From an uncultured Gammaproteobacteria bacterium (GTDB lineage: Bacteria > Patescibacteriota > Microgenomatia > UBA10105 > UBA927): a stretch of 64,000 nucleotides of DNA. The stretch spans positions 183,751 to 247,750 of the forward strand of contig CAYUKU010000001.1 of NCBI GenBank assembly GCA_964445435.1. The letters are read 5' to 3'. The first letter of the stretch is position 1. Every line of letters starts with the position of its first letter. This document shows, one piece after another, positions 1 to 64,000 of the stretch. The notes under the pieces are model-generated. The model was not told where the DNA came from. It did no database searches and saw nothing but the letters and a program-made list of their open reading frames with translations. The position numbers and the translations under genes are program-made.

Positions 1-426
1 TTTTGCCACCGCGGTGGCGGCAGCATAGGCCATTTGATTTGTCGTTGACACGGCAAAGTTCTCAAATGTTGCGTCGGGCCGGATGTGAAGCTTGCGTGCG
101 AGCGCCTCGGTGTTTATGGTTGGAGACTGAAGGGTGGGCGCAAAAAGCGGACCCGCCTCACCCTCTTTCAGTGTTTCCTTTTTGGGAATTACGGTAAACA
201 CGAGGCTTGTGTTTTGGTTGGTGTGGTGGTCAAGGATGCTTTTTACGAGCGAGTAGTATCGCGTTTCAACGAGCGTTCGCATAAGGGGGCTGGTGAAGGC
301 TATGGTGGCAACAGAATCAACGACAGACACAAGGCGCGCGGTGGCAAAGTGCGTTTGAAACGTAGCTTTTGATACAGAGAGTTCGATCTCAGCTAATACT
401 GATTTCCAAAGTTTTTCAATATCCAT
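1..426 (-). CDS. dnaA: Chromosomal replication initiator DnaA, N-terminal 142 aa only. The gene runs off the window start.
   Basis: The minus strand of 1-426 translates as an open frame: MDIEKLWKSVLAEIELSVSKATFQTHFA...TFENFAVSTTNQMAYAAATAVAK. This matches the DnaA N-terminal domain and the conserved segment just before the Walker A (E. coli [23 protein letters not shown]). Not in the ORF track because it is truncated. An in-frame stop lies upstream at about 496-498. Confidence 0.85.
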   Translation of the reverse strand, partial: MDIEKLWKSVLAEIELSVSKATFQTHFATARLVSVVDSVATIAFTSPLMRTLVETRYYSLVKSILDHHTNQNTSLVFTVIPKKETLKEGEAGPLFAPTLQSPTINTEALARKLHIRPDATFENFAVSTTNQMAYAAATAVAK

Positions 427-455
427 AAAACCGTTGGCAGTCCGGGCGAGGAGAG

Positions 456-473
456 AGTGGATAAGTTGTCCAC
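456..473. promoter_or_regulatory. Two adjacent DnaA-box-like 9-mers in the dnaA upstream region.
   Basis: AGTGGATAA at 456-464 and TTGTCCACA at 465-473 each differ by one base from the TTATCCACA/TGTGGATAA consensus. They sit about 30-50 nt upstream of the dnaA start. Confidence 0.35.
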
Positions 474-574
474 ATAGTAGATAACTTTGTCTTTGGTGTC
501 AAGAGAGTATCGGCAGGCTAACGTTTGTAATACGTCATACGAAGCTTCTAAGGAATGAACTGTATAATTACTGC

Positions 575-3385
575 GTGTTTCGAAAGACACTCATTTTTGT
601 CTGCGTAGCGCTTTCTGTTTTCGTCTCCCTGTCGTTTCGTCGCACGGCTAATTGGCGCATCCACACGGGGTCTGCAGTGGTGCGGCCGGTTGTTTTTACT
701 CCCAACGTCACGCTGCTTTCCGAGCAAGAAGTTCTTTATAAGAAAACCATTTATTCGGTGGAAAACGACGTTTTGCGGGCACGAGACAACAGGTCCGGAA
801 AAGAGCGCTGGCGAATTACGTTGGGTACCGGGTTTGTTTTCTCGGATCGTCCGCTCATTGCCTCAGGGCGCCTTTTTGTGGGTGACACGACGGGAACACT
901 GCGGGCCATCGGATTACACTCGGGAAAGACGTTATGGGAGTTGGCACAACAAGAGTCGCCAAAGAGTTTCCCCCGCCCGTCGGGGAGGCCCGGGTGGTTT
1001 GGGTCGATGGCACCTGAAGGATCACGCCTCGTTGTCGGTGGCCGAGACGGCCGGGTGACGTCGCTTCGACAAAATGACGGGAAGAAACTTTGGACGTACG
1101 AGGTTGGAAATCCCATCGTGAACGTGCAAAGCGAAGACGGCAGCGTGTTTGCCTTGGGTCAAAATGGCAGCGTGACAGCTCTGACTTCCGGCGGCAGACT
1201 CGTGTGGACGGAAACACAGGCGAGCTCAGCCGCGTTTCTTCTTTTCCCGAAGGCGACTTTCGGAAAGAGACTGTTGGGTCACGACGCAGGTACGGTGGTA
1301 GTCGTCACACGAAACGGCGATGTTATAGGAAAAGATACCAAAAGCGGACGAACACTCCACACAACGCATCTTGCCGCGTCCATAGTGACGAAGCCCGCTG
1401 TGTGGCAAAACTGGCTTTTTGTCGTAACAAAGGAGCCCAAGTCGAGACTCATAAAGATAGATGGAGTAACGGGCGCAATCGCTTGGAGTCGAAAGTACGA
1501 CGATGTTATTGGGGCGACACCCGTTGTGGGGTATCGCAATCCCCTTACAAGCGGGTTGTGCGCCCGAACAGAAGACGTATTTGGGGCTCTCCCGTTTTGC
1601 ATGCCCTCGGTATTCGTGGGAGACTATCAGGGCGTTTTCCGCGCTGTTGACGTAGAGACCGGTGACTCCCTGTGGAAGTTTTTCACAACTGCCCCCATCG
1701 TGTCGCCGGCGTCGTTTAAGGATAACAGCGTTGTGTTTGGAAATCTTGGCGGCGACGTATATACGGTGTTGGCCTTTGACGGCAAGATTCCCAGGCGCAG
1801 GGGCTGGCTGCGCATGGAGGTTTCCCGAACCGTTTCCACGGTGTTTAATCGGGATATTCAGGAATTCACCCTCAGATATGACCAGTCCCGTTTTAGGTTT
1901 CCCTGGAGCGATATTCTGGCGGAAGCCTCGTTTTCTCAGAAAGGACTGAGCCCCATTACGGTAAGTGGATACTATTTCGACAAAGACACATGGAAGATTG
2001 CCTTCAATCCCCCTTTCCGAGGAGAGTGGCAGTACGAGGTTCGTCTGGTTTTGCCTGACAACAGTGCGGTCGCCGAAAAAGGATCATTTGTAAGCAAAAC
2101 CTCAAGCGACGGCATGTACCTCAAAAGCATATATGTGCCGGGCGGCGTAGGAAGGTTGACTGCCGACGGAAAGCATGCGTACAGCGTCTTTGGGGTTCAG
2201 ACGTCCGAACTGGACTTTAATCGCAACGGAAACTTCCTGGACGACTTTTCGTTTGGAGTTGAATCCCCATCAACGGGATCAGCCGAAACTGAGTGTTTCT
2301 CGTGCGGTTTTCGAGGGCTTGAAGATTTCCTTACGGCGTATGCGGATGGCGGACAAGTATTTAATATGTTTCGGTGGGGTCCGAACAATGCCTCATTCGG
2401 ATTGGCGGACGCGCCGCCTTCTGCCACAGACGCGTATTATGTATTTGAGGGAAGACAAGCGGATCGTCTTATCACGTCGCTGGCAAATCACGGACTTCGG
2501 GTATGGCTGACATTTTTTGAGTCAACGGTTCCCCATCAGGCCGAATGGAGCGCGTCCCCACTGTACGAATTTTTGGCGAAACGGTATATTCGCTATCTCG
2601 TTTCCAGATACGGCGCGTATGTGAGTATATGGGAACTGACGAACGAAGCATACGTTCCGGATAGAATCGTTCAGGCACTCACCCAGTATCTTCGGACGAT
2701 TGATTTTGAAAAAAGGCCCATTACGACCAGTTGGGAGAAAGCGCACCTGTCGACGATTGAGGTCGTTTCGCCCCACTGGTATGCAGATGAAGATTCCCGC
2801 CTTTCTGACGCGGCCCTTCTAAAAGAACTGGAGAGAAGCCAAGGGAGCACCTCGGGTAAACCCGTGGTGTTTGGAGAGATAGGAAACAAGAGCGCAAACT
2901 GGGATCCAGAGTCGGGAGCGCGGATGCGCATACGCATGTGGACTGCAGCCATGCGCGGGGCCGGAGTGGTGTTTTGGAGTACCTCCCACTCAAAGCAATA
3001 TGCGCCAGTCGGGGATCCATTTGGGAATGGAAATCAATATATCGGCGAAAAAGAGCGGGAGCTCGTGCGCATCGCAAATGGTTTTTTCCGTGACATGAGT
3101 CTTGACGCGCGTCCGATAGACATTGGCGTTAACCCGGCTGATGCACGGGGATATGGGTTGGGTGACAAGCAAAAAATTATAGGCTACATCCATCGATATA
3201 GCGATCACGAGAGAAATGCCCCTATCGAGATGACCCTTCAGGTGCCCAAAAACGGAACCCTTTCGTGGTATGACACGAAAACCGGGAAGAAAATCATAAG
3301 CCAGAGGGTACCAGCCGGCAGACATGTCGTCACAAGTCCGGCCTTCCTTATAGATGTCGCGTTTGCGGTAATGCTTGATCCCTAG
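575..3385 (+). CDS. Secreted 936-aa protein with an N-terminal PQQ-type beta-propeller repeat region and a C-terminal GH5-like (clan GH-A TIM-barrel) glycoside-hydrolase-like domain.
   Basis: Signal-peptide-like N-terminus MFRKTLIFVCVALSVFVSLSF. Repeated GKTLWE/GKKLWTY/GRLVWT motifs typical of PQQ propeller blades. C-terminal IWELTNEAY (NE catalytic-acid-like) and VVFGEIGNK (nucleophile-like GE) motifs. Confidence 0.5.
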   Translation: MFRKTLIFVCVALSVFVSLSFRRTANWRIHTGSAVVRPVVFTPNVTLLSEQEVLYKKTIYSVENDVLRARDNRSGKERWRITLGTGFVFSDRPLIASGRLFVGDTTGTLRAIGLHSGKTLWELAQQESPKSFPRPSGRPGWFGSMAPEGSRLVVGGRDGRVTSLRQNDGKKLWTYEVGNPIVNVQSEDGSVFALGQNGSVTALTSGGRLVWTETQASSAAFLLFPKATFGKRLLGHDAGTVVVVTRNGDVIGKDTKSGRTLHTTHLAASIVTKPAVWQNWLFVVTKEPKSRLIKIDGVTGAIAWSRKYDDVIGATPVVGYRNPLTSGLCARTEDVFGALPFCMPSVFVGDYQGVFRAVDVETGDSLWKFFTTAPIVSPASFKDNSVVFGNLGGDVYTVLAFDGKIPRRRGWLRMEVSRTVSTVFNRDIQEFTLRYDQSRFRFPWSDILAEASFSQKGLSPITVSGYYFDKDTWKIAFNPPFRGEWQYEVRLVLPDNSAVAEKGSFVSKTSSDGMYLKSIYVPGGVGRLTADGKHAYSVFGVQTSELDFNRNGNFLDDFSFGVESPSTGSAETECFSCGFRGLEDFLTAYADGGQVFNMFRWGPNNASFGLADAPPSATDAYYVFEGRQADRLITSLANHGLRVWLTFFESTVPHQAEWSASPLYEFLAKRYIRYLVSRYGAYVSIWELTNEAYVPDRIVQALTQYLRTIDFEKRPITTSWEKAHLSTIEVVSPHWYADEDSRLSDAALLKELERSQGSTSGKPVVFGEIGNKSANWDPESGARMRIRMWTAAMRGAGVVFWSTSHSKQYAPVGDPFGNGNQYIGEKERELVRIANGFFRDMSLDARPIDIGVNPADARGYGLGDKQKIIGYIHRYSDHERNAPIEMTLQVPKNGTLSWYDTKTGKKIISQRVPAGRHVVTSPAFLIDVAFAVMLDP

Positions 3386-3387
3386 CG

Positions 3388-4398
3388 ATGTGGTACCCTA
3401 AGAAAGCTTTGAAAAAACAAGAGCAGGACATATACATCGTTATTCCCACCATACGCACACTTTCCTTTTTGCGTGATTGGGAGAGGCAGTTTGAAAACTG
3501 CTTCCTCGTTATTGTTGAGGATCATGCAAAGAGGCAAATCGAAACGCCCCAAACCCCCAGCCGTAAAATCTACCATTACGATTGGAGCGATATAGATGGC
3601 GAGTTTGGTAAAAACCGCTGGATATTCTCCCGGCAAAACGCAGGCATCCGGTCCTACGGGTTTTGGAAAGCTTATGAAATGGGTGCAGACGTCATCATTA
3701 CGCTTGATGATGACTGCTATCCCGCGGAGGCAGACTTTGTACAGAAGCACATAGATAATCTCTCCGCGAGTGCTCCCGTTCGGTGGATGACTACATTTCC
3801 GCACCCTGAGTATATGTACACGCGAGGGTTTCCCTATGAGGTCCGAAAGAAGCGTCCGGTCATGGTAAGCCATGGATTATGGTCAAATAAGATGGATATG
3901 GATGCCCAAACACAAAAACACATCGGGAACGTAAATATTCCGGCATATCCCCTTCTTCGGCAGTATGTGCCCAAAGGTGAGTATTTTCCGATGAGCTCAA
4001 TGAATCTGGCGTTTCTGCGAGATGCTGCTCCTCTAATGTATTTCCCGCTCATGGGAAGAGATCCCAGTGGAAACAATTGGGGGTTTGATCGCTTCGACGA
4101 TATTTGGGCAGGAATTTTTGTCAAAAAAATACTTGACCATCTAGAGTATGCGGTTGTGAATGGATCGCCATTTGTAGAGCACCGGAAGGCCTCTGATGTT
4201 GAGACAAATCTCGTGAAAGAGAAACCTGGACTTAAGATGAATGAGCAGGTGTGGCACTTGGTGGATCGCGTTTTTCTGACGCAGAGTTCGCCGGCGGCCT
4301 GTTATAAGGAACTGTCACAACAAATCGAATTTCCCGACACGCCGTATTTCCGTAAACTGCGAGAGGCAATGGGTATATGGGCTGAGTTATTTTTGTGA
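3388..4398 (+). CDS. Homolog of reversibly glycosylated polypeptide / UDP-L-arabinopyranose mutase (GT75, plant-type RGP/UAM).
   Basis: Colinear blocks shared with plant RGP1: IVIPTIRTLSFLRDWERQF...LVIVED, IITLDDDCY, TRGFPYEVRKKRPVMVSHGLWSN..DMDAQTQ, PMSSMNLAFLRDAAPLMYFPLMG, RFDDIWAGIFVKKILDHL, HRKASDVETNLVKEK. Confidence 0.8.
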   Translation: MWYPKKALKKQEQDIYIVIPTIRTLSFLRDWERQFENCFLVIVEDHAKRQIETPQTPSRKIYHYDWSDIDGEFGKNRWIFSRQNAGIRSYGFWKAYEMGADVIITLDDDCYPAEADFVQKHIDNLSASAPVRWMTTFPHPEYMYTRGFPYEVRKKRPVMVSHGLWSNKMDMDAQTQKHIGNVNIPAYPLLRQYVPKGEYFPMSSMNLAFLRDAAPLMYFPLMGRDPSGNNWGFDRFDDIWAGIFVKKILDHLEYAVVNGSPFVEHRKASDVETNLVKEKPGLKMNEQVWHLVDRVFLTQSSPAACYKELSQQIEFPDTPYFRKLREAMGIWAELFL

Positions 4399-4405
4399 AC
4401 GTAAC

Positions 4406-6379
4406 ATGCGGATGCTTCACGTATTGTACTCGAGAGTCTGGGTATTCTTCGGAGGCTTGTTTGCGCTTGTCCTTTTGGGCGACATACGACAGGGAGTCAT
4501 CGATGTTGTGAGTCTTGCGTTCGTGCTCTCGTTATTTTTGGTTGGAGCTCTGACGAAAGCATCGTACCTATCTCCACCCAAAAAGCTCCACTGGGCGTGG
4601 ATCGTTTTTATCGCCTTTCTTTTCGGAGGATTTTTGACGTCCGATAGCCCGGGGTACTCGGTGACCGCAATCGTGCGCTACTGCATGGCGTACCTGGTTT
4701 TTGGGTATTTTGCGTATGCAAAGGAAGAGATAGAAGCAGCGAAATTTCTCAAGGGGCTTCTCTGGTTTGCATTTATTTCCGTAGGGTTGTCATTTGTGAC
4801 ACTTGCACATAGAGATTTGGGCGGATTTTTACCGGGCATGAATCTCCTCTACCCTGCGTACGGACACAACCACGTGGTAAACATCGTGGTATTCATTTTT
4901 CCTTTTGTAGTCCACGAACTTATTGTTTCACGCAATATCGCAACAGTCGTGGCGATGACATATCTTACCGTGGCGCTTGTGTTGTCCCGCGCCCGAGGAG
5001 GCCTTATTCTTCTTTCCTTCTATTGTGGATGGTTATTTGCCAGCGTGCGCCGGCGCTTCGGTCCGGCGACGCAGATAGGTGCAACGACCGCATTGGTTGT
5101 ATTCGTCGGATTCGTTATATTTTCTCGATTTTCTGCTCCCGCAACCAAAAGCGGTCTTGCTGAGAGCAGGCTTCCCTACTGGAAGCAGGCGGGCGTGGCT
5201 ATAGCCACCCGTCCGCTTTTCGGATATGGCCCAGGGACATTCTATCTGGTGTCAAGAAGGTTCCAAGAAATTCCCGGCACACACTCGTGGTATGCGCACA
5301 GCTTCCTTCTGCAGACGCTTGCGGAGGTAGGGATTATAGGAGCTTTGGGAGTAGGATTTATTTTGGGTTACCCACTCGTTGCGATTGCCAGATCAATGGC
5401 AAAACTGAAGCGGAAGGATCCGCTCATCGTCCCCTTGTGGCACGCAGTTATTCTTGTGTTTTTGTACAGTTTGGTTGAAATGAACTTGGATTTTCTCGTG
5501 ATATGGTTTCTATTCTGGGCGACACTTGGTTTTATCCATCGGCACGCACGCGGCGATCTTGCTGACGGGATTCCCGTCCCTTTGAATGGCTTTTTCAAGA
5601 CACTTTGCGTCCTGTTGGCTCTTTTTTATCTCTCAGCGGTCGCGTCTACAGCAGTTGAGGTTATAGGGAAAGACCATACGTTTTCGTTCTTGTTGCAGCC
5701 ACACGTAACCGGCAAAGCGCTTACGTATCTTTCCCAAAAAAGCCAGGCCCAGCAATATTCTATAGGATTGCCGGAGCGCACAATTAAGTTTTTTCACAAA
5801 AATGATCCGGAAATAGCATTCAGCATGGCGGCATACGCGTCGCAATCAGGAGTCATGAAGTCCCTCCCGTATCTGTTGCAGGCTACAGATGGCGATCCTC
5901 TCAATCAGGAGTATCTTACCGCTTCTCTGGATGGGTTAGTGCGTAGTCTTCCCCAAAAAGACATCGGAATTTTGACACTACGCATGATGGCGCGGGCACC
6001 CAGAATAACGACACAGAGCAAGCTGTTTGAAATGCCCGGCATTGAAGACGATATCGGCAGAGCGCTTGTTTCCGCGTATGAGAAAGGCAAGCCGCGATGG
6101 AGCCAGTGGTACGCAGGGCTTGCGTATGTCCTGGCCATGAACGCACTGTCGGACAATCCGAAGCTCGCCGAGCAGCTCTTGTTATATGCTAGGGATGTGT
6201 ATCCGGACTTGGGTTTTATACATATGGATTTAATCCGTTTTTATGAGAGCACGCTTGGTGATCACGACGCCGCAGCGGAGGCGGCGCGGTACTGTGGCTT
6301 TTTGAATTCTCCCAAAAAACAATGTGAAGTTGAAGATAAAACACTTCCTCCTGGTGATTTCCTGTATTTGTTTATATAA
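4406..6379 (+). CDS. Wzy_C (O-antigen ligase / PglL-like) polytopic membrane protein with a roughly 230-aa C-terminal soluble extension.
   Basis: Multi-TM N-terminal two-thirds. LSRARGGLILL and HSFLLQTLAEVGIIGALG motifs (H-x-x-F/L...E-x-G) are characteristic of the Wzy_C domain. Confidence 0.65.
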   Translation: MRMLHVLYSRVWVFFGGLFALVLLGDIRQGVIDVVSLAFVLSLFLVGALTKASYLSPPKKLHWAWIVFIAFLFGGFLTSDSPGYSVTAIVRYCMAYLVFGYFAYAKEEIEAAKFLKGLLWFAFISVGLSFVTLAHRDLGGFLPGMNLLYPAYGHNHVVNIVVFIFPFVVHELIVSRNIATVVAMTYLTVALVLSRARGGLILLSFYCGWLFASVRRRFGPATQIGATTALVVFVGFVIFSRFSAPATKSGLAESRLPYWKQAGVAIATRPLFGYGPGTFYLVSRRFQEIPGTHSWYAHSFLLQTLAEVGIIGALGVGFILGYPLVAIARSMAKLKRKDPLIVPLWHAVILVFLYSLVEMNLDFLVIWFLFWATLGFIHRHARGDLADGIPVPLNGFFKTLCVLLALFYLSAVASTAVEVIGKDHTFSFLLQPHVTGKALTYLSQKSQAQQYSIGLPERTIKFFHKNDPEIAFSMAAYASQSGVMKSLPYLLQATDGDPLNQEYLTASLDGLVRSLPQKDIGILTLRMMARAPRITTQSKLFEMPGIEDDIGRALVSAYEKGKPRWSQWYAGLAYVLAMNALSDNPKLAEQLLLYARDVYPDLGFIHMDLIRFYESTLGDHDAAAEAARYCGFLNSPKKQCEVEDKTLPPGDFLYLFI

Positions 6380-6397
6380 TGTGATCTCACACGTTGT

Positions 6398-7243
6398 ATG
6401 ATTACGATCATTGATCGGTGGAAACAACTTGCTGCCAGGCGGTTATCAAAGACATTCCTCACGCGGACCGATGTCATCATTCTTCTGTGCATCGTCATGC
6501 TTTTGGGCGTTATGGGTGTTGCGGTGAAGCTTGTGCTTCAGAAAGATACGTATGTGACTGTTGAGCTTCTGGCTTCCGGCGGAGAGTGGTGGTGGGGCGT
6601 CCCGCCTCCCTATTATTGGAATGCCCGTGATATAGTCATCGGCGCAAAGGAATATGACTCGTTTCGCAAGGTGACCTCAGAGGTTGTTGACTTGGTTAAA
6701 TACGGCGAGGACGACCGGAGATTCATGTGGCTTGAGGTAAGGCTTCTGGCGAAGAAAAACATGTTGACAAAAACATATTCGTTTAAGCAGGAAACCCTCC
6801 AGATCGGGAAAACCATTCACCTATCGCCAAATAATGTTGCCATCATCGGACAGATTGTGGGTATCGAAGGCGTTGGGAGAATGTGGAAGACCGAGTATGT
6901 TGAGGTGCAGGGGAAAGTCCGTCATATAGAGCCTTGGGAGGCAGATGCAATTAAACCGGCAGACAAAGTTTTTGATAACAAGGGGCAACTGGTTGCTGAG
7001 ATACAGGAGGTACGCGTGGAAAACTCTGACGTTATGACCACCACATGGACCGGTGACACACTTGTGCGGAAGAATCCTCTTCTTCGTGATGTGACCACAA
7101 AAATGAAGCTCCGCGTTATGAAGGATGATAGTATGCGCTACTTCAATTTCTATCAGCCAGTTGAGATAGGAAACAATATTCGAATTCAGTTCCCAGAGAC
7201 GGCAATTGAATTCAATATTATGTCTATAACGCCCGCAAACTAG
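6398..7243 (+). CDS. Hypothetical membrane-anchored protein (one N-terminal TM, extracytoplasmic domain).
   Basis: Long ORF in an operonic position. TM segment ILLCIVMLLGVMGVAV. No recognisable motifs. Confidence 0.4.
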   Translation: MITIIDRWKQLAARRLSKTFLTRTDVIILLCIVMLLGVMGVAVKLVLQKDTYVTVELLASGGEWWWGVPPPYYWNARDIVIGAKEYDSFRKVTSEVVDLVKYGEDDRRFMWLEVRLLAKKNMLTKTYSFKQETLQIGKTIHLSPNNVAIIGQIVGIEGVGRMWKTEYVEVQGKVRHIEPWEADAIKPADKVFDNKGQLVAEIQEVRVENSDVMTTTWTGDTLVRKNPLLRDVTTKMKLRVMKDDSMRYFNFYQPVEIGNNIRIQFPETAIEFNIMSITPAN

Positions 7244-8025
7244 CTCATTTTTTGAGCGATGACCCATACGCTCCACGGCGCTTGTGCGGGTTTACGCATA
7301 GAGTATGCCAAATTTCCCCAGTGAACGATCCGAAAACCAGCCAGTGAAGTGAACGCTTCAAGTTCAGGAAAGAAAAAATACCTCATGGTGTGAGTTTCGC
7401 GAAGCTTCCTCGTCTGGCCGGTTGCCGGACGGATGGTAAGCGTGTGATGCACGTCAACCGTATTAGTCGCGTGAGAGAGTTTTGGAATTTTCTGTCGAAA
7501 CACCTCTAACTGATCATTTTTGTAATGCTGCCGGACAACCCGCGGTTTTCCCAAAAAAACACCCGGTCCGTACCAGCAGTCAAATATAAAAACACCGTGC
7601 GGCTTGAGAATAGAAGCGGCTCTGCGGAAGAATTGTTCAACCTCGCGGTTTGTTTTCATGTAGCTAAGGACGTCGAAGAGAGAAACCGCCACGTCATATG
7701 TTTTTGGTGTTTTGTATGAGAGAAAGTCTCCGGTTATATACGCTATGTCTGCGGAGGCGTCGGCCGCTTTCTTTTTGGCCACTTCAAGCATTTGGGTTGA
7801 CTGATCAATCCCTGTTATCTTGGCTCCCTGTTTCCATAATTCGAGCGTGTATGCTCCCGTGCCGCACCCAATGTCAAACACTGAAATGTCGGTCCGCTTC
7901 GGGAGAAGCGCTTTGGCGTGATGGAAAATCATGCGCGTGGTTTCTTCAATCCCGCGCTTTTCGTACATAAGGTCGTAGTATGGAGCAGTCAGTGAAAACG
8001 GAAGTACGGAATGTTTTGATTTCAT
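7240..8025 (-). CDS. Class I SAM-dependent methyltransferase.
   Basis: VFDIGCGTGAYT motif I, acidic motif II and LKPHGVFIFD post-I motifs. ATGA overlap with the upstream GT4 gene. Confidence 0.8.
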   Translation of the reverse strand: MKSKHSVLPFSLTAPYYDLMYEKRGIEETTRMIFHHAKALLPKRTDISVFDIGCGTGAYTLELWKQGAKITGIDQSTQMLEVAKKKAADASADIAYITGDFLSYKTPKTYDVAVSLFDVLSYMKTNREVEQFFRRAASILKPHGVFIFDCWYGPGVFLGKPRVVRQHYKNDQLEVFRQKIPKLSHATNTVDVHHTLTIRPATGQTRKLRETHTMRYFFFPELEAFTSLAGFRIVHWGNLAYSMRKPAQAPWSVWVIAQKMS

Positions 8026-9206
8026 ACGTTACAGCAGTGCTGGGCAGTTTGTATAAGAAGTTTGCTTGTGGCGTCCCAGCTAAAGCGAGAAACGACATAC
8101 TCACGTGCGCGTTTTTTCATGGTTCGTTTTTCCTCTTCTGGAAGCGAGAAAAAATGTCCGATGCGCCTGCTTGCGCCCGCGGGGTCTGTCGGATGGATAT
8201 AAAAACCGGTAACCCCGTTGACGATTTCGCTATCATCTCCGCGACTTCGTATTACCGGGACGCCTGAGGCTTGCGCCTCGAGGACAGAAAGACTCGCTGT
8301 CGATCCTCCCGCGCTTGTCGTTGATCCTGTGTAGACGAAAAGGTCGAGAGATTGGTAATACGCGGGCAGTCGTGTTTCGTCTATGTTGCCAACGAAGCGT
8401 ACAGTGTCTGAGAGACCGTGGGATTGTATATAGGACATATACTGACGTTTGACATGCAGGTCCGTAATGCTTTCTGAAATGTGAACTACAAATTTTTGTC
8501 GCCCCTTTTTCAGTATATTTATTATTTTTAGAAAGTTTTCCGTTCCTTTGAAAATAGTATAGTCAGTGCTGTGTCCGATGACCGGGATTTTTCCAGGGTG
8601 CCTCGTGCGGGCGGGTCGGGGGAAAAATGAGTCCGTGTCAACGCCGTTGGGCAGATATGCGTTTGGTTTGCGGCCGTACGTTTCGAGAATATATTTCTGG
8701 ACCGAAGGAGTAAGGGCGGTAAGAACCGTAGCCCTATGATATGCCCATATATCAAGCCATGAGTACGCCCATTTGGCGACGCGGACGCAAAATTGGGAAA
8801 AGGGAGACAAGGAGGCTATGCGCAAGGGGTCGTAGAAAATAGCGAGCGGCTCGAAGCAGTGACATATGGTGCGGCCAGAGACGAGCACTGCCAGAAGGTT
8901 CATGGGAAAATTCGTAGCAAAGACGATTTGGTTTCTGTCAATGCTCCGCTTCAACTCAAAAAAATTCACGATAAGCGTAAGAGGGAGAAGGAGCCAGAAA
9001 AATCGGGGCGGCCTCCAAAGCACCGAAATTTTCACGCCTGCCTTCTTGTAGAGGCGTTGCCATTTCGGACTTATGGCGTGCAGATACAAAAAAACACGAT
9101 GCGTCCTGGCAACCCGAAGAAGGAGTTCATACAGATACTTCTCCCCTCCCCTGGAATAGAGGCTTTCTGTGTGAAGGACGTAGACATCAAATGCGCCCCG
9201 TCTCAT
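8022..9206 (-). CDS. Glycosyltransferase family 4 (GT-B, GT1 clan).
   Basis: EAQASGVPVIRSRGDDSEIV (E-x7-E-type donor-binding motif). Size 394 aa. Confidence 0.8.
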   Translation of the reverse strand: MRRGAFDVYVLHTESLYSRGGEKYLYELLLRVARTHRVFLYLHAISPKWQRLYKKAGVKISVLWRPPRFFWLLLPLTLIVNFFELKRSIDRNQIVFATNFPMNLLAVLVSGRTICHCFEPLAIFYDPLRIASLSPFSQFCVRVAKWAYSWLDIWAYHRATVLTALTPSVQKYILETYGRKPNAYLPNGVDTDSFFPRPARTRHPGKIPVIGHSTDYTIFKGTENFLKIINILKKGRQKFVVHISESITDLHVKRQYMSYIQSHGLSDTVRFVGNIDETRLPAYYQSLDLFVYTGSTTSAGGSTASLSVLEAQASGVPVIRSRGDDSEIVNGVTGFYIHPTDPAGASRRIGHFFSLPEEEKRTMKKRAREYVVSRFSWDATSKLLIQTAQHCCNV

Positions 9207-9982
9207 AGTTTGGTAAGTGTGCCGATGTGTTTGGCGACACGGGAAGCAATGGCGACAAGCACGCTCCCCGCGAAAAGATACACGATGCTCAGAAGAAGCG
9301 CGTTTAGCTGGCCTTGAGTGAAAATTTGGGAACCGGGAGAGTATTGCCGAATTGCCTCAAAAACGTAGGAGGAGGGCGTCAAAAACGACATGGCGTACAG
9401 CGGTTGAGGGAGTGCTGCGCGATTATAAAAGACGAGTGAGACGATCTGGACGACGGTGCTAAGCATCCAGCCCGAAAAGCTTGCACGTTCTCCGAACAAA
9501 AAAACTAATGCTATAGCAACAAGCGAGAGGGAGACGCCAAAGAGTTCAAGTTGAAAGACCCACAGAAGCGCATGAAAACCAAGCGTTGAGAAAAAAGCGG
9601 GAAACACAGCGCGTAAAATAAGCATTAGCGCGACAAGAGACAGTATAATTTTTGTCATGGATGCTGCGGTAGTGGCGAGGATGAGTTGTCCAAGCGATAT
9701 GGGCGCAAGAAGCAAATTTTGTATGTTTTTGGACGTAACGTCGTCGATAAACTGAGCCACGGATTCCTGGATAATGCGGGCAGTACAGTTCCAGTAGACA
9801 ATGCCGGTAAGGATAACGAGCGTGATGTTTGTGGCTTGTGAGGAGCCGGCCGCTTCAGAGGAAGCAAGAAGGCCGAACAAGAGCGCCTCAAAAGATGGCC
9901 ATATAAGAATTTCAATGATTCTCGCAGGGTTGCGTCGCATTGAGTAGAGGTAGTGGATATAGAGTCCCTTCAGGCGTCTCAT
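9203..9982 (-). CDS. ABC-2 type polysaccharide/teichoic-acid exporter permease (Wzm/TagG-like).
   Basis: Six-TM profile, ABC-2-like size of 259 aa, overlaps the downstream ATPase gene in an operonic arrangement. Confidence 0.7.
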   Translation of the reverse strand: MRRLKGLYIHYLYSMRRNPARIIEILIWPSFEALLFGLLASSEAAGSSQATNITLVILTGIVYWNCTARIIQESVAQFIDDVTSKNIQNLLLAPISLGQLILATTAASMTKIILSLVALMLILRAVFPAFFSTLGFHALLWVFQLELFGVSLSLVAIALVFLFGERASFSGWMLSTVVQIVSLVFYNRAALPQPLYAMSFLTPSSYVFEAIRQYSPGSQIFTQGQLNALLLSIVYLFAGSVLVAIASRVAKHIGTLTKL

Positions 9983-9987
9983 ATGAG

Positions 9988-10674
9988 CTATGTACGGAAA
10001 AATTTTCGTGCTGCCGATTCGGTTATGGGTCTGCCGTCATATACGATGGATCCCTGATTGAGGATAATCATTCGCGAGCACATAGATCCGATTTCTTCGA
10101 GATTTTGGGAGATTAGAAGGGTTGCTTTGTTTTTTGTATTGCGCTTGATGAGATATCGTCGTACACGCTGCGCAAGTGCGGGATCCATATGAGCGGTAAT
10201 TTCATCGAGGAAGAGAATTTTGGGATTATTGAGAAGGGCTTTTGATAAATTGACAAAAGAGTTTTCACCTGACGAAAGCCGGTAAACCTTTTTTTGAAGA
10301 ATGGCATCAGGCATTTGGAGGTCCGTCCAGAGCGTTGTGATAAATGCTTGCCAACGGTCAACTTCGTATAAATCCGCGTACGTTGCGAGATTTTCCCAGA
10401 CACTCGCGTAACCGCTCAAACGTTGACTTGAAGATGCGTAATTCATGCTTCTGGCGATTCTGCGTCTGGCTGTTTCTTCCACGGGTACCCCGAAAAACGA
10501 AAGCGTGCCGGAGTCAGGCGAAAGAAGCCCCGTTGCGATATGGAAAAGTGTGGACTTTCCCGCGCCAACCGGTCCGGTAATCCCGACGATTTCTCCTGCG
10601 CCAACGAAAAGTGATAGATTTGATACAATACGTTTTCCGCCGAGCGTTTTGTCTATGGAAGCAATGGTTAGCAT
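9988..10674 (-). CDS. ABC transporter ATP-binding protein (Wzt/TagH-like, short form without a C-terminal carbohydrate-binding domain).
   Basis: Walker A GPVGAGKST, signature LSSGE, Walker B ILFLDE. Confidence 0.85.
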   Translation of the reverse strand: MLTIASIDKTLGGKRIVSNLSLFVGAGEIVGITGPVGAGKSTLFHIATGLLSPDSGTLSFFGVPVEETARRRIARSMNYASSSQRLSGYASVWENLATYADLYEVDRWQAFITTLWTDLQMPDAILQKKVYRLSSGENSFVNLSKALLNNPKILFLDEITAHMDPALAQRVRRYLIKRNTKNKATLLISQNLEEIGSMCSRMIILNQGSIVYDGRPITESAARKFFRT

Positions 10675-12037
10675 GAAAGAAAGATTCGCAAGTATCGATA
10701 GATTATATCTGAGACGGTATTATGCGGCAATAATATTTGCCACAATCATTATAACGACCCTTTTGTCGGTTCTGTTTGTATTTACGCTCCCCGATCCGCT
10801 TCGACCCAAGACGAGTATCGGGTTTATGAATCTCCTGATGCTTGCGGGCTTTGCAATCGCATTTCTGATGCGAGGCGGACGCATGGTCTTATTCACTCCC
10901 GCGCGTTGGGGAACCCTTCACTATGCGATCACGCTGTATTTCATTGCGGTAATGGCGTCTCTTATCGCGGCGTCAACGATATACGATAGCACCCCCTTTC
11001 GTCTGCTTTCATCGGGAGTTTTGCTCTTTTGGCTCTCTCAGGAAATACAACCCACGAAAAGTCAAAAGCTTTTCTTCGTGCACGTATTGGGGGGAACAGC
11101 CGTTGTTGTGGCGATTTTGAGCTTGCTTCAGATGGTTTTTCCCTTCCTTATGAATAGCTTTGCCGAGAAATATTTATTGGGACGTGCGGCGTATGGGATA
11201 ACGATAGAATTTCAACGCGGACGGCTGCTTCATTGGGGGGCTTTGCTTTTTATTTTTCCTTTCTTCTATTCTTCTACGCTTCTTCTTAGATGGCGATCCA
11301 GCATTTGGGTAACCCTGTATGTTGTGTTGGGATACCTTTCCATTCTGGCATCTTTGGTTATTGCGAATTTCCGTTGGACGTTTTTGGTATTTGTCATAAC
11401 TTCCTTTATGTATATCCTCCATGCGAAACGATTTTCACTTCTTTCAAGCCGGAAGCTAGCATATGTATTGTCACTGGTTACGGTAGCCACAGTTGTCGGA
11501 TTGGTTTCGGCTCGCCTTGTGCTTGGGTATAACTTGCTTGACCGATTTCTACTTCGAAACGCACATCGGGATATACAGGAAACCGCCGGGAGAATTACGC
11601 TGTACAGTCAGGCAATAACAGCGTTTCAGGCGTATCCCCTGTTGGGCGTAGGATATGGGAATTATTATTCCGTTGTGTGGCCGTTTCCTCACATGCAGTA
11701 TTTTTCAATATTCGATCAGTTTGAGCCGATTCCCGTGCCGATTGCCTCACATAATGAGTTTTATACCGTGCTCTCAGAGACCGGCATATTCGGATTTGTG
11801 TTTTTCCTTCTCATGGTGTATTTCATAGGAAAAAATATTTATTTGCCACTTTTCCGAAGTCGTTTAACCCGAGTGGATACGTTGTTGACACTCAGCATAT
11901 GGATTTCTTTCTTCGCGATTTTTTTGTATGTCTGGTTTGAGAATATTTATCCGCAGAACATTGCATATATACTCCTTCTGGGAGGGATTATGGCCCGCTG
12001 GGTAGCGTGGTCACATTCGTATGAACGGACGTCGTAG
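10673..12037 (+). CDS. Wzy_C (O-antigen ligase-like) polytopic membrane protein. The true start is uncertain (10673 or further downstream, for example about 10826).
   Basis: SHNEFYTVLSETGIFGFVFFLLMV matches the Wzy_C signature. The ORF-track start at 10445 would overlap the divergent ABC ATPase by 230 nt and is rejected. Confidence 0.6.
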   Translation: MKERFASIDRLYLRRYYAAIIFATIIITTLLSVLFVFTLPDPLRPKTSIGFMNLLMLAGFAIAFLMRGGRMVLFTPARWGTLHYAITLYFIAVMASLIAASTIYDSTPFRLLSSGVLLFWLSQEIQPTKSQKLFFVHVLGGTAVVVAILSLLQMVFPFLMNSFAEKYLLGRAAYGITIEFQRGRLLHWGALLFIFPFFYSSTLLLRWRSSIWVTLYVVLGYLSILASLVIANFRWTFLVFVITSFMYILHAKRFSLLSSRKLAYVLSLVTVATVVGLVSARLVLGYNLLDRFLLRNAHRDIQETAGRITLYSQAITAFQAYPLLGVGYGNYYSVVWPFPHMQYFSIFDQFEPIPVPIASHNEFYTVLSETGIFGFVFFLLMVYFIGKNIYLPLFRSRLTRVDTLLTLSIWISFFAIFLYVWFENIYPQNIAYILLLGGIMARWVAWSHSYERTS

Positions 12038-12986
12038 CGTGAGCGTGCATGTGGTTACGTTCAACAACGAATCGACAATTCGCGCATGTATTACGTCAGT
12101 GCGAAAGCAATCGCTTCGGGACATAACGATCCTCGTCGTGGATAACGCATCCTCCGATCGGACATGTCAGATTGTTCAATCCATGGGGGTGCCGCTTATT
12201 AAGAATGCAAAGAATCTTGGATACGCGGTAGCGCACAATATGGCAATATCCCGGACGCAAAGCACCTATGTATTAACACTGAATCCGGACGTCGTGTTGG
12301 AGAGGGACTTTTTGAGGCATATGACGGACGCGCTCGACGATAATCCCCGCGTGGGATCTGCGGCCGGACTTCTGTATCGCGTTGATCGTCTTGATGATTT
12401 CCCCGCCGTTGTAGATGGAGCCGGACTTTTCATACGAAGAAATAGGCGGCAAGGATTGCGGGAAGAAGGGCGGTTAGCTGATAGCGTCCCGCGACGGCCC
12501 GTTTCGATATTCGGTCCGGATGGAGCCGCGGCCTTTTACAGAAGAGCGATGCTTGAGGATATTCGTTTAGCCGATGAGTATTTCGATGAGGACTTCTTCA
12601 TGCACAAGGAAGATGTCGACGTGTGTTGGCGTGCGCGTCTGCGCGGATGGAACGCTTTGTTTGTTCCGCAGGCTACGGCAAAACACATCCGAACATTCAG
12701 AGCGGGACAAAGGGCGCGTGTCCCCGATGAACTGAAAGCGATGGCGGTCAGAAATCGATACCTTCTCATGATAAAGAATGAAAGTCCGGCGCTTTTCCTT
12801 CGAGACATCATCCCTATTGTGTTCTATGACATGGGAATAATGCTCTATATCCTCCTTAAGGAGCGCCGGTCGCTTGTTGCATACAGACAGGTGGTTGGCA
12901 TGGCACAAACGATGCTAAGCAAACGAAAACGGATTTACACTAGAAAAAAAGTTGCAGATACAACAATGGGCAGGTGGTTTATATAA
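12021..12986 (+). CDS. Glycosyltransferase family 2 (GT-A; rhamnosyl/glucosyl-transferase WbbL-like).
   Basis: VSVHVVTFNNESTIRACITSVRKQ N-terminal GT2 block, VVDNASSD DxD-like motif, DVDVCWR. Confidence 0.8.
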   Translation: MNGRRSVSVHVVTFNNESTIRACITSVRKQSLRDITILVVDNASSDRTCQIVQSMGVPLIKNAKNLGYAVAHNMAISRTQSTYVLTLNPDVVLERDFLRHMTDALDDNPRVGSAAGLLYRVDRLDDFPAVVDGAGLFIRRNRRQGLREEGRLADSVPRRPVSIFGPDGAAAFYRRAMLEDIRLADEYFDEDFFMHKEDVDVCWRARLRGWNALFVPQATAKHIRTFRAGQRARVPDELKAMAVRNRYLLMIKNESPALFLRDIIPIVFYDMGIMLYILLKERRSLVAYRQVVGMAQTMLSKRKRIYTRKKVADTTMGRWFI

Positions 12987-13983
12987 ACGCATGGTATACG
13001 TTGGCATTGTTTCATTTAATACACTTTCTGACCTTCCGGATTGCATCGCGGCGGTAAAACGGCAATCCCACAAAGACATTCGGATTATCGTTTTTGATAA
13101 CAACTCATCAGACGGGAGCATAATGTGGCTGAGGAGACAACGAGGGGTTACCGTTATCGAGAACTCTGAAAATATCGGTTTCGGAAGGGCCCATAACGCG
13201 ATTATCAACTCCGTGCGTCTCGGCAGAAACGATTACTATCTGGCGCTGAATCCGGACGTCAGACTTGGGCGTCGATATGTGGCTGAGCTCATTGCCATCT
13301 GCCGGACGAAGAAAGCCGATTGGGCAACAGGCAAACTCTATAAAGATGCTGCGCGTAAGGTTTTGTACAGCGTCGGCCACGGGCTTCTGCGAGACGGATA
13401 TGCAGTGAACATCGGATACGATATGCCGGATGCGGCTTATTGGAATCAAGCACGAGAAGTTTTCGGGGCTCCCGGGGCCTCTCCGCTCTATTCTGCGAAA
13501 CTAATGAAGGCGGTTTCGGACCGTGGAAGTTTTTTTGATCCCCATATGTTTATGTATTATGAGGATGTTGACGTGGATTGGCGGGCAAGACTTCTGGGGT
13601 TTCGCTGTTGGTACAATCCGCGCGCCGTTGCTTATCACCCAGGGGGAGGTTTTCGAAAAGCGCTTGAGATAGAAGCTCTCGTAAACCGATATAGGAGCGT
13701 CCTAAAAAATGCTTTTCCCCGCGATATCGTCCAATACAATATTCCGTATATTTTGGGACATATTTTTTTCCGTTTTTGCTTTTCTCCCCCAACTGGGTGG
13801 CGCTTGGCAAAAAAAGTATTCCCTCTGCTTGTAGGCCTACAGAAAGACAGGACGCGGAAAACAGTTTCAAGGCAATATATGCACGACTGGTTCGCTTGGT
13901 CGAATCACCAACGAAGCGGACAGCCCAACGATCTGTCCGGCAGATTCCGGACATTTCTCAAACAAGGCCTGGGCGCCAATTAA
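12952..13983 (+). CDS. Glycosyltransferase family 2, tandem paralog of the preceding gene.
   Basis: VYVGIVSFNTLSDLPDCIAAVKRQ, IVFDNNSSDGS, YEDVDVDWRARL. Same architecture as 12021-12986. Confidence 0.8.
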   Translation: MQIQQWAGGLYKRMVYVGIVSFNTLSDLPDCIAAVKRQSHKDIRIIVFDNNSSDGSIMWLRRQRGVTVIENSENIGFGRAHNAIINSVRLGRNDYYLALNPDVRLGRRYVAELIAICRTKKADWATGKLYKDAARKVLYSVGHGLLRDGYAVNIGYDMPDAAYWNQAREVFGAPGASPLYSAKLMKAVSDRGSFFDPHMFMYYEDVDVDWRARLLGFRCWYNPRAVAYHPGGGFRKALEIEALVNRYRSVLKNAFPRDIVQYNIPYILGHIFFRFCFSPPTGWRLAKKVFPLLVGLQKDRTRKTVSRQYMHDWFAWSNHQRSGQPNDLSGRFRTFLKQGLGAN

Positions 13984-14990
13984 GGCAGAGTTTTGAGATT
14001 GCAGGGTATGAGCTTTTGTTCCGTCAGATAATTGTACATATAGTTTGCGTATTCTCTGTGTCCGAGAGCGTTCGGGTGTCCGTCTGGATGCATGTTACCC
14101 GACGCAGAGATATCCGGAATTTTGAAGGTGACAAACGTATTTGGTCTTTCTAATGCGTGGACTTTGATTCGCGCTTTGTATTCAGATCCGATATTCGGAA
14201 GCACCATAAATATAAGCGTCCCACTGTAAGAAGCGGTAAATTCCTGCAAAATGAGGCGTTCCTGCTCCAAAATTTGCGTCGGAGAGTATTTGGCCATGAT
14301 TTCTTTGGTCGCTTTCGTCCACTCTGGCGAATAGTCTCCGGCTTTTTTAGCGACATGCTTTTCTTCTTCCGACATGGTGCGTTCAAGTTTGGCGATTACT
14401 GGAAGCGCAAGTTCGTTTATGCGGTCGCCAAGAAGGAACCATATAACCAAATCCGGCTGATATTTCACTCCCCGCTTGAGAAAGCGTTCTGAGGAGTATT
14501 GCATGTCATATCCGTATACGCCGAGATTAATGACCTCTATACGAGTTTGATCCTCGCATGATTTGCTGAACATATCTTCCAGTTGTTCGGGCCAGTTATC
14601 GGCGGTGTTAACAAACTGCCCGAACGTAAACGAATCTCCGAGTGTAATAATTCGAAATGTCGTAGGTGGTTTTTCCACGTCGTAATCAAACCTCTCATTT
14701 AACGAGTCTTTGTTGAGAGTGTATTTCGCATCATCCAGGAGCCACTCCGCTCTCTCTGTTTGCACCGTGTCGGCTGCCGGCTCATAGAAATACTTCAATT
14801 TAGAGCCCTGGGGAAATATGAGGAAATTCTTGTTTATCCGCGTAACAGGCACAGATTCACCGAGGAATTTTTCCGTTCGTCTCTTTATGATTAACGCATA
14901 TCCGACGAGTCCGAATATGCAAATTTCCGTGATAAGGACGCAAAGAGCAATGATCTTCGTGATCGGAGAGAGCACGGTATGATGATTCAT
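13980..14990 (-). CDS. Membrane-anchored SGNH/GDSL-family hydrolase (candidate glycan O-acyl transferase or esterase).
   Basis: N-terminal TM. IITLGDSFTFGQFV GDS(L)-block I. Later GxND-like and DGHPN (block V D-x-x-H-like) motifs. Confidence 0.6.
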   Translation of the reverse strand: MNHHTVLSPITKIIALCVLITEICIFGLVGYALIIKRRTEKFLGESVPVTRINKNFLIFPQGSKLKYFYEPAADTVQTERAEWLLDDAKYTLNKDSLNERFDYDVEKPPTTFRIITLGDSFTFGQFVNTADNWPEQLEDMFSKSCEDQTRIEVINLGVYGYDMQYSSERFLKRGVKYQPDLVIWFLLGDRINELALPVIAKLERTMSEEEKHVAKKAGDYSPEWTKATKEIMAKYSPTQILEQERLILQEFTASYSGTLIFMVLPNIGSEYKARIKVHALERPNTFVTFKIPDISASGNMHPDGHPNALGHREYANYMYNYLTEQKLIPCNLKTLP

Positions 14991-15721
14991 GGCTTCATAT
15001 ATCTCTTGAAAAGATACCGCGGAATTTCAAGGAGATAGCGTTTCCATAGCCGTTTCGGTTCGATATATAAACGAAATGCCCATTCGAGTCCGGCGTGCTG
15101 AATCCATTGCGGTGCCTGAGGCGTACTGCCCGTAATGATATCAAAAGCAGCGCCGACACAGAGAATTGTCGTTTTGGGAAAATAGCGTTTCCACCTGGCG
15201 GCAGTGAGCACTTGTTTAGGGGAACTGAGTCCAATCCACAGGCAGTCTGGTTGAGAGCGCTGAATGCGAGATACATACATCTTTTCTTCCTCTGCGGTGA
15301 GTTCCCGGTATGGAGGAGAGATGGTTACCGGTGTCCGTCGGCATCCGGATTCGCGCGCAAAGCTCGAGAGCTCTTGAAGAGTCTGAGGAGAGGAGCCATA
15401 AAACGTATGACGGACTTGTTGGACTTGAGGTGTTTTGAGGAGTTCTCTCATGACATCAGGCCCGTATATCCGCTCTGTTTTCGTCCCCCGAGCGCGTATT
15501 GCCCAGACAATCGGTATTCCGTCGGGAAGAAACATGTCTACCTGCCGGTACGCGCGAGCGATTTGTTTATTTTTTGCCGCTTGGGCAAGGTCATGGAGCG
15601 AACACGGTAAAACAATGTGGGTTTTCTCTTTTGCGACGATGATAGTGGTCAGGAGTCGTGTTATTTCAGAGAGGGACCCGGTCGTAAATGAGAAAGTATC
15701 GATAGATATGTTGTCGTCCAT
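14987..15721 (-). CDS. WecB/TagA/CpsF family glycosyltransferase (GT26).
   Basis: FLPDGIPIVWAIRARG, FYGSSPQTLQE and GVGAAFD blocks match TagA/WecG. Size 244 aa. Confidence 0.75.
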   Translation of the reverse strand: MDDNISIDTFSFTTGSLSEITRLLTTIIVAKEKTHIVLPCSLHDLAQAAKNKQIARAYRQVDMFLPDGIPIVWAIRARGTKTERIYGPDVMRELLKTPQVQQVRHTFYGSSPQTLQELSSFARESGCRRTPVTISPPYRELTAEEEKMYVSRIQRSQPDCLWIGLSSPKQVLTAARWKRYFPKTTILCVGAAFDIITGSTPQAPQWIQHAGLEWAFRLYIEPKRLWKRYLLEIPRYLFKRYMKP

Positions 15722-17272
15722 TTAAGGCTCCAGTCGCCAGAGCATATACGGTTTTTCTACGTAGAGCAAGCGTGCGTTCCAAAGTTCTGTATTTTTTTGC
15801 GCCGCGCGCATCCACTCATTGCACGTTTCCAGAGACGCATCCGGTGCAAGCATCCGAAAATCGCATATGATATAGAAAAAGGAAGGATTTGTTGTCAAGG
15901 GGACGAAATTTGTCCCTTCATGTATTATTCTGACGAGAGTTTTTCCATACAGCTGTTCAAGCGTGAAATATATACTCCCTGTCGGCCACGGATTAAGCGG
16001 TCGTTGTCTGTCAGCACGTAAAAACGCGAGTTCAAATTCAGCTTTCCTATCTTTCGCGTCACGGTATATGATCTCTGCAAGGGTCCTCGTCCGGTTATAG
16101 AACGATACGGCGGGCGTCATTTTGCGTTCACGGTAATAGGATTTGTAAGAAAAAAATACAAGGAACCCCGCCATCGCAATGCATCCCACCGCTTTGTGCC
16201 ATTTCCACAAAGCTGTAAGCCCAGCGGTACTAATAATAATCCCCAAAGGAAGAATGCTTATAAGATACGAAGGTACGAGTATGCCCCGGTACATCATTCC
16301 CAATGACACGGCACCCAGGCATAAAAGAAGTATCCAGGAGTACGGGAGACGTTTGTCCGGATGATGTTTTTGAATGGTGAGGTAGCCCGCTGCGGCAAGA
16401 GCGAAAAACAACATGCTGTTAAATACGGTTGTTTTATCAGTTTCCCACAGGAGCTCGTTGAATATGGCAAATGCAAAGTCGGGCCGTTGTTGCATGAGCG
16501 TTTCGACGGCAGTAAGTTGAAAGAATGTGATTTGGTCAAACGGGATTTGCCGGTAGGTGAGTAGAAGCCAGATTTCAAGACACACAATGCCTAAAATTAT
16601 CGGAATCACAAGGAATAGTTTGTTCTCGTAGCGGGGATACAGTTTTATCCATGCAGCAATAACCCAAAGGAAACTAAAAGGGACAACAAGTATAATCGCA
16701 TAGTGAAGATGAAGCCCGAGGAACAAAAGAAAGATAACAAGGCTGATGGTTGTGAGTGATTGGCGCGCTCCCGTCATGAGTACGGCGATTCCAGACACGA
16801 TAAGAGCCAAAAGATACGGAACATGAACTTGGCGGCTTATGAAAATGAGTTCAGGATGGATAGCGGCAAAAAAAGCTCCAAGAAGCCCGGCTTTCCAGCC
16901 GAAAAGATTTGCGGTTGCCCTATATATGAAAACGATCACGCTTGACATAAGCACCATCCAGAGGATGGCAGTGCCAAACACTGATCGTGTGAAAAACCAA
17001 AAAACAGCAAGGAGCCAGAAGTACACAGGCGAGTTGAGAATATATCCCTTTCCTCCTGATGCGAATGGGCCACGCATGATAAGTTCTCTTTGTTCAACTA
17101 CATGACGAGCTACGAGCATGTCACGGCTTTCATCATATCCCTGCTGTAGCCAGAGATAGTTCTCAAGATAACTGAACCGAAGAAGGATGCCTGCGAACAC
17201 AATTATGCCCAAGAGTACGCGGCGCTTATGAAGAAGAGCGCTGCCGATGATCGTGCGTGCCGAAAAGAGCAT
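15722..17272 (-). CDS. GT-C fold polytopic membrane glycosyltransferase (ArnT/PMT-like; uses polyprenyl-phosphate-sugar donors).
   Basis: About 12 predicted TM segments. N-terminal loop motif QQGYDESRDMLVARHVV resembles the D-E catalytic-loop motif of GT39/GT83 enzymes. Confidence 0.5.
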   Translation of the reverse strand: MLFSARTIIGSALLHKRRVLLGIIVFAGILLRFSYLENYLWLQQGYDESRDMLVARHVVEQRELIMRGPFASGGKGYILNSPVYFWLLAVFWFFTRSVFGTAILWMVLMSSVIVFIYRATANLFGWKAGLLGAFFAAIHPELIFISRQVHVPYLLALIVSGIAVLMTGARQSLTTISLVIFLLFLGLHLHYAIILVVPFSFLWVIAAWIKLYPRYENKLFLVIPIILGIVCLEIWLLLTYRQIPFDQITFFQLTAVETLMQQRPDFAFAIFNELLWETDKTTVFNSMLFFALAAAGYLTIQKHHPDKRLPYSWILLLCLGAVSLGMMYRGILVPSYLISILPLGIIISTAGLTALWKWHKAVGCIAMAGFLVFFSYKSYYRERKMTPAVSFYNRTRTLAEIIYRDAKDRKAEFELAFLRADRQRPLNPWPTGSIYFTLEQLYGKTLVRIIHEGTNFVPLTTNPSFFYIICDFRMLAPDASLETCNEWMRAAQKNTELWNARLLYVEKPYMLWRLEP

Positions 17273-17309
17273 ATTCTAAGTATCGTAGATCAACAAAAGA
17301 AAGCAAGGG

Positions 17310-18128
17310 TTAAGGTTCGGGTGAGGAAAATATGTTGAGGGCGTTACGTTGCGCGTATGTGTAGATTTCCTCCGCTTTCATTTCCGCCGAAGGATCGCTA
17401 ATAGGAAAGCCGGTTAGACTGTTGCATGTTAAAACTGATCCGTGCTCCCTGAAGCAGGATGTCCAGGCCCGGAGCGATTCCTTATGGGTTGCCGCAATGT
17501 TGATGTACTCTGGTGACACCAGGAGTTCATTCCACGCCAGAAGACCGAGAAAGACGAAGAGGCCAAGGCGATGCCATCGTCCTGGTGAGGCGCGCATGGC
17601 AAAATAGAGTGCAAGAAAGCCCGGCAGGAGAAACAAGACATAGCGTCCGGCGCGGGCCGCCTCAACGCCTAGACATGTCCGTCCGATAGCGCTGCCAGTG
17701 GTAAAAAGTACTGTCGTGCCGAGAAGCAAAAACTGCAGATGAATAAAGGATTGACTGGTCGCACGGGATTGAAATATACGCCATGCGTAATAGAAAAAAA
17801 GTAGTGTAAGTGCGCCCCAGAAAAATGCTCCCAATGCGACGCTCCCACCGGGAAGAGCACCTTCCCGAAATGAAAAGAAGTTCGCAAAGACCGATCCTAT
17901 AAATTGATGATACATTCGCCAGTCCCCTGCCGGATTTACCGGACAGGAAACAGCAGTATCAAGCGTGTAACGGTAAAAGAATAATAGAAAGCCGCCCACG
18001 AGCATGGTAAGTCCGATAATGTCATCTGTGTCTGCGTTTCCCTTATTGTGACGTAGCACGCTTCGTGCAAGAAGCAGTATTCCGATGAGTATCGCTGTCA
18101 AAGCGCCGAATCCGCTAAACAGCAACAA
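17310..18128 (-). CDS. Hypothetical polytopic membrane protein.
   Basis: Hydrophobic multi-TM ORF. No motif recognised. Confidence 0.4.
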   Translation of the reverse strand: MLLFSGFGALTAILIGILLLARSVLRHNKGNADTDDIIGLTMLVGGFLLFFYRYTLDTAVSCPVNPAGDWRMYHQFIGSVFANFFSFREGALPGGSVALGAFFWGALTLLFFYYAWRIFQSRATSQSFIHLQFLLLGTTVLFTTGSAIGRTCLGVEAARAGRYVLFLLPGFLALYFAMRASPGRWHRLGLFVFLGLLAWNELLVSPEYINIAATHKESLRAWTSCFREHGSVLTCNSLTGFPISDPSAEMKAEEIYTYAQRNALNIFSSPEP

Positions 18129-18262
18129 AACCCCTATGATCGAAATGGCGACATATCGTCCTCACCAGGTACTTATCAATAGATGGGCAGCGATACAAGA
18201 GAGAAAAAAAGGGAGGACGCCATACGATACATTTGGTACGACAGTGAATAGTTCGTACTGTT

Positions 18263-18640
18263 TCAAGGAAAAAACAGAAGCGGAAGAGAGAGATCAACGA
18301 CATGCCAGGCGCCAAAAAGTCGACGTATCAGCAGAAGGAATCCTATACAGGTGACCGAAAAAAGTCCTGCGTTAAGAAGAGCTTCCGTGCGCACGTCCCA
18401 GTCGCTTAGTGATGCGGTAAGGTATGTCAGAATATATCCTATTCCCTGTCGGTGTGGGCCGTGCTGATAAAAAAATAGTTGTGTGAGCGATGGGTTGTCA
18501 ATGAACGGTCGATACAGTTCGAGTTGGTCGGCATAGAGCGCCTCTCCCGAGTATGTTGAGACGAAAGAAAAAAATCTGATACATAAAACAGCAACTCCTA
18601 TGCCGAGAAACGCTACGGTAATGATGTTTGATCTTTTCAT
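18263..18640 (-). CDS. Hypothetical small membrane protein, possibly the N-terminal fragment of the 17310-18128 gene.
   Basis: 125-aa hydrophobic ORF separated from the next membrane ORF by only about 134 nt on the same strand. Confidence 0.3.
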   Translation of the reverse strand: MKRSNIITVAFLGIGVAVLCIRFFSFVSTYSGEALYADQLELYRPFIDNPSLTQLFFYQHGPHRQGIGYILTYLTASLSDWDVRTEALLNAGLFSVTCIGFLLLIRRLFGAWHVVDLSLPLLFFP

Positions 18641-18662
18641 CCTGCGAAAACGATAGATATAT

Positions 18663-20315
18663 ATGTATAGTAAGAATATGGGAAAAACAAGATTAATGGT
18701 GACCGCAGCATATCGCTTTATATGTCGTCACTGGATGTACATTCTTCTTTCAGTGTTATATTTCTGGCTTTTCCGACAGCAGCGCGTATGGATTGTTCAC
18801 AGTCCACATGATGATGAATGGTTCATTCGGATGGCTACATCCATCCGTGACGGGCATTGGCTGGGATCATATAATCATATGACACTCATTAAATTGCCGC
18901 TTTATCCGATTTTTTTGTCAGTTGTTTCAGCCCTTGGAGTACCCGTTGGTTTTGCACAGACCTTTTTGTATTGGTTTGCGGCGTCGTTGTTCTATTTTCT
19001 TGTATTCATTCAGCTTGCTTCCCCATTAAGCGGCGTACTATTTGCGTTTTTGCTTTATAATCCATTTCGATTAGCCGACGCGATGTTGTTTCGGGTCTTG
19101 AGGTCGGACATAAATGCGATATTGGCACTTTTCATTTTTGCGAGTTTCAGCGTTCTTTTATTGACTCCCCGCATGCAGTGGTGTACGAAGCGATGGTTTG
19201 CTTGGTTTTATGCATCAGCCTTTTTTCTTTCACTTTTTTACATCAACAGGGAAGAAAATATAACGTTTCTGTCCCTTGAAATGAGCGTACTTGGCTACCT
19301 CGCCTATAAAATGAGGTACGAAAAGCGGTTTCTCCGGCACATATTTATGTATGTACTGGTGAGTGGGGTGGCGTTATTTCTTGTGAGTATCCTGAATTAC
19401 TCCCGGTACGGAATTTTTGCCCCAACGGAGTTCCATACTGCGTGGTTCCGACGGGCATATTCCCAAATCAGCAGAGTGAAGCCACTAACAGTCAACAACA
19501 AAATTCCTATTCCAAAGGAGATCCGAAAGGAATTATACCATGCAAGCCCGGCGTTCCGGCAGTTGGAGCAATTTCTTGAGGGAGACATAGGATACGGGTG
19601 GGCAGAGGTGACATTCGATTTTACACACCTTGATCCGAACCTACGGGAAATAGGCGGCGACTATTTCCGCTGGGCATTGCGTGAGGCTGTCGCGGCAGCG
19701 GGGTATTATGAGTCACCGGATAGCGCGCGACTGTATTACCAAAGACTCGCGCATGAAATAGACTTTGCGTGTAGTGAGAAGCTCGTTGATTGTCGACTGA
19801 CGGGAAATGTATTTCTGCCCCATGCACTTATCTTCCATATTGCCGATATCATCCAAGACTTATCTGCAACGTTTTGGTTTACAATTACGTTTCGTGATAT
19901 TCATATGTTGTCGGAAAGGAGAGCAAATGACCAGGATCTTATTAAGATTTTCGAATCCGTTACGGGAACGCCATCGGATGATTTGGATGCGTCGCCAAAT
20001 GAGATCGTTATGAATATTATGTCTATGTATTCACGAGTTGGACTTGTGATGTACACTGCGCTAGTGTGTGCAGTGTTTCTGATTTTGGGTTCTTACCCAT
20101 TTTCCATTGTTCGGAAGAAATTTCCATGGGCTCTTCTGTTAATCATCTTTGTTGGTGTGTTGCCAATGGCAACATTTTTCGCCGCGTTTACCAGCGCCAA
20201 TAACGAAAATTATGCTGTCGACCCAACGTACCTGTCGGTATTTTACGTATCGTACCTTGTTTTATTCACACTAGGAATAACAGCAATGTACCGGATTGTA
20301 CATGATTCAATGTGA
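18663..20315 (+). CDS. GT-C-like polytopic membrane protein (putative lipid-linked-sugar glycosyltransferase).
   Basis: Many TM segments. N-terminal HSPHDDEWFIRMATSI loop resembles the ArnT/PMT D-E-x-x-Y/F-x-x-[IM] motif. Confidence 0.45.
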   Translation: MYSKNMGKTRLMVTAAYRFICRHWMYILLSVLYFWLFRQQRVWIVHSPHDDEWFIRMATSIRDGHWLGSYNHMTLIKLPLYPIFLSVVSALGVPVGFAQTFLYWFAASLFYFLVFIQLASPLSGVLFAFLLYNPFRLADAMLFRVLRSDINAILALFIFASFSVLLLTPRMQWCTKRWFAWFYASAFFLSLFYINREENITFLSLEMSVLGYLAYKMRYEKRFLRHIFMYVLVSGVALFLVSILNYSRYGIFAPTEFHTAWFRRAYSQISRVKPLTVNNKIPIPKEIRKELYHASPAFRQLEQFLEGDIGYGWAEVTFDFTHLDPNLREIGGDYFRWALREAVAAAGYYESPDSARLYYQRLAHEIDFACSEKLVDCRLTGNVFLPHALIFHIADIIQDLSATFWFTITFRDIHMLSERRANDQDLIKIFESVTGTPSDDLDASPNEIVMNIMSMYSRVGLVMYTALVCAVFLILGSYPFSIVRKKFPWALLLIIFVGVLPMATFFAAFTSANNENYAVDPTYLSVFYVSYLVLFTLGITAMYRIVHDSM

Positions 20316-21449
20316 GAGGTCCGTGTATAAGCGTGAGAAGCATCTGTGCAGCTGATGAGCGGTTTCTATGAACTCATTCTTCGTGTTTCCAAGTCCGGAA
20401 GGAAGATAGAAGCCTGTTTTTTCTACCTCCTGTGCCACAGGAAATGAACGGTTCTTGAATACTTTGAGAGCGGTGAAAGCGCGTGAAGGAGAGTAGAAAA
20501 ATGTACGAGTCTGGATTCCTTTTTCCATGAGTCGATCCATAATATTTTGTCGGGTTACATTTGTTTTTTTACTATTAATACGCACTGCGTACATCCAATA
20601 CACACTCTCGGCCCATGGCTCTTCTTTTGGTAGGATAAGTCCCGGAATGTCTGAGAGGCGTGTGTGATATAGTTTTGCCATCCGACGTTTTTGTGCAAGA
20701 GACATTTCGAGTTCTTCCAGACTCGCGAGGCCGACAGCAGCCTGCATGTTGCTCATAAGGTAGTTGTATCCGATGCCGTTATGGATGAATCGCGTTTTTG
20801 AGTGATTTAGCGACTTGAGCCTATTTACATGTTCAATGAGGGACGCGTTGTTTGATGTGACCATGCCTCCTTCCCCGGTGGTTACCATTTTATTTGCATA
20901 GAAACTAAAAATCGCAATATCCCCTATCGAACCTACAGGCTTTCCTTTGTACATTGCCCCATGTGCTTCTGCGGCGTCTTCAATAACTGCGAGGCTGTAT
21001 TTCTTTGCCAGTTTCATGATTGGATCCATGTCACACGGGTGGCCGAAGAGATGAACAACCATAATGGCCTTCGTGCGCTTGGTGATCGCCTGTTCTACAA
21101 GATCAGGGTTTATCGTATACGTATCGGGGGTTATATCGACGGGTACGGCGACGGCGCCGGTGTACCAGATGGCAAAGAAGCATGACGCAATGGTTGTAGC
21201 GGGAAGAATGACCTCGTCGCCCTTACCGATGCCGAGAGCCATGATGGCTAAATGAAGAGAGGCGGTTCCCGAACTGGTTGCAGAGGCATAAGAAACGCCC
21301 AGCCGGCGGGCAAATTGGTTTTCAAATTCCTTGACGTACGGTCCTTCCGAGGAAAACCACCCTGTCTTCACACACTCATCAAGATACCGTTTGGCCCGCC
21401 TGGGCACGCGTGGCCTATTGACCGGAATTATTGCGGAATTTTTACCCAT
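20307..21449 (-). CDS. DegT/DnrJ/EryC1/StrS-family PLP-dependent sugar aminotransferase (WbpE/ArnB-like).
   Basis: Full-length colinearity with the fold-type I sugar aminotransferase family, including FSFYANKMVTTGEGGMV (PLP-lysine region). Confidence 0.85.
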   Translation of the reverse strand: MGKNSAIIPVNRPRVPRRAKRYLDECVKTGWFSSEGPYVKEFENQFARRLGVSYASATSSGTASLHLAIMALGIGKGDEVILPATTIASCFFAIWYTGAVAVPVDITPDTYTINPDLVEQAITKRTKAIMVVHLFGHPCDMDPIMKLAKKYSLAVIEDAAEAHGAMYKGKPVGSIGDIAIFSFYANKMVTTGEGGMVTSNNASLIEHVNRLKSLNHSKTRFIHNGIGYNYLMSNMQAAVGLASLEELEMSLAQKRRMAKLYHTRLSDIPGLILPKEEPWAESVYWMYAVRINSKKTNVTRQNIMDRLMEKGIQTRTFFYSPSRAFTALKVFKNRSFPVAQEVEKTGFYLPSGLGNTKNEFIETAHQLHRCFSRLYTDLSH

Positions 21450-22420
21450 GTTTTTTTCTTCGACGAAGCGTATGCACTTTCAATCATAGCAATAACCGCT
21501 GCCCCGTCGTCTCCGTTTGGTTGCGGTTGTTTGCCTCCAAAAATGCACTCTTTCATATACAGAAGTTCCCGATGATATGACGTTTTGGGCTCGTTGGAAT
21601 AATCATACGTAGTACATATTCCTGATTTTCCTCCCACCTGGACCGTGTCGTGCGTCGTGGAGTCGATAATGATATATCCGTTTTCTCCCCAGAGCTCGAT
21701 GTGGAGATAGCCTGCCCATTGGATCCATGATGAGGTAATAACGGCATGACGTTTATCCTTCGTGACGAAGATCGCCGATCCAAGATCCTCAACAGACGCT
21801 TTCTTCCAGAAGACATTGGTCATATATGCACTGCAGGAGACGAAGGGGCCCATGAACATGCGTGCGATATCAAGGACGTGACAGCCGTTATCGATAAATG
21901 ATCCCCCGCCAGAAATTGAAGGGTCCCAAAACCACTTCCCCGCCACCCGTTGTCCGTTGATGCCGATGCTTGCCCGAAAGTGAAGCAGTTTGCCGATTGA
22001 GCCGTTTTCATAGAGTTCTCTTGCTTTTTGGACGGTGTGGAAAAATCGGTGATTCGAGCCGGTTTTCAGAAGTCTCTTGTATGTGCGAGAGGCGTTTGTA
22101 ATCTGGCGTGCGCCTTTCAGCGACGGCGCAAGCGGTTTCTCGCATAAGACATGCATGCCTCGTTTGAGTGCTTCGACTGATACGGCGATGTGATCACTAT
22201 TCGGCGTTGATATGATCGCAAGATCAGGAGTGTCATTGAGTTCGGCTAAACCGCCGAAGGTTGGAATACGAAACGTTCGGGAGATCATCTGTCGCCTTGA
22301 GGAAGAAGGATCGACGACACCGACAACTCCGAAATCCCCAGGCATGGAAAGGCAGGCTTCAAGCCGTTTTGTCCCAAAGGATCCTGCGCCAACGATGACA
22401 GTTTTCAGTAACCTTTTCAT
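21428..22420 (-). CDS. Gfo/Idh/MocA-family NAD(P)-dependent sugar oxidoreductase (WbpB-like).
   Basis: MKRLLKTVIVGAGSFGTKR Rossmann start, CEKPLA motif. The ORF-track start at 22525 is probably an over-extension; MKRL at 22420 fits the fold. Confidence 0.8.
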   Translation of the reverse strand: MKRLLKTVIVGAGSFGTKRLEACLSMPGDFGVVGVVDPSSSRRQMISRTFRIPTFGGLAELNDTPDLAIISTPNSDHIAVSVEALKRGMHVLCEKPLAPSLKGARQITNASRTYKRLLKTGSNHRFFHTVQKARELYENGSIGKLLHFRASIGINGQRVAGKWFWDPSISGGGSFIDNGCHVLDIARMFMGPFVSCSAYMTNVFWKKASVEDLGSAIFVTKDKRHAVITSSWIQWAGYLHIELWGENGYIIIDSTTHDTVQVGGKSGICTTYDYSNEPKTSYHRELLYMKECIFGGKQPQPNGDDGAAVIAMIESAYASSKKKTWVKIPQ

Positions 22421-22478
22421 GTCGGGCATTGTAGCAGCCTTATTTCCCGTTCTCAATACAAGTGGAAGCGCTGGTATA

Positions 22479-23627
22479 ATGGCCGTGATGAAACCAGTCG
22501 TCGTTTTTCTTTTTAATTCTCCCATTGAGAGCGGGTGCGATTATGTTTCCCAAACGATGCGCATCGTTTCGCGTACACACAAAGTGTATGGACTCGCGCT
22601 GGGAGACATCGTTGGATTGTCCCGAATATTTGGGACTCAAAGATTTGTGTTTCGACAGAAAGGCTCGTGGGTGCTTAAGCCGATAAGCATCGTGCCGGGT
22701 ATTCGATGGGAGGTGGTTCGTGTCGCCAATTACCTCATTGCCAGTGCGTTTCTTCGTTTATATCTTTCTATTCGATTCCCGGGCCGACCAAAGATTCTTT
22801 GGTATTTCGAGCCGTTTCATATTCCGCCGCTTCTTTCGATATTCCGTCCTTACATGAAGGTATACGATTGTGTAGATTATTATCCGGGTTTTCATGAAGC
22901 GGCGAAGCGACAACACATAACACTTCTTGAAAGGTCAGACTATGTCTTTGCTAATTCCACCGCACTTGGCAAGGAGCTCGCACGGACCCGTCCCGACACC
23001 ACCGTAGTTCCGGTGGGATTTGCCCAAGAGCTGTTTGCCCACATGCGTGATTCCCCGCCTTTTTTCGATAAAAAAACGCTTGTTGTCGGATATATTGGAA
23101 GCATTAGCGACAGGATTGATTTCGGATTTGTCCATGCGGTTGCAAAAAAACTTCCCTATGTAACATTTAGATTTATCGGGTCCCTGGAGGATGGCGTCTT
23201 CGGCAAGAGGGATCGGGCACGCCAGTCATTTGAAAAACTTGTACAGTTGAAAAACGTTATGTGGATTCCGGCAGTTCCCAAAAAAGATGTCCCCAGAATT
23301 CTTGAGGAGATTGACATCGGACTAATCCCCTATCGTTCCGAAGCGAGCTTCAACCGATTGTCTTTTCCCATGAAAGTGTTTGAATATTTTTATGCAGGCA
23401 AGCCGGTAGTTAGCTTGCCCATTGAGGCACTCGCGCAGTTTGCACGCGAAGAATTGCTTTATATCGTGCAAGATGATGTAAGGGCTGTAGATATAATAAT
23501 GGAGATTCATCGCGCCGGTTGGACAGTTGCAAAAATGCGAAAGCAGCGGAAGCATGCGTTGAAAAACACATGGCGCGAAAAAATTTCTGCTATTTTCCGA
23601 GTGCTGCAAATGTTGCCCCAACAATAG
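22479..23627 (+). CDS. Glycosyltransferase family 4 (GT-B).
   Basis: C-terminal GLIPYR...FPMKVFEYFYAGKPVVS donor-binding region. The ORF-track start at 22212 overlaps the divergent oxidoreductase; the start was moved to an internal Met. Confidence 0.7.
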   Translation: MAVMKPVVVFLFNSPIESGCDYVSQTMRIVSRTHKVYGLALGDIVGLSRIFGTQRFVFRQKGSWVLKPISIVPGIRWEVVRVANYLIASAFLRLYLSIRFPGRPKILWYFEPFHIPPLLSIFRPYMKVYDCVDYYPGFHEAAKRQHITLLERSDYVFANSTALGKELARTRPDTTVVPVGFAQELFAHMRDSPPFFDKKTLVVGYIGSISDRIDFGFVHAVAKKLPYVTFRFIGSLEDGVFGKRDRARQSFEKLVQLKNVMWIPAVPKKDVPRILEEIDIGLIPYRSEASFNRLSFPMKVFEYFYAGKPVVSLPIEALAQFAREELLYIVQDDVRAVDIIMEIHRAGWTVAKMRKQRKHALKNTWREKISAIFRVLQMLPQQ

Positions 23628-24468
23628 TGCCGTAGAGTCTTGCCAGCGCTTTGGTTATTTCGTAATAAAGTGATCGGAAGCGAATACAAGGAAACACACT
23701 TCTAAATATCGATACTACCGAATCTCGGATATTTGCATATACGATTTTCGCTGCAAACGGAAAATGGCGGAAGTAATAGTATGAGTAGCATGCCATTTCG
23801 CCGCACACATAGGACAATTCTAATTGGCGCATAGCCGTTGGCGTTACCCATCGATTGTGATACACAATTGATTGTGGCGTACTGACGATTTTGCCGCCCG
23901 CTGTCAAAACGCGGAGCGCGAATTCAGCGTCCTCTGCGTTGCTACCAAGAGAGCCTGGACCTAGCCAGGTTTTAAATGGTCCGAATGAATCAAAAACGGA
24001 TTTTCGAAATGCCATATTGTTTCCAAATCCAATGTATTTGGAGTGTAAAAGCGGTTTTTTAAACATTCGTACGCGACGGGTGACGAAAACGGACGGGCAG
24101 ACTTGCAGCGTGTGATTTTTCGGTCTGTACGGAAACGTGTTCCCAAAAACTGCCAAAACGTTGGGATCCTTATCAAACTGTTTTTTTATCGAAGAAAGCC
24201 AATGTGGTGAAACAATGCAATCATCGTCAGTAAATGCCAGGATATCGCCTCTTGCGATGCGCGTTGCAATGTTGAGAGCATTGGATTTTCCTGATCCTGG
24301 CTCGTGGACATAACGGATGTTTACATGCACCTGTGAAACTAGAGCCGGAGTTGTGCTTTGGTCGATAATGATAACTTCAAAGTCCTTCCAAGAGGATTTT
24401 GCGAGCGCCTTAAGGCACCGGATTAAATCCTGCTTGCGATGCTTTGTTGCTATTATGACCGATATCAT
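23590..24468 (-). CDS. Glycosyltransferase family 2 (GT-A).
   Basis: MISVIIATKHRKQDLIRCLKAL N-terminal GT2 block, FTDDDC DxD motif. Confidence 0.75.
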   Translation of the reverse strand: MISVIIATKHRKQDLIRCLKALAKSSWKDFEVIIIDQSTTPALVSQVHVNIRYVHEPGSGKSNALNIATRIARGDILAFTDDDCIVSPHWLSSIKKQFDKDPNVLAVFGNTFPYRPKNHTLQVCPSVFVTRRVRMFKKPLLHSKYIGFGNNMAFRKSVFDSFGPFKTWLGPGSLGSNAEDAEFALRVLTAGGKIVSTPQSIVYHNRWVTPTAMRQLELSYVCGEMACYSYYYFRHFPFAAKIVYANIRDSVVSIFRSVFPCIRFRSLYYEITKALARLYGTIVGATFAALGK

Positions 24469-24520
24469 AATCCGAAGCGATCATACCACGGAATTTGGTA
24501 GAATACGCGAGATTATCTTT

Positions 24521-25714
24521 ATGCGCATTCTTTATGTCGTTCCGGAAGAGTTTGACGGGAAGCGGTGGGGCGGGGTCAGCTCGTATACAATCTCAATCGC
24601 GCAAGCGATGACAAAGCGGGGTCACGAGGTGCGCATTCTTACACCAGGAAACAGCTTTCAATGCAGCACCAGATATGACACGACCATCTGTACTCTCCCT
24701 GCGATTGTCCGAACAAGATTTCTGCGATTGATTTTGTGGCCGATACGGATATGTATGCCTCATGTGCATGCCTATATCGCATGGGGTTTATCAGTCCGTT
24801 GGTTTGTCAAATATTATTGGATTCCAGATATCGCTGAGATGCCAGAATGGGGTGCAAGTGCTTTATTCTTGCCCTTCTCTTATCGTCCACGAATCGTCGT
24901 GCGGCTACATAGATCATGGTATCAATACGTATGTGATAATAACCTTCCTGTTTCCCTACAAGATAGGATTATAAATATCTTTGAAATTATTAGCGCATGG
25001 TGTGCTTCAGCTGTGTCAAGTCCCACGATATTCATGCGTTCCCGATACCGGGCGATGTCTGCATATTTTGCCCTACGTCGTGCTCCATTTCGTGTTATCG
25101 CCAACGCCGTAGCACCATGGAGACCCTTCAGGGGCAAGAGGGTTCTTTCCTATCCTTATGTTTTGACGGTAGGAAGGATTGAAGTTGGAAAAGGAAGCGT
25201 GCTTCTGGCAGACGCGTTTCTCGGAATACTTAGACGATTTCCACACATACGACTTGTATATCTCGGCGAAGACACTACAATGTTTATTCGTGGTAGATGG
25301 AGGAGTTGCCAAGAGTATATCTTAGAGAAGTATCGAAAGGCGAACCGAGAGTGGAATGTAGTTTTCACCGGTAAGAAAGCGCATAAAGAGATTGCAGCGT
25401 ATTATTGGGGCTGCATGTTTTATGTCGCGCCGTCGCGCGGCCATGAGAATCCGTCATTGGCGCTTCTTGAAGCTTTGCGTGCGGGTAAGGCTGTTGTAGC
25501 GAGCCGTACTGGCGGAATTCCTGAGATAGTTACGCACGGAAAAAATGGATTATTGTTTGATGTAGATCAGGTGTACGCGTTGCAATCAGCTATAATCCGA
25601 CTTATCACTGATCATCGTCTGCGGATGCGTCTTGCCAGATCATCCAGATACAACGCTTCATCGTTTGACTTATTTTGTCAGCAGACAGAGAGACTTTATA
25701 AATCAATCGTATAA
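24521..25714 (+). CDS. Glycosyltransferase family 4 (GT-B).
   Basis: MRILYVVPEEFDGKRWGGVSSY N-terminus. PSRGHENPSLALLEALRAGKAVVASRTGGIPEIV E-x7-E motif. Confidence 0.75.
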   Translation: MRILYVVPEEFDGKRWGGVSSYTISIAQAMTKRGHEVRILTPGNSFQCSTRYDTTICTLPAIVRTRFLRLILWPIRICMPHVHAYIAWGLSVRWFVKYYWIPDIAEMPEWGASALFLPFSYRPRIVVRLHRSWYQYVCDNNLPVSLQDRIINIFEIISAWCASAVSSPTIFMRSRYRAMSAYFALRRAPFRVIANAVAPWRPFRGKRVLSYPYVLTVGRIEVGKGSVLLADAFLGILRRFPHIRLVYLGEDTTMFIRGRWRSCQEYILEKYRKANREWNVVFTGKKAHKEIAAYYWGCMFYVAPSRGHENPSLALLEALRAGKAVVASRTGGIPEIVTHGKNGLLFDVDQVYALQSAIIRLITDHRLRMRLARSSRYNASSFDLFCQQTERLYKSIV

Positions 25715-25719
25715 GTATC

Positions 25720-26574
25720 CTATAGATGATCCCTTTGTGCAATTTGCCGGCAATATTGCCATAGGTCGCGACATTCTGGTAGTTCCCAAAATTTGTATCC
25801 TTTTCCACCGAAAGCATGGAGTATTTTTGCCTTCCCGCCCGCATTCCAACCTGTCCAATAAGCGCTCCATTCCTTTCGTCCTGTGATTGCGTGTTTGAGC
25901 GTTTTGATAAATGGGTAGTGGCCTATACGTGCGACAATAGAGCCGTTCACGATGCGAATTTGACTATACTTGGCAAGTGTATTGTATTCATGTCCTATAT
26001 GTTTGTGCATGAAATCGTAATGCATCCGGCGTAAATATGAATTGAGAATTCCCTGCTGTCCCGCTTGAAGGATGATTCTTTTCCCATCCTGCTTATATTG
26101 TTCTATGAGTTTCGCGAGGGTGATAAAACCATGTCGACTTGAATAACTGAATACTCCGGCATTCATCAACATCCAGTCGTCGTCAAGACGACGTTCCGGG
26201 ATACCAATAAGCGGTTTTTGGGAAATGATCCTCCACCAATCGTCAAGAGAATCCAGAATTAGCGCATCGGCATCTACATAGATAAATTTGTATATTTTTC
26301 GCTTTTCGATTTCATGCCAGAGACCTAGTTGCAATTCCTGAGCCGGATGGTGGGTGAACCCCTCTGTGATCTGACGTACGCTCTTGGGGATAGAAAACGG
26401 TTGTATCCGAATCCTGGGATTGTATTGGACAAATGAAGCAAGTGGCCAGCCTTTCCCTGTATGGAAGATGGTTATTTTCGCGCGCGGGTTATATTTAATA
26501 GCGAATGCAAGCCATGCCTTACACAGAATGGTGGGTTTGCCTTTCTTGTAATCCATGATAGTGATTATATGCAT
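25720..26574 (-). CDS. GT8-like nucleotide-sugar glycosyltransferase (GT-A with DxD).
   Basis: YVDADALILDS (DxD) followed by NAGVFS (GT8 NSGVML-like block) and a later H-rich segment. Confidence 0.5.
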   Translation of the reverse strand: MHIITIMDYKKGKPTILCKAWLAFAIKYNPRAKITIFHTGKGWPLASFVQYNPRIRIQPFSIPKSVRQITEGFTHHPAQELQLGLWHEIEKRKIYKFIYVDADALILDSLDDWWRIISQKPLIGIPERRLDDDWMLMNAGVFSYSSRHGFITLAKLIEQYKQDGKRIILQAGQQGILNSYLRRMHYDFMHKHIGHEYNTLAKYSQIRIVNGSIVARIGHYPFIKTLKHAITGRKEWSAYWTGWNAGGKAKILHAFGGKGYKFWELPECRDLWQYCRQIAQRDHL

Positions 26575-26677
26575 ATTGAGATACTGCGCATGTTTGGAAG
26601 AAGTTTACTACACTACGACATCATGCTACAATCAGCCAAACATGTTTTTTGAACTTCCTTAATCCCCTATTTCTTAC

Positions 26678-27730
26678 ATGAAGAAGAAAAACGTTTTTGT
26701 TATTGGTTCCGGAAGGCGAGTTCAGAGTGCGATTTTGCCTGCATTAGCGTGTCTGAATTCTTCCTATCGGATTGCTGGAATTTATTCGCAGTCAATACAT
26801 GCTATCCGAATTCCAGGAACGAAGATAACAATGTGGACAAGTAATCAGTTCTCTGATACCAATTTTTCTGATATTGATCTTATTATTATTGCGATACCCC
26901 CCTCTCAGGTTATTCGTGTAGGTCGTGAGCTGCTGAGTGCCGGAGCACGCCATTGTATTGTGTTCGTCGATACGCCGGTTTTAGCGCTGCGAGATGTTTT
27001 GAGTTGCGGAATTTTTTCTTCGTTTAGAGCCGTGTATGTTTCTGAGGATTACCGGAGTATGCTTTGTTATGATGTGGCCGCTCGCCTTATTAAACGCGGT
27101 TATATAGGCACACTAAAACACGTTTATTTGTTTCATTCCGGTTATAAGTACCATGCCATCGCAGTCATAAAGAAACTTACCGGCTGTCAGTGGGTGCGAG
27201 CGATCAGACGAGTTTCTGTGAGTCGTGAAATAAGCGAATTGCGCCTTCGTCTCCCTGGTGGCGTTGGCGCGACCATCGTGGAGCCGAGGGATTATTCGGT
27301 AGGGAGATTTTTGATCGTTGGCGAAAAAGGCTGCATATCGGATTATCCAATTCAAGAAGCTCGGACAATGCATCTATCCTATTTGGGGAAAGGTACGCGC
27401 ATTGTGGGTTTTCGTGTATCAGGGGCGATACGGAAATGGTATTCTCTACACCCGAATTACCGCACAGAAATCGCAGGTGATGCTTCGGTTAGCGTGCCGC
27501 TGCAGAATCAAAAGATTGAAGGATTGGTGCGCATGTATGCGTCTATCTGGCGTTTCAATTCCTCGTATAAGTATGCATGGTATGATGGGCTATATGATAG
27601 TATTGTTTCATCCATGACTGACCGGTTGGGATGGTTTTGGGACACGGGACTGATCCCATCAGGAGAATCGACTGTAAAGATGTTTATTCGCCTTTTGGGC
27701 AGAATTAATTTTGGATCATGGATGCGATAG
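26678..27730 (+). CDS. NAD(P)-binding oxidoreductase (Gfo/Idh/MocA-like Rossmann-fold protein).
   Basis: MKKKNVFVIGSGRRVQSAILPAL dinucleotide-binding start. 350 aa. Confidence 0.45.
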   Translation: MKKKNVFVIGSGRRVQSAILPALACLNSSYRIAGIYSQSIHAIRIPGTKITMWTSNQFSDTNFSDIDLIIIAIPPSQVIRVGRELLSAGARHCIVFVDTPVLALRDVLSCGIFSSFRAVYVSEDYRSMLCYDVAARLIKRGYIGTLKHVYLFHSGYKYHAIAVIKKLTGCQWVRAIRRVSVSREISELRLRLPGGVGATIVEPRDYSVGRFLIVGEKGCISDYPIQEARTMHLSYLGKGTRIVGFRVSGAIRKWYSLHPNYRTEIAGDASVSVPLQNQKIEGLVRMYASIWRFNSSYKYAWYDGLYDSIVSSMTDRLGWFWDTGLIPSGESTVKMFIRLLGRINFGSWMR

Positions 27731-29012
27731 CAAGATGAACGTATTGAAGAATTTTATAAAAAGAACACCATTGTTTCCGTTGGTTCGTAGAATATACCAG
27801 CGTTTAGGCGCGATTCTTTTTCCTGATGAGTTTTCTGACTTTCCTAGCGTGCCCTACCGTTTCAATAAAAAAGAGGCAAAACGTATATACAATATCGTAT
27901 TGAGCGGTAAACTTCACCATCGAGTAGGATACGAAGTTTCTCATTTAGAGCAGGAATTTGCTCAATATCACCGTGTAAAATATGCGCTTGCAACAAATGC
28001 AGGGACAGCGGCGCTCGAGATGGCCGTGAAAGCAGTGGGAATACAACCCGGTGATGAGGTGATAGTCCCATCGTACACATTTATCGCGACCGCGCAGGCG
28101 GTGTTGCTGCGAGGTGGGATTCCTGTTTTTGCAGATATTGATGACACGTTTACAATCTCACCGAAGTCAATCGCAGAAAAAATTACGTCCAGAACCAGGG
28201 CAATTATTCCGGTTCATGTGTTTGGAAATGTTGCCAATATGGAAGCGATCAATAAGATTGCAAGACAGCACAATCTTTCAGTGATTGAAGATTGTTGTCA
28301 GGCTATTGGAGCTCTATACAAGGGAAAAAAAGTGGGTTCGTTATCAGACGTGGCTTGCTTTTCATTTAACGAAAAGAAGGCAGTGACGGCTGGCCAGGGC
28401 GGCATGATTATCACCAATAACAAAAAACTATTCGATATAGCAAACCATACCAGGGAAACCGGCCAGCTTGATGATTCGCTAGCCAGCGATGTCGTAACAA
28501 CCGGAAACACATACGCGCTAACTGAAATGCAGGGAGCGCTTGCGCGGATGGAGTTGGCTCGGCTCGACGAGCTCAATGCCATCCGCAGAGAAAATTTTTC
28601 CTATTTTATAGAAACCATCGACACTGCAGGCCTTCCGCTCAGGTGGTATCGTTTACTTCCCGAGGCGTATCCATCGTTTTCCCGACTGGCGCTTCTTGTC
28701 GATTTCCAAAAGCTAAGCACATCCAGAGCGTCCTTTTTACGAGCGATGCGCGCACGAGATATTCCCATGAAAACCTTCTATCCCAAGCCACTTTATTCAT
28801 ACTCTCTGTTTCAGAATCGTAAAGACGGACTATTGGGTACGGCCTATCCGTTTTCGTTGAACCGTAGCATTGTTTATCGGGGATTGCATCTTCCATATGT
28901 CGAAAAGTTTTGTCGTCAGCTTGTGGGAATTGAGTTTAGTCCATATATAACTAAGCGACACTTACGTTATTTTTGCGGAACGGTTACGCAGTATCTGCGT
29001 TCATATCTATGA
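27711..29012 (+). CDS. DegT/DnrJ/EryC1/StrS-family PLP-dependent sugar aminotransferase.
   Basis: ALATNAGTAALEMAV, FSFNEKKAVTAGQGGMI, YTFIATAQ. ATGA overlap with the downstream oxidoreductase. Confidence 0.8.
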   Translation: MDHGCDSKMNVLKNFIKRTPLFPLVRRIYQRLGAILFPDEFSDFPSVPYRFNKKEAKRIYNIVLSGKLHHRVGYEVSHLEQEFAQYHRVKYALATNAGTAALEMAVKAVGIQPGDEVIVPSYTFIATAQAVLLRGGIPVFADIDDTFTISPKSIAEKITSRTRAIIPVHVFGNVANMEAINKIARQHNLSVIEDCCQAIGALYKGKKVGSLSDVACFSFNEKKAVTAGQGGMIITNNKKLFDIANHTRETGQLDDSLASDVVTTGNTYALTEMQGALARMELARLDELNAIRRENFSYFIETIDTAGLPLRWYRLLPEAYPSFSRLALLVDFQKLSTSRASFLRAMRARDIPMKTFYPKPLYSYSLFQNRKDGLLGTAYPFSLNRSIVYRGLHLPYVEKFCRQLVGIEFSPYITKRHLRYFCGTVTQYLRSYL

Positions 29013-30040
29013 AAATTCGAAACTACAATTCACCAGTGTCAGTTGGTCTTATCGGATTAGGTCTCATCAGTCATATTCATGAAGAGGCGTATCGTCGCAG
29101 ACGAGATGTAGTAATCGAGGCCGTATCTGATAGTGATCACGGATTGTTAGCCAGGCGAGGCAGTCAGATGAGGGTACGCCAGCAATTTCCCGATTATCGG
29201 TATATGCTTGAAAATTCCAATATCGAGATTATCGATGTCATGACACCGCATTACCTTCACGCTCAATGTGTAATAGATGCGCTTAAAACCGGCCATACCG
29301 TTATTTGCGAAAAACCGCTCGCTACGACCGTGGATGATATAGATCGCATGGAAGAAGCCGTAAGGAAATATAAGCGTAAGATTTATATAAAACAATATCT
29401 TCGTCATTCGCTAGCATACCAGAAAGCCCATCAACTTATTGTAAAAGGCAAAATAGGGACTCCTTATTTTGTTCAATGTACGTTTACTACCAATTCCATG
29501 CACGATTACACAAACCCGCATACCTGGAAAGGAAATATTCGTGAGGCGGGTGGTGGAATACTCATTGATGTTGGTGTGCACATGCTCGATCTGCTTATAG
29601 ATATGTTTGGTTTACCTGTCGCGACGTATGCACATACCGGCAGGATTCAAACGACACTTCCACAAAAGGGAGAAGATTTTGCTTCGGCAATCGTCGAGTT
29701 TTCAAACAATCTTATCGCAAACATTAACTGTACCGAAAACGATACGGGATACCGTTTTCGCTGGGAAGTGCGCTTCTATGGTACGCAGGGGGTTATTACG
29801 GTTATTGATCGAGGGAAGGAAGAGAAGCATTTACAATTATTTTCAGAAAATGTTGTTCGATACGAGTTTGTTGAGCGCAATTGGTGGCAAGAAGCAAACA
29901 TTCGGGCCCTTCATGATATTCTTGATAGAATAAAAGATCATAGAGAGCCGCTTGTGTCTATTGTCCACGCGCGAAAAGTACTCCTAACAATTCTTGCCTC
30001 CTACAAGGCTGCAAAATCGGGAAAGAGAGTTGTGATATAG
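29009..30040 (+). CDS. Gfo/Idh/MocA-family sugar oxidoreductase (WbpB-like).
   Basis: VGLIGLGLISHIHEEAY Rossmann motif, CEKPLATT. Start placed at the ATG in the ATGA overlap at 29009. Confidence 0.8.
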   Translation: MKIRNYNSPVSVGLIGLGLISHIHEEAYRRRRDVVIEAVSDSDHGLLARRGSQMRVRQQFPDYRYMLENSNIEIIDVMTPHYLHAQCVIDALKTGHTVICEKPLATTVDDIDRMEEAVRKYKRKIYIKQYLRHSLAYQKAHQLIVKGKIGTPYFVQCTFTTNSMHDYTNPHTWKGNIREAGGGILIDVGVHMLDLLIDMFGLPVATYAHTGRIQTTLPQKGEDFASAIVEFSNNLIANINCTENDTGYRFRWEVRFYGTQGVITVIDRGKEEKHLQLFSENVVRYEFVERNWWQEANIRALHDILDRIKDHREPLVSIVHARKVLLTILASYKAAKSGKRVVI

Positions 30041-30053
30041 CCTAGGTGTTTGT

Positions 30054-31472
30054 ATGAAACGGAAGGATGTGGTTATTATCGGCGCAGGCCCCGCGGGTCT
30101 CGGATGTGCAGAAGGTTTAATCCAACGGAAAGGTGTGTCCAAGCGTCCGCGGATTCATATTCTGGAGAAAAACGACAGAGCCGGCGGGCTTGCGCGTACT
30201 TATGAGTTTAGGGGATTATTCTTTGACATCGGTCCGCATAGGTTTTACACCAGGATTCCTCGGGTATTACGTTTATGGAAAAAAGTTCTCGGAAAAAAAT
30301 TCAGAAAAGTTAGACGAAAAACAAGAATCTATTACAACGGACAGCTTTTCTCCTATCCCCTGCGTTTGAAAGACCTAACTGAACAACTAGGTGTATTGGA
30401 GTTGCTTCGATGCGCAGGAAGCTATGTGAGTGCGCAACTTATGTATTTCGGCCGGACCCCAAAAACGTTTGAAGAGTGGATTACGAAACATTTCGGCAGC
30501 AGGTTGTTTGAGATGTTTTTCAAAACATATACTGAGAAAACATGGGGATTAGCCTGCAGTTCGATAAGCGCAAAATGGGCGTCCCAACGCATAAAGAATC
30601 TTAGCATAGCAGAGTTGGTTCGCACTTCAATTCTTGGTAAGAAGCCGAACGCCAAAAGTCTGGTTCACGAATTTTACTATCCTGAAAACGGGAGCGGGAA
30701 TATGTATGAGTCATGGGTACAACAGCTAAAAAGAGAGGGTGTGAAAGTCAGTCTGGATAGCAAAGTGGAGTTTATTTACCATGAACACAAACGCATAGTG
30801 CGTATTGATTGGAAGGAGCATCACGTTCGAAAATCTCAGCACGTGGATTATCTTTTCGTTAGTATGCCTCTTGTGACGTTCGTTCAGGCGCTCAGGCCAG
30901 CACCACCTGATGAAGTAATCACGGCGGCGAATGCATTATATTATAGGGATCACATTACCGTGAACCTGCGGATAACAGGGAAGAATCCTTTTCCCGACCA
31001 ATGGTTGTATATTCATTCACCGGACGTATCCATGGCGCGAGTTACCAATTACGCGAATTTTCTTGGAGGAAAAAAGCGGAATCAGCGATATTGGCCCATT
31101 GCAGTAGAGTATTTTGCGTTTCAGAAAGATGCGATTTGGAGGAAAAGTGACAATCAATTAATTGATCTGGCGAAACGAGAGCTCTCTCATATTGGTCTTG
31201 TTGGAACAGGAGCTTTTCTTGACGGTTTTGTGGTACGAGAAACCGAGTCATACCCTGTTTACTATGTGGATCATGAAGACGCATTTAATACAATAAAAAA
31301 CTACGTGAATTCCTTCCACAACGTTGTGTGTATCGGGAGGGGGGGCATGTATAAGTATAACAACATGGATCACGCCATTGAGAGTGGGATACTGGGTGCT
31401 GATATTTTTTTCCATGCACACGCCCCTCGCCCGTGGAGTTCGCCAGATGATCGCAAATACGTTGAGGATTAA
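30054..31472 (+). CDS. FAD-dependent UDP-galactopyranose mutase (Glf)-like flavoenzyme, long form.
   Basis: VVIIGAGPAGLGCAEGL FAD-binding GxGxxG. FFKTYTEKTWG matches the UGM FRGYTEKQWG block. C-terminal IGRGGMYKYNNMDHAIESG matches UGM VGRLGTYRYLDMDVTIAEA. Confidence 0.55.
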   Translation: MKRKDVVIIGAGPAGLGCAEGLIQRKGVSKRPRIHILEKNDRAGGLARTYEFRGLFFDIGPHRFYTRIPRVLRLWKKVLGKKFRKVRRKTRIYYNGQLFSYPLRLKDLTEQLGVLELLRCAGSYVSAQLMYFGRTPKTFEEWITKHFGSRLFEMFFKTYTEKTWGLACSSISAKWASQRIKNLSIAELVRTSILGKKPNAKSLVHEFYYPENGSGNMYESWVQQLKREGVKVSLDSKVEFIYHEHKRIVRIDWKEHHVRKSQHVDYLFVSMPLVTFVQALRPAPPDEVITAANALYYRDHITVNLRITGKNPFPDQWLYIHSPDVSMARVTNYANFLGGKKRNQRYWPIAVEYFAFQKDAIWRKSDNQLIDLAKRELSHIGLVGTGAFLDGFVVRETESYPVYYVDHEDAFNTIKNYVNSFHNVVCIGRGGMYKYNNMDHAIESGILGADIFFHAHAPRPWSSPDDRKYVED

Positions 31473-32872
31473 CGAGTACTGCTGTTTCGAGAAGACGTTA
31501 TACCGCAGATGATAATATGGATGCAAAGAATGCAGTAGGTTAATGCATGGTACATCACGGGAGTCATCATGCGCTTGAATACAGGGTCAGCCTCATACAC
31601 ATAGAATGCAGTAACAAGTATCTGCGTTGCAGCAATGCTCCCTATGAGAAGTATGCTCATTTGGTTCCACGTGTTGAGCCGAACTGCATACCTTCCTTGA
31701 AAGAGAAGCAACGGAAATAAGCCTAGTGTTATATATTTGATGCTATCAAAGATTCTTTCCAGAATTCGCAGAATTCGTATTGCAGCGTCATGTCCTCCTT
31801 CAGGAATATCTATAGGTGCATGAGAAAATGAGATCTTAGGTATGGCGGCAAGTGACATGAGTGTATAGGGAAATACCTGGTCGGTGAGTATTTTTTTTAC
31901 ATATCGTTGAAGTTCATTCCGTTTTTCAATATCTGAAAAAATATTTCTATCATAAAATTCGATAAATCTGAATACGTAGTCATCACGACTAGCGGTATGA
32001 TATTCGATTAGTTTTCCATGTATTCGAGATTCTTGTGCTCCAGCGTCTAATGAAAGATTAGATTGCATAATGATGCCCAGAAGATTAATATCGCTATAGA
32101 CTGTAATGCCGCGATAACTATGTAATGAGGCATTAAGATACATATAGATCACGGGAATAACGAGAAAAGAGCAAGACAACAGTACTGTCGATTTCCATAT
32201 TTTGATTGAACGATGCATCGCACCCAATAAAATAAACGCCGCAAAAGGGATAAGCAGGAACGCCGGCCGAAGCAGGAAGCCGATAGCAGAAAATCCCCAC
32301 ATCAAAAAAAACGCCTTTCTCGTAGGCTTACGAAACGCATATATGTATGCACAAGTTTGTAAAACGATCCAGCTTGCCGCAACGCCCTCGGTCATAAGAC
32401 GGCGTTCCCATATAGCCACAGGTACATTGCCCGCGCTTAGAGCGCCAATAGCAAACGCGAGCGAAACCGGTATATGGAGTGCCAATAGCGTGTAATACCA
32501 TGCAATTATCGCAGCTAAGCCGAATACTGCCTGAAACAACAGGAGGAGATTCGCGTTTTGGTGAATATCATCAGAATCATGGTTTTTTATTCTGGACTCG
32601 ATGCTAATAAGTGAAGCTGCCAGGACTGGATATACAGGTGTACGGATAGGGTTAATTACATGAGCTAGGGTTGGTTGGGTTATTATGCGTTTTCCAATTT
32701 CGTAATATTCTTGACTGTCCGGCTCAATAGCGATACCGGGTGAGGCAGAGGCAAGAAGTGCTCGTACACCCACCGCTATGATAACGATAACAAGGCCGAG
32801 CGTGTGTTTCGATGTCATAAGCGAAGCACCCGCAGTAAATGCATGGGAGATGTTGCGTATACGCGCAGCCAC
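31469..32872 (-). CDS. Polytopic membrane protein, GT-C-like (candidate lipid-linked-sugar glycosyltransferase).
   Basis: About 11 TM segments. N-terminal loop EPDSQEYYEIGKRI resembles the ArnT/PMT D-E...Y..I.R motif. TGA/ATG overlap with the upstream Glf-like gene. Confidence 0.4.
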   Translation of the reverse strand: MAARIRNISHAFTAGASLMTSKHTLGLVIVIIAVGVRALLASASPGIAIEPDSQEYYEIGKRIITQPTLAHVINPIRTPVYPVLAASLISIESRIKNHDSDDIHQNANLLLLFQAVFGLAAIIAWYYTLLALHIPVSLAFAIGALSAGNVPVAIWERRLMTEGVAASWIVLQTCAYIYAFRKPTRKAFFLMWGFSAIGFLLRPAFLLIPFAAFILLGAMHRSIKIWKSTVLLSCSFLVIPVIYMYLNASLHSYRGITVYSDINLLGIIMQSNLSLDAGAQESRIHGKLIEYHTASRDDYVFRFIEFYDRNIFSDIEKRNELQRYVKKILTDQVFPYTLMSLAAIPKISFSHAPIDIPEGGHDAAIRILRILERIFDSIKYITLGLFPLLLFQGRYAVRLNTWNQMSILLIGSIAATQILVTAFYVYEADPVFKRMMTPVMYHALTYCILCIHIIICGITSSRNSSTR

Positions 32873-33894
32873 AGTAGAATAAATAATGTGATAAACCAGA
32901 GTCCATCTCTATAACCAATAAAAAATGCGAGAGAGACCGGAAGATAAAATAAAATCAAACTACCGGCTATTGGCCGGTAATGTGACAGCGCAAATGTATC
33001 TTGTGTTCGCATGCGAAGATGATGGTAGCCCCATGCGCAAGTCCCCATAATGATAACGAATCCGACGGTAGGTATTTCAGCCACCAAACGTAGCCCAACG
33101 ACTAATAGTCCTGCAAGTTCGACTGGAATAATGTATCGATAAAGTAATAGCTGAGCGGGTTTAATGCCCAGTGACGTTACATAGGTTTTTACGCTGGCTC
33201 GAAGATCGTTTTTATAGTCGTCTATCTGATGAAACATCATTGTCCGGATGCTAAATATTTCCGCCCAAAGCAAAAAAATAAGAAGATCCAAGATGCGTGA
33301 AACGGGTAGCAAAGCGCTAATAGCAACCACCATTGCAACGGGCCTTAGCACGAGGGAACCCACTACAATCCCCCACACGCCTTTCTCTTTGAATCGCAAC
33401 GGCGGTGCAGAATAAAAGAACGCCAGTATATAACCTATAAAGGTGAGTATCATTGGGATTGGTTTTAGTTTTTCTGTACTTACAAAAACGGCGATAATAC
33501 CTATAACGAATGTTAAAAGGAGGACGCCCCTTCTGCCGGATTGTGAAATAAGCCCCCGATGTTTATTTGATCGGCGATCCTGCGTAAAATCAAAGTAGTC
33601 GTTTGCGACAAATAGGAAGGCAAAATAGCACCATACGGATGCAAGTACGAAAAAAAAAGTATGGTACGCGACCATGCCCGTTCCCAATACGTGATCCGTA
33701 TACTGGAGATACAGGATTGGGAGAAACACAAACGGCATGCGAACATGTGCCCAATCATGCCATCGTATGTACGCACCAAAACGTTCGACACGTTCTGACA
33801 GTATCCATGCGAGCATTTTAGGGAGTGGTGTTGCGATATGTGGAGCTGATGGATATTTTTTTCGTTGAGTGGGGACAAGGTGATGCGTGGGCAT
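32815..33894 (-). CDS. UbiA-family membrane prenyltransferase (polyprenyl-phosphate or aromatic prenyl/phosphoribosyl-transferase-like).
   Basis: First Asp-rich motif ANDYFDFTQDRRS (NDxxDxxxD) and second motif HQIDDYKNDLRAS. About 8 TM segments. Confidence 0.7.
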   Translation of the reverse strand: MPTHHLVPTQRKKYPSAPHIATPLPKMLAWILSERVERFGAYIRWHDWAHVRMPFVFLPILYLQYTDHVLGTGMVAYHTFFFVLASVWCYFAFLFVANDYFDFTQDRRSNKHRGLISQSGRRGVLLLTFVIGIIAVFVSTEKLKPIPMILTFIGYILAFFYSAPPLRFKEKGVWGIVVGSLVLRPVAMVVAISALLPVSRILDLLIFLLWAEIFSIRTMMFHQIDDYKNDLRASVKTYVTSLGIKPAQLLLYRYIIPVELAGLLVVGLRLVAEIPTVGFVIIMGTCAWGYHHLRMRTQDTFALSHYRPIAGSLILFYLPVSLAFFIGYRDGLWFITLFILLWLRVYATSPMHLLRVLRL

Positions 33895-33916
33895 GGATGC
33901 TTCTTAGCCTATTCAG

Positions 33917-35056
33917 TTAGGCAGATAAGTGATTTTCCTTCTGCGGGAAGAGGTGTTTAGTGAAGATAGTTTTTGCTGGCATGTGTTTTTTGGCGAGGAA
34001 GAATGTGCAGTATTTCTTGCACGCCGGATAGAAATCCCCTCGCCGCAGCCGTTTCCGGAATGCATGATATTGGGGAGAATGCCAAAATGACTCGACAGCA
34101 CCTTTCTTGACGTTCATTTTTAGATCGAAATCCTCTGATAGTTCAAATCCGAAACCACACGGAAGCACTCTCCCGTTGCTCATGATGTCCATGATGTGTT
34201 GGACGCGATCGCAAAAGTGCGTTTTCCAATATGACGGATCAGGGTTGTCTCTGTTGTAATTCGGGTGATACTGATATATCGGGAGCACATATTGAATATT
34301 GGTTCGCGTGTGAGACTGCTTCATCATGCTCACAACCGAGCGAAGATCATTCATGGCCTGTTTCTGTTCGATGGCATCCAGCGCATATGGGCTAGGCTTG
34401 CGTAGCGATTGATCGTACGGGATAAGTGGATTGTAATAGATATCCGACGCGTTAAATTTCTCCGCAAGCTTAGCGAACGGGATGATTTCGCGATAGTTAG
34501 CTTTCTGAATGACGAAGGAAAATCGAAGTTTGGGGATAACGGTAGCATTTTGCATTTTTTGGATGTTGACGATATTTCCCAATACAAGATCGTAATGATC
34601 TACTCCGTTTACAATCTTATATACGTTTTTCGTCGCGGCGTTTATGGAAATATGCATGCTGTCCCACTTGATTTTTACGAGGAATTTGGCAAACTCTTGT
34701 GTCAATGTGCTGCCATTTGTAATGATATGCCCGTAGAGCCCCTTTTTCTTTATGGTTTCCATGAGGGTCTGAATGCCTCGAAACAGCGTTGGCTCGCCTC
34801 CTCCACAAAGTGATATTTTTTTTACAGAGGAAGGCAAAGTTTTTATCAGCCTGATATAGTCATCAATCTGAAGGTCTGTGGTAAAAGTTGCCTTCGTGAG
34901 ATGTTGTTTGATGGCAGGAGAAAGATTTTCCCTCCAGCACATAGGACAGGCGTGATTACAAATATACCCCATGGGAAATAATCTTACCTCGTCGAGTATT
35001 TCCGGTTCCCTGATTTCGTCAATAATATTGTAAACGGTAGATTTAATGCCAAACAT
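33917..35056 (-). CDS. Radical SAM enzyme with a C-terminal Cys cluster (SPASM/twitch-like).
   Basis: CNHACPMCW CxxxCxxC about 35 aa from the N-terminus, GGGEPTL glycine-rich SAM motif. C-terminal LPCGFGF...YPACKKYC cysteines. Confidence 0.75.
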   Translation of the reverse strand: MFGIKSTVYNIIDEIREPEILDEVRLFPMGYICNHACPMCWRENLSPAIKQHLTKATFTTDLQIDDYIRLIKTLPSSVKKISLCGGGEPTLFRGIQTLMETIKKKGLYGHIITNGSTLTQEFAKFLVKIKWDSMHISINAATKNVYKIVNGVDHYDLVLGNIVNIQKMQNATVIPKLRFSFVIQKANYREIIPFAKLAEKFNASDIYYNPLIPYDQSLRKPSPYALDAIEQKQAMNDLRSVVSMMKQSHTRTNIQYVLPIYQYHPNYNRDNPDPSYWKTHFCDRVQHIMDIMSNGRVLPCGFGFELSEDFDLKMNVKKGAVESFWHSPQYHAFRKRLRRGDFYPACKKYCTFFLAKKHMPAKTIFTKHLFPQKENHLSA

Positions 35057-35111
35057 ATTGATAGCGCGACGAGATTAAGCTTATCACAGCATATTCTTCA
35101 AGACAATGCGT

Positions 35112-36206
35112 TCAGGGACGATTGTTCCACCGAGAGAGGAACTGGCGATAGAGATTTGTTGCCGAGGATTCGAATACATTTTGATTAGCAGTTCGAAGTG
35201 CGTTTTGTGATAGCCGTTTGTAGGCGGATTTGTGCCTTTTCAAGTATAGTATTTTGCGCGCAGCATCATTTGAACCCTCCACAAGATATCCGTTTTCCCC
35301 GTGTCGGATTAAATGGCCGCTTACGGCGCGCGACCCTATGACGGGTTTTCCCATACCCAGATATTCAAGAAATTTCACAGGAGAGAAGTACATCGGAAGC
35401 GAAAGAAACCGCTTATACATGGCAAGACACACATTCGCATTGCGAACGAGAGCAAGAAATTGTGAATGCGGAACCGCCGACAGATACAAGGTATTTGGTG
35501 ACTGAGACGGCGAGTAATAATGATCGGAACCGACAAAAACAAATAGGATAGTCTTGTCCTCTTTCCATACGAGTTCTGCAGCGCGCGCCATGTCATCGAG
35601 CGCATGCCATGGTAGTCTGGGATCACCGCCCCACAACACGACGAATGCATCTCGTCTGATGAAATTTGCAGACAAGGCTGTAGCATGTTTCTGAGAATTG
35701 AAGGCAATTTCATCTAGAAACAAGAAGTTCGGAATTACTATTGATGCCCGAACGACAAGTGTGCGTTTAATATGTGAAAGCAGTTCCTTAGACACACAAA
35801 TGCATCCATCCACCAGTAGAGAAAGAACCGAACGCTTTAGTGTATTCTTCCAGACGTCAATACGGACAGATAGTTCTCTGGAAAAACTCAGGAGTTCCTG
35901 TGGAATTCCGTGAATTTCCCAGATAACGGGAATACCAGGAACCAAAAGTTTGACGAGGGTATACTTGTCCAATATGCCAGAACCGTCGATGCGGATAATG
36001 ACTTGACGTATTACGTGTCTCTGAGTCCAGACGGTTGCACAAACTTTCATAAGTTCCCTATTGTCGCATTGGATGTGTTTGACCGTGTAGCCGATTGTCT
36101 CAAGCAGACGCTTGCGCCGTTTTGTGTTTATGGAAACGGCATTCTGTCTGTCATCACGCGGGGTAATGTAGACTATGACATCACCATCATGAAATATATT
36201 TCGCAT
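35112..36206 (-). CDS. Glycosyltransferase family 4 (GT-B).
   Basis: FSPVKFLEYLGMGKPVIGSRAVSGHLIRHGENGYLV E-x7-E-type motif. Confidence 0.7.
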   Translation of the reverse strand: MRNIFHDGDVIVYITPRDDRQNAVSINTKRRKRLLETIGYTVKHIQCDNRELMKVCATVWTQRHVIRQVIIRIDGSGILDKYTLVKLLVPGIPVIWEIHGIPQELLSFSRELSVRIDVWKNTLKRSVLSLLVDGCICVSKELLSHIKRTLVVRASIVIPNFLFLDEIAFNSQKHATALSANFIRRDAFVVLWGGDPRLPWHALDDMARAAELVWKEDKTILFVFVGSDHYYSPSQSPNTLYLSAVPHSQFLALVRNANVCLAMYKRFLSLPMYFSPVKFLEYLGMGKPVIGSRAVSGHLIRHGENGYLVEGSNDAARKILYLKRHKSAYKRLSQNALRTANQNVFESSATNLYRQFLSRWNNRP

Positions 36207-36921
36207 AGAGCCTTAAGGCTTCCAGTCCGCCATCATAGACGATAGACCCATCATTCATAATGAGGATACGGTTGCATTGCTGTGAAAGAATTTCATGACT
36301 ATGCGTTGAGACAATAATAGTTTTTGTAGGTCCGAATTGGGTCAGGAGAGTTTGTCTAATCTTGTTCCGAAAATATTTATCTCCCACCAGAAATCCTTCA
36401 TCCAAGATCAGAATCTGCGGGTTTGCGTGAATGGCAACCGAAAAGCCAAGTCTCAATTTCATGCCAGTTGAATACGTAAACAGTGGAGCATCTATGAATT
36501 GGCGAACCTCGGCGTAGTGGATAATTTTTTGGATATCCTGCTTGAGTTGGTTTTTGGGAATCCCCAGGATCATCCCATTGAGGTATATGTTCTGTTCTCC
36601 GGTTAGATCTGAATGAAATCCTGCCTCAAGGTCTATAAGCGTAACGACCTTCCCGTGGGTTATCAATTGTCCTTCCGACTGGGCGCTAATCCCGGATATA
36701 ATTTTCATGAGCGTTGTCTTGCCTGACCCATTTGGCCCAATGATTCCGACCCTGTCGCCCTGCCATATTGTGAGATTAATATTTTTAAGGGCCCAGAATG
36801 TTTCGTTTCTACCCTTAACAAACTTTTCAACGAGGGTAGGCTTCTCGTGGTAGAGTTCATATCGTTTGTTTATGCCGATAAGCTGAATAGAAACCTGTCG
36901 TTTGGTTCGTGTACCTTTCAT
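36187..36921 (-). CDS. ABC transporter ATP-binding protein (Wzt/TagH-like, short form).
   Basis: GPNGSGKTTL Walker A, LSTGMKLRLGFS signature-like, ILILDE Walker B. Confidence 0.85.
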   Translation of the reverse strand: MKGTRTKRQVSIQLIGINKRYELYHEKPTLVEKFVKGRNETFWALKNINLTIWQGDRVGIIGPNGSGKTTLMKIISGISAQSEGQLITHGKVVTLIDLEAGFHSDLTGEQNIYLNGMILGIPKNQLKQDIQKIIHYAEVRQFIDAPLFTYSTGMKLRLGFSVAIHANPQILILDEGFLVGDKYFRNKIRQTLLTQFGPTKTIIVSTHSHEILSQQCNRILIMNDGSIVYDGGLEALRLYAKYIS

Positions 36922-36927
36922 AGGAAT

Positions 36928-37734
36928 TTACACCCAATCGTCGAAATTCTTACTTTCTCGTATGAACACGTAAATTCCAGAAATACAGGTGAGGAAAATA
37001 AGCACCATGTTTGCAAAAAATATTGCCGAACTTGGTGGGGTTGCCCCAAGTGTCCCCCACTGAAGTATCTGGGTTATGGAAACAAGCGGATTGGCCATCC
37101 ACAGCCAGGTAATTTCATCAGGGATTTGAGAAAGTGAATATACTATGGGTGTAGCGTAGAACCATACGATAAGCACTGCTTGTACGAAGAAATTCACATC
37201 CCGGTAGCGGACATTTAAAGCGCTGGTAAGAAGACTTAAGCCGACGGTAAAAATGAGGAGCATGATGAGTCCGAACGGCATAAGGGACGCCGTCATGACC
37301 GTGGTGGTACCAAGAAGAGTCACCGGAATGAGGAATAAGCAAAGCGCAATAGCAAAATGTATGGCGTTCGAGAGGACAATGGAGAGCGGAATGACCGCAG
37401 TGGGAAACGCAGCCTTCTTTATGAGGCTGCGTTCAAAGACAATGGAGGGAGTTGCTTTCGTCAAGGATGTCGAAAAGAAGTTCCACGAGAGAAGGCCAAC
37501 AAATAGATGATAAAAATAATGCTCAATCGGTTCTTTCATGAAGAACGTAAAGATAGATCCGATAACGAGCATTTGCAGGACTGGGTTGATAACCAGCCAC
37601 AGGAATCCAAATATGGTATATTTGTAGCGAGCACGCAGTTCTTTTTCTGTCATGCCCCATAACAGTTCTATGAAGTGGTGTACATCGGACCGCATGGAGG
37701 TATTATACCCTACTCTATAGAGAAGGAGTCGCAA
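36928..37734 (-). CDS. ABC-2 type exporter permease (Wzm/TagG-like).
   Basis: Six-TM profile, 268 aa, immediately upstream of the ATPase on the same strand. Confidence 0.75.
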   Translation of the reverse strand: MRLLLYRVGYNTSMRSDVHHFIELLWGMTEKELRARYKYTIFGFLWLVINPVLQMLVIGSIFTFFMKEPIEHYFYHLFVGLLSWNFFSTSLTKATPSIVFERSLIKKAAFPTAVIPLSIVLSNAIHFAIALCLFLIPVTLLGTTTVMTASLMPFGLIMLLIFTVGLSLLTSALNVRYRDVNFFVQAVLIVWFYATPIVYSLSQIPDEITWLWMANPLVSITQILQWGTLGATPPSSAIFFANMVLIFLTCISGIYVFIRESKNFDDWV

Positions 37735-37745
37735 CTATCTTCACT

Positions 37746-38345
37746 ATGTCTACTTTTGTATACACGTCTTTTATCTGTTTTCTGTTTCTACTTTCGCTGC
37801 CGCTCCAGATCGTCATCGCGTTTCTGCTGGTTGCGACGTCCGGACGACCCGTTCTGTTTATGCAGAGGCGGATCGGAAAAGATGCTAAGCCATTTACGCT
37901 CTATAAGTTCCGGACGATGAAACGGGGCGCGCACAGAGAGCAGCCACAACTGATGCGGCGCAATGAGGCCGACGGCCCTGTGTTTAAAATTCATAACGAT
38001 CCCCGCTTCACGCGGGTAGGTCGCTTTCTGGCGCACACAGGACTCGATGAATTGCCGCAGTTGTACAATGTGCTTCTTGGTGATATGGCCCTGTTTGGCC
38101 CCCGTCCTCTTCCGGTTGCGGAAGCCGCCAGGTTGAAAGGTTGGCAACGGAAACGACACGCTATCAAACCCGGCATTATCTCTCCGTGGATCGTCAACGG
38201 CTACCATGCACAGTCATTTGACGCGTGGATGAAAAGCGATATCGCGTACATTCAGAAAAAGTCGCCATGGCATGATCTTGTGCTGGCTGTCCGGACGATG
38301 AAGCTTCTAGCCCGGCTTCTTCTCAGGGAAGTTGCAAAAACATAG
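37746..38345 (+). CDS. Small bacterial sugar transferase: an initiating polyprenyl-phosphate hexose-1-phosphate transferase (PglC/WbaP C-terminal-domain type).
   Basis: RPVLFMQRRIGKDAKPFTLYKFRTM, DELPQLYNVLLGDMALFGPRPL and PGIISPW blocks are diagnostic of the monotopic PGT family. One N-terminal re-entrant helix. Confidence 0.85.
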   Translation: MSTFVYTSFICFLFLLSLPLQIVIAFLLVATSGRPVLFMQRRIGKDAKPFTLYKFRTMKRGAHREQPQLMRRNEADGPVFKIHNDPRFTRVGRFLAHTGLDELPQLYNVLLGDMALFGPRPLPVAEAARLKGWQRKRHAIKPGIISPWIVNGYHAQSFDAWMKSDIAYIQKKSPWHDLVLAVRTMKLLARLLLREVAKT

Positions 38346-38384
38346 ACTGATAGCGTCTTTCCCGGTACAATACGAATCCTTCCT

Positions 38385-38882
38385 ATGGCAGTTCATCCTG
38401 AACGATCACTGCGAAAGCTTACCGTACCCATGCGGCGGGCAATCCGTACCCATATCCCCCGCGAAACACGGCAAACTCTTGCGAAAGTCGCCCGTATTGC
38501 CCGCACGGGTGTCATATTTGCTTCGGTCGTAACAGCTGCAGGAGCGGCAGCGTATGACTACATTGCACATGCCCGTGGGCAGGACGGATTAACCCAGGGG
38601 TATGCCTGGGGAGCAGTGGCGCGGGATAACTGTATCGAGGCTGCTTGGATCGCGTCGCATCGAGTGGACCCGGATGAATCGGTACGTCTTCATGTGCGTT
38701 CGTATGTTGAAGACGCCTTTCAAGAAGGAGTTGTGGCTGATCTTTCCGGCTTGCCCCTCCAAGCCGGTCACGCGGAGTTTTGCTTTGAAGAAGGCGAGCT
38801 TCCCCGCGCCCGGGTGATTTTCCAGGCGGAAAACGGTGGCGTCAAAGGTCAGGAGCAGCGCTACGAGGTAGAAAATCCGTGA
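38385..38882 (+). CDS. Hypothetical protein with one TM segment, GC-rich.
   Basis: ORF with TM GVIFASVVTAAGAAAY. No motif recognised. Confidence 0.35.
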   Translation: MAVHPERSLRKLTVPMRRAIRTHIPRETRQTLAKVARIARTGVIFASVVTAAGAAAYDYIAHARGQDGLTQGYAWGAVARDNCIEAAWIASHRVDPDESVRLHVRSYVEDAFQEGVVADLSGLPLQAGHAEFCFEEGELPRARVIFQAENGGVKGQEQRYEVENP

Positions 38883-38974
38883 TACATGCCTGTTGACAAG
38901 AGAGAACGAAGAGTGGTACCAATGATATGGTCTGATATTGACAAGCTGTATAGTAGTTGATACTATAGGTTTGT

Positions 38975-40999
38975 ATGCCTGCTTCAGCGGAAACGGAAAC
39001 ACAAGGAGATCAGCCAGCTTCAGAATCGGGACTCGGTGAGCCCCAGATTCTTGACTTCAATACAATACTCAGTGAAGCAGTTTTAGAGCGATTTGAGGAG
39101 CAAGTTCATCGACTCGCCCGCGATCACGGGTATTTCTACGACAAGCCGGATGGCAATCCATATTCCCCTACCCGTATTTACGAAATGACGCAAAAAATAG
39201 GCGTTGGCGCACTTACCTCAAGCGGAAGCGTTGAAGTGATCGTGCCACAATTGGAACTTCGCCACAAACGGAATGCGGACCAGATATTTGCGCCTCAAGC
39301 GATAGCACGGGAGTTCGGAATCAAAGCAACGAGGCTCAAGGCAATTCAAAAATTTCTTGAGGATGGAACACTTTCTCCCCAGGAGGCGTTTAAGCTTGCC
39401 GGTAATCAGGATCCAAAAGCCGCTCTTGAAACCCACCAGGATGAATGGCAGGCGTGGGTAACGAGTACGCGCGAAGTACAGGCGCGGCAACAGCCGGTTG
39501 TGGCAGGTGATCGGGTTTCGGTTGGAGACGTTGAAATTATCATGGACGAGCAGGAAGCGCAAGATCGACCCTCACGCAAACGAGCTTCGCGTCTGTCCCG
39601 CGCGACGGCGCCGATCAGACGCCGGGTTATTCTTGCCGCTGTGGGAGGATTGACCATACTGGGCATGCTTCTGTCTGCCTGTTCGCCAAGGGGCGGCACC
39701 GGGGATATTCCAACGCAGCCACCCTCCTCTACCCCTGCAGGAGAACTGTTTACGCCCGATGCGCCGACAGCCGTTTCAACGGCGACTGTCAAGCCCACGG
39801 AACCGCCGACTCCAGCGCCATTTAGCGGAGCCACGGAAGCTGCTCCCACACAATCTGCCGTGTACGGGCCGCCGAATCTCGAACGTTCCGTCCGTTTGGC
39901 CGGATCCGGCGGAAGTGGGCGTAATGAAATTCTTACCAAAGCGGGTATCGATGAAGCGACGCTCGTTTCGTACGAAAATGCCGCCTACTCGTGGGCCGCG
40001 AATAACGGATATACCAAAAATCAGGTGAATATCGAATATCTCTTTGACGGACAGTCCTGGAATATGGTGCTCCGGGAGGTTTCATCCGGAAACTACATCT
40101 GGTCAGAAGACGGCGAGGGCGCCCTGATGACCTATCCCACCATTATAAGAGTTGACGCCCAGGGGCCGCACGCCGATCCAGAGATGGGAGCAAGAGTGTT
40201 GGAAGGAACAAAAGACGCCAAAGCGATGCTGGTCAACGGATTTGTGGTCGTCGTTCGCGGATCGGTGCAGATCGCCGGGAAAACATACTACACCGAGTGG
40301 TTTAATACGGTCACCGGCGAGTGGCAGCCGATCGCAGAGGTTCAGGCGGCCATCGTAGCCTCAGCGCCGGAATTTACACATGGTCTTGCACCCGATTTTG
40401 AATCGGCGATTGTGGTTAGGGAGTCGGATATTCCCGCCATTATCGCAAGCCTGAGGGCGGGCCCATCGCTGATTGATCCGGGTGCTCAGCCGACGAGATT
40501 TGCGGGCAGGGAGGGGGAATTGTCCGCGACGCCGAACGGATTAACAGAGCAGCTAAATATACCAGTGGGTACAGGTGATCTTGCTAATGTTGCGGTTGCC
40601 GCAACGATAAGAGTTGATTCAATGATGGGAGATTCGCAAGGATCTAAACTTATATTAATTTTGGAGGTAAAAAACGACACTTCCATGGGTCATGAGTCAA
40701 GAGGGTATATTAGGGTATATATAGGGGGTGCGGTTGCTGATCAAACTGTGTTCCCGACTGACGCAGCAACTAAACTTCAGGTAATAAGAAAAACTATAGG
40801 AGATGGCCTTATATGGCAACTTTTGGCCGGAACAAAAAGTTCGTTTTATGATGGTTCGTTCGTCAAGCAATTGTTTAACCAAAAAGGTTCAGTAACCGGC
40901 ACGTCGCTTCGTGATCTGTTGCTAAAGTGGAAAAATGAAGGGGTTGTTCCTTCTGAATTGGAAGACATGCTCATACCAATGTCAGGCGTTGGTTCCTAA
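38975..40999 (+). CDS. Hypothetical 674-aa bitopic surface protein. It has a roughly 215-aa cytoplasmic N-domain, one TM, a Pro/Thr-rich linker and a large extracytoplasmic domain.
   Basis: TM RRVILAAVGGLTILGMLLSAC followed by PTQPPSSTPAGELFTPDAPTAVSTATVKPTEPPTPAP linker. Consistent codon usage over 2 kb. Confidence 0.5.
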   Translation: MPASAETETQGDQPASESGLGEPQILDFNTILSEAVLERFEEQVHRLARDHGYFYDKPDGNPYSPTRIYEMTQKIGVGALTSSGSVEVIVPQLELRHKRNADQIFAPQAIAREFGIKATRLKAIQKFLEDGTLSPQEAFKLAGNQDPKAALETHQDEWQAWVTSTREVQARQQPVVAGDRVSVGDVEIIMDEQEAQDRPSRKRASRLSRATAPIRRRVILAAVGGLTILGMLLSACSPRGGTGDIPTQPPSSTPAGELFTPDAPTAVSTATVKPTEPPTPAPFSGATEAAPTQSAVYGPPNLERSVRLAGSGGSGRNEILTKAGIDEATLVSYENAAYSWAANNGYTKNQVNIEYLFDGQSWNMVLREVSSGNYIWSEDGEGALMTYPTIIRVDAQGPHADPEMGARVLEGTKDAKAMLVNGFVVVVRGSVQIAGKTYYTEWFNTVTGEWQPIAEVQAAIVASAPEFTHGLAPDFESAIVVRESDIPAIIASLRAGPSLIDPGAQPTRFAGREGELSATPNGLTEQLNIPVGTGDLANVAVAATIRVDSMMGDSQGSKLILILEVKNDTSMGHESRGYIRVYIGGAVADQTVFPTDAATKLQVIRKTIGDGLIWQLLAGTKSSFYDGSFVKQLFNQKGSVTGTSLRDLLLKWKNEGVVPSELEDMLIPMSGVGS

Positions 41000-41013
41000 A
41001 GTTATCCCACTTA

Positions 41014-41655
41014 TTGTCATTGACAATATTGTATAATAGTTTTGTGAACCGTAACTGGTGGTTTGTTGGTCTTCTTGTTTCCATAGTTGTGTTATTGCCT
41101 CTCTTAGGCTTATGGTGGTATCGTGGATATTTTTCTTCGGAGTTAGAGCCCGAAAAACTACGATTTCGTATCGATGCTGCCTTTGAAAATGCGTACCGCC
41201 AGAATGATCCTTATGCGATTTGGTTCAATCGGGTGGTATTTAAAAACGGCGATAAATTTGCATGGCGACCACCGCGAATTCTTGCAACTCATATTCCTAC
41301 CACTTATGAAGTTTCCGGATATGAATTTTATGGCGTTGTGACAAGATGGCGTCCGGATGTGAAATTGCTTCATATAAACACCTATATAGGTAAACCCCTG
41401 ACAGTTCGTTTTGATCCAGACTCTGATAGATCCATAGCTATTATTCCTAAGCTTGATGCTTACGGGAAAATTATTGGATCAAACATATTACCAGTTGTCC
41501 AGTCAATGTATGTGCCCGATTGGAATACACTTTTTTGTGAAAGCGACATTGTTTCTATAAAGGTGAGGTCGAAATTTTCGATAATGTTTGGTCGACCTGA
41601 TAATCCACTTATTCCAGTTAATATAGTATTAACGCAACGTCTTTGTCAGGTATGA
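41014..41655 (+). CDS. Hypothetical membrane-anchored protein (N-terminal TM plus beta-rich domain).
   Basis: TM WWFVGLLVSIVVLLPLLGLWWY. Overlaps the next gene by 13 nt in an operonic arrangement. Confidence 0.45.
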   Translation: MSLTILYNSFVNRNWWFVGLLVSIVVLLPLLGLWWYRGYFSSELEPEKLRFRIDAAFENAYRQNDPYAIWFNRVVFKNGDKFAWRPPRILATHIPTTYEVSGYEFYGVVTRWRPDVKLLHINTYIGKPLTVRFDPDSDRSIAIIPKLDAYGKIIGSNILPVVQSMYVPDWNTLFCESDIVSIKVRSKFSIMFGRPDNPLIPVNIVLTQRLCQV

Positions 41656-43229
41656 GACTCTGGACACCATTAATGGCCTTTCTTTTTGTCGTAATTACAT
41701 CTTGGTTTACGCCGGTTTTTGCTCAATATCCTACAACGCCAACACCAACCGGAGCGCCAAAAACGTGTTGTCAGAATTTGGACTGCGGGAGCTGTCCGGG
41801 GGATCCAAACAAAACATACGTTATGTGTCAGACATGCCCATCGTGGTGGAGCTGTGGAGATGGTGATTGTGGTTCTGGAGATAATGGCGGGGGCGGTTGT
41901 TATACAATCACAAATTGTAACGCATGTCATCCAACGAAATGTACGCCAACATGCGGTCTGGGAGGGTGTCCCGGTGGATGCGGAAACGTTGATGATTGTG
42001 GTGGTGTAGACTGCGCGGCCTGTCCAGGCGGCGGAGGTGGAGGCGGCGGTGGTGGAGGATGTGGAGATGGGACATGTGGTGCGGGAGAAACTTGTTCTAG
42101 TTGTCCAAATGATTGCGGCTTATGTCCTTCTGGTAACGCTCGTGCGCGGGGACACATTATTGCCTCAACTGTCACCACATGCGCGCAGGTCAGAGCGAGC
42201 ACCAATTACCTCGCCGAAACCCTTACACTTACGAACGCGTTACCCGCGTCTCAAAACATTTCAGGCGGTACATACGCTCAGTGGAATAATCTCGTGCCGA
42301 ACGCACACACGCTCTCCGACATTCCCCCTGCGGGGTATGTGCTTAAGCTTGCCTGCTGGCAGACGGACACGCCCGCAGCGCAGGGAACCGGCATGACTGC
42401 CGATGTGCCGACCGGCGGGACGCTTACCTGGAATTTGGGATATACCAACGGAACTGCCTGGATGCAGACACGGGGCGGTGATGTGTATGCCGCTATGGGT
42501 TTGTCATCTCCCATTCCCGTAGGGGCAAGTCCACGGTATGGACTTCTTGATGGCGGGAGCGGATTGCCCGGTGTTGCGACGTACGGGGTTTCGTATGATT
42601 TTGACAGTGATACCGGCAGTCTCGGCGAATCATATGTTTCCTCAACCGGCTGGCTTGCAAACGAGACGTACGCCGCCACGGATTTCTACGCACTTATGTA
42701 CCAGCGGTTTGATTCGCCGGCAGCTGATTATTCCGGGCCGACGACATTTACTTCCCAATTGGCAAGCGGGACATACTTCGTCGACGGTGATCTCACTATC
42801 GGCACAAACCCGTGGAATGTAGGAAGCGGGACGAGCATCGTTGTGCTCGTCAACGGCAATCTGACCATTAACCAAACGATTAATCTATCGGGTACCGGAT
42901 TCGTCGCTTTCATCGTCAATGGCAATATCACCGTCAGTCCGAACGTTGGGGTTGTCAACACGTCATCGGCGCCAGCACTGGAGGGAGTCTATATCACCTC
43001 CCCCACCGGCACCTTTACGACGGGCGCTTCCACAACTGCCGGGTCGGAGCGGTTTGTAGGTAGAGGTATTTTTGTCGCGGGAGACTTCAGTCTCACACGG
43101 GATCTGGATAGTTATGGCGTAAACAACACGACGTCTTCCGAGCTGTTTATCTACAATCCCCGGCTCCTTATCACGATGCCGGATGAAATGCGTGATCTTC
43201 CCGTGACCTGGCAGGAAGTCGCTCCGTAA
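41643..43229 (+). CDS. Secreted Cys-rich/Gly-rich protein with a beta-helix-like C-terminal domain, rich in N-x-S/T sequons.
   Basis: Signal peptide MSGMRLWTPLMAFLFVVITSWFTPVFAQ. About 40 Cys in 150 aa including CGDGTCGAGETCSSCPNDCGLCP-type repeats. (Gly)11 run. Repetitive VNGNLTINQTINLSGTGFVAFIVNGNITVSPNVG beta-strand pattern. Many NxT/NxS motifs (NGT, NET, NLT, NQT, NLS, NIT, NTS, NNTT). Confidence 0.55.
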   Translation: MSGMRLWTPLMAFLFVVITSWFTPVFAQYPTTPTPTGAPKTCCQNLDCGSCPGDPNKTYVMCQTCPSWWSCGDGDCGSGDNGGGGCYTITNCNACHPTKCTPTCGLGGCPGGCGNVDDCGGVDCAACPGGGGGGGGGGGCGDGTCGAGETCSSCPNDCGLCPSGNARARGHIIASTVTTCAQVRASTNYLAETLTLTNALPASQNISGGTYAQWNNLVPNAHTLSDIPPAGYVLKLACWQTDTPAAQGTGMTADVPTGGTLTWNLGYTNGTAWMQTRGGDVYAAMGLSSPIPVGASPRYGLLDGGSGLPGVATYGVSYDFDSDTGSLGESYVSSTGWLANETYAATDFYALMYQRFDSPAADYSGPTTFTSQLASGTYFVDGDLTIGTNPWNVGSGTSIVVLVNGNLTINQTINLSGTGFVAFIVNGNITVSPNVGVVNTSSAPALEGVYITSPTGTFTTGASTTAGSERFVGRGIFVAGDFSLTRDLDSYGVNNTTSSELFIYNPRLLITMPDEMRDLPVTWQEVAP

Positions 43230-43247
43230 AGTTGTTATACTCGAAGA

Positions 43248-44561
43248 ATGCGCCGTTTCCTCGTTGATGGTATTCTTTTTGCGGTTGTTCTTATCCTCTC
43301 CATCACAATGCTTGTCCCACAGCTCAAGCGGCATATGTTTTTCATCGATGAATACGAATTCATGCGCAAAAGCTATCTTTTCGATGTGTATTTTCTGAAA
43401 CAGAACCTGGGCGATCCGCGGTGGACCGATGCGGCGCTTGAGTCCGATGCGCCGCAGCCAAAGGTGGGGCCGTATATCTTCGGGCTTGCGCTTCATCTGT
43501 CCGGAGTTCGTGATATCGAAACTGCCTTCAGGCAAAGCGGGTTTTCGACGATTCAGGTCGATGGCCATCCGTGGTGGGAAGCGCTCTGGACGAAGGAGCC
43601 CTCGAAATTTCCCGACTCACTCGCACAGAGCTTCTCGTATATACTCATCGGCCGGCGTGCAGCGGCTGTGTTTAGCATCGCGTCGATACTTTTTGTCTTC
43701 CTTTTGGGTACGACGCTCCATAGCTCCGTATTGGGATTTATCGCGGCAATCCTGTTTCTTGTGAATCCCCTTTTTCGCCTCGAGGCGGGGTTTGCCATGA
43801 CTGATACCATGCAGCTTGCGTTTCTCCTTCTTACCGTTCTTCTTCTTGTATATTGGCGGGGGGCGTGGCAAAAAAAGAGCTATCCCTGGCTTCTGACTCT
43901 CAGTGTCGGCATTGGTCTTGCCGCATCACTCGCCGCGGGCGTAAAAGTGACGGGGATGCTTGCCATGTTGTTTGTGGGTATGCATCAGGTATATACATAC
44001 GCCCGGGAAGAGATGACGGCGGCGCTGAGGCGTATGCTCGTTCTTTCGACGGCAACCATGGTTGTTGTGTTTTGGAGCGTTTTTTATGCACTTCATCCGT
44101 ATATTCATACCGATACGTTCCGACAACTGCGCTACATGTATCAGGCGAGGATGAACGTCTCCCAGACGCTGTATGCGCAAACATATCCACACACGTATAT
44201 TCCCACCAGGACCCAAGCTCTCCGATACGTGCTTATGAGAACCATGTTGCCTTACTCGCTTTATGGGAATTTCTCCCATTCCTGGATTCCGTGGGACATG
44301 ATGCTTGTTGTAGGCGGGAGTTTGGTATTGATAAACGATGTGTTCGCGCGCTGGAAGAAAAGAGGGGCGCTGCCAAGGCTTGCGATTTTGCCGCTATGGA
44401 TTTCCTTTACGGCAGTTTCTCTCGTATGGTATCTCTCCCATGACTGGTCGCGGTACTATCTGCCGGTCGCTTCGGGGATCACGATTCTTGAGGCCTACAT
44501 GATTACGTATCTTTTCTTCCGGTTCGGCGGGGGCGTCCTGTATGATAGACTTCCCAAGTGA
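43248..44561 (+). CDS. GT-C-like polytopic membrane protein (candidate lipid-linked-sugar glycosyltransferase).
   Basis: About 11 TM segments. N-terminal loop FFIDEYEFMRKSYLF D-E motif. Confidence 0.5.
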   Translation: MRRFLVDGILFAVVLILSITMLVPQLKRHMFFIDEYEFMRKSYLFDVYFLKQNLGDPRWTDAALESDAPQPKVGPYIFGLALHLSGVRDIETAFRQSGFSTIQVDGHPWWEALWTKEPSKFPDSLAQSFSYILIGRRAAAVFSIASILFVFLLGTTLHSSVLGFIAAILFLVNPLFRLEAGFAMTDTMQLAFLLLTVLLLVYWRGAWQKKSYPWLLTLSVGIGLAASLAAGVKVTGMLAMLFVGMHQVYTYAREEMTAALRRMLVLSTATMVVVFWSVFYALHPYIHTDTFRQLRYMYQARMNVSQTLYAQTYPHTYIPTRTQALRYVLMRTMLPYSLYGNFSHSWIPWDMMLVVGGSLVLINDVFARWKKRGALPRLAILPLWISFTAVSLVWYLSHDWSRYYLPVASGITILEAYMITYLFFRFGGGVLYDRLPK

Positions 44562-44580
44562 AATCCGCTATACTTAACGT

Positions 44581-44718
44581 ATGGTGAAGCGAGTGTATCA
44601 GCCCAAAAAAGGAAAGCGCGTGCGGACGCACGGATTCCGAACGCGCATGAAGACACATTCCGGCCGCAAAGTCCTCAAAAGACGCCGAGCCACGGGACGA
44701 GGACGCCTCACGGTATAA
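44581..44718 (+). CDS. rpmH: 50S ribosomal protein L34.
   Basis: Translates to [45 protein letters not shown], near-identical to bacterial bL34. Not in the ORF track because it is shorter than 60 aa. Confidence 0.9.
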
Positions 44719-44725
44719 TGCATCC

Positions 44726-45076
44726 ATGCTCCCTTCCGTAAACAGGATTCCCACAGGTGACATCCGTCGTGTTATGAAAACAGGCCGCCGCCTTCCGGGG
44801 TATGGCATGATCTTGATTTACGTGCGCTCGAAGGAAATGAAAGTTGTTCCCTCGGCGCCACGTTTTTCGTTTGTCGTTTCCACGAAGGTGGATAAACGCG
44901 CAGTGGTGCGAAACCGGGTACGGCGGATTCTTTCCGAATCCGTGCATCATCTTCTGGATCGTATAGCGCCCGCCACGGATGGGATTATCTTGGCTTCCAA
45001 GGAGCTTGTAGGGTTGTCTCAAAAAGAAGCGGAAGAACGGATTTCTGCAGTATTTACGAAAGCTGGGATTCTATGA
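44726..45076 (+). CDS. rnpA: Ribonuclease P protein component.
   Basis: Immediately downstream of rpmH. RnpA-like basic protein with VRNRVRRIL (the RNR motif). 116 aa. Confidence 0.85.
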
Positions 45077-45315
45077 AACGGCTCGCGCTGTCTACGATAC
45101 GGCTGTATCAGCGGTACCTGTCGCCTGATACCGGAATGCTCAGATCGCTCTGGCTCGTGGATAGCGCGTGTCGGTACAAGCCCACCTGCAGTGAGTATAC
45201 CTATCAAGCGATCGATCACTATGGTATACTACGGGGATCGATTTTGGGGTTGAAGCGGATCGTCCGCTGTCACCCCTGGAACAAGGGCGGATACGATCCC
45301 CTGCCAACGCTATGA
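45073..45315 (+). CDS. yidD: Membrane protein insertion efficiency factor YidD.
   Basis: [10 protein letters not shown]...[17 protein letters not shown]...[18 protein letters not shown] matches the YidD family. ATGA overlap with rnpA. Confidence 0.85.
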
Positions 45316-46124
45316 CAAACCCAGGTCTTTGGAATCAACTTCTTGTTTGGCCCATTATTAACGTACTGGTTGCACTGTATAAGTTCTTCGAGTGGATCGG
45401 CGTACCGGGGCCGCTCGGATTTGCCGTCATAGGGCTTACCATAGTTATTCGTCTTATCCTCTATCCGCTTATGCAGGCGCAATTGCGCAGCGCCAAAAAG
45501 ATGGCGAAATTGAAGCCTCACCTTGATGCGCTCAACGACAAACACAAGAATGACAAATCCGCACTTCAGCAGGCGCAGCTTGCGCTCTACAAAGAACACG
45601 GGGTGAACCCAGCGGCGGGGTGTTTGCCGCTTCTTATCCAGATGCCGGTTCTTATCGCGCTTTACAATGTTTTTTACCAGGTCCTTAACAACGGAAATCT
45701 CGAGAAACTCGTCTCGGACCTCAACAGTGTCGTGTACGCGCCGTGGCTTAGGATCGGGTCGCTTGATCTTTCTTTCTTCGGAGTGAATTTGGGGCTCAAG
45801 CCGTCAGCGTGGCAAACAGACGGATGGTGGCTCCTTTCCATTCCTCTTATAACCGCAGCACTTCAGTATTGGCAAAGCAGGCTTATGATGCCTACCTATG
45901 CGAAAACTTCCGACAATAAGCCTGCACTTGTTAAAAAGGGCGCAAAGGAGGATGAGCAAAAGCCGGAAGATACGGCAGCAGAGATGCAAAAACAGATGGC
46001 CATTATAACCCCTATCATGTTTGGGTATTTCGCGTTTCAGTTTCCGCTCGGGTTGGCCCTTTACTGGAATGTGTTCGGAATTTTTGGTATCATCCAACAA
46101 CTTGCGGTGAACCGCGAGAAATAA
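45312..46124 (+). CDS. yidC: Membrane protein insertase YidC (short Oxa1-like form).
   Basis: [33 protein letters not shown], five-TM core. Position after rnpA-yidD. Confidence 0.85.
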
Positions 46125-46130
46125 GCACGT

Positions 46131-46583
46131 ATGGAAGCAAAAGTTCAAGTACAACAGGTGACAGAGGATTTATTGAACCGTTTGGGCGTCACGGGCGCTG
46201 TGACGGTGGATATTGACGAAACCGAAGCCTACCGCGTGCACATCGAAACTGAGGAAACCGGTCTCCTTATCGGATTTCACGGCCGAACGCTTGAAAGCCT
46301 TCAAATTATTCTGGGACTCTTAGTTTCCAAAGCGCTGGGTGCATGGGTAAAAGTTTATGTCAATGTCGGTGACTACCGCGAGAAGCGCGAGGAAGCCCTT
46401 ATGCTTATGGCTCAGCAAGCTGCCGACCGCGCTATCACCCAGGGCAGGCCCATTGAGCTCTCTCACCTTTCTGCGTCAGAACGAAGAGTCGTACACTTAA
46501 CTCTCTCCGGGGATGACCGCGTGGAGACGGAATCAGTCGGCGAAGGCATGAGCCGGACGCTTCTGGTGAAACCGAAAGCGTGA
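46131..46583 (+). CDS. jag: Jag/KhpB-like RNA-binding protein (KH plus R3H domains).
   Basis: GLLIGFHGRTLESLQ (KH-like) and SERRVVHLTLS (R3H-like). Canonical position downstream of yidC. Confidence 0.8.
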   Translation: MEAKVQVQQVTEDLLNRLGVTGAVTVDIDETEAYRVHIETEETGLLIGFHGRTLESLQIILGLLVSKALGAWVKVYVNVGDYREKREEALMLMAQQAADRAITQGRPIELSHLSASERRVVHLTLSGDDRVETESVGEGMSRTLLVKPKA

Positions 46584-46599
46584 TCCCCTATACTGTTAG

Positions 46600-47790
46600 T
46601 TGATGCATCGATGGATTTTTTCCCTTCTCATCTTTCTGTTACCCGTGCAGCTTGGATACCATACCTGGCCGTCATGGTCGATGGTTCTCGGAAGAAGAGT
46701 TGACTATCTCTCTCCCACCCTCCATCTTACTGACATACTAATTTTTTTCCTCCTTATTTCTTGGGGTGTCGATGTGCTGAGACATCGAAGGAAGGTCGCG
46801 AAATCGTTCATTTTTGGATTTATCGGGATTGTGATAGCCGCGTTTATAAACGTGCGGCTGGCGGTAAACCCCATGGCAGCCTTCTGCGCATGGGTGAAAG
46901 TGTTGGAATTTGCGTTTCTGGGGTGCTACATATATACGACAAGACCTGAGCGCAGGAGAATACTTTTTCTTCTATCATGGTCAGTTTTATATTCGTCACT
47001 CGTTGCCATCGGGCAATTTCTTCTGCAGAAATCCGTTGGCGGACCGTTGTGGTTGCTGGGGGAAAGAACATTTACCCTCGATACACCCGGAATTGCGCGG
47101 GCGGATTTCGCAGGACGTGAAATATTGCGGGCATACGGGACGTTCCCCCACCCCAATGTTTTGGGCGGATTTCTGGCGATAACACTTCCGATGATTCTGG
47201 GAGGAATTCAAAAGCGAGCCTCGAACATGGGTCGCGAATTTTACGGATTGGTCATGACGCTTGGAGTAATTGCGCTCATACTCACACTCAGCAGAAGCGC
47301 AATCACACTGTTTGCGGTTGTAGTAAGCTGGCAGTTGTGGAAAATGAAAAAAGCGTTTTTTTTCCTCCCACTTCTTATGCTAATTACACTCCCCTATCTT
47401 TGGACGGACGAATCGTTCGTCGTACGAAACCAGTTGAATGATGCAGCCATACAAATGGTTCTTTCGCATCCCGTCTTCGGTGTGGGATTGGGGAATTTTC
47501 TCGTGGAACTTCCCACGTATCTTCCAACTCGAACTATTTACTTCCTGCAGCCGGTTCACAATATCTATCTTCTTCTTTTATCCGAGGTTGGTGCTCTTGG
47601 GGTCATGGGAATTTTCTGGATACTGTGGCGTATACGAAAACATATTGAGTTTTCCGTGGCGCTTGGGACAATTGCCATTCTCGGACTGGTGGATCACTAT
47701 TTCCTCACGCTTCAGCAGGGACAACTGCTTTTGACGATAGTGTTTACGCTCTCCTTGCGCGCGAAGAAGACGAAGGCGCTACAAGTCTAA
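46600..47790 (+). CDS. Wzy_C (O-antigen ligase-like) polytopic membrane protein.
   Basis: LTLSRSAITLFAVV and VHNIYLLLLSEVGALGVMG Wzy_C motifs. About 10 TM segments. Confidence 0.7.
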   Translation: MMHRWIFSLLIFLLPVQLGYHTWPSWSMVLGRRVDYLSPTLHLTDILIFFLLISWGVDVLRHRRKVAKSFIFGFIGIVIAAFINVRLAVNPMAAFCAWVKVLEFAFLGCYIYTTRPERRRILFLLSWSVLYSSLVAIGQFLLQKSVGGPLWLLGERTFTLDTPGIARADFAGREILRAYGTFPHPNVLGGFLAITLPMILGGIQKRASNMGREFYGLVMTLGVIALILTLSRSAITLFAVVVSWQLWKMKKAFFFLPLLMLITLPYLWTDESFVVRNQLNDAAIQMVLSHPVFGVGLGNFLVELPTYLPTRTIYFLQPVHNIYLLLLSEVGALGVMGIFWILWRIRKHIEFSVALGTIAILGLVDHYFLTLQQGQLLLTIVFTLSLRAKKTKALQV

Positions 47791-48180
47791 TGCCTGGTTT
47801 ACGAGGAAATCCGCGCGTTTGTTTAATTCTCTTCTGACTGCTTCATAGGTAACACGTGCCCCAGTTTCTTGTTCCAGTTGCCGGGCGCGGACAAGATGTT
47901 CCCGAAGATGGGGCTCTTTCACCCGAAATAATCCGTTGAGTTGGTTGACGACGAGGGTTGAATCCAGGATGAAGCGTATTTCTTTGGGGTGCATCTGTTT
48001 ATGAACAATCCATGACAGCGCTTCAATAACCGCGGTATACTCGGCAACATTATTGGTGGTCTCCCCTATTTTCTTGCTTATTTCTCCCAACGTAACTCCA
48101 TCGGATTCAATCGTAACGCCGATTGCGGCCGGTCCGGGATTTCCCCTCGCTCCGCCGTCTGTATGAATGATGAGATTCAT
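47779..48180 (-). CDS. rnhA: Ribonuclease HI.
   Basis: IIHTDGGARGNPGPAAIGV, TNNVAEYTAVIEAL and DS..VVNQ blocks of type-1 RNase H. Confidence 0.85.
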   Translation of the reverse strand: MNLIIHTDGGARGNPGPAAIGVTIESDGVTLGEISKKIGETTNNVAEYTAVIEALSWIVHKQMHPKEIRFILDSTLVVNQLNGLFRVKEPHLREHLVRARQLEQETGARVTYEAVRRELNKRADFLVNQALDL

Positions 48181-48183
48181 GAG

Positions 48184-49413
48184 TTATGTACGTAGCTCTT
48201 GGAGAGCTTTTCGCAAAACAATACCTGATACTATCAAGACTATCCCCTCTGATGCAACGGTTATCCATGCTGCGGCGAGATATCCATATTGAGGAACCAA
48301 CATGCTGTTGAAAAGAACGTTCATGATCATGGAGAGACCGTAAATCCACACGAGCGATTTTTGTTTCCCTAATGTAATAAGTGTCCACATAGTCAGTGCG
48401 GATGCGAAGAAAAACGGGAAACTTAAAGATAAAATCCGAAGTGGCAGAATGCTGTCTTGGAAATCAGGCTGTATGGCGGTGACCAATGGTGAAGCCATTC
48501 GGACGGCGATGACGGCGATGCCAGATGCCACGATAAGAAAGAGAAGGGATTTTCGGATGATGGCCAAGAATTTGGCTTCCTGCGATCTCGCTTTCAAAAG
48601 CACGGGATAGAGCGCGTTTATAAAAAACGTCGGGAAGACGAGAACGAGTTCAAACAGTTTGTACGCAAGTCCGTAGATGCCAACTTCGGCGGTTGGCCGC
48701 GTGAGTGTCAAGATGACACTGTCCACGTGTCCGTACACCAGGTTAAACAAAAGCGTGAGTCCAAGAGGAAGTGCCTCAAGAAACATCGGAAGGTTATGTT
48801 TCCATGAGAAAGAGAGCGAGACCGATTCGCGAAGCATGCGCACACCAAGAAATGCAAAGATGGCAGTCGTCAAGCTTCCGGTAAGCAGAGTCAGTGTTCC
48901 GGCGAGAACCGCACTGACAGGAGTCTTCAGAGTGAACCATAACGTCGCAAGGGATAGCATGCTTCCTGCACCAAGGGCGAGTGTCGCAAGATCGTAACGG
49001 AGACGTTTCTGGAAAACGGCATTTGCCGTTGTGATAAGGGACTGAAAAATGATGGCAGGGGAGAAAAGTATAATTCCCAACCGTACGATATTTGTGTATC
49101 CGTCAGATGTGCTCTGGGGAAGAAACGCAAGGAGTGACACAGCAATGAACACGAGGAAAACTGCGAGAGTGAGTCGTGTAGCTAGTAAGACCGAGAGTGC
49201 ATGAGTATCTTGACGGCGCAGATAGATTGCGTTGAGTCCGAAGTCAGAAACGAGGAAAAAGAACCCGACGTAGGTCGTGACTTTTATCACATCTCCATAT
49301 CCGGTAACCCCAAATTGTCTCGCAAGAAGGAGGGTGATAAGGAACGTCGTCGTTGCTCCAACAATTTTCCCAACAACCTGGCTTAGCGTATTTGCCGCGA
49401 TGATCAGTTTCAT
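48184..49413 (-). CDS. MOP-superfamily polysaccharide flippase (Wzx/MurJ-like).
   Basis: MKLIIAANTLSQVVGKIVGATTTFLITLLLARQFGVTGYG N-terminus typical of Wzx/MurJ. About 12 TM segments. Confidence 0.7.
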   Translation of the reverse strand: MKLIIAANTLSQVVGKIVGATTTFLITLLLARQFGVTGYGDVIKVTTYVGFFFLVSDFGLNAIYLRRQDTHALSVLLATRLTLAVFLVFIAVSLLAFLPQSTSDGYTNIVRLGIILFSPAIIFQSLITTANAVFQKRLRYDLATLALGAGSMLSLATLWFTLKTPVSAVLAGTLTLLTGSLTTAIFAFLGVRMLRESVSLSFSWKHNLPMFLEALPLGLTLLFNLVYGHVDSVILTLTRPTAEVGIYGLAYKLFELVLVFPTFFINALYPVLLKARSQEAKFLAIIRKSLLFLIVASGIAVIAVRMASPLVTAIQPDFQDSILPLRILSLSFPFFFASALTMWTLITLGKQKSLVWIYGLSMIMNVLFNSMLVPQYGYLAAAWITVASEGIVLIVSGIVLRKALQELRT

Positions 49414-49536
49414 GAAGCTATTGTAGCACGCCTCATGTCAGACGGGAGGGATTATATGTGAAGAAGTTCATACATTTTCTGTTGTTTTCGGCCTATCTAT
49501 TTGCCATAATACAGAAGAATAATTTGCCGCATTTTT

Positions 49537-52086
49537 ATGTATCCTGCCGACGAGAGTGTTTTACCAGACGACGCAAAAAATCTTCCTGTGGCTCGTATTG
49601 ACGGGCAGGAAGAAATTTTCGTTATTCCGCTGCGGGAATATTTGGAAACAAACGGCTGCCGTGTAATTTTCAACCAGCCGTCAAGGGACCCCGTGGAGTA
49701 TCATATTGTCGCGGGGAGTTTGGACTTCGTGAAACATATTTTGGAAACCTCCCCGCAGTTGTCCGTCCGGCGGTTGGGAATTGTTATCCATTCTTCTTTT
49801 TCCGACGCCAAAAAGATCGCGTCGAGTCGAAACAAAATTGTTGTCGTCGATCCTGTGCAGTTAACAGAACAAGATGTCGTAGAAATATTTTCTTTCTTTT
49901 TTGCCGGCAATTCTGACAGCTTTGATAAAAGACGAAACAGACATGTGCCAGAAATAGCATCAGAAAGGGCAGAAAAGGCACCTGCTCCAAAAGTTGAAAA
50001 CTATGAAGACAAAAGGGAACTGGAAACAGAGAAAGAGAATGAGAAAAGGATTCAGACTCTAATACGGGATGTCTTCGGTGCAGACGTGTTGGCGAAAGCA
50101 CAAAAAGAAAAATTACGACAAAGGAAACGCCGACGAGAAAAGTGGAAACGCGCAGGCGCATATACAGTCGCAACCTTTTTCTTTTTCCTGTTGCCGGTTT
50201 TTTGGTACATCATGAGCATCGCGGCAACAGGAACACTCCTTATTGTCGCTGGTCGTGAATTGCACAGCGGACGTTTCACAAACGGACAGCGATTTGAAAG
50301 AGCGGCATCATACTGGAGACGTCAGGGGGAGTTTAGCTTCGGTTTAGTGGCGACGCCACTTCGATTCGCGGGCGGGCAGAAAATCGTGAGGGGGCAGGAA
50401 CGGTTGTTGTCGTTTTTCCGGGACGTATCTTCTCTATATATAGAGTCTTTCGATCTTATTACGGTCGGGAAGGAAGCGTCAGCGCTTCTTTTGCAGGGAG
50501 GGAAAGCACAATCAGACATATCCGCTGCCGTGACGATGGAGAAATTGCGACTGTCTGTTATCGCAATGTACGATTCCATGGGACTTGCTCAAGCGCAGCT
50601 CGCCATTATGCTCGAGGAACAGTCATTTCCGTTTAGCGTGTCGTATGTCCGAAAACGGGGAGAAGACGCTGCCCGTGTGTTGGGACAGGTGAGACGCCAA
50701 TTTGGTATCATCGAGCATTTACTTGTCTTGTATCCGCAAATGTCGGGGTTTGTGAAACCAGCGACCTATTTGGTGCTTCTGCAAAACAGCAATGAACTTC
50801 GGGCAACAGGCGGATTTATCGGGAGCATCGCGAAACTGACGTTGACGCAGGGGGTCATCTCGGATTTCGAAATCCAGGACGTGTATGCAGTAGACGGACA
50901 ATTGAAAGGACATGTCGATCCGCCTGATCCGATTGCAGAAATTTTGGGTCAGGAGCATTGGTATTTACGCGATAGCAATTGGGATCCGGATTTCAAAGTA
51001 AGCAGCAGACAAGCGTCCTGGTTTTACGAGAAGGAGACAGGGGAGAGTGTCGATGGGGTGATTGCCATAAATGTTCCCATTGTTGTAGATCTTCTGAAAG
51101 TCACAGGACCGCTTGTGCTTTCCGATTATAACGATCGGATCACTGCGGAAAACTTTTTCGGCAAATCGCTTTTCTACACCCAAAAGGATTTTTTCCCCGG
51201 GTCAACGCAAAAGCGTGACTTTCTGGGGACTCTTGCGCGCACGCTCATAACCCGGTTGACCACTGACCACAACATTTCGCCGGTAGATTTGTTCCGAACG
51301 ATTTCCGTGGGACTTGAGCGACGGGACATTATGTTTTATTTCAATGACGCTGACCTTCAAGAGCTTGTTGAGCATTATCAGTGGGCCGGTCGTATGTTCG
51401 GTCAACCAGGGTGTCTCGGTGTGGATAGTCAGTTATGCTTCTTCGATCCGTTTGCGTTTTCCGAAACAAACCTGAGTGTTAGCAAGGTAAATTATTTCGT
51501 ATCAAGAAGTGCGCTTCGTGAGATAACAATTGCACCCGACGGGTCGGTGACTGAAAGTGTCACCGTGACCATAAAAAATGATGCCCAGGGAGAAGAGCCG
51601 GGTGTCAGCGGAGGCTATGTCGTCTACGGGCGATTTTTTGTCCCGGCGGATGCACAGGTGCAGGAGATTACGCTTGATGCAGTTCCAATTCCTTCGAGAA
51701 ACCCGGAGGATACGATCCGTCCCGATTTCCCATACATCGAGCGTGCCGATGCTCCTGAGGGGATATCGGGGTTCGGCGCGGCTATTGAGGTGGCGCCGGG
51801 TTCCAGTCGGCAAATTCGAATTTCCTATACGCGGGGGCAACGTTTTCCGGATATGTCCCAAGCCGGGCGAAAGACGATGTTTGAGGCGCTTTATTATAAA
51901 CAACCAGGATTGCACGGCACGCCGCTGACAACGCGGGTGCGATTTCCCGTTTTTTGGCGGGCGGCTGATGAGACCGGACCGAAAGAAGGGGGAGCAGATG
52001 CTACAGTTATTGCAAAAGAGGGTGAATTTGAGTACAATACGACGGTATTTACTGATATCTCAACGCGAATGCATTTTACCAAATGA
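49537..52086 (+). CDS. Large bitopic protein with an extracytoplasmic DUF4012-like domain.
   Basis: Cytoplasmic N-domain with K/E/R-rich coiled segment, one TM (AYTVATFFFFLLPVFWYIMSIAA). LLQNSNELRATGGFIGSIAKLTL matches the conserved DUF4012 N..ExR.TGGF.GS core. Confidence 0.55.
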   Translation: MYPADESVLPDDAKNLPVARIDGQEEIFVIPLREYLETNGCRVIFNQPSRDPVEYHIVAGSLDFVKHILETSPQLSVRRLGIVIHSSFSDAKKIASSRNKIVVVDPVQLTEQDVVEIFSFFFAGNSDSFDKRRNRHVPEIASERAEKAPAPKVENYEDKRELETEKENEKRIQTLIRDVFGADVLAKAQKEKLRQRKRRREKWKRAGAYTVATFFFFLLPVFWYIMSIAATGTLLIVAGRELHSGRFTNGQRFERAASYWRRQGEFSFGLVATPLRFAGGQKIVRGQERLLSFFRDVSSLYIESFDLITVGKEASALLLQGGKAQSDISAAVTMEKLRLSVIAMYDSMGLAQAQLAIMLEEQSFPFSVSYVRKRGEDAARVLGQVRRQFGIIEHLLVLYPQMSGFVKPATYLVLLQNSNELRATGGFIGSIAKLTLTQGVISDFEIQDVYAVDGQLKGHVDPPDPIAEILGQEHWYLRDSNWDPDFKVSSRQASWFYEKETGESVDGVIAINVPIVVDLLKVTGPLVLSDYNDRITAENFFGKSLFYTQKDFFPGSTQKRDFLGTLARTLITRLTTDHNISPVDLFRTISVGLERRDIMFYFNDADLQELVEHYQWAGRMFGQPGCLGVDSQLCFFDPFAFSETNLSVSKVNYFVSRSALREITIAPDGSVTESVTVTIKNDAQGEEPGVSGGYVVYGRFFVPADAQVQEITLDAVPIPSRNPEDTIRPDFPYIERADAPEGISGFGAAIEVAPGSSRQIRISYTRGQRFPDMSQAGRKTMFEALYYKQPGLHGTPLTTRVRFPVFWRAADETGPKEGGADATVIAKEGEFEYNTTVFTDISTRMHFTK

Positions 52087-52796
52087 ACAAACATTCTTTA
52101 TCAGCCCAGTTGCGCCAGATCGTCGGCAAGAAGGTAAAATCTCTGCGTAAGGCCGGGCAGTTACCGGCAACCGTGTACGGGAAGAACGTCAAAAGCGTTT
52201 CCTTGATGGTTGAAAGGGAGGCGTTTGAGCACGTCTACCAGAAAACCGGCGAGACCGGACTTATCGAATTAGGCCTCGGACAGGAAGCGCGACCCGTACT
52301 TGTTCATAACGTACAAGTGGATCCTGTGACAAATGAGCCGCTTCATGTGGAATTTCATCAGGTGGATTTGAAGGAAAAAGTACGCGCAAAAGTTCCGGTT
52401 GAGGTGACGGGGGAGGCTCCTGCAGTATCACAGAAGCTTGGCGTCCTTCTTACCGTGCTTCATGATATTGAGGTAGAAGCATTGCCGGCTGATCTTCCAG
52501 AGAAGGTAACCATTGATGTTTCGAAGCTCGCTGCCGTTGATGAAGAAATAAGAGTTGGTGATATTCATGTATCCGATGCCGTTACCGTTTTAACGGATGC
52601 CGCACTTACGGTTGTGAAAGTCGGGCCGTTGGTGACGAAGGAAGCAGAGGCACAGGCAGCCGCTGAAGCAGCTGCCGCAGCAGAAGCAGCAGCGACCCCG
52701 CCAGCTGAGGGTGAGGTAACAGAAGCTTCAGGTAAAAAACCGGAGGAAGTCAAAGCCACCGAAACCAAGTCCCAAGAAGAGAAAAAAGCTGCGTAA
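52083..52796 (+). CDS. rplY: 50S ribosomal protein L25 / general stress protein Ctc with an Ala/Glu-rich C-terminal tail.
   Basis: GQLPATVYGKNVKSVSLMVEREAFEHV, PVLVHNVQVDPVTNEPLHVEFHQV. The EAEAQAAAEAAAAAEAAA tail is low complexity. Confidence 0.8.
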   Translation: MNKHSLSAQLRQIVGKKVKSLRKAGQLPATVYGKNVKSVSLMVEREAFEHVYQKTGETGLIELGLGQEARPVLVHNVQVDPVTNEPLHVEFHQVDLKEKVRAKVPVEVTGEAPAVSQKLGVLLTVLHDIEVEALPADLPEKVTIDVSKLAAVDEEIRVGDIHVSDAVTVLTDAALTVVKVGPLVTKEAEAQAAAEAAAAAEAAATPPAEGEVTEASGKKPEEVKATETKSQEEKKAA

Positions 52797-52800
52797 CCCC

Positions 52801-53217
52801 TTATTTGGTTTCTTCTTCAAGCTGTTTGAGAAGTTTGTGCGAAGCGGACGAATTCGGATCAAGAGTTAGGGCTTTCTGAAGAAATTCTTTCGTTTGTCCT
52901 TTTTCTCCCAATTGGTAGGAGAGGAAAGCTGCCATAATATACGCATCCCGATAATCCGGTTTTTCTTCTATGAGTTTTTTCCAGTACGAGAGTTGTGCTT
53001 CTAATACATGAGGCGCTGTTGCGGCGCCGAGGACGGCTTTATCGGTGAGTGTGTCAGAGGCGACGGGTGGCTGTATGCCCGTGAGCTTGTTTATGCTGAT
53101 CAGAAGGCCGACGGCAGTCCAAGCGGCAAACAGCTTCGCCCAGGAGACAAGGCTGCGAAAGACGTGTGCGGGGAAAAATCGGGAAATGTGCGGGAATTGA
53201 AAGCGGTAAGTTTTCAT
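52801..53217 (-). CDS. Membrane-anchored TPR-repeat protein.
   Basis: N-terminal TM followed by TPR-like AYIMAAFLSYQLGEKGQTKEFLQKALTLDPNS repeats. Confidence 0.55.
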   Translation of the reverse strand: MKTYRFQFPHISRFFPAHVFRSLVSWAKLFAAWTAVGLLISINKLTGIQPPVASDTLTDKAVLGAATAPHVLEAQLSYWKKLIEEKPDYRDAYIMAAFLSYQLGEKGQTKEFLQKALTLDPNSSASHKLLKQLEEETK

Positions 53218-53483
53218 CGTGCTTTATTGTAGGAAGCCTGAGGAGGAATTGCAACACCACGCGTCCATTGCTCTTAGCTTCAGGCTATGGTATTCTAGGT
53301 ATCACAAAACTGCCAGACAGAAAAGGGAAATATGCCCGGTAGTAGAATTTCGACGCGCATTGTTTTTCTTTGCCTGCGTGTGGAAGGACTATCTGGTTGG
53401 GAATAAACATACAAACAGAAAGAAAGGAGCTGAAATTTCGAAAAACAAGCGCAACGGCAAAGGTCGAAATTTCACAACCCGGT

Positions 53484-54164
53484 ATGGCCAAAAAGAAACG
53501 GAAAATTTCAGTATCGCCCAAACGTGAGGCTGATCAGGTGGGGGAATTTCCTCGTGTTGAGCCTCAATCGCAGCCGACTGCAGGCAAATTCATGCTTCGT
53601 CGGTGGCAAATGATTGCCGGCTTCGTGATATTAGTCGGCTTGGGAGTGTGGGCATTTAAGAGTGGCATGATCGTGGCGGCGACCGTCAATGGGAAGCCTA
53701 TATTTAAGTGGCAGCTTACCAAGACGCTTGTGAGTAGATTCGGAACGCAGACCCTTGAATCGATGATTACCGAACAGTTAATTGCCGATGCAGCCCAAAA
53801 GGACGGGATTGTCATTTCCCAGGCTGATGTAGACAAGAAGGTGGGAGGGATCGTCAAGAGTCTTGGGGAAAACGTCAACCTGGACGAGCTTCTTAAGTAT
53901 CAGGGGATGACGAAGGCTGATTTCGAACATCAAATTCGGCTTCAGTTAACGGTCGAGAAGATTCTGAGCAAAGACGTCACTATCGAAGAGAAAGACGTGG
54001 ATACCTTCATTACGGAAAATCGCAAAACGATGGTAGCTTCTGAAGAGGCAGCGCTTCGAGAAGAGGCGAGAGTAACCATTCTTTCTCAGAAAGTAAGCGA
54101 GAAAATTCAGCCATGGTTAGGCGAGCTCAAAAGTAAGGCACGTGTTGTGAAATACTTGCAATAA
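53484..54164 (+). CDS. Membrane-anchored SurA-N-terminal-domain-like chaperone (PrsA/SurA-like without an obvious PPIase domain).
   Basis: N-terminal basic segment plus TM, then VNGKPIFKWQLTKTLVSRFG...ESMITEQLIADAAQKDGIVISQADVDKKV typical of the SurA N-domain. Start moved to MAKKKRK. Confidence 0.45.
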   Translation: MAKKKRKISVSPKREADQVGEFPRVEPQSQPTAGKFMLRRWQMIAGFVILVGLGVWAFKSGMIVAATVNGKPIFKWQLTKTLVSRFGTQTLESMITEQLIADAAQKDGIVISQADVDKKVGGIVKSLGENVNLDELLKYQGMTKADFEHQIRLQLTVEKILSKDVTIEEKDVDTFITENRKTMVASEEAALREEARVTILSQKVSEKIQPWLGELKSKARVVKYLQ

Positions 54165-54173
54165 AGGAGGGAC

Positions 54174-54425
54174 ATGCCCTGGTATTTGGGAAACAGTCGG
54201 GCGATGGATCAGTGGTTGGGAGGCGGAATAGTCGTCATTGCCCTGTGGTCTTCCTTATGGACAGGGCTTGTGCTTTGGCATGCTGCCCGACGAGAGCAAA
54301 AGGGATGGTTTATCTTTTTTCTTCTGGTTCATACGGCAGGTATTTTGGAAATACTCTATCTTCTCTTCGTGACCAATGTCCTGGCGTCGGGCAGAAAATC
54401 CTCCAAAAAACGGGGACGTTCGTAA
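54174..54425 (+). CDS. Small two-TM membrane protein (hypothetical).
   Basis: 83-aa ORF with two hydrophobic helices. Weak support. Confidence 0.3.
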   Translation: MPWYLGNSRAMDQWLGGGIVVIALWSSLWTGLVLWHAARREQKGWFIFFLLVHTAGILEILYLLFVTNVLASGRKSSKKRGRS

Positions 54426-54441
54426 ACAGGGGGGGCACATC

Positions 54442-55491
54442 ATGTCGACGTGGCGCAAGTTGAAACGCAATCCGGAGCTTTGGGGCCGATATTTCCTCCG
54501 GGAAAAGGTGTACCAGGCAATACGTTCGTATTTCGCACGCGAAGGATTCCATGAGATCGAAACCCCGCTTCTTATAGCACGCCCTCCGGCTGAGAGTTAT
54601 CTGGATGTTTTCACAACGACGCTTTTTGACCGGAGCCGCCGCCAGAGCCCGATGTATTTGTCCACTTCGCCGGAAGTGCCGCTGAAGAAGCTCATGGTTG
54701 CCGGAGTTGGGAATTGCTATAGCCTCACCAAGAGCTTCAGGAATATGGAAACCCAAAGTTCGTTTCACAACCCGGAGTTTACGATTCTCGAGTGGTACCG
54801 TGTGGGAGCAACCTATATGGATATCATGGAGGATTGTGAAAAACTTGTATCCCACATATGGACTTCGATTCGAGGGAAAGCCAGTTCGCTACTTGTGTAC
54901 CAGGGGAAGCGGGTGGATATCTCTACCCCATGGGAACGGATAACGGTTTCAGAGGCTTTCTCAAAATGGGCCGGGGTGCCGTTTGATGCGTTTCTGAACG
55001 AAAGCGAAGCCCGCACGATTGCACGTGCCAAAGGGTATCGTGTGGAGAAACAAACGACGTGGGAAGAACTTTTTAATCAGATTTTTCTCAATGAGGTCGA
55101 GGGTCATCTTGGAAGGGGGAGGCCGACGATTCTGTATGACTTTCCGGCTGCCATGGGTGCGCTTGCGCGCAAAAAAAGGTCAGACCCCCGGTTTGCGGAA
55201 CGATTCGAGTTCTATATCGAAGGCCTTGAGCTGGGCGACTGTTACGGTGAGTTAACGGACGCAGATGAACAGGAGATGCGGTTTAAGAAAGAGTTGGATG
55301 AGATAAAGCGTCTGGGGAAAACGCCCTATGATTACGATCATGATTTCATCGATGCGCTTCGCATGGGACTGCCGGAAAGTAGCGGCATAGCAGTAGGAGT
55401 GGATAGGCTTCTTATGCTTTTTGCCGACGTGACGGATATCGCTGATGTTTTATTTTTTCCGGCTAAGGAACTTCTGGAGCCCGGCGCATGA
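54442..55491 (+). CDS. EF-P lysine aminoacylase EpmA/GenX-like (class II LysRS catalytic-domain paralog).
   Basis: Class II aaRS motifs FHEIETPLL (motif 2 region), ILEWYRV, GIAVGVDRLLMLF (motif 3). No anticodon-binding N-domain. Size about 350 aa. Confidence 0.6.
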   Translation: MSTWRKLKRNPELWGRYFLREKVYQAIRSYFAREGFHEIETPLLIARPPAESYLDVFTTTLFDRSRRQSPMYLSTSPEVPLKKLMVAGVGNCYSLTKSFRNMETQSSFHNPEFTILEWYRVGATYMDIMEDCEKLVSHIWTSIRGKASSLLVYQGKRVDISTPWERITVSEAFSKWAGVPFDAFLNESEARTIARAKGYRVEKQTTWEELFNQIFLNEVEGHLGRGRPTILYDFPAAMGALARKKRSDPRFAERFEFYIEGLELGDCYGELTDADEQEMRFKKELDEIKRLGKTPYDYDHDFIDALRMGLPESSGIAVGVDRLLMLFADVTDIADVLFFPAKELLEPGA

Positions 55492-56153
55492 TGAACCGTG
55501 TTCGTACAACTGTGCAGAATATTCCATCTTCCGTGTGTCTTGTTGCGGTCACAAAAACGTTCCCCTTTGCGGTGATCCCTCCTGCGTACACCGAGGGGAT
55601 TCGGCATTTTGCTGAAAATAGGATAGATGAGGCGCGAGGTAAAATCGAGGAAGCGCATAAAAGCGGGCTAAATGACATTACCTGGCACATGATCGGCCAT
55701 GTCCAATCCCGTAAAGTTAAAGAGGTTGTTTCCCTCTTCGATTGGGTGGATAGCGTTGATAGTATACGGTTGCTTGAAAAGCTAGACAGGGCAGCGGGGT
55801 CGCTTCGTAAACATCTTCATATTCTTCTGGAGGTAAACGTATCGGGTGAATCTAGTAAATTCGGTTTTACTCCAAATGAGATAGTCGGTGCGGTTGAAAA
55901 GGGGGTGAAGTGCCACAGCCTCGTTCTAGAAGGACTTATGACGATGGCTCCGTATGTAAAAAACGCAGATGAAAACAGGGCGTATTTTCAGTCTCTAAGA
56001 AAGCTTTCGGAAACGATTCGTGTACAGTTCCCGACATTCGGAACCCATCTTTCTATGGGTACGAGTTGCGATTATATGGTGGCTATCGAAGAGAGTGCAA
56101 CACAGATTCGGTTAGGAGAGGCGCTTTTTGGCAAACGGGAGAAAGTCCTCTAA
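55488..56153 (+). CDS. yggS: YggS/PROSC-family PLP-binding homeostasis protein.
   Basis: VCLVAVTKTFP (PLP-Lys), IGHVQSRKVK and later MGTSCDY blocks of the YggS family. 221 aa. Confidence 0.8.
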   Translation: MMNRVRTTVQNIPSSVCLVAVTKTFPFAVIPPAYTEGIRHFAENRIDEARGKIEEAHKSGLNDITWHMIGHVQSRKVKEVVSLFDWVDSVDSIRLLEKLDRAAGSLRKHLHILLEVNVSGESSKFGFTPNEIVGAVEKGVKCHSLVLEGLMTMAPYVKNADENRAYFQSLRKLSETIRVQFPTFGTHLSMGTSCDYMVAIEESATQIRLGEALFGKREKVL

Positions 56154-57049
56154 TATCCGCTTCCAGTTGCCGGAGTGGGGGTTGATGTGGAAAGAGGTAC
56201 AGAAGATGTGGGCGTGGGGGAAGACGGTGCCGTCCCCGGGATGGAGATGGTGGTAAGAATCTGATTAAACACTTCGTCGTCCGCAACAAAGTCGGCAGTC
56301 ACCCCATTGGGAGTGAAGTGATTTACCTCAAGAGAGGTCGTTGCGGAGACTTCGATCATGACGCCCCGCATTCTGCTAAATGCATATCCCGAGAGTGTGC
56401 GGCCGGTAAACAGGCCGGTAAACTCAGTTGCGGGTCTTCCTGCAACCGTGACCTTTTTCGTCGTAAATGAGGTGCCGTTTGCATCAGAGATGATACTGCC
56501 GCGGAAATCAGCGAGAGTTGCACCCGTTCCGCGAGGGGCTACGGTAAATCGGCTGCCCCCCGGAAGGTACGTTCCTTGAGAGGCACAGCCCGTTCCGTCA
56601 CAAATCGGGGAAAGAACGTTGGACGGAAGTTTGAATGTGATGCCTGCAAACGGAAGCTTGGTCGTGCCGCTAATGACGTCGTATGTTTTCCACTGTTCGT
56701 TTACGGTGGGCGCACCGGTTACGAGTGGTGTGACACGGGCTCCGGCAGAAGGTGTTGGCTGTCGTGTGGTAATGTTTCCGTCTTCCGTTTCTGCGGGAAC
56801 AAATTGCCGTACGACGCTTGAGAGCCAGATGCCGGCGGCAAACAGTCCGACGAAAAGAATAAATGTTACAAGCGTGCCCAGAAAGGATCCGGATTTTTTG
56901 GGAGGGGGTGGCGGCGGGGTTGGAGGATGGGGTAGGGCTACTTCCGGCGTTTCCTCATAGGTAAGCGGCTGGGTAGGTTTCGCAGGCTCTGTTTGCGGCT
57001 GATCTTTCGACGTGCCGTATAAATCATCGTTCGTTATCGGGTCTGCCAT
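56150..57049 (-). CDS. Hypothetical bitopic protein with a Pro-rich N-terminus, one TM and an S/T/P-rich extracellular C-terminus.
   Basis: PHPPTPPPPPPKK, TM FLGTLVTFILFVGLFAAGIWL, C-terminal PSSPTPTSSVPLSTSTPTPATGSGY. Confidence 0.4.
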   Translation of the reverse strand: MADPITNDDLYGTSKDQPQTEPAKPTQPLTYEETPEVALPHPPTPPPPPPKKSGSFLGTLVTFILFVGLFAAGIWLSSVVRQFVPAETEDGNITTRQPTPSAGARVTPLVTGAPTVNEQWKTYDVISGTTKLPFAGITFKLPSNVLSPICDGTGCASQGTYLPGGSRFTVAPRGTGATLADFRGSIISDANGTSFTTKKVTVAGRPATEFTGLFTGRTLSGYAFSRMRGVMIEVSATTSLEVNHFTPNGVTADFVADDEVFNQILTTISIPGTAPSSPTPTSSVPLSTSTPTPATGSGY

Positions 57050-57090
57050 ACGGGTATTGTTTCATCACGGCCGCCTGTTTGTCAACGAGG

Positions 57091-58278
57091 CTAGCGCCGC
57101 GTAAAAAGAATGGCGTTGGGAATGTTTCTTCCGGGGCCGACTTTATAGCCGCCGCTCCAGAGCGCTGTCGACCCGCCTGAATCAAGATTCAGGGCGTTAT
57201 CCATCCCAAGGCTTTTGAGGACGCGCGCGCCTTCTGCGACTGTAGCGTTATGAACAACACCGATATAAACGGTATTCCCTTTATTGGCGATGAAACTTCG
57301 TGGCCCCTTGCTTCCTTTTTTGGGGTCGTCGTCTCCTCCGAAGACAACGGAGCCACCTGAAACCAGAAGCGGTTGGTTGGCAATCATACTGTCGATGCCG
57401 GTGTCCCTGCCCCAATCCAGGGAACGGCCAATGAAGCGGATCCATCCTGCGCCGAAGATTACAGCGGGAACCGTGCTGTATACGTTGTTTTCCGAGTTGA
57501 AGTACACTTTATTCTTGTTCATGAGAAGCGTGTCAAACGAATTGGTTTTCCCGGCGCAACTTGGGTAACTCGCGGGACAGAAATATGAGCCGTTGATTCC
57601 CGCATACGCGCCGTTTCTGGAAACGTACTCAGACAGTGAAAGGACAGGGCAGTCGTTTTTACAGGTTTCGGCGGATGCCGTATCGACGATGATGCGCGTC
57701 GTCGAGAGGTCGGCAGCCACGATATCAACGAGATATTCGCCGATTTCCAGCTCGACGCGTTGGCGCCGGTATCCCGATGACGGGGCGGTATTGTCGGCTG
57801 CCACACTTGCAGGAATAACGAAAGAGGAAGTAATTTTGTCGCGTTCTGACTTTATCGATGCACGAAGTGCCGTGAGAGAAGAGGATGCCGATGCGTAGTT
57901 GCGGCCGGAAAGAAGATCAAGAATTGTTGCAAACGCCTCATCAAGTTTTTTCGTATCGCGGCTTATCGCTTTAAGGTCCAGGAGTTCCTCGTAGGCAATG
58001 ACAGCCGCCTTGTATGTCGTTTCTATCTCTTTTATGTCGCCTTCCAGTTTCTTATTGCGGACAAATTGGTCATCATGTTGCAGGTCAAATAATTGCGCTG
58101 AAATAGAAGCTATCTGCTTGGCGAGGTGTTCGTTTTCCAGTGATTTGCCAGTGATGGTTTGTTGGATTACTGTCCAGGAATCCAGTGCCCACGTCGTGAC
58201 AGTAAGAAGAATGATGCCAACGGCTCCTGCCGCAACCAACCAATGCGAAATAGGGTGTTTCTTCGTTTTACTCCCCAT
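57091..58278 (-). CDS. Phosphodiester glycosidase family protein (DUF2233/NAGPA-like), membrane anchored.
   Basis: N-terminal TM. C-terminal LNLDSGGSTALW matches the conserved DGGGS-type motif of this family. Confidence 0.55.
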   Translation of the reverse strand: MGSKTKKHPISHWLVAAGAVGIILLTVTTWALDSWTVIQQTITGKSLENEHLAKQIASISAQLFDLQHDDQFVRNKKLEGDIKEIETTYKAAVIAYEELLDLKAISRDTKKLDEAFATILDLLSGRNYASASSSLTALRASIKSERDKITSSFVIPASVAADNTAPSSGYRRQRVELEIGEYLVDIVAADLSTTRIIVDTASAETCKNDCPVLSLSEYVSRNGAYAGINGSYFCPASYPSCAGKTNSFDTLLMNKNKVYFNSENNVYSTVPAVIFGAGWIRFIGRSLDWGRDTGIDSMIANQPLLVSGGSVVFGGDDDPKKGSKGPRSFIANKGNTVYIGVVHNATVAEGARVLKSLGMDNALNLDSGGSTALWSGGYKVGPGRNIPNAILFTRR

Positions 58279-58299
58279 GAAGCCAGTGTAACTGGAATG

Positions 58300-58863
58300 T
58301 CACCCCCGCTCAAGGTAGGTGCCGGTTTCAGGGTCTATGGCGATAATTTCGCCTTCTTTGATAAACAGGGGAACGGATACAGCAGCTCCCGTTTCCACAG
58401 TCACGGTTTTCATGGCTCCGCCGACGGTATTGCCGCGTGCTCCTTCTTCCGCCTGGATTACTTTGAGTCGTACCTTCTTGGGGAACCGAATGCCGACAGC
58501 CTCGTCCCCATTTACGAGAATTTGATACGTGTCATTGGGTTTCAGCCAATTAACATAGGTTCCCAGCATTGCTTCCGGGATGCCGTATTGTTCGTAGGAA
58601 AAGTTGTCCATAAAGATGAATTTGTCCGCCTCTTTGTAGAGATACTGCATTTCGCGGGTGGCAACCGGTATTTCTTCCACAGATTCTCCGGATTTGTACG
58701 TAAATTCCTGGACTTTGCCGGTTTTGAGGGACTTCAGCCGCGTGCGCACGAATGCCGAGCCTTTCCCGGGATTGACGAACTGAAATTCCACAATCTGGTG
58801 CGGCTCTCCCTTAAACTCGACAAATATGCCTTTGGCAAAATCGGCGGTGGTGATCGTTGACAT
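58300..58863 (-). CDS. efp: Elongation factor P.
   Basis: MSTITTADFAKGIFVEFKGEPHQIVEFQFVNPGKGSAFVRTRLKSLKTGK. The modification loop PGKG contains Lys34. Confidence 0.9.
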   Translation of the reverse strand: MSTITTADFAKGIFVEFKGEPHQIVEFQFVNPGKGSAFVRTRLKSLKTGKVQEFTYKSGESVEEIPVATREMQYLYKEADKFIFMDNFSYEQYGIPEAMLGTYVNWLKPNDTYQILVNGDEAVGIRFPKKVRLKVIQAEEGARGNTVGGAMKTVTVETGAAVSVPLFIKEGEIIAIDPETGTYLERG

Positions 58864-58878
58864 AAGAACGCTATTATC

Positions 58879-61038
58879 TCACGTCGGCCAGGGTGTGACA
58901 ATGAGGGGAGGGGCACCAGGACTTACAAATTTCCAGATTTGTTCAGTTACAAACGGCATAAACGGGTGGCTTAACGTTAAGATTCGTTTGTAGACATGAA
59001 CAAGTACGGCGAGCGCTTTAGGATCCTTGGCCCTGAAACGGTCTTTGTTTTTCTCGAGATGAACGTCTGCCACGCGATGCCACGCGAAATCATAGAGGGC
59101 GAGCGCTGCGTCAGAAAGGCGGTAGGACGCCATGAGTTTCTCCACTCGGGAGGTAAGAAGCGTTACTTCCGTTAATATGCGCTTGTCATGGGGATCGGTA
59201 AGTGTTTTATGCATGGGCATGTCATAGGTGGGAATTGCCATTCCCTCGGCATTCATCTGTATGAATCTGGCCATGTTCCAGAGTTTATTGGCGAAATTGC
59301 GCATTCCTCTGATTTTGTCCTCTGAGAGCGATTGGTCGTTGCCGGCAGCCGTTCCAAATACCAATGCCATTCTAAGGGCGTCCGCGCCGTATTGGTCTAT
59401 CATTTTCAATGGATTGATCACGTTGCCTTTCGATTTGCTCATCTTCTGGCCTTTGGCGTCACGCACCAGTCCATGAAGATACACGGTGCGGAACGGAACG
59501 TCACCTGTGACATAGAGTCCAAGCATAACCATCCGGCATACCCACCAAGGGAGTATGTCGTAGCCTGTTTCCATAACCGACGTGGGGTAAAAATAGGTAC
59601 GGTCATCATTTCCTGTCGCGGTCAGGGTGGCAAACGGCCACTGCCCGGAGGAAAACCAGGTGTCAAATGTGTCGGTGTCCTGGGTCAGATTATTCTGTCC
59701 GCAATGCTCACACGACGCTGGGGTTGCCCCCTGGGTGATCGTCCACGTTTCACACGATTGGCATTTCCAGGCGGGAATCCGGATGCCCCACACAATCTGG
59801 CGGGAGATATTCCAGTCATGGAAGTTGGTAAGCCAATCCATTGCCGTTTTCTCAAACCGCTTGGGTACGAAGGCAATCTTTTTGGTTTTTATGGCTTTTT
59901 TGGCAACGTCTGCAAGCGGTTTTACTTTCACAAACCATTGAGACATAGGCAAAGGTTCTATGACGGTGCCGCACTTGTAGCACGTGCCGATTCTGTGCGT
60001 ATATGCCTCGTCTGTTTTCAGAAGAAGGCCGCCTTCTTTAAGGTCCTCAATCATCATGGCGCGGGCTGCTGCTACTTTCTGACCGTGGTATTTTTGGGCG
60101 CGGGCTACGTATTTGGGATCGGCATTCTTTTGGGCTAAAAACCAGGAGAAATCCATACGGCCGCGAAAATCGATAATCGGCGTGACGGGAAGGTTGTGTT
60201 TTTGCCCTAGCTCAAAATCATGCGGATCGTGCGCGGGGGTGACCTTCATAATACCGGTTCCAAACTCCGGGTCCACTTCTGGGTCGGGGATGACGGTCAT
60301 GGTTATCGGGCCAAGAAGCCCCATGATATCGAATGTTTTGCCGATATGGTTCTTGTACCTTTTGTCCCTGGGATTGACGGCAAGCGCGGTGTCTCTGAAT
60401 TTCGTCTCAGGACGGGCGGTTGCGATCGTAAACGGCCCGTATTTCATAAAATACAGCGGATCGTTTCGCTCTATGTATTTGACTTCAAGATCGGAGAACC
60501 CCGTGCCGCACCTGGTGCAGTAGTTGACTAACCGCACGCCCCGGTAAACGAGCCCATCGTCATGAAGGCGTTTGAAGGTTTGGTACACCGTTTCTACCAC
60601 CTTGGGGTCCAGGGTGAATACGTTGCGGGACCAATCCAAAGAGAATCCGAGGCGCCGTAGCTGGTTTTCCATTTTGCCGCGATTTTCGTGCACGAAGTCC
60701 CAGATATTCCGGTAGAGGGTTTCACGGTCGAAATCGAAGCGGCTTTTGCCTTCTTTTGCCAGATGCTTCTCGTAGACATACTGCGTTTCAAATCCTGCAT
60801 GGTCAGCGCCGGGAAGCCAGAGCGTGGGGTCGCCCTTCATCCGATGGTAGCGGACAAGAATATCCTCGACGACATACATAGCATGTCCCAGATGAAGATC
60901 CGCGTTGGCATTAGGAGGAGGGAGAAGAATGGTAAACGGCGTTTTGGCAGGATCCTTCTTCGGCGTGAAATAGCCGCCCTTTTCCCACATGGCGTAAATA
61001 GACTCTTCCACTGATGCCGGATTGTATGCTTTGTCCAT
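58879..61038 (-). CDS. valS: Valine--tRNA ligase (compact form).
   Basis: MDKAYNPASVEESIYAMWEKGGYF (compare E. coli [24 protein letters not shown]), PPPNANADLHLGHA (HIGH), KMSKSKGNV (KMSKS). The ORF-track start at 61107 is a GTG 23 codons upstream; ATG at 61038 is preferred. Confidence 0.85.
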   Translation of the reverse strand: MDKAYNPASVEESIYAMWEKGGYFTPKKDPAKTPFTILLPPPNANADLHLGHAMYVVEDILVRYHRMKGDPTLWLPGADHAGFETQYVYEKHLAKEGKSRFDFDRETLYRNIWDFVHENRGKMENQLRRLGFSLDWSRNVFTLDPKVVETVYQTFKRLHDDGLVYRGVRLVNYCTRCGTGFSDLEVKYIERNDPLYFMKYGPFTIATARPETKFRDTALAVNPRDKRYKNHIGKTFDIMGLLGPITMTVIPDPEVDPEFGTGIMKVTPAHDPHDFELGQKHNLPVTPIIDFRGRMDFSWFLAQKNADPKYVARAQKYHGQKVAAARAMMIEDLKEGGLLLKTDEAYTHRIGTCYKCGTVIEPLPMSQWFVKVKPLADVAKKAIKTKKIAFVPKRFEKTAMDWLTNFHDWNISRQIVWGIRIPAWKCQSCETWTITQGATPASCEHCGQNNLTQDTDTFDTWFSSGQWPFATLTATGNDDRTYFYPTSVMETGYDILPWWVCRMVMLGLYVTGDVPFRTVYLHGLVRDAKGQKMSKSKGNVINPLKMIDQYGADALRMALVFGTAAGNDQSLSEDKIRGMRNFANKLWNMARFIQMNAEGMAIPTYDMPMHKTLTDPHDKRILTEVTLLTSRVEKLMASYRLSDAALALYDFAWHRVADVHLEKNKDRFRAKDPKALAVLVHVYKRILTLSHPFMPFVTEQIWKFVSPGAPPLIVTPWPT

Positions 61039-61228
61039 ATGCTTATTTAACCACAAAAAAAGGTACCCTTTGTATAAGGACCGCGCCTCATCGGCGGGTG
61101 GTACCACCTTATTTGCTTCTCATGGTCGCTGTTACGGGCGTACCCGATCGCGCTTACTCTCGTTTCGGCGGATAGCTTGTCCCGTGACTGGCGGGACTCA
61201 GGCGCTTTTCTCTATTATACGAAGAGCG
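61039..61228 (-). promoter_or_regulatory. Candidate T-box-like leader upstream of valS.
   Basis: The leader contains AAATAAGGTGGTACCACCCGCC, resembling the T-box antiterminator consensus AAUUAGGGUGGNACCGCG. The UGGU bulge is complementary to ACCA of tRNA-Val (discriminator A). An AGAGA motif and GUA triplets lie upstream. This is weak, sequence-only evidence. Confidence 0.25.
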
Positions 61229-62086
61229 TTAGAGCTCTTCAAGTTTTACGTTATCAGTCTGCTTGTCTTTGACAAGTTCGAGGTAGCGTTCGGTTGTCGA
61301 AAGCCGCTTGTGGCCGACCAGCTTGGAAAGCGTGGTGATCGGCGTTCCGGCCATGAGATGATGGGCGATGAATGTGTGGCGAAGATCATTGACTTTCGCT
61401 CCTTCAATTCCCGCGATACGGAAATAGCGGTCTATGGCAGTTCTGATGTTTCTGATAAGGAGGGGACGGCCGGTTTTCGTGATAAACAGTGAGACGCTTG
61501 ATGCATCTTTGTTGCGGGTTGCAAGGTAATGATCAAGCGCTTCTTTGGCGGCTTTGTTCAGCGGCACCGTTCGCTCTTCGTGGCCTTCCTGAGCTGCGAT
61601 GTGAAGCGACGCTCCGTCAAGATCGCTTGTTTTGAGGTTGGCCAGTTCTCCGATCCGGATGCCGGTCTGGAGAAAAAGCTCAACGATTGCGTAAATGCGA
61701 AGATCGCCCCGGCACGCATCGCGAAGTGCGCGGTATTCTATTTTGGAGAGGATGCGGGGAGGCTTGACTTCGTACCTGGGGTGTTCAATTTCAATGGCGG
61801 GGTCCGAAGCAACGATTCCGGTAGTCTTAAGAAACCGGAAAAACGTCTTAATCGAATTAATTTTGCGTGAAATGGATTTGGGCGTGTAGCTGTCTGCTGC
61901 AAGTTTCTTGAGAAACGCATCGAGCTCATCGCGTCCAACGTCTTCGATGTTTTTCTTGCCCATGTTGGTAAGGAAGTCCGTAAGCTGTTCGATGTCTTTA
62001 CTGTATGCTACGATGGTAGCGCGAGCGCGCTTCCTGGACTCCAGGTATTGGGTAAACTGCGTGTGTGCGTCTTTAAGCGTTGTCAT
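61229..62086 (-). CDS. Tyrosine site-specific recombinase, XerC/XerD-like.
   Basis: 285 aa. C-terminal LRHTFIAHHLMAGTPITTLSKLVGHKRLSTTERYLEL carries the R..H..R...Y active-site constellation. Xer-like size rather than phage-integrase size. Confidence 0.75.
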   Translation of the reverse strand: MTTLKDAHTQFTQYLESRKRARATIVAYSKDIEQLTDFLTNMGKKNIEDVGRDELDAFLKKLAADSYTPKSISRKINSIKTFFRFLKTTGIVASDPAIEIEHPRYEVKPPRILSKIEYRALRDACRGDLRIYAIVELFLQTGIRIGELANLKTSDLDGASLHIAAQEGHEERTVPLNKAAKEALDHYLATRNKDASSVSLFITKTGRPLLIRNIRTAIDRYFRIAGIEGAKVNDLRHTFIAHHLMAGTPITTLSKLVGHKRLSTTERYLELVKDKQTDNVKLEEL

Positions 62087-62198
62087 ATGTTTGTCGCTGG
62101 CAGGTTAGCTTGTGACAGGTTTTGGCTGATTGCAAGCACCAAAAGAAGCTAAAGATACCCTATAATATCATGAAAGAAGCCATTTCGCAAGGGCGAGT

Positions 62199-62549
62199 AT
62201 GAAACTTGAAAAAATCGTCTCATTTCGCCTCGTGGTCGGCCTTCTGAGTTTCCTTCTTTCCATAGGACTCCTGCGCTCAATCATGGGCCATATAACCAGG
62301 CAGGATATTGTTACTTCTCGCGAAGAGGTGCTTAAAAAGGAAGAGGAGCGCAAGCGGGAGCTGGAAGCAAGTCTCGTTGAGGCTACCAGTGCTGCCTTTA
62401 TCGAGAAGCAGGCGCGTGAGAAGCTTGGCCTGGTCAAGCCCGGGGATACGGTTGTGCTTTTGGGCCCCTCAGAGGGCTTAGAAACGGCTGATAGTGAGAA
62501 GACGCGTGCTATGAGTAATTGGGAGCGGTGGTGGAGGCTGTTTTTCTAG
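62199..62549 (+). CDS. ftsB: Septum formation initiator FtsB/DivIC-family protein.
   Basis: N-terminal TM, coiled coil, then IEKQAREKLGLVKPGDTVVLL, the signature of the DivIC/FtsB family. Confidence 0.7.
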   Translation: MKLEKIVSFRLVVGLLSFLLSIGLLRSIMGHITRQDIVTSREEVLKKEEERKRELEASLVEATSAAFIEKQAREKLGLVKPGDTVVLLGPSEGLETADSEKTRAMSNWERWWRLFF

Positions 62550-62556
62550 CTTTGGG

Positions 62557-62628
62557 TGTCAAGGGTGGGGATCGAACCCACGACCGCAGCGTTATGAATG
62601 CTGTGCTCTACCACTGAGCTACCCTGAC
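62557..62628 (-). tRNA. tRNA with anticodon CAU, elongator-type (Met, or Ile2 if lysidinylated). CCA is not encoded.
   Basis: The minus strand reads GTCAGGG-TA-GCTC-AGTGGTA-GAGC-A-CAGCA-TTCATAA-CGCTG-CGGTC-GTGGG-TTCGATC-CCCAC-CCTTGAC-A. It folds as a cloverleaf with a 7-bp acceptor stem (one G-U), U8, A14, G18G19, U33, anticodon CAT, A37 and GTTCGATCC T-arm. The G1-C72 pair argues against an initiator. Confidence 0.75.
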
Positions 62629-62679
62629 ATGTGATGAATCTGCGCCATTCATTGTACGAAAAGTGAGGCTAAAAGGCAA

Positions 62680-63921
62680 TTACTTTGGAGGCTTCCAGTC
62701 AGGATTTACCTTCACAACCACAAATGCAGGCGTGCCGTCTGTCCAGCGGATCGTGGAGAGCGTGTCGACGTTCAGGGGTGTTTTACACGTCGCTTTATTG
62801 ACGAAGAGCTTGCCCACATTCTCCGGCTCCTCATCCGGGACTTCTGAATTATTCCCAAGCGGGCACGGGCGCACCGTGTATTGGATGCCGTCGAAGATCA
62901 TACCATCACGCTCGGTCGGCGATCCGAGTTTCTGGAATTCGGCTGGATCAAACGCCGTATAGAAGAGGTAAAAGATGAAGTTGTTGTTGCTCTCCGTCGT
63001 CATCACAATGGAAGCGTCACCATTTGATTTTTTGAGGTTCTGCACGGTTTGTATAAGTTCCGGTGTCGCGGCGCTTCTGTGCCACGGTTCATGGCGCGGG
63101 AGGTGGTAGAAATAGTTGTGAGAAAAGACTACAAATCCATATCCAAGTATGCCGACGTAGCAGAAGACAAGGGCATTTCTCATAAGTTTTTTTGAGACGA
63201 GACTGAATAATTCTATGAGCCCGTATGCCGAGATCATAAGAAGCGCAGGGATCATGAGACTTGCGCGCTGGACATTGGACAGATCTTCCCAGGTAAGGCC
63301 GGCAGGCAGTGCGCCGATCGCAAGCCAAAGAAGAGGGATAAGAAGATGATATTTGCGTTTCCGAAGGCCATCCAAAAGAAGCGCCGCGCCCCCCAACAAA
63401 AGAAGCGGCAGATCCACAAGGTACATATTCGCGCTCCAGGGAATTTTGTAGCGGATAGGCATGCCGGTGGAGTCAAACAGAAATTCTCCGTTGAAATGCC
63501 AGAAATAAGAAGCCAGAAACAGCCGTCCGTAGAAGAGTGCTTTGTTGTGAAGAATACGCGTGATGATTGCGGGCCTTGTGCCGTCTTCGCCGATTTGCTG
63601 GAAGATTTCGCGGTCACCGCCCGGGATATTAAAGATGCTGACCGTGCTTGGCCGGGCAGATCCCTGACTAAACTTCATGACACCGACAAGGGTGACAAGA
63701 AGAAGCACCGCTCCTGCAATGGCGCCTGTTTTCAGGCGTTTTTCCGGTTTGTGGACAAGGAAAAGGATGACAAGAAATGGCAGGAGAAAGGCGGGGACGA
63801 AGAGTCGTGCACTGTGGTAGAAAAGAAAACTGACAAATAAAGCGGCAAAGCCGCCGAGAAGAAGAAAGAAAGGCCGGCGCGACGGGAACGCGAGTGCCCG
63901 AAGAAGAAGCCAAAAACCCAA
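62680..63921 (-). CDS. Hypothetical polytopic membrane protein (GT-C-sized).
   Basis: 413-aa ORF with at least 10 hydrophobic helices. No D-E motif recognised. Confidence 0.4.
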   Translation of the reverse strand: MGFWLLLRALAFPSRRPFFLLLGGFAALFVSFLFYHSARLFVPAFLLPFLVILFLVHKPEKRLKTGAIAGAVLLLVTLVGVMKFSQGSARPSTVSIFNIPGGDREIFQQIGEDGTRPAIITRILHNKALFYGRLFLASYFWHFNGEFLFDSTGMPIRYKIPWSANMYLVDLPLLLLGGAALLLDGLRKRKYHLLIPLLWLAIGALPAGLTWEDLSNVQRASLMIPALLMISAYGLIELFSLVSKKLMRNALVFCYVGILGYGFVVFSHNYFYHLPRHEPWHRSAATPELIQTVQNLKKSNGDASIVMTTESNNNFIFYLFYTAFDPAEFQKLGSPTERDGMIFDGIQYTVRPCPLGNNSEVPDEEPENVGKLFVNKATCKTPLNVDTLSTIRWTDGTPAFVVVKVNPDWKPPK

Positions 63922-64000
63922 AAGAATGAAGAATCCTGCGATGATGCCCTCGCTGGTGGCGCGGGAGATATTGATGTGTCAGGGAGAAACGGCAAGAAAT

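What the first reader, a model, noticed from the sequence alone, without database searches (positions are those of the whole stretch)
1..46583. The origin-region gene pair dnaA and rpmH-rnpA-yidD-yidC-jag is split by a 44-kb glycan biosynthesis supercluster
dnaA (1-426, minus) and rpmH-rnpA-yidD-yidC-jag (44581-46583, plus) are both present and point away from each other. This is the canonical divergent arrangement around oriC in most bacteria. Here they are about 44 kb apart instead of a few hundred bp, and the intervening space is almost entirely cell-envelope glycosylation genes. Either an envelope-glycan island was inserted into or expanded within the origin-proximal region, or oriC lies elsewhere (for example dnaA-dnaN) and this cluster occupies the most gene-dosage-favoured position of the chromosome. 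Origin-proximal placement implies high copy number during growth and strong selection for its expression.
Basis: partly seen in the sequence, partly recalled or inferred. Interest (0 to 1): 0.8.

Follow-up and report, generated by a model that had tools for sequence, protein, structure and literature searches.

The report
Glycan locus splits dnaA from rpmH
In this uncultured Gottesmanbacteria (candidate phyla radiation) genome, a 44-kb strain-variable block of cell-surface sugar genes has grown between the normally adjacent dnaA and rpmH genes, about 1.5 kb from the replication origin; the split is real and lineage-specific, but it is a familiar kind of variable polysaccharide locus in an unusual place.

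Summary
The dnaA 5' end (1-426, minus) and rpmH-rnpA-yidD-yidC-jag (44581-46583, plus) are divergent and 44,154 bp apart. 26 of the 39 intervening ORFs carry glycan synthesis or export domains.

The organism is a Candidatus Gottesmanbacteria (Patescibacteria). A 100%-identical contig from the same sample supplies the window's left flank. There, oriC is predicted in the 201-bp dnaA-dnaN spacer, about 1 kb left of the window. That spacer holds six same-strand DnaA boxes and an AT-rich tract, and the GC-skew minimum lies about 190 bp away. The 148-bp dnaA upstream spacer holds only the dnaA promoter and a conserved two-box operator.

Comparative data show that adjacency is ancestral: 34 of 36 more distant relatives keep it, against 1 of 10 close metagenome relatives. 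Spacing elsewhere in Gottesmanbacteria is 0.1, 2.5 or 8.4 kb. Two relatives in the window's subclade have 38.2 and 42.0 kb. In that subclade the right flank is conserved, the low-GC centre varies, and recombination breakpoints are visible.

The split is therefore an old, stepwise accretion and not a recent mobile island. The gene-dosage argument is weak, because CPR bacteria grow slowly and half the genes are head-on. Interest is moderate.

The parts
1..426 (-). 5' part of dnaA (first 142 of 453 codons). The rest of dnaA, the predicted oriC and dnaN lie off-window to the left, at window coordinates -935..0, -1136..-936 and -2240..-1137.
   Evidence: Translation and Pfam DnaA_N. The full gene is on L030, which overlaps the window with 0 mismatches over 13,385 nt.
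456..474 (.). Inverted pair of DnaA boxes (TTATCCACT on minus at 456-464; TTGTCCACA on plus at 466-474). Read as the autoregulatory operator of dnaA, not as an origin.
   Evidence: The same pair sits 12-130 bp upstream of dnaA in nearly all Gottesmanbacteria relatives. The surrounding spacer has GC 0.43 and no AT-rich tract.
474..502 (-). dnaA promoter-like site, TTGACA-17-TACTAT. The DnaA-box pair begins at its -10 element.
   Evidence: 10 of 12 matches; the only promoter-like site in 380-620. The same arrangement can be read in L002.
575..15721 (.). Left glycan block: secreted beta-propeller/DUF5060 protein, RGP (GT75), Wzy_C, DUF4330, methyltransferase, GT4, ABC-2 permease + ATPase, Wzy_C, two GT2, GDSL and WecG/TagA. 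GC is about 0.48-0.50.
   Evidence: Pfam. The first 10 kb is collinear with the closest GTDB relative L002, at 41-73% protein identity.
15722..20315 (.). Four multi-pass membrane proteins with no Pfam match. They are inferred, not shown, to be GT-C-like membrane glycosyltransferases or polymerases.
   Evidence: No hits even at E<=1. The sequences are dominated by hydrophobic segments.
20307..37734 (.). Low-GC (about 0.45) centre, variable between relatives at least at its right end: DegT + GFO pairs x2, GT1/GT2/GT4, a UGM-like flavoenzyme, UbiA-family prenyltransferase, radical SAM/SPASM, and a second ABC-2 exporter pair.
   Evidence: Pfam; GC by gene. In each of four relatives, different genes lie to the left of the ABC pair. 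Nucleotide identity to the 94-95% identical strain L024 falls to about 70% left of 37962.
37746..44561 (+). Conserved right block abutting rpmH: Bac_transf initiating phosphoglycosyl transferase, three unknown proteins, a Cys/Gly-rich DUF7305 protein and a PMT-like GT-C. GC is 0.51.
   Evidence: Pfam. The same order is seen upstream of rpmH in L023, L024, L025/26 and largely in L028.
40342..41940 (+). Hypervariable sub-block covering the C-terminus of g36, all of g37 (GC 0.389) and the N-terminus of g38.
   Evidence: No blastn alignment to L024 here, although both sides are 94-95% identical. g37 is only 40% identical at the protein level. GC.
44546..44574 (+). Compact rpmH promoter-like site (TAGACT-17-TATACT) that overlaps the stop codon of the PMT-like gene. 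The -10 element ends 6 nt before the rpmH ATG, which looks leaderless.
   Evidence: 9 of 12 matches; promoter-like sites in that region are not enriched over shuffles. A TATACT/TATAAT element 6-10 nt upstream of the rpmH ATG is conserved in every lineage, with or without the split.
44581..46583 (+). rpmH-rnpA-yidD-yidC-jag operon.
   Evidence: ORFs and Pfam. The operon is conserved in all relatives.
46600..52086 (.). Glycan genes distal to jag: Wzy_C, RNase H, Polysacc_synt (Wzx-type) flippase and DUF4012. Wzy_C and the flippase are ancestrally linked to the rpmH operon.
   Evidence: Pfam. The jag-Wzy_C-flippase order is present even where dnaA and rpmH are adjacent (L017, Woesebacteria L018), and DUF4012 also follows in L017.

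Best explanation
The window is the first 64 kb of one replichore of a Candidatus Gottesmanbacteria (Patescibacteria/CPR) chromosome.

1. Replication most likely starts in the 201-bp dnaA-dnaN spacer, about 1 kb left of the window. The 148-bp dnaA upstream spacer carries only the dnaA promoter and a two-box DnaA operator.

2. In the ancestor, rpmH and dnaA were back-to-back, about 0.1-0.2 kb apart. Because that spacer held only promoters, it tolerated insertions between the dnaA -35 element and the rpmH -10 element.

3. In Gottesmanbacteria the spacer has accumulated genes repeatedly. In the window's subclade it has become a 38-44 kb multi-module envelope-glycan locus. The modules are an initiating phosphoglycosyl transferase, many glycosyltransferases, amino-sugar and possibly furanose-sugar enzymes, two ABC-2 exporters, Wzy_C ligase/polymerase-like proteins and GT-C-like membrane enzymes.

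4. The locus behaves like an O-antigen or capsule locus. The segment next to rpmH is conserved, and the segment next to dnaA is shared with the closest relatives. The lower-GC centre is exchanged by recombination, which gives strain-specific surface glycans.

5. The position next to the origin is most likely a by-product of a permissive site beside an already glycan-linked rpmH operon, not an adaptation for gene dosage.

Shown: gene identities, spacing, predicted oriC signals, skew switch, ancestral adjacency, conserved flanks, variable centre, breakpoints. Inferred: the accretion mechanism, the glycan's role, and the lack of dosage selection.
For: Organism: 17 DnaA N-terminal relatives are Gottesmanbacteria or Patescibacteria MAGs, and YidC relatives are named likewise.

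oriC: L030 is identical to window 1-13385 and extends 9.4 kb further left. Its dnaA-dnaN spacer has GC 0.388, six same-strand DnaA boxes (one perfect; Poisson 5e-5 at <=1 mismatch and 1.3e-4 at <=2) and an 83%-AT 30-mer beside dnaN. The cumulative G-C minimum is at about -1326, with skew mostly negative to the left and positive across all 64 kb of the window. In the 16 relatives' dnaA loci, 15 show the same skew flip at dnaA and most show box clusters of 2-6 just past the dnaA stop codon. Across 25 further loci the dnaA-dnaN spacers hold 77 boxes in 9.3 kb, against 31 in 6.9 kb of rpmH-dnaA spacers.

dnaA promoter and operator.

Ancestral adjacency: 34 of 36 distant relatives (YidC <60% identity) have dnaA within 2 kb upstream of rpmH, divergent, with dnaN next wherever the locus extends that far. 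Only 1 of 10 close relatives does. L017, L012 and Woesebacteria L018 are adjacent at 114, 122 and about 156 bp. L014 is at 2.5 kb and L010 at 8.4 kb.

Subclade: the gap is 38,214 bp on CAZKLT010000002.1 and 41,977 bp on CAYSEV010000003.1. A DnaA NJ tree groups all the large-gap genomes.

Variable centre: one search shows different glycan genes next to dnaA in L006. Searches show four different gene sets left of the ABC pair. One search shows breakpoints at 37962 and around 40342-41940 against a 94-95% identical strain. One search shows GC 0.450 in the centre against 0.50-0.51 in the flanks.

Not a mobile island and not a recent duplication: paralogues are only 28-33% identical, there are no long repeats, no integrase or transposase, and no tRNA in the gap.

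Insertion point: homology to the adjacent-state spacer of L017 runs through TGTCAAGAG (window about 496-504) and then stops.

A relic supporting exchange: a diverged dnaA 5' pseudogene lies inside the glycan region of a relative.
Against: - The origin is predicted from sequence only and lies off-window.
- The 14-43 kb middle of the window is not covered by an independent assembly.
- Only 10-kb ends of the relatives' gaps could be read, so conservation of the centre is sampled, not measured.
- The left end is not uniformly conserved. L006 has different genes next to dnaA, so 'conserved flanks' holds well only for the rpmH side and for the closest relatives.
- In other Gottesmanbacteria the genes upstream of dnaA are not glycan genes (TyrRS, FtsH, Mur-ligase-like, AbiEii). 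The spacer is therefore rearrangement-prone in general and not a glycan-specific hotspot.
- The DnaA NJ tree is a single-gene tree without support values, so the number of independent expansions is uncertain.
- No expression or glycan data exist.
Confidence: 0.72

Rival explanations
1. Gene-dosage selection. The glycan cluster sits next to oriC because origin-proximal genes are present in more copies during growth, and high expression of envelope glycans is selected.
For: The cluster starts about 1.5 kb from the predicted oriC and the whole 64 kb lies on one replichore. The origin-adjacent position is kept in at least three genomes of the subclade.
Against: CPR bacteria have a reported median iRep of 1.29, and only 9.1% of values exceed 1.5, so the ori/ter dosage gain is small (bioRxiv 10.1101/057992). 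19 of the 39 genes (18.2 of 44.4 kb) are transcribed head-on to the fork, which is unlike highly expressed origin-proximal genes. Sister lineages do without this placement, or have unrelated genes there.
Confidence: 0.12
2. Recent horizontal insertion of a mobile genomic island into the dnaA-rpmH spacer of this particular genome.
For: The central 18-37.7 kb has lower GC (0.450 against about 0.50). There are sharp identity breakpoints against a 94-95% identical strain.
Against: Gaps of the same scale, with a homologous right flank (and a homologous left 10 kb in the closest one), occur in relatives that are only 73-82% identical in the DnaA N-terminus. The gap contains no integrase, transposase, tRNA or flanking direct repeats. 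The breakpoints fit replacement of the centre, not insertion of the whole locus.
Confidence: 0.04
3. Separation by origin-centred inversions or translocations that moved a pre-existing glycan cluster next to dnaA, not by insertion or accretion in the spacer.
For: Rearrangements do occur here. In L016 the whole rpmH-to-DUF4012 block is inverted relative to dnaA. In L011 the genes upstream of dnaA are co-oriented housekeeping genes.
Against: In the window and in the two measured large-gap genomes (CAZKLT, CAYSEV), dnaA and rpmH keep their ancestral divergent orientation and replichore. That would need at least two matched inversions. Intermediate spacings of 2.5 and 8.4 kb exist. The dnaA promoter and operator and the rpmH -10 element are each retained at their own gene.
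Confidence: 0.1
4. Assembly or binning artefact that joins an origin contig to an unrelated glycan contig.
For: The source is a metagenome-assembled contig, and the 14-43 kb middle has no independent assembly in the collections searched.
Against: Independent Logan contigs reproduce both ends exactly. GC skew is uniformly positive across the window. Two other MAGs from other projects show the same architecture on single contigs.
Confidence: 0.03

Closest known systems
[quoted passage not shown]
   Same: rpmH-rnpA is divergent from dnaA. dnaA is followed directly by dnaN. DnaA boxes and an AT-rich tract lie in the dnaA-dnaN spacer, and a skew switch occurs there.
   Different: rpmH is 44 kb from dnaA, not about 0.1-0.5 kb. 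recF and gyrB do not follow dnaN; instead there are an unknown gene, an M23 peptidase and VirB4/TraG- and TraC-like genes on the other strand. The dnaA upstream spacer has only two boxes.
Variable surface-polysaccharide loci bounded by conserved core genes: enterobacterial O-antigen locus (galF-gnd), pneumococcal cps (dexB-aliA), Klebsiella K locus (from my own knowledge)
   Same: Fixed chromosomal site between housekeeping genes. Initiating transferase, glycosyltransferases, sugar-nucleotide enzymes and exporter or flippase genes. Lower GC than the flanks. Central content differs between relatives, with recombination breakpoints near the conserved edges.
   Different: The bounding genes are dnaA (with oriC) and the rpmH operon. 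The locus is larger and multi-modular, with two ABC-2 exporters plus Wzy_C and flippase genes. The host is a CPR bacterium of roughly 1-Mb genome size. The left edge is not uniformly conserved. The glycan product is unknown.
Escherichia coli origin region, where oriC lies about 42 kb from dnaA in a different gene context (from my own knowledge; the general point is in PMC4285127)
   Same: It shows that the origin gene cluster can be pulled apart on a scale of tens of kb without loss of function.
   Different: In E. coli, oriC itself moved away while rpmH and dnaA stay adjacent. Here oriC stays with dnaA-dnaN and rpmH is the partner displaced.

Membership tests
Canonical rnpA-rpmH-dnaA-dnaN origin cluster | rpmH(-rnpA) immediately upstream of dnaA and divergent from it (a spacer of a few hundred bp) | tested here: not met
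   The orientation is divergent but the spacing is 44,154 bp. Adjacency is met in 34 of 36 distant relatives and in L012, L017 and L018.
Canonical rnpA-rpmH-dnaA-dnaN origin cluster | dnaN directly downstream of dnaA | tested here: met
   On L030, which is identical to the window in the overlap, dnaA is at 8491-9852 and dnaN at 7186-8289, with a 201-bp spacer.
Canonical rnpA-rpmH-dnaA-dnaN origin cluster | recF-gyrB following dnaN | tested here: not met
   The genes beyond dnaN are an unknown 337-aa protein, Peptidase_M23, a P-loop_TraG/DUF87 ATPase and a TraC-like protein, all on the opposite strand.
DnaA-dependent oriC | Cluster of DnaA boxes in a non-coding spacer | tested here: met
   The dnaA-dnaN spacer has 3 boxes at <=1 mismatch (Poisson 5e-5) and 6 at <=2 mismatches, all on the same strand. 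The feature lies off-window at -1136..-936. Only two boxes are found in 427-574.
DnaA-dependent oriC | AT-rich unwinding element next to the boxes | tested here: inconclusive
   An 83%-AT 30-mer (TTATGTGTTATTAGTAGTAATAATAAGAAA) lies beside the dnaN start, and spacer GC is 0.388. This is composition only; unwinding was not tested.
DnaA-dependent oriC | GC-skew sign change (minus to plus) at the site | tested here: met
   The cumulative G-C minimum is at window coordinate about -1326, and skew is positive across the whole window. 15 of the relatives' 16 dnaA loci flip sign at dnaA. Only 9.4 kb to the left could be read.
DnaA-dependent oriC | Replication initiates there in vivo | not testable with these tools
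   This needs marker-frequency analysis of reads or an experiment.
Variable surface-polysaccharide (O-antigen/capsule-type) locus | Initiating phosphoglycosyl transferase, glycosyltransferases, and an export or polymerisation system | tested here: met
   Bac_transf (3.4e-50), WecG/TagA (6.9e-46), GT2/GT4/GT1 genes, two ABC-2 permease + ATPase pairs, Wzy_C x3 and a Polysacc_synt flippase. These are domain assignments only.
Variable surface-polysaccharide (O-antigen/capsule-type) locus | Fixed site between conserved core genes, with content that differs between related strains | tested here: met
   The site is shared by the window, CAZKLT and CAYSEV. Gene content next to dnaA and left of the ABC pair differs between them. 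Breakpoints are seen against a 94-95% identical strain. Only the ends of the relatives' loci were readable.
Variable surface-polysaccharide (O-antigen/capsule-type) locus | Atypical (lower) GC in the variable part | tested here: met
   GC is 0.450 for 18.0-37.7 kb, against 0.498, 0.514 and 0.502 for the flanks and the rest of the window.
Variable surface-polysaccharide (O-antigen/capsule-type) locus | Makes a surface-exposed polysaccharide or glycoconjugate | not testable with these tools
   The organism is uncultured, and there are no biochemical data.
Mobile genomic island | Integrase, transposase or conjugation genes inside, and a tRNA or direct repeats at the borders | tested here: not met
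   No such Pfam hits in 575-44561. The only tRNA and the only tyrosine recombinase are at 61-63 kb. No repeats longer than 41 nt were found.
Mobile genomic island | Absent from the same site in close relatives | tested here: not met
   Homologous large gaps are present in relatives with 73-82% DnaA N-terminal identity.

The most novel reading that the evidence does not exclude
In this Gottesmanbacteria subclade the dnaA-rpmH spacer may have become a dedicated surface-glycan diversity hotspot. Under this reading, the origin genes (dnaA/oriC on one side, the rpmH-yidC operon on the other) serve as universally conserved homology arms for whole-cassette exchange between strains and species. The diverged dnaA 5' pseudogene stranded inside a relative's glycan region would then be the footprint of such an import. 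The resulting glycan variation could set host-attachment specificity or phage escape for these episymbionts. The DnaA operator shared with the divergent first gene of the cluster might also couple envelope synthesis to the replication cycle.
Probability: 0.25. Interest if true: 0.55.

Novelty: new member of a known kind. Interest (0 to 1): 0.36.

Why it matters
- **Investment in surface glycans.** A CPR symbiont lineage with a genome of roughly 1 Mb devotes 40-50 kb, placed directly beside its replication origin, to a variable surface-glycan locus. Surface glycans are plausible determinants of host attachment and phage resistance in organisms that cannot yet be cultured.
- **A practical anchor.** dnaA and rpmH give a conserved pair of markers for recovering and typing these loci from metagenomes.
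- **A caution for MAG curation.** In this group, rpmH-dnaA adjacency cannot be used to mark or orient the origin. The dnaA-dnaN spacer is the better marker.
- **No new mechanism.** The finding does not reveal a new molecular mechanism.

Tried and rejected
- **Look-ups that failed.** Exact-protein look-ups for the RGP gene, the first Wzy_C gene and rpmH found nothing. The 248-kb NCBI source contig listed for the 100%-identical YidC could not be retrieved, so a full-contig skew curve was not possible.
- **Limits on relatives' sequence.** Only one genome-contig scan was allowed, so the middles of the relatives' gaps (about 19-22 kb each) remain unread. So does the left 22 kb of the near-identical strain contig ERR15113708_27551.
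- **Unknown proteins.** A relaxed Pfam search (E<=1) of ten unannotated gap proteins gave nothing usable. Calling them GT-C-like is inference from their hydrophobic profiles.
- **No remnants or RNA genes in the gap.** I looked for dnaA remnants inside the window's gap and found none. I looked for long repeats, tRNAs and Rfam families in the gap and found none.
- **In-situ duplication rejected.** The DegT, GFO, GT2 and ABC paralogues are only 28-33% identical.
- **427-574 as the origin rejected.** It has only two boxes, placed at the dnaA promoter, and no AT-rich tract.
- **Literature.** Searches found no paper on this arrangement in Gottesmanbacteria.
Full report
**1. The observation.**
The minus strand of 1-426 encodes the first 142 residues of DnaA (Pfam DnaA_N). 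On the plus strand lie rpmH (44581-44718), rnpA (44726-45076), yidD (45073-45315), yidC (45312-46124; a short 270-aa form) and jag (46131-46583). All five have clear Pfam matches. The two groups are divergent and 44,154 bp apart.

The gap holds 39 tightly packed ORFs. 26 of them carry domains expected in glycan synthesis, modification or export:
- RGP/GT75, WecG/TagA, and several GT2, GT4 and GT1 genes
- a Bac_transf initiating transferase
- two Wzy_C proteins
- two ABC-2 permease + ATPase pairs
- two DegT aminotransferase + GFO/IDH/MocA oxidoreductase pairs
- a UGM-like flavoenzyme, a UbiA-family enzyme, a radical SAM/SPASM enzyme, a GDSL esterase, a methyltransferase and a PMT-like GT-C

The other 13 are secreted or multi-pass membrane proteins without a family. 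Glycan genes continue past jag: Wzy_C, a Polysacc_synt flippase and DUF4012.

**2. The organism and the missing left flank.**
A scan of species-representative genomes with the DnaA fragment returned 17 relatives. They are Candidatus Gottesmanbacteria or Patescibacteria MAGs, several of them mislabelled 'uncultured Gammaproteobacteria'. The best has 82% identity.

An exact-protein look-up of the first gap gene returned Logan contig SRR10095373_20867 (L030). It overlaps window 1-13385 with no mismatch and extends 9.4 kb further left. It shows the full dnaA (453 aa; window coordinates -935..426), a 201-bp spacer (-1136..-936) and dnaN (-2240..-1137). A second Logan contig (L001) reproduces the genes of about 42.8-51.4 kb at 100% protein identity.

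**3. Where the origin is.**
GC skew is positive in every 2-kb window of the 64 kb, so there is no switch inside the window. On L030 the skew is mostly negative to the left and positive to the right, and the cumulative G-C minimum falls at window coordinate about -1326.

The dnaA-dnaN spacer has these properties:
- GC 0.388
- three DnaA boxes with at most one mismatch, one of them perfect (Poisson 5e-5 against the window's background density)
- six boxes with at most two mismatches, all on one strand
- an 83%-AT 30-mer beside the dnaN start

The relatives' dnaA loci look the same. 15 of the 16 show a skew flip at dnaA, most have two to six boxes just past the dnaA stop codon, and L002 has an AT-rich tract before dnaN. 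In 25 more distant loci the dnaA-dnaN spacers hold 77 boxes in 9.3 kb, against 31 in 6.9 kb of rpmH-dnaA spacers.

By contrast, window 427-574 has only an inverted two-box pair (456-464 and 466-474). The pair starts at the -10 element of a good dnaA promoter, TTGACA-17-TACTAT at 502-474 on the minus strand. This is the classic layout of DnaA autoregulation, and it is conserved in nearly all relatives. The spacer before rpmH is 19 bp and has no boxes.

The origin is therefore predicted in dnaA-dnaN, about 1 kb outside the window. The glycan cluster begins about 1.5 kb from it.

**4. Is the split an insertion?**
tblastn of the window's proteins against the relatives' dnaA loci gives a graded series (spacer lengths).

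| Locus | State |
|---|---|
| L017 | rpmH adjacent and divergent, 114 bp |
| L012 | adjacent and divergent, 122 bp |
| L018 (Woesebacteria) | adjacent and divergent, about 156 bp |
| L014 | 2.5 kb apart |
| L010 | 8.4 kb apart, with Wzy_C, a Bac_transf fragment, AbiEii, Mur-ligase-like, HAD and inositol monophosphatase genes between |
| L016 | the whole rpmH block inverted |
| L011, L013 | unrelated housekeeping genes upstream of dnaA |
| L002-L008 | glycan genes and no rpmH within the upstream sequence available (10 kb; 2.3 kb for the short contig L007) |

A DnaA neighbour-joining tree groups L002-L008, and the adjacent-state L017 branches just outside that group.

YidC homologues let me place rpmH on two of the same contigs:
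- On CAZKLT010000002.1, rpmH starts at 72750 (minus) and dnaA at 110965 (plus), a gap of 38,214 bp.
- On CAYSEV010000003.1, dnaA starts at 9963 (minus) and rpmH at 51941 (plus), a gap of 41,977 bp.

A metagenome scan with YidC gives the wider picture. Among loci with enough upstream sequence, 34 of 36 distant relatives (YidC <60% identity) have dnaA within 2 kb upstream of rpmH, divergent, and followed by dnaN wherever the locus extends that far. Only 1 of 10 close relatives (>=60% identity) does.

Adjacency is therefore ancestral. The split is derived within Gottesmanbacteria and is shared at the 38-44 kb scale by the window's subclade. It is old, not a recent event in this genome.

**5. Nature of the locus.**
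- **Right edge.** It is conserved. ABC ATPase, ABC-2 permease, Bac_transf, two to three unknown proteins, DUF7305, PMT-like, then rpmH appear in L023, L024, L025/26 and largely in L028.
- **Left 10 kb.** It is collinear with L002 and partly with L004. L006 has different glycan genes there: Wzy_C, radical SAM/SPASM, three GT4, an epimerase and an asparagine-synthase-like gene.
- **Left of the ABC pair.** Each genome differs. The window has GT1, radical SAM and UbiA. L023 has a methyltransferase and a nucleotidyltransferase. L025 has an APS kinase. L028 has an aminotransferase and a decarboxylase.
- **Breakpoints.** Against a strain that is 94-95% identical over 37962-53447, identity falls to about 70% left of 37962, inside Bac_transf. 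It is lost altogether across 40342-41940.
- **Composition.** These edges coincide with GC steps: 0.45 to 0.52 at about 37.7 kb, and g37 at 0.389.
- **No mobility signatures.** Paralogues inside the cluster are only 28-33% identical, and there are no long repeats, mobility genes, tRNAs or Rfam hits in the gap.

This is the signature of a fixed-site, recombinationally exchanged surface-polysaccharide locus. It is not the signature of a mobile island or of in-situ duplication.

**6. Insertion point.**
The window's dnaA-side spacer aligns with the adjacent-state spacer of L017 through the box pair, the -10 element and TGTCAAGAG (the dnaA -35 read on the other strand). It then diverges. A TATACT/TATAAT element 6-10 nt upstream of the rpmH ATG is kept in every lineage (window 44569-44574). 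Both promoters therefore stayed with their genes, and the new DNA lies between them. Because oriC is on the far side of dnaA, this promoter-only spacer can accept DNA without harming replication or either operon. That last step is inference.

**7. Gene dosage.**
- Reported iRep values for CPR bacteria have a median of 1.29, and 9.1% exceed 1.5 (bioRxiv 10.1101/057992).
- 19 of the 39 gap genes (18.2 kb) are head-on to the replication fork.
- Sister lineages lack the placement, or have other genes there.
- Wzy_C and the flippase are linked to jag even in adjacent-state genomes, including Woesebacteria. The origin region was therefore already a glycan neighbourhood, which offers a simpler historical explanation.

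**8. Comparison with known systems, and verdict.**
[quoted passage not shown] The literature already notes that this cluster is dispensable for oriC function (PMC4285127).
- Functionally the locus resembles O-antigen or capsule loci bounded by core genes (my own knowledge), here with dnaA and rpmH as the bounds.
- I found no paper describing this in Gottesmanbacteria.

I rate it a new member of a known kind. It is of moderate interest for CPR genomics and MAG curation, but it is not mechanistically novel.

Noticed in passing
L009 9944-10854 (CAYHHA010000001.1, around 34741; a relative, not the window): An 855-nt dnaA 5' pseudogene with its start codon lost and a frameshift in the Walker A motif. 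It keeps the DnaA-box pair, is only 76.6% identical to the same genome's intact dnaA 36 kb away, and sits among glycan genes. It may be a relic of an imported or duplicated dnaA-adjacent segment.
   Followed up: partly
L030 1-7181 (window coordinates about -9425 to -2245): Beyond dnaN the genes are TraC-like, a VirB4/TraG-type P-loop ATPase (DUF87), a 771-aa M23 peptidase and an unknown 337-aa protein. All are on the strand opposite to dnaN, and recF and gyrB are absent. This is a type IV secretion- or conjugation-like set right next to the origin.
   Followed up: no
window 44546-44580 and 559-574; rpmH upstream regions of L010, L012, L014, L016, L017, L018, L023-L028: A -10-like TATACT/TATAAT element ends only 6-10 nt before the rpmH ATG in every lineage, and a TATAAT ends 10 nt before the GTG of the first gap gene. 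No Shine-Dalgarno sequence is evident. This suggests leaderless or near-leaderless mRNAs.
   Followed up: partly
window 41014-43229: g37 (213 aa, GC 0.389) is only 40% identical between strains that are otherwise 94-95% identical. The neighbouring g38 (DUF7305, 528 aa) has a Cys- and Gly-rich N-terminal region, including a run of 11 Gly. These are likely fast-evolving surface proteins.
   Followed up: partly
window 3388-4398, 30054-31472, 32815-33894: A homologue of reversibly glycosylated polypeptide (GT75, best known from plants as UDP-arabinopyranose mutase; E=7.6e-48), a UGM-like flavoenzyme and a UbiA-family prenyltransferase occur together. This hints at furanose sugars and polyprenyl-phosphate-linked donors for the GT-C-like membrane proteins.
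   Followed up: no
L016 1383-9235: In one Patescibacteria relative the whole Bac_transf-rpmH-...-DUF4012 block lies within 10 kb of dnaA but is inverted (same strand as dnaA). This shows an inversion with an endpoint in the dnaA-rpmH spacer.
   Followed up: no
window 54376-55491 and 58300-58863: A 371-aa protein carries only the class II aaRS catalytic core (tRNA-synt_2) and lies 3 kb from efp. It could be an EpmA/PoxA-type EF-P modifying enzyme and not a tRNA synthetase.
   Followed up: no
window 61229-62629: A XerC/D-type tyrosine recombinase (285 aa) lies next to the only tRNA in the window (tRNA-Met, 62553-62629). It is well outside the glycan gap.
   Followed up: no
record titles of L002, L003, L006-L009, L011, L013-L015, L017: Many public MAGs that are clearly Gottesmanbacteria by DnaA and YidC similarity and by synteny are titled 'uncultured Gammaproteobacteria bacterium' (TPA_asm records). 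This is likely a labelling error in the source records.
   Followed up: no

Follow-up and report, generated by a model that had tools for sequence, protein, structure and literature searches.

GT75 (PF03214) has so far been a family made up of enzymes from plants, two enzymes from actinobacteria and a handful of CAZy entries that are uncharacterised. In plants, the class-2 reversibly glycosylated polypeptides (RGPs) are non-catalytic partners of class 1, which contains the active UDP-arabinopyranose mutases (UAMs); these turn the six-membered ring of a nucleotide sugar into a five-membered one. The two actinobacterial enzymes, MtdL and Hyg20, are GDP-L-Gal/L-Fuc mutases that have been characterised and for which crystal structures exist (PMC9937993), and bacterial and archaeal GT75 members were already held in CAZy, with variants of the GT75 DxD motif also reported (PMC6861824). 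Outside this family, a nucleotide-sugar route to UDP-L-Araf via a flavin mutase has been described in Campylobacter jejuni (PMC10615251). For the attachment of bacterial glycans, the PglL/WsfB-type architecture of a Wzy_C domain with a TPR region and a model that combines an ABC transporter with a methyl cap are available for comparison (PMC2943079).

The window analysed here is a 64-kb stretch of DNA, to which all coordinates refer. On its plus strand, positions 3388-4398 form an exact ORF from ATG to TGA encoding 336 aa, which we assign to a GT75/RGP-family homolog of NDP-sugar pyranose-furanose mutases, referred to below as the mutase, on the basis of PF03214, the alignment with plant UAMs and an AF2/Foldseek comparison. 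The initial annotation had proposed such a homolog from the sequence alone, and the profile search agrees over the full length: PF03214 matches residues 11-334 (profile positions 2-336 of 342) with 163.9 bits and an E-value of 7.6e-48, the gathering cut-off being 23.8 bits. The identity to the plant class-1 UAM2 of Raphanus (P0121) is 36% over 342 alignment columns (E 6e-52), and a sequence search of the PDB returned OsUAM2 (1.5e-26) and MtdL (2.5e-20). The AF2 model (pLDDT 84, pTM 0.87) has a GT-A Rossmann-like N-domain, a GT75-specific core and C-terminal helices. In Foldseek its best seven matches are all GT75 structures, with TM scores of 0.78 for OsUAM2 (8cid) and 0.66-0.71 for MtdL, as opposed to less than 0.42 for other GT-A folds. 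The mutase is thus a genuine member of the GT75/RGP family, with a match far beyond chance; it has neither a TM segment nor a signal peptide. An overlapping minus-strand ORF (3382-3873) was without support and was taken as spurious. The exact protein sequence was not on record in a look-up in which a 96% relative (P0001) stood in for it, and NCBIfam holds no model for the mutase, its Wzy_C partner or the DUF4330 protein described below.

All sequence blocks quoted in the initial annotation as typical of plant RGP/UAM proteins were found and aligned with class-1 Raphanus UAM2, namely IVIPTIR (residues 17-23), DDDC (107-110, nt 3706-3717), TRGFPY (145-150), SHGLW (161-165), SMNLAF (204-209), RFDDIWAG (235-242) and DHL (250-252). 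The DDD motif and the self-glycosylated Arg, on which that assignment had been made to depend, are likewise intact. DDD107-109 (3706..3714, plus strand, as for all residues here) is the DxD metal/nucleotide-sugar motif, equivalent to MtdL D109-D111 (PMC9937993); it is also kept in plant class 1 and reads DDN in the inactive OsUAM2. Arg146 (3823..3825), in the TRGFPY block, corresponds to the autoglycosylated, catalytic Arg of OsUAM1 (R158) and MtdL (R159), and the title of PDB entry 7yua speaks of an interconversion covalently mediated by arginine. D170-M-D172 (3895..3903) is the third DxD motif (MtdL D195/D197; DYD in plants), and R235-F-D-D238 (4090..4101) holds the Arg that contacts the beta-phosphate and ring oxygen and the sugar-binding Asp (MtdL R257 and D260). 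H265-R-K-A-S269 (4180..4194) contains the Mn2+-ligand His (MtdL H287) in a loop A of the plant type, H-x-K-A-S, in which H265 and S269 are invariant and K267 and A268 almost invariant; R and D stand there in OsUAM2, and H..H292 in MtdL. Across 120 matches and 72 GTDB loci, D107-D109, R146, D170, D172, R235, D238 and H265 are invariant. MtdL is inactivated by R159K, D195N, R257K and D260N, its activity is abolished by D87N/S and Q229A, and GDP binding is weakened or abolished by T13P and S86D (PMC9937993). Of the residues that proved essential to MtdL or to rice UAM1, the mutase keeps all except the equivalents of D87 and Q229, where it is plant-like.

Upstream of the mutase, on the minus strand and divergent from its operon, lies the N-terminal part of dnaA (31..426), detected by tblastn with the DnaA of a related locus (L003; 87% over 132 aa). 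The fragment is 74% identical to Gottesmanbacteria DnaA, and by its sequence the host is a Gottesmanbacteria-like bacterium of the Patescibacteria (CPR). The operon gene upstream of the mutase (575..3385, plus strand) encodes, according to Pfam, a membrane-anchored PQQ-type beta-propeller with DUF5060 and is syntenic in L001, L003 and L006. A link of this gene to GH140/apiosidases is kept as a side remark, since it consists of a sub-threshold Pfam match and a weak PDB match (4n0r, 0.003).

Only 8 nt past the stop codon of the mutase begins the gene of a membrane protein (4406..6379, plus strand) with a Wzy_C domain (PF04932, E 2.1e-15), 11 predicted TM segments and a C-terminal TPR-like domain as in PglL/WsfB. 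Its profile matched the oligosaccharyltransferase 9rmk (2.8e-8), WaaL (7tpg, 6.9e-7) and TPR proteins in the PDB. We predict a WaaL/PglL-type glycan ligase or O-oligosaccharyltransferase, with a polymerase being equally compatible. It is followed by a DUF4330 protein (6398..7243, plus strand; Pfam, just under the gathering cut-off), a recurrent partner of the mutase and Wzy_C genes. Pfam then identifies, on the minus strand, a SAM methyltransferase (7240-8025), a GT4 (8022-9206), an ABC-2 permease (9203-9982) and an ABC ATPase (9988-10674), a gene set that is predicted to form an ABC-transporter-dependent module for glycan assembly and export and that recurs at 57-98% identity in L001, L003, L007 and L009. 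Further Pfam matches are a second Wzy_C protein (10445-12037) and two GT2 proteins (12021-12986 and 12952-13983) on the plus strand, and a GDSL hydrolase (13980-14990) and a WecG/TagA-family GT (14987-15721; also NCBIfam TIGR00696) on the minus strand. With a Wzy_C gene directly downstream, glycosyltransferases near and a context that recurs in relatives, the glycan cluster envisaged in the initial annotation is supported. The mutase and the Wzy_C-TPR gene share one predicted operon beside dnaA, a layout that is conserved in relatives.

The initial annotation had regarded bacterial homologs as rare and uncharacterised. However, close homologs of the mutase amount to at least 1,196 clusters at 90% identity and at least 1,239 at 50% identity, mostly from Patescibacteria, and are spread over at least 79 GTDB species, and with MtdL and Hyg20 two bacterial members have known crystal structures (PMC9937993). 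JGI auto-annotation names the homologs RGP/UDP-arabinopyranose mutase, and no paper on GT75/RGP in CPR came up in a literature search. Such genes are common in CPR and carry the label RGP/UAM in annotation pipelines; the mutase belongs to a known enzyme family and represents neither a new mechanism nor a new kind of system. Within five genes of the homologs in the 79 GTDB loci, the neighbours are GT2 (20), DUF4330 (19), Wzy_C (16+13) and SDR (16), as well as GT4, ABC-2 and Bac_transf. The distance between mutase and DUF4330 is at most 5 kb in 19 of the 79 loci; for Wzy_C this holds in 34 of 79, which makes it a frequent but not universal companion, and the RGP-Wzy_C adjacency is kept in the loci of relatives. 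A neighbour-joining tree of 164 sequences is star-like, with MtdL distant and the mutase grouping with Microgenomates; the plants are nested among prokaryotes in a position that is not robust.

Taken together, the best explanation, to which we assign a probability of roughly 75%, is that the protein is a GT75-family mutase, catalytically competent, which interconverts the pyranose and furanose forms of an NDP-sugar and supplies a surface glycan. Its catalytic activity, cofactor, substrate and product fate we infer from the homologous enzymes, MtdL and plant UAMs: the GT-A Rossmann-like domain would bind the nucleotide sugar while Asp109 and His265 would hold the diphosphate with Mn2+. Arg146 would act as the nucleophile and carry the sugar transiently during re-closure of the ring, after which the NDP-furanose would be released. 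This donor may then be used by cytoplasmic glycosyltransferases in an ABC-transporter-dependent surface-glycan pathway; the ABC-2 pump would export the finished chain, possibly methyl-capped, and the adjacent Wzy_C-TPR protein would transfer it to an acceptor, which could be a protein, a lipid or the wall.

As regards the sugar, the active site resembles plant UAMs rather than MtdL, so that a UDP-sugar is the most likely substrate. The plant-like determinants are P20 (MtdL T13), C110, M205 (MtdL Q229) and K267-A268-S269 (MtdL H292), and we tentatively place UDP-beta-L-arabinopyranose, converted to UDP-L-arabinofuranose, first among the candidates. Near the base and sugar, however, the pocket departs from the plants, with N84 for Asp, A85 for Ser and G86 for Ala, and of the plant pocket signature (a first DGD motif, Asp-Ser-Ala, Gly, DYD) the mutase has E-D-H, N84-A85-G86, S204 and DMD instead. 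The substrate specificity of the plant enzymes is therefore not simply transferable to it. UDP-D-galactopyranose, yielding UDP-D-galactofuranose, comes second, and it seems rather unlikely that this or another common UDP-hexose is the physiological substrate of an enzyme of the same class and mechanism that replaces the flavin UGM. UDP-D-Galf is the commonest furanose donor of bacteria, and A85 and G86, being smaller than plant Ser and Ala beside C4/C5 of the sugar, might leave room for C6; plant Ser/Ala/Gly states, however, return in some more distant bacterial GT75 members. Rice UAM1 has weak mutase activity on UDP-Gal (PMC6861824), although the closest characterised relatives of the mutase by sequence are UDP-L-Ara mutases.

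The gene neighbourhood bears on the same choice. A motif scan for UDP-glucose dehydrogenase (UGDH) was negative in the 64-kb window and within 10 kb of 87 homolog loci, tblastn with two SDR probes found no SDR epimerase/decarboxylase (UXS/4-epimerase-like) in the window, and the cluster around the mutase lacks genes for UDP-Ara precursors. The lack of clustered UDP-Xyl/UDP-Ara genes, together with generic GalE-like SDRs that lie at most 5 kb away in 15 of 79 loci, would suit UDP-Gal, but these SDRs do not resolve as GalE: their NCBIfam matches are all far below the cut-offs, and their best PDB matches, close to each other in E-value, are a mix of UDP-GlcA 4-epimerase, GalE, UXS1 and GDP-Man 3,5-epimerase. 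The neighbouring glycosyltransferases show generic GT2/GT4 similarity, apart from one weak GlfT1-like match in a 3-locus cluster. Among longer homologs, a Rosetta-stone search returned intein, HNH domain and GT2_4 fusions and found no fusion to precursor-pathway enzymes. A DPA-type (UbiA) arabinose route was also considered and set aside, the UbiA protein of the window being a generic prenyltransferase without a match to decaprenyl-phosphate phosphoribosyltransferase. The contrast drawn in the initial annotation with this actinobacterial route is a loose one, because the DPA route leads to D-Araf, whereas a UAM would give L-Araf. UDP-L-Araf is, moreover, known from C. jejuni (PMC10615251).

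It is improbable that the protein is not a mutase in vivo and instead glycosylates itself as an RGP, acts as a GT-A glycosyltransferase or assists Wzy_C as a partner without catalytic activity. The conserved Arg is autoglycosylated in GT75, and class-2 members are retained despite being inactive (PMC6861824); the autoglycosylation is, however, now read as a step of the mutase reaction, its covalent intermediate (title of 7yua; PMC9937993). At every residue that tells class 1 and class 2 apart the mutase has the active form, none of the substitutions of the inactive class 2 (D109N, H265R, K267D) being present. A physical complex could also account for the close and conserved link to a single membrane protein, but the mutase has no membrane or signal segment of its own and the majority of the loci lack the pairing. 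Least of all do we expect a GDP-L-galactose/GDP-L-fucose mutase of the MtdL/Hyg20 type, as in actinobacterial antibiotic pathways: the fold and the core catalytic residues are common to both and the better PDB matches of one SDR near the L006 homolog include GDP-mannose 3,5-epimerase, but the MtdL residues for GDP, L-Fuc and L-Gal, of which D87 and Q229 are essential, are replaced (T13 by P20, S86 by N84, D87 by A85, Q229 by M205, H292 by S269), the similarity to MtdL is confined to residues 87-294 and weaker than that to the plant proteins, and in the tree MtdL stands apart on a long branch.

Patescibacteria are largely uncultured episymbionts whose surface chemistry is essentially unknown, and a conserved, origin-proximal operon with a predicted furanose-forming mutase and glycan ligase offers a concrete starting point for tests on a CPR surface glycan. 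In a broader and more doubtful reading, the plant-type, metal-dependent GT75 mutase and the PglL/WaaL-like ligase, as the first operon beside dnaA, would constitute a conserved furanose-glycan or O-glycosylation system of Microgenomates/Patescibacteria, with prokaryotic GT75 ancestral to the plant UAMs; the glycan, on the cell surface or linked to protein, might contain L-arabinofuranose. If so, CPR surfaces would bear a sugar that is elsewhere characteristic of plant walls, and the enzyme making it would be of a type so far known in bacteria from two antibiotic pathways only. The enlargement of GT75 to more than 1,000 prokaryotic clusters bears on the origin of plant UAMs and on the sourcing of enzymes that make NDP-furanoses.

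Compared with known systems, the locus shares with S-layer/pilin O-glycosylation (WsaB, WsfB, PglL, PilO) and WaaL the Wzy_C domain, the multi-TM core and the C-terminal TPR-like region, and the ABC-2 exporter, methyltransferase, initiating Bac_transf and WecG/TagA genes occur here too; the similarity to solved OTase/WaaL structures is limited to E-values of about 1e-7 to 1e-8, and to our knowledge no GT75 mutase is known from the S-layer/pilin model systems. The flavin-dependent UGM and UDP-arabinopyranose mutases (Glf; C. jejuni HS:15.16) also convert an NDP-pyranose to an NDP-furanose for a bacterial surface polysaccharide, but have an unrelated fold and use FADH2 as opposed to Mn2+/Arg. 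The four UDP-L-Araf genes of C. jejuni form a cluster (PMC10615251), whereas no precursor genes cluster with the window mutase. MtdL (Marinactinospora) and Hyg20 (Streptomyces; PDB 7xpr-7xpv, 7yua) are bacterial GT75 enzymes of the same fold (TM about 0.7) with common Mn2+ ligands, catalytic Arg, sugar-binding Asp residues and beta-phosphate Arg. However, they are only about 22% identical to the mutase in a core-only match, differ in base and sugar contacts (T13/P, D87/A, Q229/M, H292/S) and serve antibiotic pathways, whereas the mutase sits in a surface-glycan cluster. Rice UAM2, a class-2 RGP, is the best PDB match in both structure and sequence but lacks mutase activity; it carries DDN, an Arg where the metal-binding His would be and an Asp in place of Lys267. 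With the plant class-1 UAMs (OsUAM1/3, AtRGP1-3) the mutase shares a collinear full-length alignment, the DDDC, RG(F/Y)P(F/Y), SHGLW, MNLAF, R-x-DD-x-WAG and H-x-KAS blocks, the base-loop Pro, the Met at the MtdL Q229 position, the residues of the active class (DDD rather than DDN; loop-A His and Lys) and a single-domain cytosolic form. It differs from them in E-D-H for DGD, Asn-Ala-Gly for Asp-Ser-Ala before the conserved Arg, Ser204 for Gly, Arg266 for Ser and DMD for DYD, and in its setting, a glycan operon of a bacterial (CPR) host.

The gene at positions 3388-4398 (+) is an ATG to TGA open reading frame of 336 aa, whose translation matched nearly the full Pfam profile PF03214 (RGP) with 163.9 bits and an E-value of 7.6e-48 (residues 11-334, profile positions 2-336 of 342); in the NCBIfam profile search, no model matched it. 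The best PDB sequence match was the inactive rice class-2 protein OsUAM2 (8cid, E 1.5e-26, full length), followed by the bacterial GDP-L-Gal/L-Fuc mutase MtdL (7yua/7xpr, E 2.5e-20, residues 87-294 only). The class-1 UAM2 of Raphanus sativus (P0121), a database sequence from the protein collection, was used as plant comparator, and another class-1 sequence served solely as the probe to retrieve it. P0121 is 36% identical over the whole length (E 6e-52), and the alignment reproduces the blocks IVIPTIR, DDDC, RGFPY, SHGLW, MNLAF, DDIWAG and DHL. An AlphaFold2 model based on 29 homologs (mean pLDDT 84, pTM 0.87) was compared with the PDB using Foldseek, where the top seven matches were OsUAM2 (TM 0.78) and six MtdL entries (TM 0.66-0.71), and the next were ordinary GT-A transferases with TM below 0.42. 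Profile, alignment and fold thus confirm the RGP/UAM-like protein described in the initial annotation, whose family assignment and functional logic hold. The protein has every testable feature of GT75 membership, lacks the MtdL-type specificity features and carries the plant class-1 signature positions in part only. It is most suitably classed as a new, as yet uncharacterised GT75 clade from bacteria (CPR), which most probably works like plant UAM.

Bacterial homologs had been regarded as uncharacterised, which does not apply to MtdL, for which structure and mutagenesis are published (PMC9937993). Its DxD motif is Asp109-111, with Asp111 and His287 binding Mn2+; Arg159 is the autoglycosylated and essential arginine, and Asp195, Asp260 and Arg257 are each essential. 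The sugar is contacted by Asp87, Ser228 and Gln229, of which D87 and Q229 are individually essential for GDP-L-fucose activity, base selectivity is governed by Thr13, Asn42 and Ser86, with T13P and S86D weakening or abolishing GDP binding, and loop A carries Arg289 and His292 (PMC9937993). Residues were compared in an alignment of the window protein with 120 database matches, 72 homologs from GTDB genomes, eight plant class-1 UAMs, OsUAM2 and MtdL. The predicted DDD/Arg region (D107-D109 and R146) is conserved and, like D170, D172, N206, R235, D238 and H265, (near-)invariant across the bacterial clade and plants. OsUAM2 departs at D109 (N), H265 (R) and K267 (D), where the window protein has the active-type residues. 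Plant-like rather than MtdL-like are P20 (MtdL T13), C110 (N112), M205 (Q229) and loop A with K267-A268-S269 (MtdL N-E-H292). N84-A85-G86 differs from both plants (D-S-A) and MtdL (S86-D87), S204 is shared with MtdL where plants have G, R266 replaces a plant S, and H46 stands against D in plants and N42 in MtdL.

The effects of T13P and S86D in MtdL make Pro20 and Asn84 an argument for a pyrimidine nucleotide, UDP, with UDP-L-arabinose as the default substrate by homology; provided that the protein is a mutase, we assign this substrate a probability of about 0.45. The smaller A85/G86 pair would also allow a hexose, for instance UDP-D-galactose, and on the same proviso UDP-D-Gal or another UDP-sugar is a tentative but credible substrate. 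A GDP-L-hexose is very improbable for such a mutase, as the MtdL-essential D87 and Q229 are replaced by Ala and Met, which argues against an MtdL-type substrate. Arabinose, as originally proposed, is unproven, since a motif scan for the UGDH active site was negative both for the window and for the sequence up to 10 kb from each of 87 homolog-carrying loci. Two SDRs from neighbouring loci, used as tblastn probes, had no match in the 64-kb window, and the comparisons made assigned no specific identity to the SDRs beside some homologs. The contrast previously drawn with Actinobacteria, whose DPA route leads to D-Araf and not L-Araf, conflated these two sugars and overlooked the nucleotide-sugar route of C. 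jejuni. There, the UDP-L-Araf pathway genes for UGDH, UXS, 4-epimerase and a flavin mutase are clustered (PMC10615251), whereas no precursor genes were found in the window; the precursor of the putative UDP-sugar mutase may be made elsewhere in the genome, or is perhaps a common sugar, for example UDP-Gal.

With the mutase as query, a word-indexed search at E <= 1e-5 yielded at least 1,196 clusters defined at 90% identity, and the best 120 of them are 57-96% identical to it; the named ones among these belong to Candidatus Gottesmanbacteria, Woesebacteria or 'Patescibacteria group', and many carry the JGI label 'reversibly glycosylated polypeptide/UDP-arabinopyranose mutase'. Among 1.84 billion representatives at 50% identity, an exhaustive phmmer scan recovered 1,239 proteins at E <= 1e-3, of which 775 reach <= 1e-10 and 322 reach <= 1e-30, and a pattern-seeded scan in which each GTDB species was represented by one genome located 79 loci. 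The supposed rarity of bacterial homologs thus holds only against the background of all proteins; within the CPR lineage the gene is common. Explicitly Patescibacteria are 36 of the 79 loci (Gottesman-, Woese-, Roizman-, Chisholm-, Davies-, Shapiro- and Paceibacteria), and a minority falls in Chloroflexota/Dehalococcoidia, Planctomycetaceae, WOR-3, Chlorobium, Deltaproteobacteria, Thermoanaerobaculia and Methylacidiphilales. Another 25 are titled 'uncultured Gammaproteobacteria/Pseudomonadales/Nevskiaceae' (MAGs with such titles include L009, L010, L019, L023, L027, L028, L031, L034-L038, L042, L047-L049, L052, L060, L061, L063, L066, L067, L071 and L076). These labels are probably wrong, because L009, L010, L019 and L061 show the CPR synteny dnaN-dnaA-RGP-Wzy_C and one MAG is named HK-STAS-PATE-15. 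At least four GT75 paralogs lie on separate contigs of one Planctomycetaceae MAG (L083-L086). Four homologs from the phmmer scan (P0301, P0285, P0361, P0366) have additional domains: one is interrupted by an intein with a LAGLIDADG domain, one has an N-terminal HNH, and two of plant/algal type have a fused GT2_4. The neighbour-joining tree of 164 sequences is star-like, with the mutase inside a Microgenomates clade, MtdL on a long separate branch, and both plant classes (1 and 2) forming a single clade within the prokaryotic representatives, a placement that is not robust. Bacterial and archaeal GT75 entries are already reported in CAZy (PMC6861824), and in the searchable literature no paper linking RGP/UAM/GT75 to CPR was found.

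The window appears to derive from a Gottesmanbacteria-like member of Microgenomates. A dnaA N-terminus of 132 aa (31-426, -), assigned by DnaA similarity, is 87% identical to its nearest metagenomic relative and 73-74% to two Gottesmanbacteria MAGs, and the window further encodes YidC, Jag, L25 and a DUF4012 protein. GC skew is positive over the entire window, and on the + strand the first unit next to dnaA is the mutase operon; Gottesmanbacteria-type genomes share this origin-proximal position. Directly upstream of the mutase, the operon has a membrane-anchored protein of 936 aa (575-3385, +) with an N-terminal TM, a PQQ-type beta-propeller and DUF5060, and the mutase start lies 3 nt past its stop. 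The propeller protein has a sub-threshold apiosidase/GH140-like match; apiose is a furanose. At two other loci (L006/L011), the propeller and DUF5060 module is fused to a WecG/TagA GT within a protein of 1146 aa. After a 7-nt gap from the mutase stop, a 657-aa Wzy_C protein starts (4406-6379, +), followed by a DUF4330 protein.

The order dnaN-dnaA / (propeller)-mutase-Wzy_C (640-675 aa)-DUF4330 is kept in relatives at 96%, 76%, 63%, 60% and 60%, including two Gottesmanbacteria chromosomes. Within five genes of the mutase, the families seen most often across the 79 loci are GT2 (20 loci), DUF4330 (19), Wzy_C in two groups (16 and 13), one group of SDR epimerases/dehydratases (16), GT4 (14 and 14), ABC-2 ATPase (14) and permease (14), Bac_transf (12) and methyltransferase (10). 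Using HMMs built from these groups, a Wzy_C protein was found within 5 kb at 34 of 79 loci, at 30/52 among homologs at least 45% identical and at 24/45 with at least 5 kb on both sides; the pairing is frequent, not obligatory. Association with surface-glycan synthesis, as these neighbours show, is a family trait. In a Roizmanbacteria-like subgroup (L021, L023, L055) the context differs: the mutase precedes genes for Methyltransf_24, PLP-dependent decarboxylase-like (~415 aa) and QueC-like proteins.

The placement of the mutase beside a Wzy_C protein in a glycan cluster with GTs is seen in the window. Genes for a SAM methyltransferase, a GT4 and an ABC-2 permease with its ATPase converge on the operon. 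Beyond these come the second Wzy_C protein with two GT2, a GDSL hydrolase and a WecG/TagA-family GT, then two pairs of DegT aminotransferase and GFO/IDH/MocA, additional GT1, GT2 and GT4, another ABC-2 pair, an initiating transferase of Bac_transf type, a PMT-like GT-C, the third Wzy_C protein and a Wzx/flippase-type protein. Together, 4406-47790 (~45 kb) holds three Wzy_C proteins (657, 530 and 396 aa) alongside two ABC-2 exporter pairs, a single Wzx-type flippase and the PMT-like GT-C. Because the ORFs called at 9988-10674 (-) and 10445-12037 (+) share 230 nt, the latter probably starts further downstream. At 30054-35056 lies a FAD protein that scores 478 bits, above cut-off, with NF005548 (PRK07208 family) and is weakly similar to the UDP-galactopyranose mutase N-terminus. 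It adjoins an unannotated protein of 467 aa, a prenyltransferase of the UbiA family and a radical SAM/SPASM protein, and the group may be a separate module of lipid-linked sugar modification; the UbiA protein is a generic prenyltransferase and offers no evidence of a DPA-like route. Nine sizeable ORFs (165-674 aa) in 15722-20315, 25720-27730 and 38385-43229 lack a Pfam match, and NCBIfam had none for those also compared with it; for a tenth (41643-43229), DUF7305 is the sole match. GC is 0.54 in the 38-44 kb stretch against about 0.45.

The conserved origin-proximal operon of mutase and PglL/WaaL-like ligase is the most useful outcome, as an entry point to CPR surface glycans. The 657-aa Wzy_C protein has 11 predicted TM, a helical, TPR-like C-terminal region of ~250 aa and two conserved Cys (C630, C640) near the C-terminus. 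A profile built from it and 12 orthologs matched the oligosaccharyltransferase 9rmk (2.8e-8) and the O-antigen ligase WaaL 7tpg (6.9e-7), and its C-terminal part many TPR proteins. This is the same build as in the O-oligosaccharyltransferases PglL and WsfB, which combine Wzy_C with a C-terminal TPR (PMC2943079). The gene set fits an ABC-transporter-dependent glycan, possibly methyl-capped, that is ligated outside the membrane, a pathway exemplified by the Geobacillus S-layer glycan (PMC2943079).

Follow-up and report, generated by a model that had tools for sequence, protein, structure and literature searches.

Three Wzy_C proteins of a Gottesmanbacteria-like bacterium probably complete wall- or membrane-bound sugar polymers

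Gene content of the window

The window, the whole stretch of 64,000 nucleotides analysed here, runs from dnaA through an envelope-glycan island of about 44 kb and the rpmH-rnpA-yidC-jag genes into housekeeping genes (Table 1). Judged by the names of homologues, its closest relatives are Gottesmanbacteria/Microgenomates, and the source genome appears to be that of a Gottesmanbacteria-like member of the Microgenomates (CPR), of which the window would form the origin-proximal region. The island encodes a phosphoglycosyl transferase, a WecG/TagA protein, about ten cytoplasmic glycosyltransferases (GTs), two ABC exporters, a Wzx-type flippase and sugar-modifying enzymes, which bears out the proposal of the initial annotation that the cluster builds a lipid-linked glycan. 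Besides the PMT-like enzyme, at least four further GT-C-like proteins of the window are unassigned. A Pfam scan and a pilin motif search recognised no pilin, S-layer or SLH protein in the window, and no type IV pilin motif was present.

The initial annotation had also pointed out the lack of a lipid A-core context. This agrees with the kinship of the host to Gottesmanbacteria/Microgenomates and with the scan of the window, in which none of 58 ORFs gave a Lpx/Waa-type match. Gottesmanbacteria/Microgenomates have been reported to lack a Gram-negative envelope (PMC6744442). As the host, presumably an ultra-small bacterium with no outer membrane, is likely to belong to this group, lipid A-core is impossible as an acceptor of the Wzy_C proteins, which thus cannot be LPS ligases in this organism.

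Table 1. Positions of the features discussed in the text.
Feature	Position	Strand	Details
dnaA	5' end ~447	-	DnaA N-terminus at left edge of window
RGP/GT75-family protein	3388..4398	+	Pfam RGP 163.9 bits, full length; directly upstream of WzyC1
WzyC1	4406..6379	+	657 aa; Pfam Wzy_C 57.2 bits, aa 184-315
DUF4330-like single-pass membrane protein	6398..7243	+	Directly downstream of WzyC1; TM helix aa 26-42
SAM methyltransferase	7240-8025	-	Operon-like run with ABC pair A
GT4 glycosyltransferase	8022-9206	-	Operon-like run with ABC pair A
ABC exporter pair A	9203..10674	-	Permease (ABC-2-like) 9203-9982; ATPase 9988-10674
WzyC2	10673..12037	+	454 aa; Pfam Wzy_C 55.6 bits
WecG/TagA-family glycosyltransferase, putative second sugar of linkage unit	14987..15721	-	Pfam 156.6 bits
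ABC exporter pair B	36187..37734	-	ATPase 36187-36921; ABC-2 permease 36928-37734
Small phosphoglycosyl transferase, putative initiating enzyme	37746..38345	+	Bac_transf catalytic domain only; Pfam PF02397 170 bits
P/T/S-rich-linker single-pass membrane protein	38975..40999	+	674 aa; TM helix aa 218-234; linker after TM
Secreted Cys/Gly-rich protein, DUF7305 beta-helix-like domain	41643..43229	+	Pfam DUF7305 40.2 bits
PMT-like GT-C membrane glycosyltransferase	43248..44561	+	Pfam PMT 27.4 bits, gathering score 22.7; 18 nt downstream of DUF7305 gene
rpmH	44582-44719		
WzyC3	46600..47790	+	396 aa; Pfam Wzy_C 35.4 bits; directly after jag; probable ATG 46603
Wzx/MOP-type flippase (Polysacc_synt)	48184..49413	-	Pfam PF01943 58 bits; adjoins WzyC3
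DUF4012 protein	49537..52086	+	Pfam PF13196 98.9 bits; conserved WzyC3/Wzx partner
Single-pass membrane protein	56150..57049	-	299 aa; P-rich N-terminal region, S/T/P-rich C-terminal tail; TM helix aa 60-76

The three Wzy_C proteins and their neighbourhoods

The three Wzy_C proteins of the initial annotation all belong to this family, each exceeding the Pfam gathering score (PF04932, 31.7 bits). By sequence they appear to be remote paralogues, sharing 18-22% identity; hhalign relates WzyC2 to the WzyC1 family with 97% probability at 18% identity. Aligned family profiles retain in all three the Arg/Arg/His triad common to WaaL and PglL (PMC3643930), the invariant residues being R197, R255 and H298 in WzyC1 and R234, R307 and H360 in WzyC2 and including R232, R276 and H320 in WzyC3. 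It has been stated explicitly that ligases, polymerases and O-oligosaccharyltransferases cannot be separated by sequence (PMC3643930). Even at E<=10, neither PglL_A or Wzy_C_2 nor the dedicated polymerase families O-ag_pol_Wzy, EpsG and WzyE were matched, and E. coli WaaL showed no detectable similarity to any of the three family profiles.

WzyC1 consists of a WaaL-like polytopic core (aa 1-420, 13 predicted TM helices) and a C-terminal TPR domain (aa ~424-657, nt ~5675-6379) with two near-invariant cysteines, C630 and C640. Its AF2 model (mean pLDDT 87) shows a WaaL-like fold: the best PDB match in Foldseek was WaaL 7tpg (E 3.9e-4, TMt 0.60), with TPR proteins next in rank, and the C-terminal region matched the TPR domains of MamA, CTPR and OGT. 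The family profile similarly reached 7tpg (E 3e-6) as well as consensus TPR proteins (E 2e-7). The initial annotation was therefore right about a large soluble region at the C-terminus; it is TPR-like, and the 13-helix topology places it outside the membrane. The family profiles of WzyC2 and WzyC3 reached no solved structure, so that their fold is assigned through profile homology to WzyC1 only; Foldseek with the WzyC3 model did not match WaaL.

WzyC2 is divergent from the ABC ATPase gene, the two starts overlapping by 2 nt. The start at 10673 is supported by the homologues (n=29, 36-97% identity), which span 98-99% of the 454-aa query, and a longer ORF from 10445 lowers the Pfam Wzy_C score to 46.8 bits. 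Several arrangements around both genes recur in related loci: RGP upstream of WzyC1 in L002, L083 and L084, and both the order of methyltransferase and GT4 and the layout of ABC pair A beside WzyC2 in L002 and L084. The permease of pair A (ABC2_membrane, 23.4 bits) stays under the Pfam gathering score of 26.9, as does, slightly, the DUF4330-like protein (26.7 versus 27.6 bits); the ATPase reaches 89 bits for ABC_tran, and the WecG/TagA protein 119 bits for TIGR00696 (cut-off 69). Relatives with a WzyC1 of 27-44% identity retain the origin-proximal cluster. Among 19 full-length WzyC1 homologues, RGP (8/19), WecG (10/19) and DUF4330 (7/19) form a persistent set of neighbours, and a search of the 10 kb around each of them for Wzx homologues gave none. 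An ABC exporter together with WzyC2 occurs only in the closest subclade (two of the 19 loci and the window), so that the reasoning 'ABC-dependent, hence ligase' is not general.

WzyC3 gave 2863 database matches and 182 confirmed places in a one-genome-per-species collection, of which 80 loci were kept for synteny counts; the denominator of 61 denotes loci with enough downstream sequence. From these comparisons it is a core Microgenomates gene within a fixed block, yidC-jag-WzyC3-RNaseH/Wzx-DUF4012-L25, with yidC in 54/60 loci, RNaseH in 52/61 and DUF4012 and L25 each in 51/61, and with a Wzx homologue within 10 kb in 59 of the 80. According to published work (PMC6744442), the DUF4012 family is enriched among CPR and Gram-positive bacteria and has a link to a CPS/EPS cluster. 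An alignment of 28 WzyC3 sequences from several Microgenomates classes has a mean column identity of 48% and 72 invariant columns, and this unusual conservation argues for an invariant substrate. The long N-terminus, by which our protein exceeds its database copy (P0052) by 27 aa, is supported by the near-invariant segment F7-W23 in the 28 homologues.

Proposed protein clients

The initial annotation had suggested that Wzy_C enzymes glycosylate nearby envelope proteins. The S/T/P low-complexity stretches on which this was partly based exist in both proteins concerned, neither of which has a Pfam match. In the 674-aa protein up to 17 of 30 residues are S/T/P in the stretch following the TM helix, and its linker segment TPAPFSGATEAAPTQS recurs unchanged in the homologue from L085, which is 60% identical over the aligned region. 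The 299-aa protein (24% S+T, 11% P) reaches 23 of 30, its N-terminal S/T/P-rich region is probably cytoplasmic, and a homologue of 63% identity occupies the same position in L085. The reported sequon density of the DUF7305 protein is weaker than it had seemed: the 11 N-x-S/T sites are real (2.08 per 100 aa versus a window mean of 0.41), but a composition-preserving shuffle already yields 5.6 (z = 2.8), so that about half of the excess is composition. Five of the 11 lie within beta-helix-like repeat motifs (aa 406-439; VNGNLTINQTINLSG, VNGNITVS), and two sites alone are conserved in the majority of the 15 homologues compared. Moreover, N-x-S/T sequons are the signal of N-linking oligosaccharyltransferases (PglB/STT3) and have no bearing on Wzy_C enzymes, which are O-linking; the 58 scanned ORFs gave no STT3/PglB match.

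Co-variation of the Wzy_C genes with these proteins was likewise negative. Within 10 kb of WzyC3 the 674-aa protein was present in one and a PMT-like gene in two of the 80 loci, and the DUF7305 protein was near WzyC3 in 13 (at >=50% query coverage) or 15 (at >=30%); no proposed target was found near the 19 full-length WzyC1 homologues. The membrane glycosyltransferase that adjoins the S/T/P-rich proteins is the PMT-like GT-C enzyme, which lacks Wzy_C. The proposed targets, whether rich in S/T/P or in sequons, adjoin this enzyme in a lineage-specific manner, and that they are clients of Wzy_C enzymes is not demonstrable.

If these proteins are glycosylated at all, the PMT-like enzyme might, like actinobacterial Pmt, use a polyprenyl-phosphate donor and add single sugars to Ser/Thr in their P/T linkers as they are secreted. 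We hold this reading to be unlikely; it is independent of whatever role the Wzy_C proteins have and compatible with it. The reading draws on the Pfam PMT score above threshold, an acidic IDEYEF motif after TM1, in the first external loop, that is kept in L085, the co-directional DUF7305 gene, and an order (phosphoglycosyl transferase, P/T-linker protein, small protein, DUF7305, PMT-like, rpmH) conserved in L003 and L085. However, the PMT match is marginal and covers profile positions 90-243 only, PDB sequences and NCBIfam give no support, the GT-C fold also serves polysaccharide and lipid decoration, and the window holds at least four other unassigned GT-C-like proteins. The phosphoglycosyl transferase upstream has partial NCBIfam matches (EPS_sugtrans and WbaP-type) and stands beside ABC pair B (ABC_tran 75.6, ABC2_membrane 57.9 bits in Pfam) in L085 as well.

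Roles of the Wzy_C proteins and known systems

On balance we favour the view that the Wzy_C proteins act outside the cytoplasm as the final step of lipid-linked glycan pathways, WzyC1 and WzyC2 as ligases and WzyC3 as polymerase or TacL-like ligase, and probably finish wall- or membrane-bound sugar polymers. The enzymes would take the glycan from undecaprenyl-pyrophosphate at the external face of the membrane and pass it on. Next to dnaA, an apparently vertically inherited cluster of RGP, WzyC1-TPR, DUF4330, methyltransferase, GT4, ABC exporter, WzyC2, two GT2s, WecG/TagA and GT-C proteins might complete a polymer in the cytoplasm for export by the ABC transporter; a polymerase would then be unneeded, and WzyC1 and WzyC2 would be ligases onto non-LPS acceptors such as a membrane glycolipid or a wall component, or possibly, for the TPR-bearing WzyC1, also a protein. 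WzyC3, the flippase and the DUF4012 protein may form one pathway common to Microgenomates; there, our first preference is that WzyC3 polymerises a conserved repeat unit in the manner of TuaE/SscD/WzyE, and our second that it is a TacL-like ligase. Several points count against this explanation: sequence does not tell ligase, polymerase and O-oligosaccharyltransferase apart, the fold of WzyC2 and WzyC3 depends on profile homology to WzyC1, the ABC-based reasoning holds for the closest subclade only, no reason is given for a pair of ligases within one cluster, and the external TPR domain of WzyC1, a PglL/PglS/WsfB-like architecture, would suit a protein acceptor or partner better.

Apart from that domain, no feature speaks for a protein acceptor. 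It might be speculated that WzyC1 at least is a WsfB/WsaB- or PglL-like O-oligosaccharyltransferase, which would hold surface proteins by its TPR and attach the Und-PP-linked glycan en bloc, once exported, to their Ser/Thr/Tyr residues. This we consider doubtful. The monoderm-type host without LPS (PMC6744442), the catalytic His/Arg residues of the Wzy_C core and the 13th TM helix are consistent with it, as are the C-terminal TPR reported for WsfB and PglL and the TPR partner of WsaB (PMC2943079); the large C-terminal periplasmic domain of PglS/PglL is thought to recognise internal sequons (PMC9829042). An ABC-transporter-dependent cluster with a methyltransferase resembles the slg cluster of G. 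stearothermophilus (PMC2943079), and nearby proteins carry S/T/P-rich external segments, one of them identical in a relative. Against this stand the missing PglL_A and Wzy_C_2 matches, the lack of a recognised pilin, S-layer or SLH protein in the window, the few or absent targets at homologous loci, and the 32-50 kb between the targets and WzyC1 and WzyC2; TPR domains also assemble enzyme complexes. Of the protein-glycosylation reading, the lipid-linked glycan locus, the exclusion of LPS ligation, the triad and the external TPR stand; PglL_A or Wzy_C_2 signatures, a pilin motif and co-variation were not found. The reading is not favoured, as TacL-type transfer to a non-protein acceptor and TuaE/SscD-type polymerisation are both documented for monoderm Wzy_C proteins and suit the data no less well. 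That all three are Wzy-type repeat-unit polymerases for three different surface polysaccharides, none of them a ligase, with attachment by other enzymes such as LCP proteins encoded elsewhere, seems very unlikely to us. Monoderm Wzy_C proteins are indeed annotated as polymerases (TuaE, SscD; PMC11841062), WzyC3 commonly adjoins a flippase, and the GTs of the island would suffice for several polymers. However, the single Wzx-type flippase of the window lies 36-42 kb from WzyC1 and WzyC2, which sit beside an ABC exporter, a route without need of a polymerase; WzyC1 homologues lack a nearby Wzx, and the dedicated polymerase families were unmatched.

Among known systems, WaaL (Cupriavidus metallidurans, PDB 7TPG; E. 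coli) shares the Pfam domain and the triad with all three proteins and, in 7TPG, fold and profile with WzyC1, which differs by an extra TM helix and the external TPR domain; in contrast to WaaL hosts, the present one lacks LPS/lipid A-core and the window waa or lpx genes. WsaB (Geobacillus stearothermophilus) and WsfB (Paenibacillus alvei), for which O-oligosaccharyltransferase activity on S-layer proteins is predicted (PMC2943079), are by description alike in monoderm host, Wzy_C and, for WsfB, a C-terminal TPR as in WzyC1, and their glycan cluster is likewise ABC-transporter-dependent with a methyltransferase and a Bac_transf initiator, but neither within nor beside the present clusters was an S-layer gene recognised. 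PglL, PglS, TfpO and TfpM, the Gram-negative O-oligosaccharyltransferases (PMC3643930, PMC9829042, PMC12645811), have the same core with its essential His, and PglL (550-600 aa) and PglS resemble WzyC1 in size and C-terminal external domain; here that domain is TPR instead of Wzy_C_2, and PglL_A and an adjacent pilin are absent. TuaE of B. subtilis and SscD of S. aureus, the Wzy_C-type polymerases for teichuronic acid and the Ssc polysaccharide respectively, are encoded beside a MOP/Wzx-type transporter, as WzyC3 is (PMC11841062); the tua and ssc operons also hold an initiating transferase and GTs, whereas the conserved WzyC3 block adds only the flippase, RNase H and DUF4012 genes. TacL (RafX), the Wzy_C-type lipoteichoic acid ligase of Streptococcus pneumoniae, is by its description (PMC5727136) close to WzyC3 in monoderm host and length (397 versus 396 aa), and similarly would fit an Und-PP-linked polymer that, after a Wzx-type flippase, is passed to a non-LPS acceptor.

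The glycan island between dnaA and rpmH

A Pfam scan of 58 plausible ORFs placed about 44 kb of envelope-glycan genes between dnaA and rpmH, and relatives keep this dnaA-island-rpmH layout (e.g. the loci L002 and L003, which lie on one contig). The space between dnaA and rpmH-rnpA-yidC-jag is the location of oriC in many bacteria; the cumulative GC skew climbs steadily over the window without a turning point. In mid-island (about 24000-38000), the G+C content is 0.43-0.45 compared to 0.49-0.55 in the flanks, and the genes there seldom accompany homologues of WzyC3 or WzyC1, as would be expected if a variable polysaccharide cassette, open to exchange, were flanked by two conserved ends.

Features of the island and of the region downstream of it
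Feature	Position	Strand	Remark
DnaA N-terminus	1-447	-	left edge; start at about 447
PQQ-propeller/DUF5060 protein	575-3385		signal-anchored; Pfam
RGP/GT75 protein	3388-4398	+	full-length RGP/GT75 match, E 7.6e-48
WzyC1	4406-6379	+	657 aa
DUF4330-like protein			island; beside WzyC1
Methyltransferase; GT4			island
ABC-2-like permease and ATPase			island; before WzyC2
WzyC2	10673-12037	+	454 aa
Two GT2s and GDSL protein			island; after WzyC2
WecG/TagA	14987-15721		island
Two DegT aminotransferases; two GFO oxidoreductases			island
Additional GT1, GT2 and GT4 enzymes			island
FAD enzyme			island; weak UDP-galactopyranose-mutase match
UbiA prenyltransferase	32815-33894
Radical-SAM/SPASM protein	33917-35056
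Second ABC exporter; small Bac_transf phosphoglycosyl transferase			island
Four sparsely annotated or unannotated proteins	38385-43229		include the two in the next rows; followed by PMT-like enzyme
P/T-linker protein	38975-40999		674 aa
DUF7305 protein	41643-43229
PMT-like GT-C enzyme	43248-44561	+
rpmH	44582-44719	+	followed by rnpA, yidC, jag
WzyC3	46600-47790	+	396 aa; after jag
RNase H gene			after WzyC3
Wzx-type flippase	48184-49413	-	after RNase H gene
DUF4012 protein	49537-52086	+	followed by housekeeping genes
Class II aaRS-like protein	54376-55491	+	371 aa
P-rich protein	56150-57049		299 aa
EF-P gene	58300-58863	-
Four polytopic proteins	15722-17272; 18663-20315; 31469-32872; 62680-63921	-; +; -; -	7-13 predicted helices

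The four large polytopic proteins have no match in Pfam or NCBIfam and probably represent additional GT-C-type transferases that draw on polyprenyl-phosphate sugars; a homologue of the first of them in a related locus (L084) shows a weak PMT_2 match. The UbiA prenyltransferase and the radical-SAM/SPASM protein adjoin unassigned polytopic proteins. NCBIfam likewise assigned none of the Wzy_C or GT-C-like proteins to a family, nor Wzx, DUF4012, RGP or DUF4330. Outside the island, the only match of the aaRS-like protein is the tRNA-synt_2 catalytic domain, and the EF-P gene lies 3 kb away; instead of a tRNA synthetase, the protein may be a paralogue that modifies EF-P (EpmA/PoxA-like).

WzyC1 and WzyC3 each have a 100% identical counterpart on a 248-kb NCBI contig, and named homologues belong to Candidatus Gottesmanbacteria and other Microgenomates. 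Many third-party MAG assemblies in which the yidC-jag-WzyC3 block of Microgenomates type occurs bear the title 'uncultured Gammaproteobacteria bacterium' (L003, L005-L007, L012 and many more), which looks like a placeholder or mislabel. PilQ is reportedly absent from bacteria of the Candidate Phyla Radiation (CPR), as is, judged by microscopy, a Gram-negative envelope (PMC6744442; see also PMC8871954), and no Lpx or Waa family was matched among the 58 ORFs. Thus, a lipid A-core acceptor was set aside, in agreement with the initial annotation, which had seen no lipid A-core context.

Three Wzy_C families and their neighbourhoods

The three Wzy_C proteins named in the initial annotation were recovered at the same coordinates, all scoring above the Pfam Wzy_C (PF04932) gathering score of 31.7 bits (WzyC1 57.2, WzyC2 55.6, WzyC3 35.4). 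Each family alignment contains an invariant Arg/Arg/His set (R197/R255/H298, R234/R307/H360 and R232/R276/H320, respectively), and the three sets align with one another. By position, these residues match those required in WaaL and conserved in PglL, for which the reference triads are R215/R288/H338 (E. coli WaaL) and R224/R298/H349 (PglL) (PMC3643930). Pairwise profile comparisons (hhalign probability 97-98%, identity 18-22%) identify WzyC1, WzyC2 and WzyC3 as remote paralogues. Single-sequence PDB searches returned nothing for the three proteins or the PMT-like protein, the WzyC2 and WzyC3 family profiles reached no solved structure, and the WzyC3 model had no Foldseek match. A literature search combining CPR and O-antigen ligase found no report.

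The AF2 model of WzyC1 (pLDDT 87), together with hydropathy, indicates twelve core helices and a 13th at aa 395-419, which in the predicted topology places the C-terminal region on the outer face, on the same side as the catalytic loop; the near-invariant C630 and C640 are consistent with an external position. The modelled fold is WaaL-like, with 7tpg (C. metallidurans WaaL) as the only significant Foldseek match (E 3.9e-4, TMt 0.60), also reached by the family profile at E 3e-6. The large C-terminal soluble domain noted from the sequence proved to be a TPR domain of about 235 aa, as its family profile matches consensus TPR proteins (E 2e-7) and Foldseek finds MamA, CTPR and the TPR domains of OGT. 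WzyC2 and WzyC3 have no large C-terminal domain.

Relatives of WzyC1 at 39-44% identity keep the order dnaN-dnaA, (PQQ), RGP, WzyC1, DUF4330, methyltransferase, GT4, ABC exporter, WzyC2, GT2, GT2, epimerase, WecG, PMT_2-like GT-C protein, and homologues at 27-32% identity still lie beside dnaA with WecG and GT2s, one of them also with RGP. When 57 metagenome loci were pooled with three earlier ones, 19 carried a full-length homologue (core and TPR), accompanied by RGP in 8, WecG in 10 and DUF4330 in 7 of the 19; the ABC exporter and WzyC2 occur alongside in the closest subclade only, and neither a Wzx homologue nor any proposed target protein was found at these 19 loci. RGP/GT75 is also directly upstream of WzyC1 in L002 (8953-9993), L083 (9018-10004) and L084 (2739-3722). 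These reversibly glycosylated polypeptides, in plants UDP-arabinopyranose mutases, suggest a furanose donor for the polymer of the WzyC1 cluster. One distant relative (L083 14691-18134, minus strand) encodes WecG/TagA fused to the PQQ beta-propeller/DUF5060 protein (1147 aa), which are separate genes in the window; this fusion ties the signal-anchored propeller protein to the glycan pathway in function. The WzyC2 start codon (plus strand, 10673) overlaps that of the ABC ATPase (minus strand, 10674) in head-to-head orientation (10672-10674), leaving no intergenic promoter region, and the same overlap occurs in L084 (10001/10002).

For WzyC3, a scan with one genome per species yielded 182 confirmed matches in Gottesman-, Woese-, Ames-, Beckwith-, Roizman- and Levybacteria and WWE3. 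Among the best 80 of these 182 loci, where flanks allow, yidC is nearby in 54 of 60, RNase H in 52 of 61, and DUF4012 and L25 in 51 of 61 each, and a Wzx-type flippase accompanies WzyC3 in 59 of the 80 (L085 being an example). The mean column identity of the family is 48%, and many of its 72 invariant columns lie in external loops. Such conservation would make WzyC3 a housekeeping enzyme with an invariant substrate, and it would not be a strain-variable O-antigen-type polymerase; nor is it linked to the variable island. Compared with the N-terminus, which hardly varies among 28 homologues (near-invariant from F7 to W23), the database copy (P0052, 369 aa) begins 27 residues further downstream and appears truncated at its start.

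The proposed acceptor proteins

The initial annotation had pointed to three envelope proteins as possible acceptors. The S/T/P-rich stretches of two of them (38975-40999 and 56150-57049) are real; the P-rich N-terminal part of 56150-57049 lies ahead of its single membrane helix, probably in the cytoplasm. The high N-x-S/T density of the DUF7305 protein is in part confirmed: its 11 sites are five times the window mean and exceed the 5.6 expected from composition-preserving shuffles (z = 2.8), and its homologues are likewise rich in sequons, but just two of the sites recur in most of 15 homologues. Five of the 11 fall in beta-helix-like repeats such as VNGNLTINQTINLSG. No STT3 (PglB/STT3/AglB) was matched in the 58 ORFs, including a re-scan of the Pfam-less polytopic proteins at E<=10. 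N-glycosylation of this protein was rejected, as no STT3 was matched in these ORFs, the sequons cluster in repeats and most are unconserved; the N-sequon argument is, moreover, mismatched to the Wzy_C enzyme class.

The suggested co-variation of Wzy_C genes with these targets was not seen. Within 10 kb of WzyC3, among the best 80 of 182 loci, the P/T-linker protein occurs once, the PMT-like gene twice and DUF7305 13 times (at >=50% query coverage) or 15 times (>=30%). L085 retains the window's order of ABC exporter, phosphoglycosyl transferase, P/T-linker protein, small protein, DUF7305, PMT-like GT-C, rpmH, of which L003 keeps at least the phosphoglycosyl transferase, DUF7305 and PMT-like genes in this sequence; it is therefore the PMT-like enzyme, and none of the Wzy_C proteins, that is the membrane glycosyltransferase nearest to the S/T/P-rich proteins. 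The specific target proposals are weak. The PMT assignment is itself marginal, a partial Pfam match (profile positions 90-243) of 27.4 bits against a gathering score of 22.7, and neither PDB nor NCBIfam searches support a PMT/GT39 assignment. The enzyme carries an acidic IDEYEF motif after its first helix, conserved in L085. The linker segment TPAPFSGATEAAPTQS of the P/T-linker protein (aa ~278-295) is identical in its L085 counterpart (1606-4290), the proteins being 60% identical over the aligned region; such identity is unusual in a linker of the P/T type, and the segment could be a site of modification or recognition.

Envelope glycopolymers and known Wzy_C systems

As it stands, the region is a well-annotated polysaccharide locus, for which the initial annotation had made largely correct observations. 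We lean towards the view that two envelope-glycopolymer pathways end, outside the cytoplasm, with steps carried out by the three Wzy_C enzymes: a polymer exported by the ABC transporter would be ligated by WzyC1 and WzyC2, and a Microgenomates-wide polymer would be polymerised or ligated by WzyC3 together with Wzx and DUF4012. WzyC2 lies beside the ABC exporter in the four close contexts examined, and the pairing of WzyC3 with Wzx has no parallel near any WzyC1 homologue. That the methyltransferase provides a chain-ending cap read by the ABC ATPase is left as speculation, because both ABC ATPases are short (228 and 244 aa) with nucleotide-binding-domain matches only.

The idea that Wzy_C enzymes glycosylate proteins is one of three live possibilities and was not favoured by the tests run; that WzyC1, at least, is a protein O-oligosaccharyltransferase (O-OTase) we regard as unlikely. 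Its C-terminal external domain is the one positive argument for a protein acceptor: the architecture resembles that of PglS and PglL, whose bigger periplasmic domain has been suggested to read internal sequons (PMC9829042), but the domain of WzyC1 is TPR. PglL_A (PF15864) and Wzy_C_2 (PF11846) had no match in the three proteins even at E<=10; TfpO and TfpM also lack both (PMC12645811), so this absence is not decisive. Type IV pilins were rejected as substrates, no prepilin N-terminal motif being present in any frame of the window and no pilin Pfam matched. In its fuller and somewhat more doubtful form, WzyC1, kept beside dnaA with RGP/GT75 and WecG/TagA in a Microgenomates lineage, would put the exported polymer on CPR surface proteins, and for its paralogue WzyC2 the acceptor of this polymer might be a lipid or part of the wall. 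Sequence cannot tell ligase, polymerase and O-OTase roles apart (PMC3643930).

The CPR envelope is almost uncharacterised, and these episymbionts rely on contact with the host surface. Across Microgenomates, the block yidC-jag-WzyC3-Wzx-DUF4012 contains a WaaL-like enzyme as a fixed core gene, and this block and the origin-side, ABC-dependent, putative dual-ligase cluster of one lineage offer handles on the CPR cell coat. If any Wzy_C protein were an O-OTase, en bloc protein O-glycosylation would reach the CPR and new glycoengineering enzymes would become available; were it WzyC1, the radiation would gain its first defined protein-glycosylation system. The interest is modest, stemming mainly from the CPR setting.

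No firm grouping with the WaaL ligases of LPS producers was seen: all three family profiles gave hhalign probabilities below 1% against E. coli K-12 WaaL, in itself an uninformative comparison, and only that of WzyC1 reaches the C. metallidurans enzyme. WaaL, moreover, resides in LPS-producing hosts with a waa/lpx context, none of which was matched among the 58 ORFs. In monoderms, three roles of Wzy_C proteins have been proposed, with differing support. WsaB and WsfB are predicted S-layer O-OTases downstream of a Wzm/Wzt exporter, and WsfB, like PglL, is said to have a C-terminal TPR (PMC2943079). As the S-layer glycan (slg) cluster of a monoderm might, the window contains a Wzy_C protein with a TPR domain, together with an ABC exporter, a methyltransferase and a Bac_transf initiator; no S-layer gene was recognised. 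The lipoteichoic-acid ligase TacL (397 aa; PMC5727136) is close in size to WzyC3, which has the same domain and a Wzx-type flippase beside it, and by analogy WzyC3 might transfer a Und-PP-linked polymer to a membrane glycolipid. The polymerases TuaE and SscD, finally, lie beside a MOP transporter (PMC11841062), and this adjacent flippase arrangement is matched by WzyC3.
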